Notes: a model not told the origin generated them from the sequence alone. 64,000 nucleotides of DNA from Azolla caroliniana (GCA_043228905.1 JBHGNT010000022.1:3162001-3226000), one strand, 5' to 3'; shown: positions 1 through 64,000, counted from the stretch's first letter. Numbers and translations are program-made.

Positions 1-597
1 GTACTAGTAACTTAGTTCACAAAGTACAGAACTAGTACTAATCATGAACCATGTAGTACTTACTAAGTACTAATCCAACAAATGTAGATTGGTATTTTGC
101 ACACAAGTAATACTAAACATGATATGTCTTCTACACACCTAGTTACATAACTTGTACTAATTACACCAACAGTATTAATCTTGAACAATATTAGTACTAA
201 ACGTGATATGTGTTTGACACACCTCATTTCCAAATTACAATAATTGTACTATTATTCAACAATTTACTATACACCTTGTTCCCAAATTACATTACTAGTA
301 CTAATTCCCAAGTTACACAAACAATCTTAACAGTCAACAGTGTACTATAAGTATAGTGTTTACTAAACTAATACTAGGCAAGTTGCAATATAGATTGGAC
401 GATGTTGTACCTGGTTCGTTTTAGTACTACTAATTGTGGAAAATATCCCTTCAACTACACATACCAATTATATATTAAGAGTACTGCCAATACTAACCCA
501 CATAATTAGGGTTCCACATAATAGTTGTTAAAGATTACACTAAATTTGAAGTATGAATTGTGGCATACACTAGTTCTAGTCCAAATGTTAATTGACA

Positions 598-840
598 TCA
601 TATAATACAAACAATAGAATAGTAGAGCCACATACCGTACGGGTGTACTTTTAAACCCCAAGCATAGTACCACTCAGCCGCAATTGTAGTTTTACAGTCC
701 ATACATGTATTCTCTTTCTCAAAATGATACTTAGCACATAGCACATGATATGTGTGCAAGCATGGTGTAATCACAACATCCATAGCCTCCAGCTTGAATC
801 CGAGGCCACAAAATATACACCTGGAAGATTGCAAACACAA
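598..840 (-). CDS. RING-H2-like zinc-finger exon of a multi-exon gene (probable exon ~636-820)
   Basis: Translation CIFC-x15-CLHTYHVLC-x10-CMDC fits the C-x2-C...C-x-H-x2-H-x2-C...C-x2-C RING pattern. There is a CAG acceptor at 823-821 and a GTATGT donor near 635. Confidence 0.6.
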   Translation of the reverse strand: MCLQSSRCIFCGLGFKLEAMDVVITPCLHTYHVLCAKYHFEKENTCMDCKTTIAAEWYYAWGLKVHPYGMWLYYSIVCII

Positions 841-897
841 GTTATAATATATTAGTTGCTCACTTATTTATACCAAAGAAGTAGAAATAAATAACTT

Positions 898-1968
898 TTA
901 AAGCCAATACCGTGATATAGCTATACTAATAATGGTACTTTCTATACCACTTGGGTGCTCAATTACAGATGGACACAAAGTATCAAAACCATTTTGTTTT
1001 AAATCCTGCATCAAGCATGCAAGGTTCTCAGAATGCAACTTTAAGGCTGACAACTTATTATCTATTTCTTCATGTGCATTCCTGCAAGTATCAAGGTCTC
1101 TCATCTGTGAACCTAATTGAGTGCCCATATTGTTTAGCTCTTTCTTCAACTCCTCTTTCAACACCTCACTTTCTGAATTTTGGATTGTCGATGCAATCCA
1201 TTCATATGTAGTTTTTATTGAAGAAAATTTCTTTTCTGCCTGTATCTCAGCTGATTTAACTGCTTCCAAATCAGCAAGTAGTGTTTGTATTCTTGAGCTC
1301 ATAGAAGCTATGCAACCGGCCATCATCTGTTCATGCTTTTCAGTCATTGTGGCCCGTACCTTTGCCTCTAGAACTTGGTGGATAGGTGTTATAGCTAGAA
1401 TATCCACATGAGAGGTTCCAGATGACTTCAAGCCAGTGTTGGTACTGGAGGACCCTTTGTAATGTTCTGACCGGTGCCGATTAAAATCTTCCCAATTTAC
1501 GTCAATGCCACCTTGAACTTCACATGCAAAAGCACGTGCAAAAACAGTACCCACCTCATTGTTAGTGATTTGATTTGTATCATAAACATGTTCGTATCTC
1601 GTCTTCAATAAATTCATGTATTCCCTCTTCAAACCACTTATGTGGAATCCTCGCCTTGTGTCGGGATGTGCTGACCCCCAGGTTTTTAACAACCACTCTC
1701 TCAGCTCTGGATACACGTCAGGTCGTGCTCGAAGGAAATAATTCCATCCAAGAGGTGTGTCTCGACTGATGGAGTGGTACATCTTCTTTCTATGTGTTGA
1801 TGAATTCATCACCCTTTCTCTTGTGGGTGTCTTCTTGCTTTCTTTCATGGGTGTCCTTCTTCCTTCCTTCACTGGTGTCTTCACTTTCTCTTTCATCAAT
1901 GTCTTCTTTATGGGTGTCCTTCTCGTCATTGTCCTAGTCAACACAATTCTCAGGGAATGAATATGCAT
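898..1968 (-). CDS. Large exon of an unknown protein (basic TPxK repeats, central domain, coiled coil), probably spliced to the RING exon
   Basis: 356-codon open frame with a heptad-like E/K/L-rich C-terminal half. A phase-2 GT donor at 910 joins in frame to the AG acceptor at 821 (90-nt AT-rich intron, giving ...ISR|CIFC...). Confidence 0.55.
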   Translation of the reverse strand: MHIHSLRIVLTRTMTRRTPIKKTLMKEKVKTPVKEGRRTPMKESKKTPTRERVMNSSTHRKKMYHSISRDTPLGWNYFLRARPDVYPELREWLLKTWGSAHPDTRRGFHISGLKREYMNLLKTRYEHVYDTNQITNNEVGTVFARAFACEVQGGIDVNWEDFNRHRSEHYKGSSSTNTGLKSSGTSHVDILAITPIHQVLEAKVRATMTEKHEQMMAGCIASMSSRIQTLLADLEAVKSAEIQAEKKFSSIKTTYEWIASTIQNSESEVLKEELKKELNNMGTQLGSQMRDLDTCRNAHEEIDNKLSALKLHSENLACLMQDLKQNGFDTLCPSVIEHPSGIESTIISIAISRYWL

Positions 1969-2944
1969 GTACTAGAAGAAAACTCAAGCAATTACCATCA
2001 ACACATAGCAAATCATCTCATTGCATGTACAAACCATGTCAAACACACAATAACCCTAAATAGTCGGAAAAAAACTCATCCATGTCAAACACACAGACAA
2101 TAAAAACAGACGGATAGGAAAGTCAAAGAAAACGAAAACATTGTAAATCATCATAGCCAACTCCATCACATCGCATGTACAAGCCATGTCAAACACACAA
2201 AAACCCAAAATAGTCGGAAAAACACTCATCCATGTCAAACTCACACAAAATAAAACAGATGGACAAGAAACAAGAACAAAACGAAAACATAGCAACTCAT
2301 CATAGCCAACTCCATTTACGTTGCATGTACAAACATGTCTAACACACAACCACCTCGATCAAAATATTTTCATACATTTTTAAAAGAAACACAGAGAAAA
2401 CAAAAACATACCAGTTGGGCATGCAACACATAGACTATGAATAATCAAACCCTAAAAATGACCATACACATGCAAATAAAAAACAGACAGACAGGAAACA
2501 TTCAGAAAAAGAAAACATACCAGTTGGGCATGCAACACAGAGAATACCTGGAGGTTGTACAACTTGCAGAGGTACCAGACCGTGTTGATTTCGACAAACG
2601 AGGCTGCTGCAGAGGAGACAAACGAGCATAGACAGAGGAAACAAACGAGCATACACAAGGAAGGAAAATCAACAACACATACAACGAGCAGGGGAAACAA
2701 AAATCTCTGCGTTCAGAGATCGAACCTGGCACAGAGGGGAACACAAGAACAGCTACGCGGGGAAACAGAGAATCGAAGGTGGAGTGAGAGAGAGAAACAG
2801 AAAGAAAGAAAGAAACAGAGCTTTGAAAGAAAAAAACAGAAAGAATCGAAGGTGGAGTGAAAGAAAGAAACAGAGAGATAGACCTGTAATAGATATGTCG
2901 TCTTTCTTTAACTTTCTGCCACTGTCTGTCTGACAACTTCGAGA

Positions 2945-2945
2945 C

Positions 2946-2989
<44 letters not shown>

Positions 2990-3056
2990 GAGAGAGAGAG
3001 ACATACCAATTGACACGTTCGACTACCCATACCAGAGAGAGAGAGAGAGAGAGAGA
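2945..3056. repeat. (GA)n microsatellites
   Basis: Two GA dinucleotide runs visible directly. Confidence 0.9.
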
Positions 3057-3349
3057 TACTGAGACTGACCAACTGTCACAATGGATACCTTCTCCAGGTG
3101 TGCTTTCGTACAACTCTACCTAGGAGACTGGGGCAACAATTAATGTATTAAATATGGCCTAGGGACATTTCGAGTGTGACGTACAATATCTTTGTGCATT
3201 CGAGTGTGACGTAATGAATTTGTTTTTTGTTTTTTGAAACTTATTTACAATTTTTAATGTTTATTTTCTTCTTCGATTTAGTACTAAATTTTTGGCCAAA
3301 AGTTGGTACACCGTAGCATGCTTCGACCCACCTATCTACGTACTATACA

Positions 3350-3430
3350 ACAAAACTTGTGCCCACATGTAAGGGCCGGTTTACACATGTTATACCCGGT
3401 TTCCGCCTAGGGACGGTTTTCTCCACGACA
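3350..3430 (-). mobile_element. Terminus of an LTR related to the 43787 gypsy LTR; the other boundary was not located
   Basis: The minus strand reads TGTCGTGGAGAAAACCGTCCCT, versus TGTCGTGAAGAAAACCGTCCCT at 43787. It is flanked by ACGT at 3431-3434. Confidence 0.6.
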
Positions 3431-3549
3431 ACGTAACCATGTGATGGGCCACGTGGGCCTACTACGAAGAGAGGGCTCATTTGGCTTGACCATTAGGTTG
3501 CACTTTGGTGTATGCCATCGTAATTACAAGACTTGAGGTTAGGTAACGT

Positions 3550-4194
3550 TGTCGCGAAGATTCGCGCGTGCGTGTGCTACTCGAGCGACCACCGGGGTCT
3601 TGGACTGGGGAGGACGTTCGCGGAATTATCGACGCTAGATGATGATCAATGTAAGATTGGATGAAATTTGTTCACTTGAGAAGAAGAAAGATTGTACACT
3701 TGAGAAGTAGAAAAACATGAAGAAGATAAAGACAAATATAATTTATATTGATGATAATGGTGTTGGTGATATCACATATTGAGCCCCCCTTACACAAGCC
3801 CAACTAGAGGCTTTTATAGGTCTTTCCATGCTCGTGACATGCACATAACCATGGGCTAAAACCATGGTTTTGTGCACACGGTTTTGCTTATGTCATGCAC
3901 AAACCATGGGTTTAAAACCATGGTTTTGTGCACATGGTTTTCTATGGTTGTTTCGTCTATAATTTGTATATGAAAAGGAAATACATATAATCTACACTAT
4001 ATGATAGTTGTCCTAGTGGTAAGGCAATTATCTTGTATGTTAGAGGTGCAAGGTTCAATCCTTGCTTGCACCCCTCTGTATGAACTCAAGTGCCACTAGG
4101 CTATGTTTATTTGCTAAGTGCATGTGCAATGTTGCACATCCTTGGTTTATTCGTCTCACTCGGTTTCACACCGTAGCCGAAAATCGTCACGACA
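3550..4194 (-). repeat. 3' LTR (645 bp) of the gag-only element
   Basis: Direct repeat of 6436-7075; PPT adjacent. Confidence 0.92.
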
Positions 4195-4555
4195 TCCACC
4201 CCCACCAAACCCGCACATCCTCCGGTATGTGCCGAGAAAGGTGAAGAGGTGAGATCTTTGGCAACGGTGATCAACCGAGTTCCTCTGCACGCTCGTCGAC
4301 CTCGTCTGACTTTGTCTTCCACTTCGAGTATGCACAATCTTTCCAACCGAACCACCGTAGCCACCCGATCCACCATATCCGGCGCTCACACCTTCTTCCC
4401 CGATCGGTTGTAGTAGATCTACCGAACGATGTCGTCGATACGACCGCTCTTCCTTCGTCCACCGCGCTTGTCCTTCGATTGGGTTCCTGGCCACTCGTCG
4501 CGCTCACCGTCTTCAACCGGGTGTTGTGGATCGTTCGTGTCCATCTTCGATTATG

Positions 4556-6391
4556 CTAGGTTTGCCCTTCTCCGGATTGGTCTCCACCGATCGCTTCTTG
4601 GCTCGGTTGGCCTTCGTCTACATTCGCATTTCCCCGAATTGGGCTCGACCGATTGATTCTGGCTGGGTCGACCCCCTTTTGGATTGGAATTGTTCGATCG
4701 ATTTTCGCCGAATTAGGTTTTAGCCGGGTCGGCCCCGGTCGATCGGCTCCCATGTGGATCTTCCTTCGTTCGGGCCGGAATCTCGGCCGGATCGTCTTCC
4801 GGTTCGACCGGTTCTCGACTCTTCCTTCCTTCCCGCATGCAACCTCTCCATCGAACTCAACCGCGGCTTCATCCTTGGCCTGCTCGTCGGCCATATCCTT
4901 CCCTCCGTGTATGCTCGCCGTGAGCCATATTGTCTCCTCTTCGCCACCTCCTTTATCTTCGGTCTTATGCCGACACACGGTCTCGACTGCCGAAGTCTCC
5001 GGAACAGGTGTGAAGGAATCCCTTCGCTCATGCACATTTACCTTGTCTTCTTCATCGCCCTTCCGGTCGTCCTCTTTTTTGTCCACACATTCCGTCTCTC
5101 CGGTCTCACGTTGGCGCACGTGCACAACCGCCGAAGTCTCTAGATTAGGTGTGGGGATATCCTTTCTTCCTCGATCTTCTTCCTCCTTGTGTTGGGCCTT
5201 CGTCTTCCCGTCACCACCTTCCGTCTCTCCGGTCTCACGTTGGCACATGGGCGCAACCGCCGAAGTCTCTGGAACAATCGTGGAGAAAGTCTTGACATGG
5301 CTATCCGTTGTCGACTCGTCCATAGCCACCTCCGACTCGATGTCGTTTGTCATGGCTACCTCCTCAATCTCTTCAGACTCAAACACTTTTTCTCCCTCGA
5401 TCATGCAAGCTTTTCTCATGCTTGCGCCGTCATCACCCGATGTTTCGTACACAATGCGTGTTCCGAAACATTTATCCTCCCTCGAAGTGGCGTTCGCCGT
5501 CCTCGAGTCATCGGCCTCCTCCTTCGCCGTCGTTTCTTTGTAAGACAAGAAGGTGACTTGTTTCACACCTTCTCTCTCGGTACCGTCATACCGAACGAGA
5601 GCCTTTGTATCGGCCACTTCATTAACCCGCATTTGTTGGGAGGTCTCTTCTTCCTCGATCACCATTCGCCTCGGTTTTGTCTCCCTTTTAAGCTTCATTT
5701 CTTTTGTTGGTGGCGCGTTGTTGCATCTCGTCCCTCTTCGATCGTCCCTCATGGGCCGTCTTGTTGTCGTCAATATTCTCGCTTGCCCCTTATCGTGTAG
5801 TCGGCATACACTTTCCACTTTGCTCCAATCCTCGATGAGGCCATTTGCACCATCATCTTCTTCGAGTTTGAGGCCAATCGCCATCCTTTCCATTCGATCG
5901 ATTGACTTCACGAACATAAGGACCTTATCGACCCCCACCAATCTTTGTTCCCGCTCCGACAATTGAGAAAAATGATGCTCGAAGTCTACGAATGCTTGTG
6001 TCGCACCTTGGTGGGTCTTCGCTGATGTCACCCATTGGTCGAAGTTGTGTCGATCTTGTCCCTTTAGTCTCTCATAGTCATATTCCTCCAATAGAGCCTT
6101 CTCGAAAGTCGCCCACGAATCATGAGCTTCTAGAAGCTCTGTTACATCTTTGAAGATCGGTTGAGACACCACCCGACAAAAGTACTCTAGCCTCATAGCT
6201 TTGTCCACACCTCTTGAATCCATCTCCGCATTGTAGACTTTTAGGAAACTTTGGACTTCGGCACCGTTGAAATAGCTCATTCGTTCGACTGCCTTGTCGA
6301 CGGCTTGTTGGGCTTCATTTCTTCTTTTCTCTTCTCTCAGAAACTCCATCATCCTTCTTGACATTGCCTCCATGAGATATTCGCCATCCAT
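4556..6391 (-). CDS. Gag-like protein with a long charged low-complexity C-terminal extension (611 aa)
   Basis: The N-terminal part aligns by eye to the gag at 44455: FNGAEVQSFLKVYNAEM vs FSGKDATSYLASYRAEM, KVLMFVKSID vs RVLLFVKSVD, GLIEDW vs GLTADW. The ORF is uninterrupted. Confidence 0.75.
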   Translation of the reverse strand: MDGEYLMEAMSRRMMEFLREEKRRNEAQQAVDKAVERMSYFNGAEVQSFLKVYNAEMDSRGVDKAMRLEYFCRVVSQPIFKDVTELLEAHDSWATFEKALLEEYDYERLKGQDRHNFDQWVTSAKTHQGATQAFVDFEHHFSQLSEREQRLVGVDKVLMFVKSIDRMERMAIGLKLEEDDGANGLIEDWSKVESVCRLHDKGQARILTTTRRPMRDDRRGTRCNNAPPTKEMKLKRETKPRRMVIEEEETSQQMRVNEVADTKALVRYDGTEREGVKQVTFLSYKETTAKEEADDSRTANATSREDKCFGTRIVYETSGDDGASMRKACMIEGEKVFESEEIEEVAMTNDIESEVAMDESTTDSHVKTFSTIVPETSAVAPMCQRETGETEGGDGKTKAQHKEEEDRGRKDIPTPNLETSAVVHVRQRETGETECVDKKEDDRKGDEEDKVNVHERRDSFTPVPETSAVETVCRHKTEDKGGGEEETIWLTASIHGGKDMADEQAKDEAAVEFDGEVACGKEGRVENRSNRKTIRPRFRPERRKIHMGADRPGPTRLKPNSAKIDRTIPIQKGVDPARINRSSPIRGNANVDEGQPSQEAIGGDQSGEGQT

Positions 6392-6413
6392 CTTCGTCCT
6401 CCCCTACTGCTCT

Positions 6414-6430
6414 TCACGTCGGGTTCACCA
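6414..6430 (-). promoter_or_regulatory. Primer-binding site complementary to the 3' end of tRNA-Trp
   Basis: The + strand reads TCACGTCGGGTTCACCA, the 3' end of plant tRNA-Trp(CCA) plus CCA. It lies 5 nt from the LTR. Confidence 0.85.
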
Positions 6431-6435
6431 AATGA

Positions 6436-7075
6436 TGTCGCGAAGATTCGCGCGTGCGTGTGCTACTCGAGCGACCACCGGGGTCTTGGACTGGGGAGGA
6501 CGTTCGCGGAATTATCGACGCTAGATGATGATCAATGTAAGATTGGATGAAATTTGTTCACTTGAGAAGAAGAAAGATTGTACACTTGAGAAGTAGAAAA
6601 ACATGAAGAAGATAAAGACAAATATAATTTATATTGATGATAATGGTGTTGGTGATATCACATATTGAGCCCCCCTTACACAAGCCCAACTAGAGGCTTT
6701 TATAGGTCTTTCCATGCTCGTGACATGCACATAACCATGGGCTAAAACCATGGTTTTGTGCACACGGTTTTGCTTATGTCATGCACAAACCATGGGTTTA
6801 AAACCATGGTTTTGTGCACATGGTTTTCTATGGTTGTTTCGTCTATAATTTGTATATGAAAAGGAAATACATATAATCTACACTATATGATAGTTGTCCT
6901 AGTGGTAAGGCAATTATCTTGTATGTTAGAGGTGCAAGGTTCAATCCTTGCTTGCACCCCTCTGTATGAACTCAAGTGCCACTAGGCTAGGTTTATAAGT
7001 GCATGTGCAATGTTGCACATCCTTGGTTTATTCGTCTCACTCGGTTTCACACCGTAGCCGAAAATCGTCACGACA
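6436..7075 (-). repeat. 5' LTR (640 bp) of the gag-only element
   Basis: Direct repeat of 3550-4194; PBS adjacent. Confidence 0.92.
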
Positions 7076-7717
7076 ACGTACCAACAGATTTTGTAGTAAA
7101 CGAGGAGGAAATAAGGACTCTTGACATATATGTTTCCTTTAAAATAACATATATGGGCAAATGCCTCGCATATCTCTTATATGTATGAAACATTAAACAT
7201 TCAAGAAGAGCAACCTACTTGGTTGGTTCAAGCGTTTAATGCATTTGTTCTCGAGGTCTCGAGTTCAAATATGACCAAGCCCATTCAATATCGTTGATAC
7301 ATATCACTATAACACATGTTTAGACTTGAGGTCTAAGTGCACTTCGGGGTCCTTGTAATAGGACTTAAAGAGCCGAAACCACATATGTGGGCACCGAAAC
7401 ATAGTTTATTGTTAACATTTTTTTCGTGTATAAACTATTCATGACACGAACATACATGGTTGAGCCTCGGGGAGCCGCCATGAAAAAATCAATATAGAGA
7501 TCAAGGAAAGACATTAAATTGTCACCCCCATGGTTTTTAAAACACTTGTGTGTTACCATAGTAACCTAATCTTGAACCTCATCTCATACGTCTAGAGGGG
7601 TATTGATGTGAGATCATGATATCGATTAATGTTGCCCATGATATGTTTACATCACGACATGATGTTATGACTATTTCTCTGACCTTATCCTATTTCTTTT
7701 CCAGAAATAATCATTTA

Positions 7718-10700
7718 ATGGCTCAAAATAACGACCTAATGTCATGCGCTCAAGCGGAAGGAACTCAAAGGAATCCTCTTGGACAAATGTCCATTGAGAT
7801 GTATTTTTCGCAAATAAGCCAATACCTTAGTTTCACCACTCAAGAGATGACCGAACTTCAGCAATCTCAAAGTGCTCTCGAGGCATGTATCTTTAGTTTA
7901 CAACGTGAGACTAATAGACTTCATGAGCGAAAAGGTGAACCATCATTTGTCGTTAAGCCATTTACGGGAGACAAAAAGGAAAGAACCGAAGAAGCAATTT
8001 GCACATGGTTGGGTTGATGGGAAACTCATTTTGACCTCTATCCCATGCCAGATAGTATGAAGATTGCATATGTCAGCCGAGAACTAGGGGGTAAGGCCGC
8101 CGCCTGGTGGTGTGGGCTCCATACTTTGGGGAAATTGCCCGATACGTGGACAGATTTTGTCATAGTTTTCAAGGGCCAATTTCTGCAACCTCCCTCTCGA
8201 ACCAAGGCAGCACAAGCTTTAATGAACCTCTCTAGCAGGAAGTTTTCTTCGCTAGAAGACTATGTCCACCATGCTAGAACCCAAATCCAAAAGTCGGGTC
8301 TAGAACGGGACAATTGGTTAATAACTTGTTTTGTCAATGGTATCCCCAATTCGGACTATCACTGGATAGTGCACGATAAGTATCCAAAATCCTTCGAAGA
8401 GGCCGTTGAAATAGTTCTTTGATATCAACGCACTTTGAAGGACCACAACAAACCCAACGAAGCGCCCGAGACTAAGCAGTCGCAATTTGCTGGGAAACGC
8501 AAGACACCCAACGAATTCATGGATCACGATTGTAAGCGACAACATCCTTTTTGCGTATTCTGCATAAAGAAGGGTCATACAAAAGAGCAATATCGAAAGC
8601 TCCAACGGAAAGAGCACGATAGCAAAGCTAAAGGTGCAGACCACAAAGGTCAGATTCCTAATGTCCTTCAGGTTTATACACATCATTTAAGTAATTGTCA
8701 ATGTTCTTTCCCTCACTATGTATTGGTTCCCAATGATTTACTACATGCAAATGGGTATATCAATGGATCTCCCGTACAATTTTTGTCTGATTCGAGAAGC
8801 TCACACAACTTTGTGAATGATCATTTGGTTCAAATATGGGGAATCCAACCCACCTTAAGTGATCACACCTATACGGTGCACTTGGCTGATGGAAGAGTAC
8901 AATACATCAACAGGGCGATTCATTCATTAGGAATTTCTATTGACACTTATATAGAGGAAGTAGACTTCCATGTAATGAATCTTTGTACCACTGATGTTTT
9001 ACTGGGTTATCCCTGGTTCTATAATAAAAACTCTTCTTTATCTATCGATTGGGTTCATCATTCAATTACATTTGTACTGAACGATTGTACTCATTTTATT
9101 CAATGTGTAAAAAAACAATCCGTCTCAATTGTTTCCTCTCCATCAATATCCGAGTCGTCTTGTTCTGCTCTATTTTATTGTGTACTTAATCTAGACATTC
9201 ACGTTTACAATATCGATAATGTCTCGGTTCAATTAACATATTTTGAACAACAACAACTTGATGAAATCTTAAATGATTTTCGTGATGTTTTTCCGAGTGA
9301 ACTACCAGATGGGTTACCTCCTAAACGTAATATAGACCATCGTATAGATATTGTACCTGGTGTTGCACCAATAAGTATACCTCCTTATCGCTTAAGTCGA
9401 TCCGAAGAGGATGAGGTATCTAAGCAACTCAAGGACTATTTACGAATGGGTTAGATACGTTATAGTAAATCTCCATGGAGTACACCTGTTCTCTTGGTTA
9501 AAAAGAAAGAGGGCACACGGCGTATGTGTATTAATTACCGACGCTTGAATAAAGTGACGATCAAGAATTCGTATCCATTACCCCGGGTTAACGATCTAAT
9601 TGACCGTCTCTAGGGAGCTCGATATTTTACGAAACTTGATCTCCGTATTGGCTACCATCAAATTCGTATAAGTGAGGACGATGTTCCTAAAACGGCATTT
9701 CGTATGCGCTATGGCCATTATGAGTTTTTGGTTATGCCTTTTGGTTTGACCAATGCTCCGGCTACATTTCAACAAGAAATGAATGACATTTTTCGAGAAC
9801 AACTTGGAAAATTTGTCATTATTTTCATGGATGATATTTTAGTTTATAGTCGTACATTACAAGAACATGCTAAACATGTCCGCTTTGTTTTACAAATATT
9901 GCGTGACAAATAGTTTTATGCGAAGATCTCAAAATGTGAGTTCTTCAAGAAATCAATTACTTATCTTGGACATGTCTCATAGCCAAACGAGGATTTGAAA
10001 TTGATCCTTCTCGCATCGAGAGAATCAAGCTTTGGCCCACTCTTCGGAATATTCAATAAGTTCGATCATTCCTTGGTTTTGTCGGGTTTTTGCGAAAATC
10101 CCTTCGTAATTACTCCCAATTGACGACGCCATTTACTGATCTTCTAAAAGGTCAAACGCGTAAGTCTACAAAACCTATTGTGTGGAATGCTACACTAGAT
10201 CTCGCCTTTAACGAACTCAAGGACCTAGTTTGCAAGGCTCCGTCACTACTTTTACCCGATCCTTCAAAACCTTTTGAGGTTGCAACCGATGCAAGCGATT
10301 ATGCTATAGGTGCTGTCATATATCAAGATGGTAAATCAATCGCATTCGAGAGTAAGAAACTTGATTCTGCTCAATGTCGGTATACCGTTAAAGAAAAGGA
10401 ATTATTTGCAGTTATACATGCGCTCAAAACATGACGCCATTATCTTTATGGAAATTGCTTTGTGGTAACTACGGACCACGAGTCCTTGAAATATTTTTGT
10501 GACCAACAAGATCTGAAAGGTCGTAAGGCACGATGGGCTGATCTCATCCATGACTTTGATTTTTCCATACGATATCGTAAAGGTTCCATGAATGTTGTCG
10601 TTGATCCACTAAGTTGCATCCGTGAAGTTAACATGCTTAGCTTCACTGAAATAACATCAGATCTTTATGATCACCTTCGAGGAAAGTATCCTGATGATAG

Positions 10701-12136
10701 TTATTTTGCAAAATACTGGGCAAGAGTTGAGTCTAGAACAGACACCACCACATCCTTGAAGGAATACTTCCACATTGGTAACGGTCTACTCTACCATAAT
10801 GGGAAGGTTTGTGTTCCAGATTTACCTGAGGTCAAAAAGAGGATTCTTTTTTAATGCCATGATGCACCTTCAGCAGGGCACCCTAGAATACATCGTACAC
10901 TTGTTCTCATATCCACTCAATTTTATTGGCCTAAGATGCGTCCTGACATACATAGCTATGTGACTAAATGTCGCCAATGTTAGGTTAACAAAGCCGAGAG
11001 ACTTAAAGCCGCAGGACTTTTACATCCCTTGGACATTCCCAACAATAAGTGGGAAAGTATATCCATGGATTTTATTGTTAGCCTTCCTCGCACCCAAAAA
11101 GGCCATGATGCCATCTGGGTTGTGGTTGATAGACTAACTAAAATGGCCACATTTATTGCTACTAAAACCACGGTAACAGCTCTTGAATTGGCTTACCAAT
11201 TCGTTGACGAGTTATTTCGTTTTTATGGGTTACCGATGGATATCGTGAGTGATCGAGATCCAAAACTTACTAGTGACTTTTGGATGCAAGTCTTTAAGAA
11301 GTTAGAAACTACGTTGAGCATGAGCTCCAAGGATCATCCTCAATCCGATGGACAAACAAAACGAGTAAATCAAATTATTGAGGACATGCTTCGAGCATAT
11401 GTTGGTGCAAAACCAACAAAATGGGAACGTTATCTCCGAATTTTGGAGTTTGCTTATAACAGCTCCAAGCATACGTCGACGGGATATAGTCCTTTTATGT
11501 TGATGTATGGTTTTCAGCCACAAGCCCCGATTGATGTTAATATACATCATGATGAGTTGCAAATTACGCAAAACTTTCTTCGGGATATGCAAGATATGTT
11601 GCATATTGCACGAGATAATATAAAAATAGCTCAAGATAGAGCGCGTTTTTATGCTGATTATCATAGGTAACGTTGTGTATTCAACCCTGGACAGAAAGTA
11701 TTTTTACGTGTACCTCAGAATTCTAAGACATTGTCTACGGGTAAGCGCGCTAAGTTAGCCCCTCGGTTTTGTGGACCATTTACAGTCCTCAAACGCATTG
11801 GGTCATCAGCCTATCGTCTCGCTCTTCCCGATGGTGTTGGAATTCATCCAATCTTTCATGTGAGTCGTCTAAAAGAACTTCTAGGTTCTGGCGACAATAC
11901 AATTACAATTGAAACTCTAGTTACTTCTTTTGAAGAATGATCTTTCAAACCACATGTACCAGAAAGAATTCTCGATGTTAAAACAAAAAAATTACGTACT
12001 AAAGAAATTTGAGAATTTAAAATAAAATGGATGGATAAATCAATAAAACATGCCACATAGGAATGCGAAAATACTCTCAGAACTGACTTCCCTAAATTTC
12101 CATTGCAAGAGTGCAATGTTTTAAAGAGGGGGCGTA
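7718..12136 (+). pseudogene. Degenerate Ty3/gypsy chromovirus gag-pol (gag, PR, RT, RNase H, INT, chromodomain)
   Basis: Motifs: CVFCIKKGH (knuckle), DSRSSHNF (PR), [13 protein letters not shown] and FMDD (RT), TDASDYAIGAV (RH), WESISMDF and FCGPF (INT), PERILDVKTKKLRTKEI*EFKIKW...AT*E (chromodomain). Many in-frame stops. PPT AAAGAGGGGGCG precedes TGTTAC at 12137. Confidence 0.92.
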
Positions 12137-12189
12137 TGTTACGGGCATGACCACATAATATCCCATGGTGAGAATTTACCGTAGCTAGA
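12137..12189 (+). repeat. Truncated 3' LTR stub of the chromovirus
   Basis: Starts TGTTAC right after the PPT and passes abruptly into tRNA monomers after about 50 bp. Confidence 0.6.
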
Positions 12190-12629
12190 ATGAGCATGTT
12201 TCATTTTGGTGACGAGTTGATTACGCAACACTATAAGTGGATGAGGTGGTCGAGTTGTTCTAAGGTGGTAGATTCAGGTTCTACTCCGGAAGGACGTGGG
12301 TTCAAAACCCACAATCATCATCGATGTAAAACGAGCATGTTTTGTTTTGGCGACATGTAGATTAGGCCACACGATAAATGGATGCGGTGGCCGAGTTGGT
12401 TTAAGGCGCTAGATTAAAGTTCTAGTTCGAAAGGGCGTGGGTTCAAATGATAAGTGGATGAGGTGGTCGAGCAACATGAATTGGATAAGTGGTTGAGGTG
12501 GCCGAGGTGGTCTAAGGCGCTAGATTAAGGGTCTAGTCTGAAAGGGCATGGGTTCAAATGCCACTATTATTATCGATGTAAAACGAAGATTCGTTTTGGT
12601 GATGAGTTGATTAGGGAACACGATAAGTG

Positions 12630-12710
12630 GATGCGGTGGCCGAGTTGGTCTAAGGCGCTAGACTAAGGTTCTAGTCTGAAAGGGCGTGGGTTCAAATCCC
12701 ACTCTCATCA
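12630..12710 (+). tRNA. tRNA-Leu(AAG), near-intact copy (one acceptor-stem mismatch)
   Basis: Full 81-nt cloverleaf with an A5C change; anticodon loop CTAAGGT. Confidence 0.5.
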
Positions 12711-13320
12711 TCGATGTAAAACTAGCATCTTTCGTTTTGGTGACGAGTTGATTAGGCAACACCATACGTGGATGAGGTGGCTAGGTTGTCCTAAGGCGCT
12801 AGAATCATGTTCTAGTCTGGAAGGGCATTTTGAACCCATAGTCATCATCGATGTAAAATAAGCATGTTTTGCTTTCATGACGAGTTCATTAGGCAACACG
12901 ATAAGTGGATGAGCTAGCCGAGTTGGTCGAAGGTGCTATATTACGGTTCTATTTTGAAAAGGCGGGGGTTCAAATCCAACTCTCATTATCATTGTAAAAT
13001 GAAGAAGCTTTGTTTTGGCGACGAGTTGATTAGGCAACAAGATAAGTGGATTAGGTCGCTGAGTTGGTCTAAGGCGATAGATTAAGGTTCTAGTCCAAAA
13101 GGGAGTGGGTTCAAATCCACTGTCATTATCGATGTAAAACAAACATGTTTCGTTTTGGCAAGGAGTTTATTAGACAACGGGATAAGTGGTTGAGGTGGTC
13201 TAATGTGCTAGATTAGAGTTCTAGTCCGAAAGGGCGTGGGTTCAAATCCCACTATTATCAACGATGTAAAATGAACATGTATTATTTTTGTAACGCGTTG
13301 ATTAGGCAACACGATAAGTG

Positions 13321-13401
13321 GATGAGGTGGCCGAGTTGGTCTAAGGCGCTAGATTCAGGTTCTAGTCCGAAAGGGCGTGGGTTCAAATCCCACTCTCATC
13401 A
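13321..13401 (+). tRNA. tRNA-Leu(CAG), structurally intact anticodon variant
   Basis: Acceptor GATGAGG/TCTCATC+A, D arm GCC..GGC, anticodon stem CTAGA/TCTAG with loop TTCAGGT, long variable arm, T arm GTGGG-TTCAAAT-CCCAC. Confidence 0.8.
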
Positions 13402-15887
13402 TCGATGTAAAATGGAGATGCTTCGTTTTCGAGACGCTTTGGTTAGGCAACAAGATAAGTAGATGAGGTAGCCGAGGTGGTCCAAGGCAGTAGATTTAGG
13501 TTACATACTCCGAAAGGGCATGGGTTCAAATCCACACTCATCATCAATGTAAAATGTACATGTTTTGTTTTTGCGACGAGTTGATTAGGCAACATCATAA
13601 GTGGATGAGGTTGCCAAGGTGGCCTAAGACACTATATTAAGGTTGTAGTCCGAAAGGGCTTGGGTACATATCCCACTCTCATCATCGATGTAAAAGAAAT
13701 ATATGGATTAGGCAACATGATAAGTGCATGAGGTGGCCGAGTTGGTCTAAGGTGCTAGATTAAGGTTCTAGTCCGAAAGGGCGTTGGTTCAAATCCCATT
13801 CTCATTACCGATGTAAGATGGACATGTTTTGTTTTGCTGACGAGTTGATTAGGCAATAGGATAAATGGTTGAGGCGGCCGAGGTGGTCTAAGGTGCTAGA
13901 TTAAGGTTCTAGTCCGAAAGAGCGTCGGTTCAAATCCCACTGTCATGATAGATGTGAAATGAACACGATAAGTGGATGCCGTTGTCTACGGTGCTAGATT
14001 AAGGTTCTAGTCCAAAATGGCGTGGGTTCAAATCCCACTCTCATCATGGATGTAAAATGAGCATGCCTCCATTTTGGCGAGGAGTTGATTAGGAATCATG
14101 AGAAGTGGATGACGTCTAATGTGCTAGATTAAGGTTCTAGTCCGAAAGGGAGTGGGTTCAAATTCTACTCTCATCATCGATCTAAAATGAACACTGTCCG
14201 TTTTGCGGACAACTTGATTAGGTAACACGATAAGTGGATAAGGTGGTTGCGTTGGTCTAAAGCGCTACATTAAGGTTCTAGTCCGAAAGGGCATGGGTTC
14301 AAATCCCACACTTATCATTGATGTAAAACGAACATGCTTTGTTTTGGTGAGGAGTTGATTAGGGAACATGACAAGTGGATGAGGTGCCCGAGTTGGTCTA
14401 AGGCGCTAGATTAAGGTTCTATTTCGAAAGAGCGTGGGTTCAAATCCCACTCTCATCATCAATGTAAAATGAACATGGTTCGTTTTGTCGACGAGCTGAT
14501 TAGGCAGCACGATAAGTGGATGAGGTGGCCGAGTTGGTCTAAGGTGGTAGAATAAGGTTCTAGTTTGGAAGGGCGTGGGTTCAAATCCCACTCTCATCAT
14601 CGATGTAATAATAAACTTGTTTCGTTTTGGTGATGCGTTGATTAGGTGACACGATAAGTAGATATGTTTTGGCGACGACTTGTAAACTGAACTAGTGGCG
14701 TTTTGGCGACGAGTTGATTAGGCACCACGATAAGTGGATGAGGTGGCCGAGTTGGTCTAAGGCACTAGGTTAAGGTTCTAGTCCGAAAGGGCGTGGGTTC
14801 AAATACCACACTCAAAATCGATGTATAATAAGCATGTATCGTTTAGGCGACGAGTTAATTAGGCAACACGATATATGGGTGAGGTGGCCGAGTTGGTCTA
14901 AGGTGCTAGATTAAGGTTCTAGTCCGAAAGGGCAAGTGGTCAAATCCCACTCTCATCAGCGATGTAAAGTGAACATGCTTCCTTATGGAAACGAGTTGAT
15001 TAGGCAACACGATAAGTGGATGAGGTGGTCTTCTTTGTCTAGATGGATGAATGTGGCCAAGTTCCCAAAAACCGACTGGCAATAAAATGGAACCAGTTGG
15101 TAATGGAATTGCAACCGACCGGTAAGCAACCCAGAACCGGCCGGTAATCAAATCAGAACAGGCCGGTAATGAAACAGGAAGTTGCCGATAATCAAAATGG
15201 AACTGTCTGGTAATCAAAATGGAACCGGCTGGAAATCAATTCGGAACCGGCCTGTAAGGCGGAAACCAAACCGGAATTAGCCGGCAACCAAGACGGATTG
15301 GATGGGTGGCGATCGAGACGGACAAATGATAGGATCATGTGGCTAATTAAAGTAAAGGAAAGGAAACTAAAGTAAAGGCCATGTGGACGGTCACATGCAA
15401 CTAAAAGAAAAAGCCATGCAACTAAAAGTGGTGTTGAGCGGCAATCTCAACCGGAGTCCGAGCCGGTTAGCTAGATCAAGCAATAACCGGAAGCCAAGTA
15501 GCAGCTAGTCTACTAGGGAGTTAATATCTCGTAGTTACTGTTAGACGCTCGTGTGAGCATTGAAGTACACCGTACTTCTGTAAATCCATATGGACTCGTA
15601 AAAGTGTTCACTGGACACATATATGATGTATAGACTGAGTAATATTTTTGAATTGAGTTTCTGTGTGCTCTCTCCCTCTCTGTCTCTCTCTCTCTCTCTG
15701 TCTCTCCCGCGTACTGTAAAGCTCTCCATTAAACTTGTTTTTTGTTTTCTATTGCTTCTGCATGCTATTTGTTTCTACATGGTATCAAAGCGCGAGGGTT
15801 GAGAACCTCTGCAGCCGACATTCGCTTTCGCAAGAAGAAAACTTAACCTTTGTAAAGAACAGAAAAAAAAAACAAATGTATAGAGGA

Positions 15888-18800
15888 ATGGCTAGCTCGC
15901 TCCCGGTGGAGAAGCTCGATAGATCCAACTACGCATCTTGGTCATACAAGATGCACCAGTACCTGCTTGGGCGTGGTTACTAGATCTATGTCGACGGAGC
16001 TAACGAGACAACACCTGATGCGGCACACAAGGACTTCCCGGTGTGGGAATAATTGGCAAGCAGAGTGATGTATTGCTTTGCATCCAGTGTCGGAGACCAG
16101 CTGCTGAGCCACGTCCGAGATGCCAAGACGCCAAAAGAGGCTTGGGGAAACCTCAAGAAGGTGTTCGCCGCAAGCACTATAGGCCGGAAGCTGCAACTCC
16201 GATAGGAGTTGAGCAATGTCCGACAGAAGGACATGTCGGTGGCTGATTACACAGTCTGAATCAAAGAGATCAGTGACTCGCTTGCCTCTATCAACGTTGG
16301 CGTGGCGTGGCTTGCCTAGAAGCGTAGCGTTGTGTAGATTGAAGATAACGTGAAAGTGAGGAAGCAATCACTGAGATTTTGGATGGAAGAGACGAAAGAG
16401 TAGAAATAGATAAATAGTGATCAACAAGATATGACAAGATAAGATATAGAATGATAATTGAAGCAATAAAAGAGATTTATAATTATTTGATGAAAGAGTT
16501 ACAAAAGTGGTTGTAAGCATCGTTGATCATTCGAACTTGGTCTCACAAGATAATCTCTCTTCTCTTTCTTGATAGTAGACCACAACAATCTTCACTTCAA
16601 TGTTTTGATGAAGATAAAGCTCGAACCACCTCCCTCTAGTTGAGAGTTGACCACCACGATCGCCAAGCTAGAGCTCCACCTTTATGTTGAGCTTCTTCCT
16701 TTCTTTCTCTATTTTATGGTATCTCTCATGTAATATATATTTGATTGATATCTCATATCTCTCTCCCTTTGATCTTCTCTTTCACTATTTAAATAGGTGT
16801 CCCCATGCATATGATGCATTGGAGGGTACAAGTCATGCATGTGATGCATGATCGCCATTTGGCGTTCATGCATTACATATGATGCATGATAGGCATCTCG
16901 CTCATTTGAGCTTTCATGTATGAAAAAATATATAGCATAAGAATAAACATGAAAATATAGTTTAAAAAATAAAGGACCTAGCCTAATGGTAGGTGTGTTG
17001 ACTTTGGTATATGAGGTTGTGGGTTTGAGTCTCTCAAATATTATTGAATACAACATGTAACATCATTTTTATATCATGAAGCAAATCCTTTATTTTATAT
17101 ATATTATTACTATAGAGTAAATGGTAAGATTTGAAAGTCATAGGGTGGGGTTATTGGTTCAACTCCTCTCTTGTTCGCGTAATATAATATATTTATATAT
17201 ATATTATTTTTCTTTACATATATATAACATTATCATATCTGTTGTTAATATTATCTTTATATATAAAACATTATCAAATGTTATTTTAGTTACGTATTTA
17301 TCTTATTGTAGACTTTTAATGTGAAACTTTCGTACTTCACGACAACGTCATAGTAGAGGAAGACGAGATGGTACATGTCTGTCTTGGGCGCCTAGCGTCT
17401 AAGTTCCGAGCTTTCCGGACAGCAGTATGTACGAGGGCGAATATGTTGTCATTTTTCGACTTACAGTTGATGCTCCTTGAAGAGGAGAAGCACGCCGGTG
17501 CGTCAACAAGTGCACCCACCGACAACCGGATGTTGTACACGGAGGCGGATCGGCCCTATGGGCGTGGTGGACGAGGCAGGTCCGCACGCAATGGAGGCGG
17601 CCGGCAAGGGCAAGCCCGACGACACAAAGATCGTGGCGACAGCAGTTCCAGGACCTCCACAACCAGGGGGAGTCAAGGTGGCGTCGGAGGCCGGCAAGAC
17701 AAATCCACCACAGAATGCTGGTACTGTGGTAAAAAGGGCCACAGAGTGGTTCTCCTTCTTGGAGAAACCGGAACAACCAGGAGTCGTCGAAACCAGAGAA
17801 GACACTCCACACCCAATTGTGCATATCGGAGAAGTCCCTTTGAGCCATGTCGGACAGAGGGGGAAGCTAATGAATGTATTACACATTCCGACTATCACGA
17901 AGAACCTGGTGCCGGTCAGACAGATCGTCGACCATGGAATGCAGGTGCGGTTTACACACCTCGGGCCAATTCAACAGTTATCTGCAGCAAAAAGGAATTC
18001 GGAGAGAATTCAGTTGCAGATACACACCGGAGCAAAACAGTGTGGCCGAGAGAAAGAACCGGTCGATCATCGACGCAGTAAGGGCAATGCTGGAAGAGAA
18101 GAGCATGCCCCATTTCTATTGGGCGGAGGCGGTTCGGACGGACGTCTACATCAGTGACAAGGTGTCCGCGCAGGAGTTGTATTTCGGATGCAAGCCGAAT
18201 TTGAGACACCTTGGGATATTCGGTAGCATTGCATATGTTCATGTACCGGATGAGAATCGAAGGAAGCTGGATGCTAAGTCGGAGAAATGCATCCTAGTCG
18301 GCTACTCGCATGAGCAAAAGGGGTACAAGTGTTATAACCCCCGGACGAAGCAGGTCCGAGTTAGCCGGGATGTAGAGTTTGATGAAACGGCATTATGGTA
18401 TGCCTTACCGACTTCTGACCCCCACCCGATACCGGAGGATGAGGCTAGTGAGCTTGAACCGGTCCAATTAGAAGACGAAGGGTCTGAGACTCAAGAAGAG
18501 AGTCCGGAATTGTTTCGGTTGAGTGGGCCGAACGAGCAACTGGGTCTGCCAGACCAGTCGGATGATGAACCGGCGAGTAGTGGAGACTCTGTTGTGCTCT
18601 CCCCGCGCAAGGAACCGAGGAGACAGTTCATGCGCAAAGAGAAGGGGAAGAAGAAGATGCTGGGATACGAAACCAGCAATGACGAGTTGGATCGGAGCGG
18701 ATCCAACTCCGAAAAGGAAGTTGGCGGATCTTCAGGAACGAAGACCGAACCGGCCAAGAAGGGCCTAAAACCGGGTAGTTGTGAGTTATGCCGGTCTTCC

Positions 18801-21020
18801 CGCCAAAAGGAACCCGTGAAGCGGTACAGATACAATGAGTACATGGCGCATCACTATGCCTACATGACCAAGGTGGTGGAGGTGCATGAGCCGGAAAGCT
18901 ACGCAGAAGCAGCAAAGGACACACATTGGCGTGCCGCTATGGAAAAAGAAATACGAGCACTTGATGCAAATGACACATGGGACCTAGTTGACCATCCCCG
19001 ACACTGTAAACCAATCGGATGTAAGTGGGTGTACAAAGTAAAGTACAATGTCGACGGATCGGTTAACTGGTACAAGGCCCGGTTAGTGGCAAAGGGATAC
19101 GCGTAGACCCATGGAATCGACTACGATGAGACCTTCGCTCCAGTAGCAAAGATGACGATGGTTCGTGTGGTGCTGGCGGTTGCTGCGGCAAGGGAGTGGC
19201 ATCTTCACCAGATGGACGTGAAGAATGCATTTCTTCAAGGAGATCTTGAAGAAGAGGTCTTTATGACCCAACCTCCCGGTTTCCAGACGGAGATGAACAA
19301 GTCAGCGGTATGCCGGCTGAAGAAGTCACTTTATGGCCTAAAGCAAGCCCCCCGAGCTTGGAGTGCGAAGATCACGCACCGGTTACGTAAGATGGGGTTT
19401 GCGGCCTCCAAGTCTGACTCTTCGTTCTTCATCCGGCAAGGTCCGGACGGTCCGGTTTGCATCCTGTTGTATGTTGATGATCTAGTCATCACCGAACCCA
19501 GACTTGATGAAATCAGCCAAGTCAAGTCCCAATTGTCGGAAGCATTTGAGATGAAGGACCTGGGGGACCTTCACTATTTCCTCGGGATCGAGGTGATCCG
19601 AACCCCCGATGGCATATTGCTCTCACAAAGACACTATGTGTTGAATATGTTGTACAAGTTCAGCATGACGGCATGCCGACCAATCTCCACACCCCTAGAC
19701 CGGAACAAGAAGCATCGTCCCGACTTCGGACCGACATGCAATGAGAAGCGCTTCCGGCAAATCGTCGGAAGCCTCATATATTTGACAATCACCCTACCCG
19801 AGATCAGTTATCTGGTCGGCGTTATCAACGAATATATGCAAAAGCCGACCGTGGAGCACCTTCTGTGCGCGCATCAAATTTTGCGATATGTGAGCGGCAC
19901 GAGGGACCGGGGACTGTTATACCGGCATGGTATAACCGAAGAGCTAGTCGGCTACACCGATGCCGATTGGGCCGGCGATGCATCGGATCGCCGATCCACC
20001 TTCGGCTATATGTTTTCCCTTGGTAGTGCAGCTGTTGCGGGGAGCAGCAAAAAGTACCCAACAATGGCCCTCTCGAGCACTGAGGCTGAATACTGGGGCG
20101 CTACCGTTGCCACCTGTGAAGCCATTGGGCTTCGGCGACTGTTGCAAGACCTGCGGATCGAAGTGTAGACCCCGATCCTGATCTACTGCGACAACATAAG
20201 CAGCATGCAGCTCACCAAGAACCTTGTATTCCATGCTCGCACAAAGCACATAGAAGTGCACTACCACTTCGTGCGTGAGTGTGTCTTGAGCGGTGAAGTC
20301 GAACTTCAGTATGTTCATACGGATCGGCAAGTTGCTGACATCTTCACCAGACCGCTTGGATTGGACAAGTTGCAGCACTTCACCGAAATGCTTGGTGTTC
20401 AGCATCTCGACATGCCACACTTGAGGGGGAGAATGGGCAAAGGCAAAGAAATTGTCGATTGCGCCAGTGAGGGAAGAACCGACAAAGGAGGAGACAAGAA
20501 GAAGAAAGGAGCCGAGTCGACAAAGGAAGTTGACACATCCGAACAAGTTGGAACAAGCGGCAGCGGCGGCATAGTCAAGAAGGACAGAGCCAACCGGAAG
20601 AAGAAGGTCAAGACCCAGACATGGTCCGATGTGGTGAAGGGCCTGGAAACAGAAGACGAATTGGGAGCAATCGATTCAGAAGAACCGGATCAATTCAAGA
20701 CCAAGAGGACAAGATGGCAACACAAGTCGACGCCAACACGAAGGAATCGGCGGGTCGACAAGCGCCGAAGTCACAGTAGCGAGGGAGCTGATTTGGGCCT
20801 GTTGAGCAGACAAGCTGACCGAGGAGGTCGAGATGCACAGAAACAGAGGGGTCGTGGCAAACGGAACCGGACGAACGAGGAGCGCGAGCAAGGCAGAGTG
20901 ATGCCAGAAGGAGCCCGGTGGATGGACCGGCTGCCATGGATACTGACACTACGATTCGACCTCAAGTTGAGCTTGAGGGGGAGTGTTGAGCGGCAAGCTC
21001 AATTGGATTTAGAAGGATGA
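15888..21020 (+). pseudogene. Copia gag-pol pseudogene (stops, internal deletions, solo-LTR insertion)
   Basis: Motifs in copia order: LDRSNYASWS (gag), CWYCGKKGH, YTPEQNSVAERKNR and RKLDAKS (INT), QMDVKNAFLQG and LLYVDD (RT), GYTDADWAG and RTKHIEVHYHFVRE (RH). Confidence 0.92.
16298..17344 (-). mobile_element. Solo LTR (1047 bp) of the ACGT-target group, inside the copia gag
   Basis: Minus strand starts TGTCGTGA. TSD ACGT at 16294-16297 / 17345-17348. Removing it restores the gag frame SLASINVIVEEDEM. Confidence 0.85.
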
Positions 21021-21254
21021 GCCCGATAGGTGAGCCGGTGAGCTGGGGAGCCGGTTAGCTGGATCAAGCAGTAACCGAAAGCCAAGTAGCAGCTAGTCTA
21101 CTAGGGAGTTAATATCTTGTAGTTACTGTTAGACGCTCGTGTGAGCATTGAGGTACACCGTACTTCTATCAGTCCATATGGACTTGTATAAAAGTGTTCA
21201 CTGAACACATACGATGTACAGATTGAGTAATATTTTTCAATTGAGTTTCTATGT

Positions 21255-21292
<38 letters not shown>

Positions 21293-21879
21293 GTAATGTA
21301 AAGCTCTCCATTAAACCTGTTTTCTATTTTCTGTTTTCTATTGCTTCCGCACGCTATTTGTTTCTACAAGTGGGCATGCAAAGTAACATTGAAGGCTATG
21401 ATTAATGGAGAACTGCATATAAATTCCATTTTTTATCCTACACATCCTCTCTCCATTTTTTATTTTATTTTCCTTCTTAGATTCCCTTATCTCACTGGGC
21501 CATAACACTCATAAACTCTAATTTTCCATATAGAAGCCATATCTCTCATAAAGCCTAATTTCCTTACGGAATCCAAAAACCCTAATTTTCCCTACGGAAG
21601 CCATATCTCTCAAAACCCCTAATTTTTCTTTTCTATTAATCTTAGTAAACCTAAAACTTATGAATCCCAAGATCGGGACATATTGTAATTTCTTTTCCTT
21701 TGTTAATGAAAATTATTAAATTTTCTCGTTTTCGTTAATTGTTAAAAGTATAAACACACGAATCTGATATCCTCTGGTCGGAGGCCCCGGGGTCCTGCCT
21801 CAAGTTCACGTATCCTCGTCATATTTTCGCGACATCTTTGGTGAACCCGACGTGAAACAAGGCGGCAAGAGGATATCTC

Positions 21880-23882
21880 ATGGAGGCATATAGATACAAA
21901 GAGTCGAAGAGATGCAGCTTATACGAGTTCAACCAATGGGTATCATCATTAAAGACCCACCAAAGTGCCATGCATGCTTTCGTTGAGTTTGAGTGTCGCT
22001 TCACAGAACTCTCAGAGCGGGATCAAAGATTGGTGGGGGTGGATAAAGTCCTAATGTTCATGAAATCAATAGATTTGAAGGAAAGGAAAACCATTGGAAT
22101 CCGACTTGAGGATGATGATGGTGCAAATGGCCTCACCGAGGATTGGACGAAAGTGGAAAGAGTATGTCAACTACACTATAAAAGGAAGAAAAGATTCTCA
22201 TCGACAACAACACAACCCACGATGGATGGTGAAAGGAGGACAGGAAGTAACAACAAATTACCACCTAAAGAAGAGAGCTTGAAGAGGGAAGGTTCGATGT
22301 TACTCGACATAGAGGCCTTCATAAACGAGGCATATGAGAAATTAAAGGTGCAAGTGGAGGCCAAAGAGAATCTTATACTGGAACCAAAACCGATTAAAAT
22401 GGTTATCAAGGAAGAAGAGACCTCCCAACAAAGATGGAGTAATGATACAGCCAATATGAAGGCCGAAGTTCGGTACAACAACACCACGAGAGAAGGTGTG
22501 GAATAAGACGCCTTCTCGTCTTGGAAAGAAACAATGATGAAGAATGAAACCAATGAATCGCGGGTGGTGAATGCCACTTCAAGAGAGGACAAATGTTTCG
22601 AAACACGCATTGTGTCTGAAACATCAAGTGATGAAGGTGAAAGCATGAGCAAAGCTTGCATGATCAAGGGAGATAAAAAGTGTGAGGTCAACATGATTGA
22701 GGAGGTAGCCACGAGAAATGACATCGAGTCAAAGGTGGCTAAGGACCAGTCAATGGCGGATTGCCGTGTTGAGACTTTCTCCACACTTGTTCTAGAGACT
22801 TGGGCAGATGCGTCAGAAAGCAAATGTGAGACCCAAGAGACGGAAGGTGGCGGCGAGGAAGTGAAGACGAAGCTAACACATGCGAAGAAGAGGGAGACGT
22901 CAAGATGAAGATGGTAGACGATGATCATGAAGAGACTTTCCCCACAAAAGTTCTTGAGACTTGGGCATTAACCGATGTAAGACCCAAGAGATGGAAGGTG
23001 GCGGCGACGAAACAAAGGCCAAAACCAATGCGGACAACCATAAGGTGGAAGTGGCTAAGGGTAGCTCGACAAAGACAAACTATGAAAACGTATGGATCCC
23101 TCCACACTCGTTCGAGAGACTTGGGCATTAACCGATGTAAGACCCAAGAGAAGGAAGGTGGCGGCGAGGAATTGAAGGCCAAAGCTAACACATGCAAAGA
23201 AGAGGGAGACGTCAAGATGAAGAGGGTGGACGATGATCATGAACAGACTTTCCCAACAAAAGTTCTTGAGACTTGGGCATTAACCGATGTAAGACCCAAG
23301 AGATGGAAGGTGACGGCGAAGAAACAAAGGCCAAAGCCAATGCGGACAACCATAAGGTGGAAGTGGCTAAGGGTAGCTCGACAAAGACAAACTATGAAAA
23401 TGTATGGATCCCTCCACACTCGTTCGAGAGACTTGGGCATTAACTGATGTAAGACCCAAGAGAAGGACGATGGCAGCGAGGAAGCAAGGGTTGAAGCTAA
23501 TGCGTGCAATAAGGAAGTCATGGTCAACTCCAAAGTATACCACAAAAGTAGAAAAAGTGAGAAGCATGAAAAGTGTTCACTTAAGGACCTTGACATGTGC
23601 ATGCAGTTGCAGAATGAACCACTAACAGTACTCAACAATAGTACTTCGATAAGGCCTTTGAAAGGCATGCATGGAACAAGAAAGGATGATAAAAGAAAGT
23701 TAGATGACCAAGGAGATGGCCGAGATGAAGGTGGCACGTGCACTAGGCGTGCAACATTATGCTCCAGAGGAGCAAAGAGAGCCATGACAACCAGTCATGG
23801 AAATGCAAAGACTGAACGAAGAATATGGTGGATCAGATGGCAACGACGGTTCGGGTATAAAGAAGAAACATCGATGAAGTAG
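21880..23882 (+). pseudogene. Broken homologue of the 611-aa gag-like ORF, with a ~312-bp tandem duplication
   Basis: LSERDQRLVGVDKVLMFMKSID and TSREDKCFETRIV match 4556-6391. Duplicated segments start near 22905 and 23217. Confidence 0.85.
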
Positions 23883-25232
23883 AACAATCAAAAGAGGAAC
23901 CTCACTACAATTGGCACATACCGGTGGATGTGTAGGTTTGGTGGGGGTGAATGTCGTGTGGTTTTTCACACACGATATGAAAACTATGTAAAAATAATAA
24001 TAAAATAAAATGGACAACTACATATCAAGATAGGTGGACATGAAGTTTGAGAAGATAGGGAAAATAGAACTATGATTTATCCCACATAGATAGGAAACTT
24101 AAGGCCCTGACTATATAAGCACATTGAGATCCCTTAGTTTTCATTTGTGTTAAAAGCACTTTGGCCACTTTGTCTAGATGGATAAATGTGGCCAAGTTCC
24201 CAAAAACCGACTAGCAATAAAATGGAACCGGTTGGTAATGGAACTGAAATTGGCCGATAAGCAAACCGGAACCGGCCGGTAAGCAAACTGGAATCGGTCG
24301 GTAATCAAATCGGAACCGGCCGGTAAGCAAACTGGAACCGGTCAGTAAGCAAACCGGAACCTGTCGGTAATCAAAATGGAACCGACCGGTAAGCAAACTG
24401 GAACTGGCCGGTAATCAAAATGGTACCGGTCGGTAAGCGAATTGAAATCGGATGGAAATCAATTCAAAACCGGCCGGTAAGCCGGAAACCAAACTGAAAT
24501 CGGCTGGGGAGCAAATTGGAATCCGCTTGTAAGCGAAACCGGAACCGGCCGGCAATCAAATCAGAACCGGACTAGACAGACGCAGACCGAACAGATTGGC
24601 TGGGCGGCCATCGAGACAAATAGATGATAGGATAATGTGGCTAAGTAAAGGCCATGTGGACGGTCGCATGCAACTAAAAGAAAAAGCCATGGAACTAAAA
24701 ATGGATGCAAAGTAGAGGCCATGTAACTAAAAGTGGGCATGCAAAGTAACATTGAAGGCTATGATTAATTTTAGTAGAGGCCACTTTTAGTTCCATGGCC
24801 TCTACTAAAAGTAGAGGCAATGGAACTAAAAGTGGGCATGCAAAGTAACATTGAAGGCTATGATTAACAGAGAACTGCATATAAATTCCATTTTTTTTCC
24901 TACACATCCTCTCTATATTTTTTATTTTCTTTTCCTTCTTAGCTCCCTTATCTTATGGAAGCCATAACACTCAAAAACCCTAATTTTCCCTACGAAAGCC
25001 ATATCTCTCAAAACCCCTAATTTTTCTTTTCTATTAATCTCAATAAACCTAAAACTTCTGAATCCCAATCTTGGGACATATTGTAATTTCTTTTCCTTTA
25101 TTAATGAAAATTATTAAATTTTCTCCTTTCTCTTAATTATTAAAAGTATAAACGCACGAATCTGATATCCTCTGGTAAGAGGCCCCGAGGTCCTGCCTCA
25201 AGTTCACGTCTCCTCGTTGTATTTTCGCGATA

Positions 25233-28200
25233 ACGGGTTGATTAGGGAACACGATAGGTGGATGAGGTGGTCGAGTTGGTCTAAGCCGCTAATTTAAGGT
25301 TCTAGTTCGAAAGGGCATGTGGTCAAATCCCACTCTCATCATCGATGTAAAGTGAACATGCTTCGTTTTGGCGACGAGTAGATTAGGCAACACGATAAAT
25401 GGATGAGGTGGCCAAGTTGGTCTAAGTTTAGAACCTCGATTAAGGTTCTAGTCCGAAATTGTGTGGGTTCAAATCGCACTGTCATCATCAGTGTAAAATG
25501 AAAATGCTTCGTTTTGGCGACGGGTTGATTATGTAACACGATAAGTGGATGAAGTGGATGAGGTTGTCAAAGCCGATAGATTAAGCTTCTAGTCCCAAAG
25601 GGCATGGGTTCAAATCATTATCGATGTAAAATGAACATGCGTTGTTCTAGTAACAGTTGATTAGGCAACACGATAAGTGCATAAGGTGGTCGTGTTCGTC
25701 TAAGGCGCTAGATTAAGCTTCTATGCCGAAAGGGCGTGGGTTCAAATTCCACTCTCATCATTGGTGTAAAATGAACATCCTTCCTTTTGGCGACGGGTTG
25801 AGTAAGCAACACAATAAATGGATGACGTAGCTGAGGTTGTCAAAGTCGATAGATTAAGCTTCAAGTCCAAAAGGACATGGGTTCAAATCCCACTCTTATT
25901 ATCGATGTAAAATGAACATGCATTATTCTAGTAATGGTTGATTACGCAACACGATAAGCGGATGAGGTGACCGAGTTGGTTTAAGGCGCTAGATTAAGGT
26001 TCTAGTCCGAAAGGGCGTGGGTTCAAATCCCACTCTCATCATCGGTGTAGAATGAACACGCTTCGTTTTGGCGACGGATTGATTAGGCATCACGCTAAGT
26101 GGATGAGGTGGCCAAGGTTATCAAAGGCAATAGATTACGCTTCTAGTCTGAAAGGGCATGGGTTCAAATCCCAATCTTATCATCAATGTAAAATGAACAT
26201 ACCTCGTTTTGGTGATAGGGGTATTACGCAACACGGTAAGAAGTTGAGGTGGCTCAGTTGGTGTAAGCCGCTAGTAAAAAAGGGTGTGGGTTGAAATCCC
26301 ATTGTTATACCTAATGTAAAGTGAACATCCGTCGTTATAGGGACGATTGATTAGAAAACACAATTAGTGGATGAGGCGCTAGATTAAGGTTCTAGTCTGA
26401 AGGTGCGTGGGTTCAAATCCCCCTCTCATCATCGATGTATAATAAGGATACATTGTTTTGGTGACGGGTTAATTAGGCAACACGATATATGGATGACGTG
26501 GCCGAGTTGGTCTAAGGTGCTAGATTAAGGTTCTAGTCCGAAAGGACATGTGTTCAAATCCCACTCTCATCATCGATGTAAAGTGAACATGCTTCGTTTT
26601 GGCGATGAGTTGATTAGGTAAGTGGATGAGGTGGTTGATTGGGTCTAAGGTTAGAACCTAGATTAAGGTTCTAGTCCGAAAGGGCGTGGGTTCAAATTCC
26701 ACTCTCATCATCGATGTATAATAAGGATACATCGTTTTGGCGATGAGTTAATTTGGCAACACAATATATGGATGAGGTGGCCGAGTTGGTCTAAGGTGCT
26801 TGATTAAGGTTCTAGACGGAAAGGACATGTGATCAAATCCCACTCTCATCATCGATGTAAAGTGAATATGCTTCGTTTTGGCGACGAGTTGATTAGGTAC
26901 CATGATAAGTGGATGCAGTGGCCGAGTTGGTCTAAGGTTAGAACCTAGATTAAGGTTCTAGTTCAAAAGGGCGTGGGTTTAAATCCCACTATCATGATTG
27001 GTGTAAAATGAACATGCTTCGTTTTCGTGACGGGTTGATTAGGCAACACGATAAGTGGATGAGGTGGCCGAGTTGTTTTAAGGTCCTAGATTAAGGTGCT
27101 AGTCCGAAAGGGCGTGTGTTCAAATCACACTCTCATCATTGATGTAAAATGAACATGTGTCGTTCTAGTGACAGTTGATTAGGCAACATGATAAGTGGAT
27201 TAGGTGGCCGAGTTGGTCTAACGCGCTAGATTAAGGTTCTAGTCCGAAAGGGGGTGGGTTCAAATCCCACTCTCCTCATCGGTGTAAAATGAACATGCTT
27301 CGTTTTGGCGATGGGTTGATTAGGCAAGACACTAAGTGGATGAGGTGGCCGAGGTTGTCAAAGGGAATAGTTTAAGCTTATAGTCCGAAAGGGCATGGGT
27401 TCAAATGCCACTCTTATCATTGAAGTAAAATGAACATGCGTCGTTTTGGTGATGGGGGTATTAGGTAACAGGGTAAGAGCCTAAAGTGGCTCAGTTGGTG
27501 TAAGGGGCTAGATTAAGTATGTACTAAAAAAGGTCATGGGTTGAAATCCCACTGTCATAATTGATGTAAAATGAACTATTGTTTTAGGGACGGTTGATTA
27601 GGCAACACGATAAGTGGATGATGTGGCCGAGTGGGTCTAAGGTGCTAGCTAGATTAAGGTTCTAGTCGTAAAGGGCGTCGGTTCAAATCCCACTCTCATC
27701 ATCGATGTATAATAAGGATACATTGTTTTGGTGATGAGTTAATTAGGCCACACAATATATGGATGAGGTGGCCGAGTTGGTCTAAGGCGCTAGATTAAGG
27801 TTCTAGTCCGAAAGGACAGGTGGTCAAATCCCCCTCTCATCATCGATGTAAAGTGAACATGCTTTGTTTTGGCGCTGAATTGATTAGGCAACATGATAAG
27901 TGGATGAGGTGGCCGAGTTGGTCTATGGCTAGAACCTAGATTAAGGTTTTAGTCCGAAAATGCATGGGTTCAAATTCCACTCTTATCATTAGTGTAAAAT
28001 GAACATGCTTCGTTTTCACGATGGTTTGATTTTGTTGATGAGGTGGGCGAGTTGTTTTAAGGTGCTAAATTAAGGTTTTAGTCCGAAAGGGCTCGGTTCA
28101 AATCCCACACTCATCATCCAATGAAGACGAACATGCTTCGTTTTGGCGTCGAGTTGATTAGGCAACACGAGAAGTGAATGAGGTTGTCTACCTTGCTAGA

Positions 28201-29215
28201 TTAAGGTTCTGCTCCAGGAGGGCATGGATTCAAATCCCACTCTCATCATCCATATAAAACGAAGATGTTTCATTTTGGCGATGAGTTGATGAGGCAACAC
28301 AATAAGTGGATGAGGTGGCCGAATTGTTCTAAGGCGCTAGATTAATATTCTAGTACGAAATGGCGTGGGTTCAAATCCCACTGTCATCATCGATGTAAAA
28401 TGACCATGTTTCATTTTGACGACGAGTTGATTAGGCAACACAATAAGTGGATTAGGTGGCCGATTTTTTCTAAGGCGCTAAATTCAGGTTCGAGCCCGGA
28501 AGGGAGTGGGTTCAAAACCCACAGTCATCATCGATGTAAAACGAGCATTTTTTGTTTTAGCGATGAGTTGATTAGGAAACGTGATAAGTGGATGGGGTGG
28601 CTGAGTTGGTCAAAGGTGCTACATTAACCTTCTAGTCCGAAAGGGCATCTGTTCAAATCCCACTCTCATTATCGATATAAAATGAACAAGCTTTGTTTTG
28701 GCGACGAGTTGATTAGGTAACACGATAAGTGCATGAGGCCTAGTTGGTTGAAGGTGGTAGATTAAGCTTTGGGGCTGGGTTTAAATCCCATTCTCATCAT
28801 CGATGTAAAAGGAACATGCTTTGTTTTGGCAACGAGTTGATTTGGCAACATGAGAAGTGAATCATGTTGTCTCAGGCCCTTGATTAAGGTTCTAGTACGA
28901 AAGGGCGTGGATTAAAATCCCACTCTCATCATCGATGTAAAAATGAACATGCTTTGTTTTGGGGATGACTTGATTAGGGAACACGATAATTTGATGAGGT
29001 GGTTGAGTTGGTCTAAGGCTCTAGATTAAGGTTCTAGTCTGAAAGGGTGTGGGTTCAAATTGCAGTCTCATCATCTATATAAAATGAATATGCTTGTTTT
29101 TGAGGACGAGTTGATTAGGTAACATGATAAGTGGTTGAGGTGGCCGAGGTGGTCTCAGTCACTAGATTAAAGTCCTAGTTGAAATGGGTTTGGGTTCAAA
29201 TCCCACTGTCATCAT
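25233..29215 (+). repeat. tRNA-Leu tandem array block B (~28 monomers)
   Basis: Same 141-bp monomer as block A. Confidence 0.95.
25961..26041 (+). tRNA. tRNA-Leu(AAG), near-intact copy (G10A in the D stem)
   Basis: Full-length cloverleaf with two substitutions versus the consensus. Confidence 0.45.
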
Positions 29216-29855
29216 TGATGTGGAATACGCGGATTAATCTCTGGCCACAACCGAAGCGTAGATCACTTGATGACAATCAAAACACAGACGAAATGGTAAT
29301 GGAGGTAAGTACACAAAACAGAAAGAGAATACACAGGATATTAGCGTGGAAAACTTTGAGAGGGAAAAACCACGGGAGTCCACAGACTCCAAACTATCAC
29401 TCTGTAAAGTAATACAACAGGGAGCACAAAGGCAACGACCTCTTGCTCACAATCTTCGCCTAGCGGCGGTTACAACAGAGACTAAATCTCTATATTTCGC
29501 TCTCTCTCTCTCTCTCTTACGCACTGTACAGAAGTTACACCAATAACTCTATCATAATAACTATTAAGTTTGCCCTAGGTCATATTTACAAATATAGCCC
29601 TAGTGGGCTCTCTGGAACATATTTACATATATGTCCCTTCCATCCGATAAGAGGTTCTCACTGGGCCTGCAACATCTGGTTCTCACTGGGTCTTCCTTGT
29701 CAGGTACTCGTCATCCGGTTCTCAATGGGTCTTCCGTTGCCGGGTACTGCACATCCGGTTCTCACCGAGTCTTCTGTTGCCGGGTACTCTACATACGGAT
29801 TGCTCATCAACACTATTCTTCTCACTTCCCATCCAGAGGAACTTGTTTCCTAACA
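29216..29855. mobile_element. Solo LTR (640 bp)
   Basis: TG...CA ends. 5-bp TSD ATCAT/ATTAT; the uninterrupted sister monomer near 58420 reads CTGTCATTATTGATG. Internal CATCCGGTTCTCA subrepeats. Confidence 0.8.
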
Positions 29856-32800
29856 ATTATTGATGTAAAACGAGCATGTTTCATTTTGGTGAAGAGATGA
29901 TTAGGCAACACGATAAGCAGATCAGGTGGCCGAGTTGGTGTAATCCCACTCTCATCATCGATGTAAAATGAAAAAGCTTCATTTTGGGGATGACTTGATT
30001 ATGCAACACGATACTTGGATGAGATGGTCTAGTTAGTCTAAGGCGCTCGATTAAGGTTCTAGTCCGAAAGGGTGTGGGTTCAAATCGCACTGTCATCATC
30101 GATATAAAATGAATATGCTTGTTTTGGCAACTAGTTGAATAAGCGGATGTGGTGGCCGAGTTGTTCTAAAGTGCTAGATTAGGGCTCGTGTTCATTTCCC
30201 ACTCTGCTCGTTTTGGCGAGGAGTTGATTAGACAACGGGATAGGTGGTCGAGATTTGGCGACGAGTTGTAAAATGAAGAAACTTCGTTTTGGCGATGAGT
30301 TGATTAGGCAACACGATATGTGGATGAGGAGGTGGAGGTGGTCTTAGGCGCTAGATTAAGGTTCTAGTCCAAAAGGGTACGGTTCAAATCCCACTGTAAT
30401 CATCGATGTAAGATGAACATGCTTTGTTTTGGAGACGAGTTGATTAGGTAACACGAGAAGTGGATGAGTTTGTCTAAGGTGCTCGATTAAGGTTCTTCTC
30501 CAAGAGGGCATGTGTTCAAATCTCAGTCTCATCATCGATGTAAACCAAAGATGTTTCATTTTTGCGATGAGTTGATGAGGCAACACGATAAGTGGATGAG
30601 GTGGCCGAGTTGTTCTAAGGTGCTAGAAGGTTCTAGTCTGAATGGGCGGGGATTCAAATCTCATTATCGATGAAAAATGAACAAGCTTTGTTTTGGCGAC
30701 GAGTTGATTAGGGAACATGATAAGTGGATGAGGTTGTCGGGTTTCTCTAAGGCGGTAGATTAAGGTTCTAGTTCAAAAGGGCGTAGGTTCACATCCCACT
30801 CTCATCATCAATGTAAAAATAATTTTTTTTCGTTTTGTCAATGAGTTGTAAAATGAACAAGTTTCGTTTTGGTGACAAATTGATTAGGCACCACGATAAG
30901 TTGATGAGTTGGCGGAGTTGGTCTAAGGCGCTACATTAAGGTTCTAGTCCAAAATGGTTGTGTTCAAATACCACTCTCATCATCGATGTAAGATGACAAT
31001 GCTTCGTTTTGGCAACGAGTTGACTAGGCAACATGACATGTGGATGAGGTTATCTAAGGTGCTATATTAAGGCTCTACTGTAGGAGGGCATGGGTTCAAA
31101 TCCAACTCTCATCATCCATGTAAAACGAAGATGTTTCGTTTTGGCGATGAGTTGATGACGCAACACAATAAGTGGATGAGGTGGCCCAGTCGTTCTAAAG
31201 CGCTAGATTAACATTCTAGTACGAAATGGCGTGGGTTCAAATCCCACTGTCATAATCGATGTAAAATGACCATGTTTTATTTTGGCGACGAGTTGATAAG
31301 AAAACACCATAAGTGGATGAGGTGGTCGATTTGTTCTAAGGCGCTAGATTCAGGTTCTAGTCCGGAAGGGCAGGGTTTCAAAACCCATAGTCATCATCGA
31401 TGTAAAACGAGCATGTTTTGTTTTGGTGATGAGTTGATTAGGCAACACGATAAGTAGATGAGGTGGGTGAGTTGGTTGAAGACACTAAATTAACGTTCTA
31501 GTTCGAAAGGGCGTGGGTTCAAATCACAATGTAATTATCGAAAGGGCGTGGGTTTATTAGGCAACACGATAAGTGCATGACATGGCCGAGTTGGTGTAAG
31601 GTGGTAGAATAAGGTTCGGGGTTGGGTTCAAATCCCACTCTCATCATCAATGTAAAATGAAGATGCTTCATTTTGGGGACGATTTGATTAGGAAACATGA
31701 GAAGTGGATGAGGTTGTCTAAAGCGCTAGTAAGAAAGGGCGTGGATTCAACTCCCACTCTCATCATCGATGTAAAATGAACATGCTTCATTTTGGGGAAA
31801 ACTTGATTAGGCAACACGATACTTGGATGAGATGGCCTAGTTAGTCTAAGGCGCTCGATTAAGGTTCTAGTCCGAAAGGGTGTGGGTTCAAGTCGCACTG
31901 TCATCATCGATATAAAATGAATATGCTTGTTTTTGGGGACGAGTTGATTAGGCAACATGATAAGTGGTTGAGGTGGTCTAAGGCGCTAGATTAAGGTTCT
32001 AGTCCAAATGGGCATGGGTTTAAATTCCACTCTCATCATTGATGTAAAATGAGCATGTTTCGTTTTGCCAACGAGTTGATTAGGCAACACAATAAACGGA
32101 TGAGGTGGCTGAGTTGGTCTAATCCCACTCTCATCATTGATGTAAAATGAACATGTTTCCTTCCAGAGACGATTTGATTACGCAACAAGATAATTTGATG
32201 AGGTGGTCGAGTTGGTCTAAGTTGCTAGATTAAGGTTCTAGTCCGATAGGGCGTGGTTTCAAATCCCACTCTCATCATTGATATAAAATAAATATGCTTG
32301 TTTTGGCAACTAGTTGATTACGCAACAAGATAAGTGGTTGAGGTGGTCTAAGGTGCTAGATTTAGGTTCTAGTCCGGAAGGGCGTGGGTTCAATTCCCAC
32401 TGTTTTGTTTAGCCAATGAATTGATTAGGCAACACAATAAGCGGATGAGGTGCCCGAGTTGTTATAAGGCACTAGATTAAGATTCTAGTCCGGAAGGGCT
32501 CATGTGCATTTCCCACTCTGCACATCGATATTAAATGAACATGCTTCATGTTAATGACAAGTTGATTACACAACAGACTAAGTGGATGAGGTGGCCAAGT
32601 TGGTCTAAGGTGGTAGATTAAGGTTCTAGTCTAAAAGGGCATGGGTTCAAATCCCACTCTCATCATCGATGTAACATGAACATGTTTTGTTTTGCCGATG
32701 AGTTGATTAGGAAATAGGGAAGTGGTTGAGGTGACCGAGGTGGTCTAATGCAGTAGGTTAAGGTTCTACTCCGAAAGAGCGTCGGTCCAAATCCCATTGT

Positions 32801-35800
32801 CATGATAGATGTGAAATGAACATGCTTCGTTTTGCGACGCGTTGATTAGGCAACATGATAAGTGGATGTCGTTCTCTACGACGCTAGATTAAGGTTCTAG
32901 TCCGAAATGGCGTGGGTTCAAATCCCACTCTCATCATCCATGTAAAATGAACATGCCTCATTTTGGCGAGGAGTTGATTAGGAATCACGAGAAGTGGATG
33001 ACTTGTCTAAGCGCTAGATTAAGGATCTAGTCCGAAAGGGAGTGGGTTCAAATTACACTCTAATCATCGATCTAAAATGAGCATGGTTCGTTTTGCGGAC
33101 GACTTGATTAGGAAACACGATATGTGGATGAGGCGCTAGATTAAGGTTCTAGTCTGAAAGAGTGTGGGTCCAAATCCCGCTCTCATCATCGATGTAAAAC
33201 GAACAAGCTTCGTTTTGGTTACGAGTGCTCATGATAAGGGACCATCAGAAGTGGATGATGTGGCTGAGTTGGTCTAAGCCCCTAGATTAAGGTTCTAGTT
33301 TGAAAGGGCATGGGTTCAAATCCCACTATCAACATCGATGTAAAATGAACATGCTTCGTTTTGGCTATGGGTTGAATTGGGAACAAGATAAGTGGATGAG
33401 GTGGCCTGAATTGGGAACAAGATGAGTTGGTCTAAGCCGCTTTTGTGATGTGGGTAAAATGAACATGTGTTTTGTTTCGTCGGCGATTTGATTAGGCAAG
33501 ATAAGTGGATGAGGTGTCCGAGTTGGTGTAAGGCAGTAGATTAAGGTTCTAGTTCGAAAGGTCGGGGGTTCAAATCCGCCTCTTATCATCGATGTAAAAT
33601 GAACATGCTTCATTTCGAGGATGAGTTGATTAGGAAATAGGAGAAGTGAATGAGGTTGTCTAAGGCGCTAAATTGAGGTTCTCGTACGAAAGGGCGTGGA
33701 TTAAAATCCCAGTATCATCATCGATGTAAAATGAATATGCTTCATTTTGGGGACAACTTGTGAGGTTGTCGAGTTGGTCTAAGGTGCTCGATTAAGGTTC
33801 TAGTCTAAAAGGGCGTGGGTTTAAATCGCAGTCTCATCATCGATATAAAATGAATATGCTTGTTTTGGTAACTTGTTGATTAGCCGGCTAAGTGGTTGAG
33901 GTGGCCGAAGTGGTCAAAGGCGCTAGATTAAGGTTCTAGTCCGAAAGGGTGTGGGTTCAATTCCCACAGTCATTATTGATGTAAAATGAGCATGTTTCGT
34001 TTTGGCAACGAATTGATTAGGCAACCGAATAAGCGGATGAGATGCCTGCGTTGTTCTAAGGCACTAGATTAAGGTTCTAGTTCGAAAGGGCTCGTGTGCA
34101 TTTCCCACTCTCGTCATCGATATTAAGTAAACATGCTTCGTTTTAGGGACGTGTTGATTAGGAAACACAATAAGTGGATGAGATGCCCGAGTTGGTCCAA
34201 GGTGTTAGATTAAGGTTCTAGTCCGAAAGAGTGTGGGTTCAAATCCCACTCTCATCATCGATGTAACATGAACATGTTTTGTTTTGTTGACGAGTTGATT
34301 AGGCAATAGGATAAGTGGTTGAGGTGGCCGAGGTGATCTAAGGCACTAGATTAAGGATTAAGGTTCTAGTTCGAAAGAGCGTTGGTTCAAATCCCATTGT
34401 CATGATAGATGTGAAATGAACATGCTTCGTTTTGGCTACGGTTGATTAGGCAACACGATAAGTGGATGACGTTGTCTACGGCACTACCTTAAGGTTCTAG
34501 TCCGAAACGGTGTGGGTTCAAATCCCACTCTCAACATAAATGTAAAATGAACATGGTTTGTTTTGTTGACAAGTTGATTAGGCAACACGATAAGAGGTTC
34601 TAGTTCGAAAGGGCATGGGTTCAAATCCCACTCTCATCATCGATGTAATAATAAACATGTTTCGTTTTGGTGAGGGGTTTATTAGGCGACACGATAAGTG
34701 GATGAGTTTTGGCGGCGACTTGTAAAATGAACTAGTGGCGTTTTAGCGACGGGTTGATTAGGCACCACGATAAGGCGCTAGATTAAGGTTCTAGTCCGAA
34801 AGGGCGTGGTTTCAAATCGCACACTCAAAATCGATGTATAATAAGCATGCATTGTTTAAGCGACGAGTTAATTAGGCAACACGATATATGGATAAGGTGG
34901 CCAAGTTGGTCAAATCCCACTCTCATCATCGATATTAAATGAACATGCTTCATTTTAAGGACGAGTTGAGTAGGCAACACGATAAGTGGATGAGGGGGCC
35001 GAATTGGTCTATGGTTAGAACCTCAATTATGGTTCTAGTTCGAAATTGCATTGGTTCAAATCACACTGTCATCATCGGTGTAAAATGAAAATGCTTCGTT
35101 TGTGTGATGGGTTGATAAGGCAACACGATAAGTGGATGAAGTGGTCGAGGTTGTCAAAGCCGATAGGTTAAGTTTCTAGTCTGAAAGGGCATGGGTTCAA
35201 ATCCCACTCTTATTATCGATGTAAAATGAACATGCGTCATACTAGTAATGGTTGATTCGGCAATATGATAGGTGGATGAGGTGGTTGAGTTGGTCTACGG
35301 TGCGAGATTAAGGTTCGTGTCCGAAAGGGCATGGTTTTAAATCCCACCCTCATCATCGGTGTAAAATTAACATGCTTCGTTTTGGCGACGGGTTAATTAG
35401 GCAACACACTAAGTGGATAAGGTGGCCGAGGTTGTCAAAGGAAATAGATTAAACTTCTAGTTTGGAAGGGCATGGGTTCAAATCCCACTGTTATCATCAA
35501 TGTAAAATGAACATACGTCGTTCTGGTGACGGGGGTAGTACACAACACGGTAAGACGTTGAGGTGGCTCAGTTGGTGTAAGCCGCTAGATTAAGGTTCTA
35601 GTAAAAAAGGGTGTTATAACTTATGTAAAATGAATAAACGTCGTTGTAGGGATGCTTGATTAGGAAACACGATTAGTGGATGAGGTGGCCTACTTGGTCT
35701 AAGGCGCTAGATTAAGGTTCTAGTCCGAAGGTGCATGGAATCAAATCCCACCCTCATCATCGATGTATAATAAGGATACATCGTTTTGGCGACGAGTTAA

Positions 35801-37867
35801 TTAGGCAACACGATATATGGAGGACGTGGCCGAGTTGGTCTAAGGTGCTAGATTAAGGTTCTAACCCAAAAGGACACGTGGTCAAATCCCACTTTCATCA
35901 TCGATGTAAAGTGAACATGCTTCGTTTTGGCAACGAGCTGATAAGGCAACATGATAAGTGGATGAGGTGGCGGAGTTAGTCTAAGGTTAGAACCTAGATT
36001 AAGCTTCTAGTTCGAAAACGCATGGGTTCAAATCCCACTCTCATCATCGGTGTAAAATGAACATGCTTCGTTTTGGCGACGGGTTGATTAAGCAACACGC
36101 TAAGTTAATGAGGTGGCTGAGTTGTTCTAAGGTTCTAGATTAAGGTTCTAGTTCGGAAGGGCGCGTGTTCAAATCCCACTCTCATCATCGATGTAAAATG
36201 AACATGTGTCGTGCTAGTGATGGTTGACTAGGCAACACGATAACTGGATGAGGTGGCCGAGTTGGTCTAAGGCGCTAGATTAAGGTTCTAGTCCGAAAGG
36301 GTGTGGGTTCAAATCCCACTCTCATCATCGGTGTAGAATGAACATGCTTTGTTTTGGCGACGGATTGATTAGGCAACACGCTAAGTGGATGAGGTGGCCG
36401 AGGTTGTCAAAGCCAATAGATTACGCTTCTAGTCTGAAAGGGCATGGGTTCAAATCCCACTCTTATCATCAATGTAAAATGAACATACATCGTTTTGGTG
36501 ATAGGGGTATTACGCAACACGGTAAGCAGTTGAGGTGGCTCAGTTGGTGTAAGGCGCGAGATTAAGGTTCTAGTACAAAAGGGTGTGGCGTTGAAATCCC
36601 ACTGTTATAACTGATGTAAAATGAACATCCATCGTTATAGGGACGATTGATTAGGAAACACGATTAGTGGATGAGGTGGCCTGCTTTGTCTAAGGCGCTA
36701 GATTAAGGTTCTAGTCCAAAGGTGCGTGGGTTCAAATCCCACTCTCATTATCGATGTATAATAAGGATACATCGTTTTGGCAACGAGTTAATTAGGCAAC
36801 ACGATATATGGATGACGTGGCCGAGTTGGTCTAAGGTGCTAGATTAAGGTTCTAGTACGAAAGGATATGTGGTCAAATCCCACTCTCATCATCGATGTAA
36901 AGGGAACATGCTTCATTTTGTTGATGAGTTGATTAGGCAACATGATATGTGGATGAGGTGGCTGAGTTGGTTTAAGGTTAGAACCTAAATTAAGAGTTGG
37001 TTTAAGGTTAGAACCTAAATTAAGATTCTAGTCCGGAAACGCGTGGGTTCAAATCCCACTCTCATCATCGGTGTAAAATGAACAAACTTCGTTTTGGCGA
37101 CGGGTTGATTAGCCAACACGATAAGTGCATGAGGTGGCCGAGTTGTTCTAAGGTTCTAGATTAAGGTTCTAGTCCGAAAGGGTGTGTGTTCAAATCCCAT
37201 TCTCATCATCGATGTAAGATGAACATGATTCGTTTTGGGGACGAGTTGATTAGGCAACACGAGAAGTGAATGAGGATGTCTAAGCTGCTAGATTAAAGTT
37301 CTGTTGCAGGAGGGCATTGGTTCAAATCCCATTGTCATCATCCATGTAAAACGAAGATGTTTCATTTTGACGATGAGTTGATGAGACAACACAATAAGTG
37401 GATGAGGTGGCCGAGTTGTTCTATGGCACTAGATTAATATTCTAGAACGAAATGGCGTGTGTTAAAATCCCACTGTCATCATCGATGTAAAATGACCATG
37501 TTTCATTTTGGCAATGAGTTAATTAGGCAACACGATATATGGATGACGTGGCCGAGTTGGTCTAAGGTGCTAGATTAAGGTTCTAGCCCGAAAGGACATC
37601 GGGTCAAATCCCACTCTCATGATCGATGTAAAGTGAACATGCTTCGTTTTGGCGACGAGTTGATTAGGCAACATGATAAGTGGATGCGGTGGATGAGTTG
37701 GTCTAAGGTTAGAACCTAGATTAAGGTTCTAGTTCGAAAACGCATGGGTTCAAATCCCAGTCTCATCATCGGTGTAAAATGAACATGCTTCGTTTTGGCG
37801 ACGGGTTGATTAAGCAACAGAATAAGTGGATGAGGTGGGCGAGTTGTTCTAAGGTGCTAGATTAAGG
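29856..37867 (+). repeat. tRNA-Leu tandem array block C (~58 monomers)
   Basis: Same monomer; ends at the TSD GATTAAGG. Confidence 0.95.
36247..36327 (+). tRNA. tRNA-Leu(AAG), intact copy
   Basis: All stems pair; one C>T at the end of the variable region versus the consensus. Confidence 0.75.
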
Positions 37868-38109
37868 CTCGGGGGCTTCACTATGAAAACTTGTATGATA
37901 GCATGTGAGTTCATCAAAAGGGGTTTAAATTAACCATTGAGATATAGAATGTATATATATAAGGGTATTAACAAATGCATAAAAAATATATTTACATAAG
38001 GGTATTATCAATTATGCAATAGAAAAAAATTACATAAGCCCATCAAATATTAGATATTTCAATGAGATAATAAAGAATATATTGTACAAACAATAGTCAA
38101 ATTTGGAGT

Positions 38110-40505
38110 GGCATGCATACATACATACATACATACATATACATGCATATATGTACCTACATTTAAACATTACATCCATAAATATGTATATACATACATT
38201 ACACCCATTTATACATGCATACTGACTAAACATGAATATATATTATCATATGTAGATATGTACATACACATACATAAATACAAATATGTAAATGCATACA
38301 TGCATAAAAATTACATATTACATATCATATAATCCATTCATATTACACAATATACAAATTGACATACACATACATACACTACATTACATATATATATATA
38401 TTACATATGTACATACATATTCCACATATCGCAATATATATATATATAGGTTATATGGAACCATACAACCTACAATACTTACATACACACACACACACAC
38501 ACACACATCGGATATATGATTGCATCTTACGTACATATTGAAAATATAAATCCATATATGATCCATACACATACTAGACATGAAAATATCCCAAAAATAT
38601 ACATACATAAATACATTACATATATACACATACGTACATTATTATATTCATTCATAGATTGCTACACATATATACGTACATACATACACACACATCAGAT
38701 ATATGACTGCATATTACGTACATATTGAAAACATAAATCTATATACTATCCATACACATACTAGACATGAAAATATCCCAAAAATATACATACATAAATA
38801 CATTACATATATACACATATGTACATTCATACATGTGCATACATATATTCATTCATAGATTGCTACACATATATACCTACTTACATACACACACATCGGA
38901 TATATGACTGCATATTACGTACATATTGAAAACATAAATCCATATACGATCCATACACATTCTAGACATGAAAATATCCCAAAAATAATACATTACATAT
39001 ATACACATACGTACATTCATACATGTACATACATATCTTCATTCATAGATTGCTACACATATATGCGTACATATGCCTACAATGTTACATATACAAATTT
39101 TACAAACATACATGCATTACATATGTACATACATATCACCACATACACAAACATAGACACACACATGGTCAACACACTATAATAGTACATATATGCATAC
39201 ACATACATACATTAGATATAACCATACATATTATGCAGATATTATAAACACACATCCAGACACATTAAATCATGTGCATTGACACATGCATATATGCATC
39301 CAGGTACATACATACATATTCCACATATCACTATATATATAGGTCATACAGGGTCATAAAAGTTACAATACTTTCATATACACACATATTAGATATATGT
39401 ATGCTTACACATACATTGGATATATGCATGCATATTATGTGATATTGCAAACATACATCCATATATGAGCCATAAACATACTAAACACGATAAATACACC
39501 GAAAATATACATACATAAATACATTACATATTACATGTATACACATATATGCATTCGTACATGGACATACATATATTCATTCATACACTGCTACACGTGT
39601 ATAGGTACCCATGCCGACAATGATACTTGTATAAATGTTACCAACTTACATCCATACATGTACATACATACGATACAATATGTACATACATACACACATA
39701 CATACGTGCATATGTGTATATATGTATGTGGTGTGTGTTGTATGTGTGTATGTATATATTATATTGTATGCATGAATAGACACACATAACACATACACAC
39801 GTGCCATACATACGATACATACAAATGGACATGTAAAGAATATATATACACACACATGCCATACATATATACACATGCAATACAATACATACATGCATAT
39901 TTACATCGATACATACACACAACACATACATATATATACATAGTCACATGCCATACATAAAACACAATACAATATGTATGTCATACATACACGTGCACAC
40001 ATGCCATACATACACTGCATATATACAATAATGCAAAAACAAAATGATACAATGCAATACAACATGTACATACATACATATACGTATCAATACATACACG
40101 CAACATATACATACATAAACATCCATATACGCATCAATACATACACACAACACATATATATGCATGCAATACAATACATATGCACATATATAGAATATAC
40201 ACATACATGCTATACATATAATACATACAATATAAAACATATACATACATACACACATGCAATACAATGCACATACATAGAACATACAATACATATGCAC
40301 ATACATAGAACATACGCATAAGCATATAACACATACCCTACATACTCACATGCCATACACACAATACATACAATATAATGTGTAATACACTCATATGCCA
40401 TACATACAATATATACAATACAATATTGTATATACAATAAAATTATACAATATGTACCTACATACATACACACAACACATGCACATATATACAACATACA
40501 CACAC
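38110..40505. repeat. (CA/TA)-rich low-complexity tract, including three ~190-bp tandem units near 38500-39070
   Basis: ACAT/ATAC microsatellite mosaic; repeated CATGAAAATATCCCAAAA. Confidence 0.9.
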
Positions 40506-40716
40506 TATTTTTAAAACACTAATATTTTGAAAAAATGGGGAAGAAAGGGGGGGAGATTAGATAGATATGTGTTGTTAGCAAAAAGTGGGGGGGAAAAGAA
40601 GAAAGGGGGGGGAGAGAGAGAGAGAGAGAGAGAGATTCATCTTTGTTAACTGTTGAATCTCTTCCTTTTTCTCACAGGAGGAACGAGATAGAGAGAGACA
40701 AGGTTTACTTGTATCT

Positions 40717-41076
40717 ATGGCCGTCTTCACCTTCATGGGCAGAAGCGGCGGCGACTCTTGGAGTGCTAAGCAACACCTTGCTTTTGAGGATGGAGGTTTC
40801 CTTGAGGGATCGGTTGATTCTTCCTTCAATCTTTAGCACTTGCTTATGAAGCTTTCTCTCTCTCTCTCTCTCTCTTGGCGCTTTTGGATTGGTCTTCTAG
40901 GTAATCATTGGCGGTGGAGGAGGGGCGGCTTTGTGTCTAGTCGAGCAATAACATTGGTTGGGGGTGGGGGAGGGGTTAATGGTGGTGGTGGTGCTCCTAT
41001 TGTAGAAGAGAAAGAAGAAGTAAAAGAGAAAGAAGAAGAAATCGATGATGATATGGGATTCTCATTGTTTGATTAA
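40717..41076 (+). pseudogene. RPP3: 60S acidic ribosomal protein P3 pseudogene inside the TIR element
   Basis: MAVFTFMGRSGGDSWSAKQH resembles the plant P3 N-terminus (MGVFTF...WSAKQ). Also VF*VIIGGG and the acidic C-terminus EEKEE...DDDMGFSLFD*. Two TAG stops at Q positions, a frameshift, and a CT microsatellite replacing the middle. Confidence 0.8.
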
Positions 41077-43129
41077 AATTAATTAATTCAACTATCTGAG
41101 TAGAAGTAGTGTCTTTTTGTTTGCATTTTTTATCGGCCTTTTCCACTTTATTGATTCTAGTTGCTTAGTAAAAGTAGCTATTGGGAATTTATTTGTAAGG
41201 GGTTTTTCTTCATGACATGGATGTATGTATGTTTACATTTTGGAGTTGTCAATAGTAAGTGAGTTGCTTTGGTTTGAGCGAGAGAGAAGAAAAGAAAGCA
41301 AAGAGAGCAAGAGAGAAGGACCCATGAGTGTGATCGACCTCTTCGAAGTGGCCTCCTTTCGCAAGCAAGGATGTGTAGGATGAGCTACAAGAAGGTGAGA
41401 ATTTGTGGCCATTAGGATCCAAACCACTTTTCGAGGGTTATTGGTTTAGTACCATATCGATATGTGTGCATGTGTATTTGCATATGCATGGTTGTGTTTG
41501 TATGTGTCTATTTGTATGTGTCTATTTGTATGCATGTATGAATGCATGCACACATGCATTGGTAGCATTCCATCTCATGTTCTTTTTTTCCATGTTAATT
41601 TGTGTATTTTCTATTGTCATTTCACAAGCAAGAAGAGTTCTTTTGGTCTTGAGAAGCCTCATGGGGAGCTCATGATGTCGGTGCTTTCTCTAGGAAGGAC
41701 CATACCAAGTTCGATTCGAGTAATGCTACATTGTGAGGCAAGTTGTGAAGGGTATTGTTGCAGCAATAAGACTTGCTCGTCGTTGCATTGTTCCGGTATG
41801 TATTCTTCTTGTGACCTTGGTGGATGTTGAGTGTTGTTCTTTACTCATTGTGGCACGTTTTGTCCTTTTTCATGCAAATAAAGTCATGAGAAAAGATTGA
41901 ACACCATTCTTTCTTAGGAGCTTAGTAGAAACCAAGCTTGGTTGTGCATATTGGTCAAGGAATGTATAATAGTTTAGGAAAATGTATTCATTGTGTTTCC
42001 TTTCTATTCTTGAAATTGAAACAAAATGATGAAAATTTTGTTTACTTCAAGAAACCCTAATCCCAATGTTTTTCGACCTTAGATGATGGCTATCCACCTC
42101 GACCTTTGCAGAGGTAGAAACAAACATTACCATAAGACCTTAGATGATGGTTATTGTCAAAGTGAAACAAAAAGCCGACAAAATTTACTATTATGTCTAA
42201 GGGTTTTGCTTATGATCTACGCCTTTCTTTCTATTAGAGAAGTATGCAAAAATAAGAATGAAATGGTTGGAAAGGAAAGTATAGAGGGAGATGATATTTT
42301 GCTTATTCCAAATTTTTTCTCTTAAAACTCGTTTTTAACTAATATGGGAGTTTTGTCCCATTTGTTTGAAGTTTTTTCTTCAAATATTTGTTTTCTTTTC
42401 ATTATCTCAAATGGAAGAAAAATAATGGGCTATTTATAAGAGAGCTCAACAACAAATATTCATGTACTATGTGTGGTGATGGAGATGTTGAGTTAATTGG
42501 ATATTTTCATCAAAGACTCGTTGTACTTAATTGCTTTTCTATATGATATATTTGTATTTAAGGATATGGAGCTTTCAATACTTGAGACTAGGCTTCAAAT
42601 CTAACTAGTTTTTATTTTGGTGTCCAGTTATGCAAAGAATGCACCATCAAGGCTCTCATACCATGAGTTTGTTTTGAGGCTAGCTATCAAGGGAGGTCAA
42701 AGCATGCATTTCTTCCTATGATTGCCTTTTGTTCTATAAGTATGGATGGTCTTCATTCCTTTCATGTCTTTTTGGATTTGGAGGTTGACATTTATTAGGA
42801 ACATTTCTAAAGCCAAGGGGGTGTTTATTCATTGAATCCCACCCACTTTAATCTTCACTGACCGTGTGTCTGTGGATTTTTATTATCACCTAACATTGTA
42901 TTCATCTTTCTTGGTGCTACATCATTAGGAGAATGCAAGGTCCTCATTTCTACTTGTTGTAAAGGAAGGAGATTGATAAATAAATCATTGCATGAGTTGT
43001 AATATATTAGTTTCCTCTCATCTAATGAATCATTGTTTGTTTGAAACATTATTTGAATCGTAGGTATTTCATTATTATAGCAAGTTGGTTTTGCATGTGT
43101 TTGTTTGTTGCAAACTATATAATCTAAGG

Positions 43130-43235
43130 AAAAGGTGTATTAGAAAGAGATGTTGCATTGCTAATAGTGTGATTGATATGTATGTCAAATGTGGCTTGAT
43201 CCATGTAGCACATACATATATGCTTGATAAGCTTC
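43130..43235 (+). pseudogene. Fragment of a PLS-type pentatricopeptide repeat (PPR) gene
   Basis: KGVLERDV../IANSVIDMYVKCGLI matches the NxL(I/V)DMYxKCG PPR signature; frameshifted. Confidence 0.6.
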
Positions 43236-44441
43236 ACATATTGAATTAATCATAAATTAATCTCTTCCTCGTTAAATAATGTTGTGATGTGAGAAGTTAT
43301 TGAGCATTTGAAGGAACTTCTAGTAGTGATGGGGTATTCATGATGAAATTTCATGAAGTTTAAAGATAGAAGAGCATCAACCCAAATAATGAACTCTTGA
43401 GTCTTTATTAGTAAAAGAATATCTATGATTTTGGTGCAAATAGACACGAGCCCCTACACACATACACACATGTCATACAACTAAGATATACCACACATAC
43501 AATATAATACATACATAAATAAACATGGTATACAATACATACATACACACATGTATAAAACATACATGTGTCTTCTATGTAAGGGCATTTAAAATGAGTT
43601 GTTGTCAAAATATATATTGGCACTAAGGGTTATTTTTATTAACCGTGTTTTTATAGAAGGGTATCTAAAATAGTAAAAAACATACGTATAAGGGGTTTAT
43701 AAAAGGTGTTACGAACGCACGCGATATAACCTTTTTATATATAGTGGAGCCCCCGGGGATTAAGGTTCTAGTTCGAAAGGGCACGTTGTCGTGAAGAAAA
43801 CCGTCCCTTAGCGCAATCGGTGCATAGCGCGCGTGAACCGGCTCTTCACGCGTGCGCGCCCCTTTAATGTATATAATAGGGAATTAGGTACATAGGCATA
43901 TCCGGGGTAGTTAGATTCGGTAGGTAGGAAGTAAATGAGGGAGACGGCTCCCTTCTTGAAGCTATAAAAGAGAGGGGGACGCGGGGAAAAGGGGATCGCG
44001 CATTGAGGAGGACGAAGTGTGGTCGGACCGTAACTGAACGCTTCTCCTCTGTTCATTCTCCATCGCTCTTCTTTGCAGGATTTCGGGAGGCTCACGCTGC
44101 TTCGAGGAATGCCCCTGTGCTTCCAGCAGCACCTCCATCCTATCCCCTTTCGCGCGCAGACGAGCAGGCATCGGCATTTGTTCGCCGGCCTGTTCGGTTG
44201 TAACCGCTCGTGTGCTCTGTTGTTTTGTGTCATTTGTTAATATACAAACATTCGTGTCTCTCTGTCTCTGTGTCCACTCGCGTGTTCTGTGTTGACAGGG
44301 CCGTGTCCCTGTGTTTCTTCGCTCATACGTTACCGGTCGTCTCTCTCTTTCTCTTTCCCCTCCTATCACCTAACCTTCGGTTCAAGACCCCGGTGGTCCC
44401 GCCTCGTTTCTCCACGCACGCGCGTAGCAACGCGACATCTT

Positions 44442-44458
44442 TGGTGAACCCGACGTGA
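44442..44458 (+). promoter_or_regulatory. tRNA-Trp primer-binding site
   Basis: TGGTGAACCCGACGTGA, 4 nt after the LTR; identical to the PBS at 21839 and at 6414-6430 (minus). Confidence 0.85.
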
Positions 44459-45702
44459 AAAAGGCGGCAGAGGAGCAGAAGATGAGGGGGTCGGATCTTG
44501 CAGAGGCCATGGCTTCGGCCGTGGACCGGATAGTGAGCGCGCGTGAGGGCACCGGCGCCCTTGACAGGGCTATTGAGGCGATCGTCGATATGATCGGCCG
44601 GTTTAGTGGAAAGGATGCCACGAGTTATTTGGCGTCCTACCGGGCGGAGATGTTGATGAGGGATATTCCGGAAGAGAGGCGTCTTGCCGGATTCCCTCAA
44701 GTGGCGATGCCGGGCATCCATGCGGAGGTGCTTGAGGTCCGGGCGGAGAGCCGGACCTGGGAGGAGTTCGAAGGACGGCTCCTGGAGAAATACGGGCTGG
44801 ATGACGCGCTTCGACTTTCGAAGCGGGGCTTCATGGAGTGGGTGGAGTCCCCCGACAAAGGAAGAAATGTGTCGGCACTCCTCCGGGAGTTTGAGGATCG
44901 CTTTGCGCGCCTTTTGGCGCTCGATCGGACCGTTCTGGACACAAGTCGTGTCCTACTGTTTGTCAAATCGGTTGACGCACGGGATCGGGAGCAAGTGGGC
45001 TCCTTACTGGAAACCGAAGACGGGCTGACGGCCGACTGGGCTGCGGTAAAAAGAGTCTACGGCCGTTTTGACAAACGATGGGAGTGGGCTGATACAGGGG
45101 CGACCGGGGCGGGTCATGTCGCAGCAAGGAAGCTCAAACCGATACCGCAGGCGCAACGGGAAGAGACCCAGGAGTGGCTCGAAACCGGTTCGACTTCGAC
45201 TGGCGTGGTCAGAGGCCCATCCGGGGGGACAACTTTCGAGGAGTTGACATGTGCGGTAAAGGATCTCCAGATCGCCCAGGCTCGGAGGGAAGGCGACGAT
45301 CAGGCTCGTGACCGACGGCCTCCGGCAGGAAATAGGTGCATGTGGTGCGACGAGGTCGGCCACATCTGGAAAGACGGCGGGGACTTTGTGGAGGCTTTGA
45401 GAAGCCGGGTAGTGTACCTGTGGGAAGGTCGGGTGCACGCCAGCGATACCCGGAGGGCCCTAAACCGAAACGACAGGCGAGGAGGAATGAAAAGGCTGAT
45501 GGAAGAGGCGGCGGCCCGGCACGCGGAGACCGTCCACTACTCAGTGTCAACCGGCATTCGGGTCGGAGGCAGCGAGGCCCGGAAGGAGAGCAAAGCCGGG
45601 TTCTGGCCGACGGTGCTGGAAGGCCTCGCCGGTGCCCGACTAAAGAAAGACGAGGCAGACCGCGCGGAGAAGCGGGTCCAGGAGGTAAACCGGGTGGAGT
45701 GA
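44455..45702 (+). CDS. Gag (with degenerate CCHC knuckle)
   Basis: 415-codon ORF after the PBS; CMWCDEVGHIWKDG. Confidence 0.75.
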   Translation: MKKAAEEQKMRGSDLAEAMASAVDRIVSAREGTGALDRAIEAIVDMIGRFSGKDATSYLASYRAEMLMRDIPEERRLAGFPQVAMPGIHAEVLEVRAESRTWEEFEGRLLEKYGLDDALRLSKRGFMEWVESPDKGRNVSALLREFEDRFARLLALDRTVLDTSRVLLFVKSVDARDREQVGSLLETEDGLTADWAAVKRVYGRFDKRWEWADTGATGAGHVAARKLKPIPQAQREETQEWLETGSTSTGVVRGPSGGTTFEELTCAVKDLQIAQARREGDDQARDRRPPAGNRCMWCDEVGHIWKDGGDFVEALRSRVVYLWEGRVHASDTRRALNRNDRRGGMKRLMEEAAARHAETVHYSVSTGIRVGGSEARKESKAGFWPTVLEGLAGARLKKDEADRAEKRVQEVNRVE

Positions 45703-45948
45703 CCCGGTCGAAGAAAAGACGGGGTTCGTCAAAGCAGCTTGCCAAAACTACGAGGCTCTGGTTGAAGACAAACGGGTAGGTAAAACCGGAGGGGCCGGAC
45801 CCTCAGAGAGATATGAAACCCGATTCGGGCCGAAACGGAACGAGGCCAGTGAGTCCAATGCCCGGGATAACCACAAGAAGGGCGGATGTTGTATGTATGG
45901 CATTGCTTTCCCATTTGCCTTCTCTGACCGGCCAACAGCGGATACCGT

Positions 45949-48900
45949 TTGGGCATGGAGATCGAAAGGACCACGGACCTACGAAAGGTCCTAGAAGAAC
46001 GAATCCTCGACAGCAAGGTGGAACTGTCGTTGCGGGAGGTGCTCAGAATCGCCAAGAAGGAGTTCCACGACTCCATCGTAGACTTGGTGAAGAGGAAGAG
46101 GCTGTCGACGGAGGCAGAACCGGAAAGGCCGGTGGAGGTGCGGACGACGCACATGGAGGACATGACGATGGAAGACGAGTGGGCAGAGAGCCACTATTCG
46201 AGGCCACATTGGGCCCGAGCGACCACGGAAACCCCGGTGAAGATCGGAGATGTTCAGGAACCGGTGGTGGCACTGGTGGACCACGGTTCGGAAATAAACC
46301 TGATGTCCATGGACTTCTACAAGAAGGGGAAATGGCCGATCAACACCAAGCACGGGTGGAAGATACGGGCGGCGACGCGTGCCACCGAGGAACTACACGG
46401 GGCCTGTCCAAACGTGCGAGTCAAGATTGGCGACGTCGAGATAGACCAGCACTTCTTTGTGCAGGAGACGTCCTCGCACCCGGTCATACTGGGAGAACCG
46501 TACATTACGACAGCGCGGATGGAGACCAAGGTGCTGGACAATAGGTCGGCTTACGCGAGGGTCAAGAGTCAGGACAGGCGTCATTCGGTCCAGTTCCTGA
46601 CGGTGCGACCGAACCACGAGCGTAACTGCGAGTCCCTGGGTGGCGAGAACTGAGAGGATTTTTAGAGAGGGCTGTCAAGGTGTGGGGCCGCGACAGTCCG
46701 AACAGTCCGGGAAAACCCCACAAATGTACGATAGAGGCGAAACCGAAGAAACCTTGTACCGTAAGTAGGAAGTTTTGTTTCTCCGACAACGGAGGGTGTA
46801 CGATAGTCGGCGTCGTTGGCCGAGAAAAGACAAGGGCGGAAGAGCGACTTCGGGCGTGCGGAGTTCTTGGGCCCAACGAGGAAATCAACGGAGCCGTGGA
46901 GGCGGTCTCCTTCGACGATACCTTGGGAATACTGCGAGAGGTGGTCGGAGAAGGCCTTAAAGAGGACTGGACGATACCGGTTTGTTCAGAAGAGATGTAC
47001 GAAGTCATCGCGGATCGGACGGCCCGGGTTAACACGAAGTATAAGACTATGGACCGGAAGGTAAGGCCAGTCGCGGCACCCTTACCGGAGGGCAGCGAGT
47101 TGCGAATCAAGGGGGTTGCGTCGGACCCCAGTTTACGAGATCCGGCATGCATAGGACACACCTTCACCGACAAAACGCTACGGGAGCTCAAAATCGGTGG
47201 GGGCGGGTTCCTACTGCCGGCGGAAGAAGACCGGTTTCGGAGAATGCTTGGAAGGCACGGGAAAGCCTTCGCATTCTCACCGGGAGAGATTGGGTGCATA
47301 GACCCGACAGTTGTGAAGCCGATGGTGATATTCACGGTACCGCATGTGCCGTGGAATCTCAAACCAATTCCGGTACCGAGAGCTCACATCCCGGAGCTGA
47401 TGGAGGTGTTGAGGCAAAAAGTCGATATGGGCATCCTCGAACCGTCGAGTGCCCCGTACTCGAACCGGTGGTTTACTGTACCGAAGAAGAACGGGACGTT
47501 GCACTTCATTCAAGACCTGCAACCGGTCAACAAAGTGACCATTCGGAACGCAGGAATCGGACCAACGATAGACGAGTTCGTAGAGGCCTTCGCCGGAAGG
47601 TCGATCTACTTGGTCGGTGATCTGTACTAGCCGTAGAGAGCAGAGACATTACGACGATGCGGACTCCTCTCGGCCTAGTGCGGATGTGTACCCTGCCGCA
47701 AGGAGGGACGAACTCGGTGGCCCACATGGTGAATGCGATGAACAAGGTGCTGAGGGATTGTATCCTGGACATCACCATGCCATTCTTGGGCGACATCCCG
47801 ATCAAGGGATGTCCGGTGGAGGAAAAGGACGAAACGATCGGACCGGACGGATGCCGGAAATTCGTGGCGACACACATTGGCGACTGCGAGAAGGTGCTGC
47901 AGAGGGTAGAGGACGCGAGGCTCACCTTCTCCGGAGAGAAATCGGCCTTCGGGCAATCGGAGATCATGGTCGTCGGACATCTATGCGGACCGTATGGCCG
48001 GAAACCGTCTCCGGCTAAGGTAGAAGCCATCTCCGCAATGAAGCCCGACTGTAACTCGGTCACGGAGGTACGGAGGTTCTTGGGAGCTTGCGCTTTCTAC
48101 CACATATGGATCCCGCATTACGCCCACGTTGCCGAGCCGCTATATGGGTTGCTAAAAAAGGGGCGAAAATTCGAGTGGTGGGACGAGCATACGGAGTCGG
48201 TCCGAAAGATGAAGGAGGCTCTTGCTGCAGCTCCGGCACTCCGGAAGGCTGACTAAGAGAAAGGCACTCCCATCTACATAACGGTAGATACAAGTTCGAC
48301 CAGGATCGGATGGGTTGTCAACCAAGAAGATCAGGACGGCATTCGGTTCCCAATCCGGTTCGGCGCGAAGGTCCTCAGCGAGCGACAGCGAGGATACGCC
48401 CAGGTTAAACGTGAACTCTGGGGTATCGTTTTGGCGGTAAAGGCCGATAAAGACTATCTGATCGGGATAGAGGTGATTATTGAGACGGACTACCTGCCGA
48501 TTCTCGGCATGGTTTCCGGATGCGCAACCTCAGACCTGGCAATGCTCAGGTGGATAGCATACATCAAGTCCCTGGATCCGGAAATACGACACATTTCCGG
48601 GAAAGACAATGCCATGGCCGACATGCTTTCGAGGACGCGATTCGACGACGAGGGCGGCATGGTTTCAGAGGACGAGGAAGTCGGCGTGGACTTCTTCGAG
48701 GCGGCTTACGTAACAACTGAGGGGGGGAGCACTCCGGCGCTTAACGATTTTAACGAGAGCAAGTACGATGGGGAGTGGCTGCAGATTGGAGGATTCTTAA
48801 GGACGATGACGCCGGACGCGTCATGGACAAAGGACGAGGCCAACCGGATCTGGAAGAAATCATACCGATTCTTTCTCCGGGACGGATACTTGTGGAAGCA

Positions 48901-50197
48901 CCCGAAGAAGAGAAACAACATCCCGCTCCGAGTAATGGCGATGAAGGAGGAACAGGAGGAGTTACTGAAGGACTACCACGACAGCCCCTAGGCTGGACAC
49001 CGTGGAACGTGGGCCACGTTCGATAAACTAAAGGGGAAGTACTGGTGGCCGAGACTGTACCGGGACGTGCATCGGTTCATGACGACTTGTGAGAGCTGTC
49101 AGATACACTCCATAGTCCGACATCAGGACGAGCTTCACCCTACATACCCTCCGGCCGTCCAGTTCAAATGGATGGTAGATTTGGTGACGATGCCGATGGG
49201 CGTAGCGCAGATGCGATATCTGGTGCTGGCCCGGGAGGACCTGACGAACCAGGTGGAAGGCCGAGTCCTGCAGAACAAAATGACTGCGGCCGTGTGTCGG
49301 TTCCTAATCGAGGACGTGATATGCCGGTACGGGTGCGTCGGGAAGATCGTGGCTGACCGCGGGGAGTTGGACGCCGAAGAGGCCAAGGAGCTGTTCAACC
49401 GGTTAGGAGTCAAGCTCTCGCTCACCACAGCGTACAATCCGGAGGCGAACGGGAAAGTGGAGCGCGGACACGGACCGATCGTCAAAGTGTTAGTTCGGGC
49501 ATGTGGAGGCCAGGTCGGGAACTGGCCACGACTGTTACCTTATGCCTTGTGGGCGGATAGGACAACACACAGTTCGGTAACCGGGTTCATGCCGTCAGAG
49601 CTCATGTTCGGACAAAAGCCGATCATGCCGATGGAACGGACGATCTCCTCTTGGGCGACAGTGGACTGGAGAGACGAGATGAGCTGGGAAGAACTGCTAG
49701 CAGCGCGTATATGGCAGCTCGAGCGGAGGCCAGAGGACGTGGAACGAGCGGCGGAGAGACTTCGGACGGTGAGGATGAGGAACAAAGCCCGGTTCGACCG
49801 AACCCACCGGCTCCGACCAAAGAAAATCGAGGAAGGTGACTGGGTGCTAGTCTACGATAGCAGCCTCGACAACCAGCACCGGGCAACACGGAAGTTTGCA
49901 AAGCGGTGGTTCGGGCCTTACGTGGTAACGAGCGCCAACGACAACGGGACGTATGATCTGGCGGAAGTCGACGGTACGAGGATGGCGATACCGGTAGTAG
50001 GGAAGCGGATCAAAGCGTTCAAAAAGCGCCACGACGGCGAACTGGATCTAAGAGGCCTTGACAGCGACGACGAACAGTCCGAAACGGAGGACGAAACGAT
50101 GGATGAAGAACCGGAACTCGGACCGGTTTTCTCCAACCAGAGCACAATTTTGGCGCATACCGGTGGATGGGCGGTTAGGTGGGGGCGGATGTCGTGA
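45949..50197 (+). pseudogene. Protease-RT-RNase H-integrase (pol), interrupted by stops and frameshifts
   Basis: ALVDHGSEINL (PR), APYSNRWFTVPKKNG and LPQGGTNS (RT; catalytic motif reads FLGD), HISGKDNAMADMLSR (RH), TAYNPEANGKVERGH and WFGPY (INT). No chromodomain. Confidence 0.9.
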
Positions 50198-50840
50198 AGA
50201 AAACCGTCCCTTAGCGCAATCGGTGCATAGCGCGTGTGAACCGGCTCTTCACGCGTGCACGCCCCTTTAATGTATATAATAGGGAATTAGGTACATAGGC
50301 ATATCCGGGGTAGTTAGATTCGGTAGGTAGGAAGTAAATGAGGGAGACGGCTCCCTTCCTGAAGCTATAAAAGAGAGGGGGACGCGGGGAAAAGGGGATC
50401 GCGCATTGAGGAGGACGAAGTGCTGTCGGACCGTAACTGAACACTTCTCCTCTGTTCATTCTCCATCACTCTTCTTTGCAGGATTTCGGGAGGCTCGCGC
50501 TGCTTCGAGGAACGCCCGTGTGCTTCCGGCAGCACCTCCATCCTATCCCCTTTCGCGCACAGACGAGCAGGCATCGGCATCTGTTCGCCGGCCTGTTCGG
50601 TTGTAACCGCTTGTGTGCTCTGTTGTTTTGTGTCATTTGTTAATATACAAACATTCGTGTCTCTCTGTCTCTGTGTCCACTCGCGTGTTCTGTGTTGACA
50701 GGGCCGTGTCCCTGTGTTTCTTCGCTCATACGTTACCGGTCGTCTCTCTCTTTCTCTTTCCCCTCCTATCACCTAACCTTCGATTCAAGACCCCGGTGGT
50801 CCCGCCTCGTTTCTCCACGCACGCGCGTAGCAACGCGACA

Positions 50841-53800
50841 ACGTGTTCAAATCCCACTATCATCATCAATGTAAAATGAACATGCATTGGTCTAGTGACG
50901 GTTGATAAGACAACACGATAAGTGGATGATGTGGCAGATTTGGTCTAAGGCGCTAGATTAAGGTTCTAGTCCGAAAGGGCGTGGGTTCAAATCCCACTCT
51001 CATTATCAGTGTAGAATGAACATGTTTCGTTTTGGTGATAGATTGATTAGGCAAGACGCTAAGTGGATGAGGTGGCCGAGGTTGTCAAAGGCAATAGATT
51101 AAGCTTCTAGTCCAAAAGGGCATGGGTTCAAATCCCACTCTTATCATCAATGTAAAATGAACATACGTTGTTTTGGTGACAAGGGTATTATGGAACACGG
51201 TAAGAAGCTAAGGTGGCTCAGTTTGTGTAAGGCACTAGATTAAGGTTCTAGCACAAAAGGGTGTGGGTTGAAATCCCATTGTTATAACTAATGTAAAATG
51301 AACAGGCGTCGTTGTCAGGACAATTGGTTAGGAAACACGATTAGTGGATGAGTTGGCCTAGTTTGTGTAAGGCGCTAGATTAAGGTTCTAGTCCGAAGGT
51401 GCATGGGTTCAAATCCCACTCTCATCATTGATGTATATTAAGGATACATCGTTTTGGCGACGAGTTAATTAGGCAACATGATATATGGATGACGTGGTCA
51501 AGTTGGTCTAAGGTGTTAGATTAAGGTTCTAGTACGAAAGGACCTGTGGTCAAATCGCACTCTCATTATTGATGTAATGTGAACATGCTTCGTTTTGGTT
51601 CTACTCCGAAATGTGTAGGTTCAAATCCCCTCTCATCATCGGTGTAAAATGAACAAACTTCGTTTTGGTGACGGGTTGATTAGCCAACACGATAAGTGCA
51701 TGAGGTGGCCGAGTTGTCCTAAGGTTCTAGATTAAGGTTCTAGTCCGAGAGGGCGTGGCGTGTGTTCAAATCCCACTGTCATCATCGATATAAGATGAAC
51801 ATGCTTCGTTTTGGGGACGAGTTGATTCCCAACATGAGAAGTGAATGAGGTTGTCTAAGGTGCTAGATTAAGGTTCTGTTACAGGAGGGCATGGCTTCAA
51901 ATCCCACTCTCATCATCCATGTAAAACGAAGATGTTTCATTTTGGCGATGAGTTGATGAGGCAACACAATAAGTGGATGAGGTGGCCAAGTTGTTCTATG
52001 GTACTAGATTAACATTCTAGTACGAAATGTCATGTGTTCAAATCCCACTGTCATCATCGATGTAAAATGACCATGTTTCATTTTGGCGACGAGTTGATTA
52101 GGACCCACCATAAGTGGATGAGGTGGCTGATTTGTTCTAACACACTTGATTCAGGTTCGAGTCCGGAAGAAAGTGGGTTCAAAATCCACAGTCATCATCG
52201 ATGTAAAACGAACATGTTTTGTTTTAGTGATGAGTTGATTAGGCAACACGATAACTTTAGGAGGAGGCCGAGTTGGTCGAAGGCAGTATATTTACGTCTT
52301 ATTCCGAAACGACGTGTGTTCAAATCCCACTCTCATTATTGATGTAAAATGAACAAGCTTTGTTTTGGCGACGAGTTGATTAGCCGACACGATAAGTGCA
52401 TGAGGAGGTGTAGTTGGTCGAAAGTGGTAGATTAAGCTTTGGGGCTGGGTTCAAATCCCACTCTCATCATCGATGTAAAATGAACATGCTTGGTTTCGGC
52501 AACAAGTAGATTAGATAACATAGGAAATGGATCAGGTTGCGCTAGATTAAGGTTGTAGTCCGAAAGGGTGTGGGTTCAAATCACACTCTCATCATCTATT
52601 TAAAATGAATATCCTAGATTAAGGGACGAGTTGATTAGGCAACAGGAGAAGTGGTTAAGGTGGCCCAGGTGGTCTCACCCGCTAGATTAAGGTTCTAGTC
52701 CAAATGAGCGTGGGTTCAAATCACAATATCATTATTGATGTAAAACGAGCATGCTTCGTTTTGGTGAGAAGGTGATTAGGCAACATGATAAGCGGATCAC
52801 GCGGCCGAGTTGGTGTAATCCCACTCTCATCATCAATGTAAAATGAACATGTTTTGTTTTGGGGACGAGTTGATTAGGCAACACGAGAAGTGAATGCGGA
52901 TGTCTAAGGTGCTAGATTAAAGATCCGTATTCTAGTACGAAATGGCGTGCGTTCAAATTCCACTGTCATTCTCGATGTAAAATGACCATGTTTCATTTTG
53001 GCAACGAGTTAATTAGGCAACACGATATATGGATGACGTGGCCGAGTTGGTCTAAGGTGTTAGATTAAGGATCTAGGCCGAAAGGACATGGGGTCGAATC
53101 CCACTCTCATCATCGATGTAAAGTTAACATGCTTCGTTTTGGCGACAAGTTGATTAGGCAACATGATAAGTGGATGAGGTGGCTGAGTTGGTCTAAGGTT
53201 AGAACCTAGATTAAGCTTCTAGTTCGAAAACGCATGGGTTCAAATCCCAGTCTCATCATCGGTGTAAAATGAACATGGTTTGTTTTGGCGATAGGTTGAT
53301 TAAGCAACACAATAAGTGGATGAGGTGGCTGAGTTGTTCTAAGATGCTAAATTAAGGTTTTAGTTCGAAAGGGCGCGTGTTCAAATTCCACTCTCATAAT
53401 CGATGTAAAATAAACATGCGTTGTTCTAGTGATGGTTGATTTCCACAACACAATAAGTGGATGAGGTGGCCGAGTTGGTCTAAGGCGCTAGATTAAGGTT
53501 CTAGTCCGAAAGGGCGTGGGTTCAAATCCCACTCTCATCATTGGTGTAGAATGAACATGCTTCGTTTTGGCGACGGACTAATTAGGCAACACGCTAAGTG
53601 GATGAGGTGGCCGAGGTTGTCAAAGGAAATAGATTAAGCTTCTAGTCCGAAAGGGTATGGGTTCAAATCCCACTCTTATTGTCAATGTAAAATGAACATA
53701 CGTCGTTTTGGTGACAGGGGTATTACGCAACACGGTACGAAGCTGAGGTGGCTAAGTTGGTGTAAGGCACTAGATTAAGGTTCTAGTAAAAAAGGGTGTG

Positions 53801-54122
53801 GGTTGAAATCCCACTGTTATAACTGATGTAAAATGAACATCCGTCGTTGTAGGGACGATTGATTAGGAAACACGATTAGTGGATGAGGTGGCCTAGTTGG
53901 TCTAAGCCACTAGATTAAGGTTCTAGTCTAAAGGTGTGTGGGTTCAAGTCCCACTCTCATCATCGATGTATAATAAGGATACATACATGATATATGGATG
54001 ACGTGGCCGAGTTGGTCTAAGGTGTTAGATTAAGGTTTTAGTCCGAGAGGGCGTGTGGTCAAATCCCACTCTCATCATCGATGTAAAGTGAACATGCTTC
54101 GTTTTGGATCTAGTCCGAAAAC
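50841..54122 (+). repeat. tRNA-Leu tandem array block D (~23 monomers)
   Basis: Same monomer; resumes the T arm that was interrupted at 43786. Confidence 0.95.
53460..53540 (+). tRNA. tRNA-Leu(AAG), intact consensus copy
   Basis: Perfect 81-nt type II cloverleaf, anticodon loop TTAAGGT, intact A and B boxes, TTTT 25 nt downstream. Confidence 0.85.
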
Positions 54123-57100
54123 TGTTACCCCGTACGAGTTGTACGGAGAGTCAAGTGTGATGAGCGAGGGTCGAATATTATCATGATGATGTTGTATATG
54201 TGTAGGGAACATAAATGTAATTGTGAGTTGATATGTATGTGAACACATGCACACGTGTGTGCATGTGGAGGGATACGATGAGGTGTGAGTGAGTGTCCAG
54301 TATGAATGCTCTATGGGGCTTACACCCCTTTGTAACTACCCCCTCTTGTACTATTTAACCCCTTATGGGGAATGAATGAAGAATGAACCATTTTCTCTCC
54401 TAATCTCTCTCTTGTCATCCCTCTTTCTCTCTCTCTCTCCCCCTCAACGTTGAATCCCCTTGGGAGGGGGGTGGAGCCATTCTAGGCACCACCCCCCACC
54501 CCGCAATGCTTCTCTATGCTTCTCTATACGATCTCTCATCATCATGCCCGTCATCTCCACCATTACACAATGTCTATCTTCATCATCAATCATCTTTATC
54601 ATGATTATCATCCTTGACCCTAACCCTAAAACGTACAACACCTTTTGGCGACCACTACGGCGACCCCCCTTTGGAAACGGAGTCAAAGAATGATACGCGG
54701 TGATGAAGGCCATAGCGAAGGCCATAGCGACATATTTGTGTGAGTGCAGGAAATGACAATGCGATGAAAGAATTCATGAATGGAAACGATGTTTGTGCAA
54801 GGTTGCGATTGGTGTCCATGTACGTGTTTCCGAATGCGGTTAGTGACAATGTGCGTGTTCGAATGCGTGGTGCAAGATGCACGGCTGGAAAAACAGCGAC
54901 GCAGAGGGAACCGGTGCCAGCACGACCGGTAAGAGAAGCCCACCTGAAGACTGCGGTGGAAGACGCAGTGTGTGGAGCGGAGGCCGGCAGGATGTGCTGC
55001 GAATGCATGGGCTATGGTTCCAGAAGAAACAACGCAAAGAGAGTGGAACCGGAATCGGAACAAGAACCAAAGTTGGTTATCACCGAAGGGGCATCAAAGA
55101 CAGAGAAGAAGATGCAGACGTGGACCAAACATCGACAACCAGAAAAAGGGACATCACAACAAACACACACATGCAAAGACAGCAGGACCAACGAGGGTGA
55201 CTCGACAACAACATTGACGGACAAAAGGCTCAGGGCGCCAGACGAAGACAACGAGAGATGAAAACGGTTTCTGTCGGAGATACAGCCGGACAGAGACGGA
55301 AAGGGCCAGAGACCCCAAAAGCCATGAGCAAACCCTAGGTCGAACAGCGGGACAAATGGCCGAACGACGACGACGCTATACGGCAGAGGCCGGACAGCGG
55401 CGGCGAATGGCAACCCGAAACCCTACACAACAGTCAAAGAGTGGCCGAAGAGCAGCGGCCAGATTGTGTGCAGAGCGGGCAAGCGACGGACGAGGTTGGA
55501 CTATGACGAACCGGCAGAGACGACAACAGAAACGGAAACAGGGCTGGATGGAAAGGCGCCGGACAAGACCGAACAACTCGAGTGAAGGACGAATGGCGAT
55601 AGAAACGACCGGAAAGCCAACGACCGAACGGAGAACGGTGATGAAGACGGAAGATGACGGGACGGTTGCAGAGATGGAGAGACAACCAGAGTGGTAACGG
55701 TCGGCACAGTGACAAAGCAATGACCAGAACGGACCGGACAACCGGACAAACGACAAAAACGACCGGAAAGACGAAGGGACGACCGACCACAACAGTGAGG
55801 GAGACAGGGACGAAGCGGCCGAACAACGATAGTTGGAGCAGTGCCCCGATTGCGGCCGAACAGTGGCGGCCAACAAACGAACATACAATCGACAATGATG
55901 AAAGAGAAGAAGAAGATGAAGAAGAGAAGAAGGAAGGGAAGGAAAAGAAGAAGCACAAGAGGTGTTGGCGGCCAGACAACCGATGGTCGTAAAGAATAGA
56001 GACATCTGGACAGAGATGGCAGACCATAGAATGGCCGGACAGGGCCGACAGAGACGGCAATGACGCCAAACGATGGCAGAACAGGAACGGAAAGCGGCGG
56101 CTGGACAGCCAAGTCCGAGCATCGGAGGACACCGATGGCAACGGCGATGGACCCAGAGACGGAAACAAAAAAAAAAAAAAACAGAGACCGAGACGGAGAT
56201 GAACAGAGAAGGCCGTACAAACACACAACGACACACAAAAGCAGAGCGTGACAGCCACGGACAATGGACATAGCATAGCGGTGGTGAAAGAAGGAAGAAA
56301 AACGAGAAGAGAGGATGAAGATAAAAAGAAGAGAAAGATGAAACAGAATCAGAAAAGAAGAAGAAGAAACAGACAACGATAAGAGAGAGAAAACGCAAAC
56401 AGAAAACAAGAATAAGAAGAAACAAGAGAGGAAGAAGAAAAAGCAAGAAAGAAAACACAAAAAGAGAGGGGGGGGGCATGTAACAAATATTGAAACCCTG
56501 AGGGTACTGAATGAAATTGTCAAAATTCGAGGGTATGTAATAAAAATTTTAAAACTTGAGGGCACCGACGAAATTGTAAAAACTCATCCACATAGAGAAA
56601 TGGATGTGATCAACAACGACAACTCACACAAAATTAAAGGAAGATACACATACACACAACATTTTTGGACCCATGACGAAGTTCGTAAGTCGACAGAACG
56701 AGAATGTTCGTGTCGCGGAAGATTTGCTGACCAACAAAGATGGTCGAGTCAAGCACTCCGATCGAGGGAGTCGATCGTTGAAAGGACCGATGGAAGTTCC
56801 GGTCGAAGAAATATCATCATCAAGGCATGTGGGATCGACGTGCAACGCACTTTCCCACGGGCGTGCCATATGTGTTACCCCGTACGAGTTGTACGGAGAG
56901 TCAAGTGTGATGAGCGAGGGTCGAATATTATCATGATGATGTTGTATATGTGTAGGGAACATAAATGTAATTGTGAGTTGATATGTATGTGAACACATGC
57001 ACACGTGTGTGCATGTGGAGGGATACGATGAGGTGTGAGTGAGTGTCCAGTATGAATGCTCTATGGGGCTTACACCCCTTTGTAACTACCCCCTCTTGTA

Positions 57101-57390
57101 CTATTTAACCCCTTATGGGGAATGAATGAAGAATGAACCATTTTCTCTCCTAATCTCTCTCTTGTCATCCCTCTTTCTCTCTCTCTCTCCCCCTCAACGT
57201 TGAATCCCCTTGGGAGGGGGGTGGAGCCATTCTAGGCACCACCCCCCACCCCGCAATGCTTCTCTATGCTTCTCTATACGATCTCTCATCATCATGCCCG
57301 TCATCTCCACCATTACACAATGTCTATCTTCATCATCAATCATCTTTATCATGATTATCATCCTTGACCCTAACCCTAAAACGTACAACA
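54123..57390 (+). mobile_element. Very young non-autonomous LTR element with no recognisable gag or pol
   Basis: LTRs at 54123-54640 and 56873-57390 (518 bp, no difference found by eye). TSD AAAAC on both sides. PBS-like TGGCGACCAC at 54646-54655 (tRNA-Arg-like). Confidence 0.92.
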
Positions 57391-60300
57391 AAAACCCGTG
57401 GGTTCAAATCCCACTCTCATCATTGTGGTAAAATGAACTTCGTTTGGCAACGGGTTCATTAGCCAGCACGATAAGTGCATGAGGTGGCCGAGTTGTTCTA
57501 AGGTTCTAGTCCGAGAGGGCGTGTGTTCAAATCCCACTGTCATCATCGCTGTAAGATGAACATGCTTCGTTTTGGGGACAAGTTGATTCGGCAACATGAG
57601 AAGTGAATGAGGTTGTCTAAGGTGCTAGATTAAGGTTCTGTTACAGGAGGGTATGGCTTCAAATCCCACTCTCATCATCCATGTAAAACGAAGATGTTTC
57701 ATTTTGGGGATGAGTTGATGAGGCAACACAATAAGTGGATGAGGTGGCCGAGTAGTTCTATGGCACTAGATTAACATTCTAGTACGAAATGGCGTGCGTT
57801 CAAATCCCACTGTCATCATCGATGTAAAATGACCATGTTTCATTTTGGCGACGAGTTGATAAGGACCCAGCATAAGTGGATGAGGTGGTCGATTTGTTCT
57901 AACACGCTTGATTCAGGTTCGAGTCCGGAAGAGAGTGGGTTCAAAACCCACATTCATCATCGATGTAAAACGAGCATGTTTTGTTTTAGCGATGAGTTGA
58001 TTAGGCAACACGATAAGTGGAGGAGGTTGCCGAGTTGGTCAAAGGCGGTATATTTACTTTCTAGTCCGAAAGGACGTGTGTTCAAATCCCACTCTCATTA
58101 TTGATGTAAAATGAACAAGCTTTCTTTTGGCGACAAGTTGATTAGCCAACACGATAAGTGCATGAGGAGGTGTAGTTGGTCGAAAGTGGCAGATTAAGCT
58201 TCGGACTGGGTTCAAATCCCACTCTCATCATCAATGTAAAATGAACATGCTTCGTTTCGGCAACGAGTAGATTAGGCAACACGAGAAGTGGATCAGGTTG
58301 TCTGAGGTGCTAGATTAAGGTTGTAGTCCGAAAGGGCGTGGGAGTGCTTGAGGTGGCGGAGGTGGTCTCAGGCACTAGATTAAGGTTCTATTACAAATGA
58401 GCATTGGTTCAAATCCCACTGTCATTATTGATGTAAAACGAGCATGTTTCGTTTTGGTGACAAGATGATTAGGCAACATGATAAGCGGATCAGGTGGCCG
58501 AGTTGGTGTAATCTCACTCTCATCATTGATGTAAAATGTGCATGCTTCGTTTTGGGGACGACTTGATTAAGCAACATGATAAGTGGATGAGGTGGCCAAG
58601 TTGGTCTAACTTGCTCGATTAATGTTCTAGTCCAATAGGGCGTGGTTTCAAATGCCACTCTCAGCATAGATATAAAATGAATATGCTTGTTTCGGCAACT
58701 AGTGGATTAGGCAACAAGATAACTGGTTGAGGTGGCCAAGGTGGTCTAAGGCGCTAGATTAAGGTTCTAGTACGAAATGGCGTGCCTTCAAATCCCACTG
58801 TCATTATTGATGTAAAACGAGTATGTTTCGTTTTGGGGATGAATTGATTAGGCAATAGGATAAGTGGTTGAGGTGGCCGAGGTAGTCTAAGGTGCTAGAT
58901 TAAGGTCCTAGTCCAAAAGAGCGTCGGTTAAATTACCACTCGCATCATAGATGTGAAATGAACACGTGTTTTTTTGGCGACGCGTTGATTAGGCAACACA
59001 TTAAGTGGATGACGTTGTCTACGGGGCTAGATTAAGGTTCTATTCCGAAACGGTGTGGGTTGAAATGCCACTCTAATCATTGTTGTAAAATGAACATACT
59101 TCATTTTGGCGAGGATGATTAGGAATGACGAGAAGTCGATGACGTTGTTTAAGGTGCTAGATTAAGGTTCTAGTCCGGAAGGGAGTGGGTTCAAATTCCA
59201 CTCTCATCATCGATCTAAAATGACCACAGTTCGTTTTGTGGATCAGTTGATTAGGCAACACGATAAGTGGGTGAGGTGGCCGAGTTGTTCTAAGGCGCTA
59301 GGTTAAGGTTCTAGTCCGAAAAGGCTTGGGTTTAAATCTCATTCTCCTCATCAATGTAAAATGAACAAGCTTCGTGTTGGCTATGAGTTGATTAGGCATC
59401 ATGATAAGTGGATGAGGTGGTCGAGTTGGTCTAAGGCGCTATATTAAGGTTTCAGTCCGAAAGGGCGTGGATCCAAAGCCCACTCTCCACATCGATGTAA
59501 AAGGAACATGTTTTGTTTTGTTGATGAGTTGCTTAGGCAACACGATAAATGAATGACGTGGCAGAGTTGGTCCTAAGTGCTAGATTAAAGTTCTAGTCCG
59601 AAAGGATGTGGGTTCAAATACGACTCTCATCATCGATATAAAAATAAACATGTTTCGTTTTGGCGAGGAATTGATTAGACAACGGGATAGGTGGCCGAGC
59701 TTTGGTGACGAGTTGTAAAATGAAGAAGCTTCGTTTTGGCAACGAGTTGATTAGGCAGCACGATAAGTAGATGAGGTGGCGACGGGTTGATTAGCCAACA
59801 CGATAAGTGCATGAGGTGGCCGAGTTGTTCTAAGGTTCTAGCTTAAGGTTCTAGTCCAAAAGGGTTGAGTTCAAATCCCACTCTCATCACCGATGTAAGA
59901 TGAACATGCTTTGTTTTGGCGACGAGTTGATTAGGTAACACGAGAAGTGGATGAGGTTGTCTAAGGTGCTAGATTAAGGTTCTTGTCGAAGAGGGCATGG
60001 GTTCAAATCTCACTCTCATCATCGATGTAAAACGAAGATGTTTCATTTTGGTGATGAGTTGATGAGGCAACATGATAAGTGGATGAGGTGGCCGAGTTGT
60101 TCTAAGGTGCTAGAAGGTTCTAGTCTGAATGGGCGGGGGTTCAAATACAACTCTCATGATTGATGAAAAATAAACAAGCTTTGTTTTGGTGACAACTTGA
60201 TTAGGCAACAAGATAAGTGGATGAGGTCTCCGGGTTGGTTTAAGGCGATAGATTAAGGTTCTAGTCCAAAAGGGTGTGGGTTCCAATCTATTCTCAATAT

Positions 60301-61540
60301 CGATATAAAACGTACATTTTTCATTTTGGCAAGGAGTTGATTAGACACCAGGATAAGTGGTCGAGGTGGTGTAATGTGCTAGATTGAAGTTCTAGTCTGA
60401 AAGGGTCTGGGTTCAAATCCCACTCTTATCATCGATGTAAAATGAACATGTGTCATTTTTGTGATGCGTTCATTAGCCAACATGATTAGTGGATGAGGTA
60501 GTCGAGTTGGTTGAAGGCGGTAGAGTTCGGTTCTAGTAAGAAAGGTTGTGGATTCAAATCCCACTCTCATCATCAATGTAAAAAAAGCATGTTTCATTTT
60601 GGTGACGAATTGTTAGGCAACATCATATGTGGATGAGGTTGCCGAGGTGGCCTAGGACAATAGATTAAGGCTCTAGTTTGAAAACGCGTGGGTTCAAATC
60701 CCACTCTCATCATTGGTGTAAAACGAACATGCTTCGTTTTGGCGACGGGTTTATTAGGCAACACGATAGGTGGATGAGGTGGCCGAGGTTGTCAAAGGCG
60801 ATTAAGGTTCTGGTCCGAAAGAGCGTGGGTTCAAATCCCACTCTCAGCATCAATGTATAATAAACCTGCATCGTTTTGGAGACGAGTTATTAGGCAATAC
60901 AATATCTGCATGAGGTGGCCGAATTGGTCTAAGGATCTAGATTAAGCTTCTAGTCCGAAAGGGCATGTGGTCAAATCCCACTCTCATCATCGATGTAAAC
61001 TGAAGATGCTTCGTTTTGGCGACGTGTTGATTAGGGAACACAATAAGTGGATGAGGTGGCCGAGTTGGTGTAAGGTTAGACCCTAGATTAAGGTTCTAGT
61101 TCGAAAACGTGTGGGTTGAAATCCCACTGTCATCATCGGTGTATAATGAACATGCTTTCGATTTTGCGACGGGTTGATTAGCCAACACGATAAGTGGATG
61201 AGGTGGCCGAGTTGTTATAAGACGCTAGATTAAGGTTCTACTCCGAAAGGGCCTCTGTCCAAATCCCACTCTCAACATCGATGTAAAATGAACAAGCGTC
61301 GTGTTGGTAACAGTTAAGTGGATGAGGTGGCGGAGTTGGTCTAAGGCGCTAGATTAAGGTTCTAGTCCGAAGGGGCGAGGGTTCTAATCCCACTCTCATC
61401 ATCGATGTAAAATGAACATGCTTTGTTTTGGCGACGGGTTCATTTGGGAAGACGATAAGTGGATGAGGAGGCCGAGTTGGTCTAAGCTGCTACTTTAAGG
61501 TTCTACTCCGAAAGGGCATGTGGTGAAATCCTACACTCAC
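57391..61540 (+). repeat. tRNA-Leu tandem array block E (~30 monomers)
   Basis: Same monomer. Confidence 0.95.
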
Positions 61541-63158
61541 TTCACTTCTTTTACCCGATCCTTCAAAACCTTGAGGTGGAAACCGATGCAAGAGATTATG
61601 CTATAGGTGTTGTCTTATATCAAGATGGTAAACCAATAGCATTCGAGAGTAAGAAACTTGATTCTGTTCAATCTCGGTCTACCGGTCAAGAAAAGGAATT
61701 ATTTGCAGTTATACATGTGCTCAAAACATGGCGTCATTATCTTTATGGAAATCTTTTTATGGTAACTACAGACCACGAGTCCTTGAAATATTTTTGTGAC
61801 CAACAAGACCTGAAAGGTCGTAAGGCACGATGAGCTAATCTCATCCAAGACTTTGAGTTTTCCATACGATATCATAAAGGTTCCATGAACACTGTCGCTG
61901 ATGCACTAAGTCGCATCTGTGAAGTTAACATACTTAGCTTCACTGAAATGACATCATATTTTTATGATCACCTTCGAGGAAAGTATCATGATGACAGTTA
62001 TTTCGCAAAATATTGGGCAAGAGTTGAGTCTGAAACAAACACCACCACATCCTCGAAGGAATACTTCCACATTGCTAACGGTCTACTCTACCGTAATGGG
62101 AAGGTTTGTGTTCCAGATTTACCCGAGGTCAAAAAGAGGATTCTTTTTTAATGCCATGATACACCCTCAACAGGGCACCCTAGAATACATCGTACACTCG
62201 TTCTCATCTCCACACAATTTTATTAGCCTAAGATGCGTCCTGACATACATAGTTATGTGACTAAATGTCACCAATGTCAGGTTAACAAAGCCGAGCGACT
62301 TAAAGCCGCAGGACTTTTACATCCCTTGGACATTTTGAATAATAAGTGGGAAAGTATATCCATGGATTTTATTGTTAGCCTTCCTCGCACCCAAAAAGGT
62401 CATGATGCAATCTGGGTTGTGGTTGATAGACTAACTAAAATTGCCCAATTTATTGCTACTAAAACCACGGTAACAACTCCTGAATTGGCTTACCAATTCC
62501 TTGATGAGTTATTTCATTTTTATGGGTTACCGATGGATATTGTGAGTGATCGAGATGCAAAATTTACTACTGACTTTTGGACACAAGTCTTCAAGAAGTT
62601 AGAAATGATGTTGAGCATGAGCTCCACGTATCATCCTCAATCGGATAGATAGATAGAACGAGTAAATCAAATTATTGAGGACATGCTTCGAGCATACGTT
62701 GGGTGCAAAACCAACAAAATGGGAAAACGTTATCTCCCAATTTTTGAGTTTGCTTATAACAGCTCTAAGCATATGTCGACGGGATATAGTCCTTTTATGT
62801 TGATGTATGGTTCTCAGCCATGAGCCCCAATTTGATGTTAATATACATCATAATGAGTTGCGAAGTACGCAAAACTTTCTTCGGGATATGCAAGATATGT
62901 TGCATATTGCACGAGGTAATATAAAAACAGCTCAAGATAGAGTGCGTTTTTATGCCGATCATCATAGGAAACCTCGTGTATTCAACCCTGGATAGAAGGT
63001 ATTTTTACATGTACCTCACAATTCTAAGACATTGTCTAAGGGTAAGTGCGCTCCACGGTTTTGTGGATCTTTTATAGTCCTCAAACGCATTGGATCATCG
63101 GCCTATCGTCTCGCTCTTCCCGATGGCATTGAAATTCATCCAGTTTTTGATGTCAGTC
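61541..63158 (+). pseudogene. LTR-less RNase H-integrase fragment of the same chromovirus family as 7718-12136
   Basis: Closely matches ~10243-11870 (TDARDYAIG, WESISMDF, GHDAIWVVVDRLTK). Both ends fuse directly to tRNA monomers. Confidence 0.9.
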
Positions 63159-63159
63159 C

Positions 63160-63224
63160 TTCTGGGGACGGTTGATTAGGCAACATGATAAGTGGATGAC
63201 GTGGTTGAGTTGGTCTAAGGCGCT
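63160..63224 (+). repeat. Partial tRNA-Leu monomer
   Basis: Spacer plus 5' half of the tRNA up to TAAGGCGCT. Confidence 0.85.
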
Positions 63225-64000
63225 TGTCAACGATTACTTGCGGAAGCGTTAGAAAGCAGAGAAAATAGGGAATACACAAAGTACACGGGAGAGACAGAGA
63301 GAGCAGAACCTCAAAGCTATATTCAAAAATATATAAAACACTCTATCACATACAACTGTGCTCAGTAGCACTATTTATACAAGTCCTTGTGGGATTGACA
63401 CAAGTACCGCATACTTCAATGCTCACACGAGCTTCTGACACTTACTACGAGACTATAATTGCCTAGTAGTTTAAACTAATACTAGGCTTCCAGTTACCAA
63501 TTGGATCCGGCTAACCGGCTCCCTAGCTCACCGGCTCTATTGCTTGCCGGCTCAGTTGCTCACGGCTTACCAATCCGTCTGGCTTGCCGGCTCAGGCTTA
63601 TCTAGTCGATCTGGCTCCAGTTGAGCTTGCCGCTCAACACTCCCCCTCAAGCTCAACCTGAGGTTGGATCCTAGTGCCAGCCTCTGTGGCATTCGGTTCT
63701 TCCAACCGACTTCTTCTGGCGTCACTCCGCCTTGCTCGCGCTCCTCGTCCGGTTCGGTTCTGTTTGCCGCGACCCCTCTTGTTCTGCACCCCTCGACCTT
63801 CTCGGTCGTTATGTCTGCTCAGTAGGCCCCTCTCAGCTCCTTCGCTGCTATGACTACGACGCTTATCGATCCGTTGGTTCCTCTGCGATGGCATCGACTT
63901 TCGCTGCATCCGTGTCTGCTTGGCCTTGAATTGATCCGGTTCTTCCGAATCTGTCTTTTGAACTAAATCTATTGTCTCTGATTCGTTCCAGCTCTTGTCC
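63225..64000 (-). mobile_element. 3' end of a Ty1/copia element related to the 15432 copy; continues beyond the window
   Basis: LTR at 63225-63639 (minus strand starts TGTTGAGCGGCAAGCTCAA), PPT GAGGGGGAG adjacent. The peptide DKRRSHSSEGA matches the C-terminal extension of the first copia. Confidence 0.88.

What the first reader, a model, noticed from the sequence alone, without database searches (positions are those of the whole stretch)
12190..63224. Satellite DNA whose monomer is a complete tRNA-Leu(AAG) gene
Seen: about 22 kb in five large blocks of head-to-tail ~141-bp units (81-nt cloverleaf plus 60-nt spacer), roughly 160 copies by length, all on one strand. TSD-flanked insertions show that blocks B to E were once continuous. 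Only a few copies are intact (13321, 36247, 53460). Established: plant tandem tRNA clusters are known (Arabidopsis Pro and Tyr-Tyr-Ser), and centromeric satellites are often near nucleosome length. Inference: a tRNA gene was converted into a heterochromatic, possibly (peri)centromeric satellite. It supplies dense Pol III/TFIIIC boxes that could organise chromatin or yield tRNA fragments. This is the strongest candidate for an undescribed system here.
Basis: partly seen in the sequence, partly recalled or inferred. Interest (0 to 1): 0.85.

Follow-up and report, generated by a model that had tools for sequence, protein, structure and literature searches.

The report
Leucine tRNA gene turned satellite, twice
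About 160 head-to-tail copies of one leucine tRNA gene fill 22 kb of this plant DNA and are mutating as fast as the spacer between them, and the very same gene forms a second array with an unrelated spacer in related DNA, so this is likely a silenced gene array decaying into satellite DNA rather than a working chromatin or centromere system.

Summary
The array is real: five blocks, 22.2 kb, about 158 units of 141 bp, all on the + strand. The consensus is an intact tRNA-Leu(AAG) gene plus a 60-bp spacer with a T4 terminator. Target-site duplications show that blocks B-E were once one array. Copies average 78% pairwise identity. The tRNA part changes at the same rate as the spacer (10.9 vs 11.2 changes per site), with no excess of compensatory changes and heavy CpG decay; 4 of 146 copies are within two changes of the consensus. 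New here: a 248-bp tandem family (L001) has an identical 81-nt tRNA consensus but an unrelated spacer. Its flanks dominate in a related organism and also occur in this one. Best reading: a 5S-rDNA-like Pol III gene array, likely spread by unequal crossing-over, methylated and now drifting. A centromeric or chromatin role is untested and not favoured. Tandem tRNA clusters and tRNA-derived satellites are known; I found no report of one tRNA gene founding two satellite families. The host is a non-seed plant, likely a fern. The scan had no look-alike of this sequence, but noted other tRNA-bearing satellites in other genomes.

The parts
12185..15030 (+). Array block A, about 20 units; joined on the left to a Gypsy 3' LTR truncated after about 50 bp
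25233..29215 (+). Array block B, about 28 units
29856..37867 (+). Array block C, about 57 units
43758..43786 (+). 29-bp piece of one tRNA unit left between two insertions, in register with blocks C and D
50841..54122 (+). Array block D, about 23 units
57391..61540 (+). Array block E, about 29 units; starts with a segment 83-99% identical, window by window, to part of block D
63160..63224 (+). Partial monomer, cut by a Copia-type LTR; the array may go on beyond the window
53460..53540 (+). The only copy identical to the tRNA-Leu(AAG) consensus; T4 terminator at 53565-53568
36247..36327 (+). Near-intact copy, one change, all stems paired; same lineage (F1) as 53460 and 25961
25961..26041 (+). 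Copy with two changes, one stem pair broken; lineage F1
13321..13401 (+). Near-intact copy whose single change turns anticodon AAG into CAG (still leucine)
15031..25232 (.). Nested retroelement stretch between A and B, with a Copia element at 15460-21368 (LTRs 88% alike); no target-site duplication links A to B
29216..29855 (.). 640-bp solo-LTR-like insertion, TG...CA ends, 5-bp duplication with one mismatch
37868..43757 (.). 5.9-kb insertion with terminal inverted repeats (15 of 17 match) and an 8-bp duplication; likely a non-autonomous DNA transposon
43787..50840 (+). Gypsy element, LTRs 97.7% alike, 4-bp duplication
54123..57390 (+). 3.3-kb LTR element, LTRs 518 of 518 identical, 5-bp duplication; very recent insertion
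61542..63158 (+). Gypsy RNase H-integrase fragment, 91% identical to 10243-11866 at the other end of the array

Best explanation
This is a tandem array of one complete tRNA-Leu(AAG) gene with its own flanks that likely expanded by unequal crossing-over, was likely silenced by DNA methylation, and now mutates as fast in the gene as in the spacer, so it behaves as satellite DNA. Shown: the unit is gene + 28-nt trailer ending in T4 + 32 nt of upstream DNA, laid out like a 5S rDNA repeat (Pol III gene plus spacer; comparison recalled). Also shown: irregular multi-monomer duplications, transposon insertions into a once continuous array, and a second 248-bp family on the identical gene. Inferred: each family was founded by an intact copy of the gene, amplified at DNA level, and lost constraint because the cell needs only a few such genes. 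One or two copies may still be transcribed.
For: Changes mapped on a tree of 146 monomers: 10.9 per site in the tRNA, 11.2 in the spacer, matched in every site class (CG 24.1 vs 25.0, other C/G 13.9 vs 14.6, A/T 5.6 vs 5.9). The column-based test agrees (p=0.10). Double changes that keep a stem pair: 33 seen, 30.7 expected. CG sites are 28-30% diverged against 6-8% at A/T sites; C>T and G>A make 589 of 1,559 changes. Identity is flat at 0.77-0.79 for lags 1-29, while 5- and 6-monomer blocks recur at scattered places. L001 holds a 248-bp tandem family whose tRNA consensus differs at 0 of 81 positions, with no significant spacer homology (p=0.12-0.48). Arabidopsis clusters are methylated and silent (PMC7544208 abstract) and modelled as unequal crossing-over under drift (PMC2886086 abstract).
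Against: There are more near-perfect tRNA bodies than neutral decay predicts: 3 of 106 copies with at most 1 change against 0.036 expected, with no such excess in the spacer (0 of 116 vs 0.13). These form only two independent lineages, and per-copy tests (p=0.0012 and 0.0032 among 108) do not pass Bonferroni. Contigs laid from run X1 show CpG variants at 10-15% against 32-42% in the window. That may mean a more homogeneous, possibly live array elsewhere, or only alignment bias. Methylation, silence and chromosomal position were not measured.
Confidence: 0.7

Rival explanations
1. A live multigene family under birth-and-death evolution: intact, transcribed copies are kept by selection and repeatedly re-seed arrays, which keeps the gene fixed while spacers are replaced. 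The window would show an old, abandoned part of it.
For: Identical tRNA consensus in two families with unrelated spacers. Excess of near-perfect bodies with normally diverged spacers. The lone change at 13321 keeps leucine identity. The Arabidopsis SYY cluster is reactivated in root tips (PMC12308677, title and start of abstract).
Against: Identical bodies with unrelated flanks are normal for dispersed tRNA paralogues (established knowledge), so two separate amplifications explain as well. In lineage F1 the copies have gone on to collect 22 tRNA and 22 spacer changes. The higher tRNA identity in L001 is biased, because L001 was found by an exact tRNA match.
Confidence: 0.15
2. A (peri)centromeric or boundary satellite that works through nucleosome-length spacing and TFIIIC boxes.
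For: 141-bp unit, close to a nucleosome core. LTR-rich surroundings, including a chromodomain-type Gypsy (chromodomain read by eye). tRNA genes act as barriers at fission-yeast centromeres (recalled).
Against: Boxes are not conserved above background. The sister family has a 248-bp unit, so length is not conserved. Monomers are only 78% alike and interrupted by several insertions. Plant tDNAs are reported depleted at centromeres.
Confidence: 0.09
3. The unit came from a retroposed element (tRNA-derived SINE, or a tRNA carried in an LTR) that expanded in place, as proposed for newt PolIII/TAN or reptile SINE satellites.
For: Block A starts inside a Gypsy 3' LTR. Another LTR in the window carries a degenerate tRNA-like sequence.
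Against: The gene is canonical and complete, has no CCA, SINE body or simple-repeat tail, and the unit runs 32 nt past the terminator into upstream DNA. Contig depth falls from about 400,000 to 16,000 at the LTR-array junction in X1, and in X12 the LTR continues into other sequence, so the Gypsy family does not carry the unit.
Confidence: 0.04
4. Assembly artefact.
For: None found.
Against: Copies differ by about 22%. Runs of other studies hold the same words and junction-spanning pieces.
Confidence: 0.01

Closest known systems
Plant tandem tDNA clusters: Arabidopsis 27x tRNA-Pro and 27x Ser-Tyr-Tyr, maize 28x tRNA-Ile, moss 'Cpu' clusters including Ala-TGC/Leu-CAG (PMC2886086 abstract and section 17; PMC7544208 abstract; PMC11700998 and PMC12652284 passages)
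   Same: Single-strand tandem copies of a complete tRNA gene; unequal crossing-over; likely methylated and silent; some copies non-functional.
   Different: Here at least 158 copies in one window and roughly hundreds to thousands genome-wide (rough depth estimate), against 28 (PMC11700998) or up to 110 non-identical genes per cluster (PMC12652284). The spacer is only 60 bp, almost all copies are broken and evolve neutrally, and a second family uses the same gene.
tRNA-related tandem repeats of amphibians (Xenopus OAX, Rana/PolIII, newt PolIII/TAN) and SINE-derived satellites of squamates (PMC12054243 passages; PMC10702118 abstract)
   Same: Satellite monomers that contain Pol III, tRNA-type sequence.
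   Different: Those are proposed to come from retroposed, SINE-like units. Here the monomer is a canonical gene with both genomic flanks.
Benslimane et al. 1986, small plant tandem repeats proposed to come from a tRNA gene ancestor (title only, from a reference list; paper not held)
   Same: The idea that a plant satellite descends from a tRNA gene.
   Different: From recall, that rested on partial similarity. Here the consensus is a fully paired tRNA that scores 57-58 bits with Rfam, so the path is directly visible.
5S rDNA arrays and 5S-derived satellites; Entamoeba tRNA arrays (recalled, not read here)
   Same: Pol III gene plus spacer in tandem; conserved gene, replaced spacers across array types.
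   Different: 5S and Entamoeba arrays keep the gene intact across copies. In this window the gene is not constrained.
Extreme tRNA counts in the fern Azolla filiculoides: 7,848 genes and more than 10,000 tRNA-like sequences (PMC13578239 section 6; PMC13437025 Table S1 row; PlantRNA 2.0 passages)
   Same: Arrays like this one would inflate counts in the same way; 43-51 calls arise in this one window.
   Different: Those papers put the excess down to genome duplication, repeats or growth rate; the passages read name no tRNA satellite. That this window is from that genus is not established.

Membership tests
Plant tandem tDNA homocluster | At least 5 genes of one isotype within 5 kb | tested here: met
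   Block A alone has 11 ARAGORN calls in 2.8 kb; anticodon AAG in 112 of 146 copies
Plant tandem tDNA homocluster | Most copies intact with conserved Pol III elements (a section heading of PMC7544208) | tested here: not met
   Both boxes in 18 of 146 (own motif definitions); T4 in 119 of 146; 4 of 146 within two changes of consensus
Plant tandem tDNA homocluster | DNA-methylated and transcriptionally silent | not testable with these tools
   Only the mutational trace of CG methylation is seen
Satellite DNA | Long head-to-tail array of a short monomer, with higher-order duplications | tested here: met
Satellite DNA | Monomer evolves without coding constraint; fast turnover between species | tested here: met
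   spacer covered in runs of organisms A and B, no contig laid on it in X11 (C) or X12 (D), where the tRNA has other flanks
Satellite DNA | High genome-wide copy number | tested here: inconclusive
   Summed contig depth suggests several hundred 141-bp units; the tool warns this is no copy number
Centromeric satellite | CENH3 occupancy | not testable with these tools
   no ChIP data, no whole genome
Centromeric satellite | Long, homogeneous array (recalled feature) | tested here: not met
   78% mean pairwise identity; 35% of the window; broken by insertions
SINE-derived satellite | Degenerate tRNA head plus unrelated body and A-rich or simple-repeat tail | tested here: not met
   canonical gene, no tail, upstream flank included
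SINE-derived satellite | Dispersed TSD-flanked copies of the same unit | not testable with these tools
   whole genome not held

The most novel reading that the evidence does not exclude
In this plant lineage one intact tRNA-Leu(AAG) gene is a recurrent seed of satellite DNA: transcribed copies are preferentially re-amplified with whatever flank they carry, giving successive satellite families (248 bp, then 141 bp) that replace each other between species while the gene stays fixed. Such arrays would account for the thousands of 'tRNA genes' counted in some fern genomes.
Probability: 0.25. Interest if true: 0.72.

Novelty: new variant of a known kind. Interest (0 to 1): 0.45.

Why it matters
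It is an unusually clear case of a gene becoming a satellite, with the ancestor readable from the consensus and two families for comparison. That makes the old proposal of tRNA-born plant satellites, and the library model of satellite turnover, directly testable. It also warns that very high tRNA gene counts in non-seed plants may be decaying arrays, not translational adaptation: 43-51 copies in this one window pass standard detectors, while only about 4 look intact.

Tried and rejected
No whole genome is held, so genome-wide copy number, position and dispersed copies were not tested. Expression: no RNA holder was listed and the one RNA-guess run laid, X13, gave 0 contigs. This is no evidence either way. 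An exact 54-nt tRNA pattern found nothing in viral contigs and one contig in metagenomes. Homology between the two spacers was tested three ways and was not significant (p=0.37, 0.48, 0.12), although two short words are shared in order, so origin of the 141-bp unit by deletion from the 248-bp unit is neither shown nor excluded. A regular higher-order period was not found. The idea that the array is part of the Gypsy LTR was rejected. The large clusters F, G and J drift toward the consensus by construction, so I redefined groups by position. MFE folds do not all give the cloverleaf, as usual for tRNA, and were not used. Host: the ESM Atlas gave only broad taxa. The best named near-full-length Copia hit is from the fern Adiantum nelumboides at 39% identity, and the Gypsy protease search gave 5 unnamed hits, so the genus is not established. 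Ten literature searches (only the top listings were seen) found no description of a tRNA-Leu satellite in ferns or mosses. Supplements that could bear on this were unreadable: the main supplementary PDF of PMC6786969 and the tables of PMC12652284.

Full report
Observation. One monomer used as an nhmmer query gives 170 hits, all on +, in five blocks totalling 22,232 bp or about 158 units; TRF gives period 141. ARAGORN tRNAs and Rfam passes 43. I aligned the 146 hits that cover at least 110 positions and dropped 24 partial ones. The consensus is an 81-nt tRNA-Leu(AAG) and a 60-nt spacer. All 23 stem pairs are canonical and the discriminator is A. The spacer reads as a 28-nt trailer ending in T4, then 32 nt of upstream DNA with a CAA and no clear TATA box (read from the sequence). 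The unit is thus a whole Pol III transcription unit, cut at DNA level.

History of the locus. B and C are separated by a 640-bp solo-LTR-like piece with a 5-bp duplication (one mismatch). C and D are separated by a 5.9-kb inverted-repeat element with an 8-bp duplication and a Gypsy element with a 4-bp duplication, with 29 bp of tRNA left between them. D and E are separated by a 3.3-kb element with identical LTRs and a 5-bp duplication. The monomer register runs on across each. No such link joins A to B. Block A begins about 50 bp into a Gypsy 3' LTR, and block E ends at a fragment of the same Gypsy family (91% identical), followed by a partial monomer. The Gypsy family does not itself carry the unit: depth in X1 drops about 25-fold at the junction, and in X12 the LTR continues into other sequence.

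How the copies evolve. Mean identity to the consensus is 87% in the tRNA and 86% in the spacer; mean pairwise identity is 78%. With changes mapped on a tree, the rates are 10.9 and 11.2 per site and match within CG, other C/G and A/T sites. Permutation tests find no significant extra conservation of the tRNA (p=0.10) or of its A and B boxes (p=0.36). Both boxes survive in 18 of 146 copies, with 20 expected by independence (my own motif definitions). Compensatory double changes are at chance level (33 vs 30.7). CG sites change about four times as often as A/T sites, the usual trace of methylation (inference). Neighbours are no more alike than distant copies, but a 5-monomer block recurs six times, whole or nearly so, and a 6-monomer block three times. 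That points to irregular segment duplication rather than ongoing homogenisation.

Against a purely neutral reading. Three of 106 copies with a full tRNA have at most one change (0.036 expected), with no such excess in spacers. They are two lineages: F1 (53460, 36247, also 25961) and 13321, whose one change is AAG to CAG. Per-copy tests give p=0.0012 and 0.0032 among 108 copies, not significant after Bonferroni. Other F1 copies have decayed. A few live genes, or conversion from live genes, are possible but not shown.

Beyond the window. No genome is held. Laid on one monomer, X1 contigs cover gene and spacer. Summed depth peaks near 64,000 on the gene and is about 20,000 just inside the 141-bp spacer, against about 30-55 for single-copy-like contigs. 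That suggests roughly 1,000-2,000 gene bodies and several hundred 141-bp units; this is rough, since the tool warns that summed depth is no copy number. X12 (organism D) has depth up to 33,000 on the gene against 7-17 for long contigs, none on the spacer, and one recurring other flank. A metagenome contig found by an exact tRNA pattern (L001) shows what that flank is: a tandem array with a unit of about 248 bp. From 9 of its 10 units (one 74-bp unit dropped), the tRNA consensus differs from the window's at 0 of 81 sites, the 167-bp spacer has no significant homology to the 60-bp one, and copies are again decayed (tRNA 85-99%, spacer 82-92%). By eye, the X12 loose ends match the L001 spacer ends almost letter for letter, and 15-16 X1 contigs carry a diverged form. 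So both families coexist in organism A, while no contig of X12 reached the 141-bp spacer. X11 (organism C) has the gene with yet other flanks.

Host. Copia and Gypsy elements fill the gaps. The best named near-full-length relative of the Copia protein is from a fern, at 39% identity; the Gypsy protease has no named relative. A non-seed plant, likely a fern, is an inference. Earlier scan notes on this genome disagree between fern and moss.

Mechanism. Shown: unit anatomy, neutral rates, segment duplication, insertions, two families on one gene. Inferred: an intact gene was duplicated in tandem (unequal exchange or a small circle), spread by unequal crossing-over, was methylated as surplus copies are in Arabidopsis (PMC7544208, abstract), and lost constraint. 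It works like a 5S-type gene array that has become a satellite. It fails membership of the functional clusters on intactness and of centromeric satellites on homogeneity; CENH3 binding is untested.

Comparison with print. Plant tRNA clusters are described as compact, under 5% of genes in most land plants, and excluded from centromeres (PMC13437025: passages, section 10, supplement hits; a Leu-TAG homocluster of 9 is listed for Brassica oleracea). The longest angiosperm cluster in one survey has 28 genes (PMC11700998 passages); another reports up to 110 non-identical genes per cluster and many clusters in a moss (PMC12652284 passages). Drift by unequal crossing-over is modelled for Arabidopsis (PMC2886086, abstract and section 17). 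tRNA-related tandem repeats are known in amphibians (PMC12054243 passages), and SINE-derived ones in reptiles (PMC10702118 abstract). A tRNA origin for plant satellites was proposed in 1986 (title only). Azolla filiculoides is credited with 7,848 tRNA genes and over 10,000 tRNA-like sequences, explained by duplication and repeats (PMC13578239 passages, section 6, supplement row; PlantRNA 2.0 passages). Its genome paper looked for putative centromere repeats of 185-195 bp (PMC6786969 passages), and its main supplement was unreadable. Other plants also have thousands of calls, such as 6,475 in Ipomoea nil (PMC7678280 passages). Ten searches (listed under Tried and rejected) found no report of this satellite or of one tRNA gene founding two families.

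Verdict. Real, and a new variant of a known kind. The functional claims are unsupported; the repeated use of one intact tRNA gene as a satellite monomer is the part worth following. Interest 0.45.

Noticed in passing
window 3550-7075 and 43787-50840: Two LTR elements with related LTR ends and the same primer-binding site both sit in a 4-bp duplication of the same sequence, ACGT; a further LTR end near 3425 is followed by it too. This suggests a sequence-specific integrase.
   Followed up: partly
window 4001-4074 and 6887-6960: Both LTRs of a young element (99% alike) carry a degenerate tRNA-Thr(TGT)-like sequence, called by ARAGORN only at a relaxed threshold that also gave many likely false calls; a second tRNA-like stretch lies near 7207-7285.
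   Followed up: partly
window 7600-12190 and 61542-63158: The same chromodomain-type Gypsy family abuts both ends of the array. Its summed contig depth is about 10,000 times single-copy in X1, so it is very abundant and the pairing may be chance.
   Followed up: partly
window 54123-57390: A 3.3-kb LTR element with identical 518-bp LTRs, a different primer site and no Pfam domain in the three frames tested: a very recent, likely non-autonomous element.
   Followed up: no
window 37868-43757: Inverted-repeat element with an 8-bp duplication, filled with CATA-rich and 187-201-bp internal repeats.
   Followed up: no
run X11, contigs laid on window 36247-36320: Two contigs of 165-168 nt at depth 478 and 738 (others 17-37) carry part of the tRNA plus about 100 nt of other sequence: possibly a third repeat family in organism C.
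   Followed up: no
window 36276 and 36290: In X1, X11 and X12 a minority of contigs show T>C and A>G at these two partner positions of the anticodon stem, consistent with a compensated isodecoder elsewhere in these genomes.
   Followed up: no
array-wide: Drift creates spurious anticodons (34 of 146 copies are not AAG), which ARAGORN labels Arg, Ile, Val, Phe, Pro or Pyl; such arrays will corrupt anticodon tables.
   Followed up: yes
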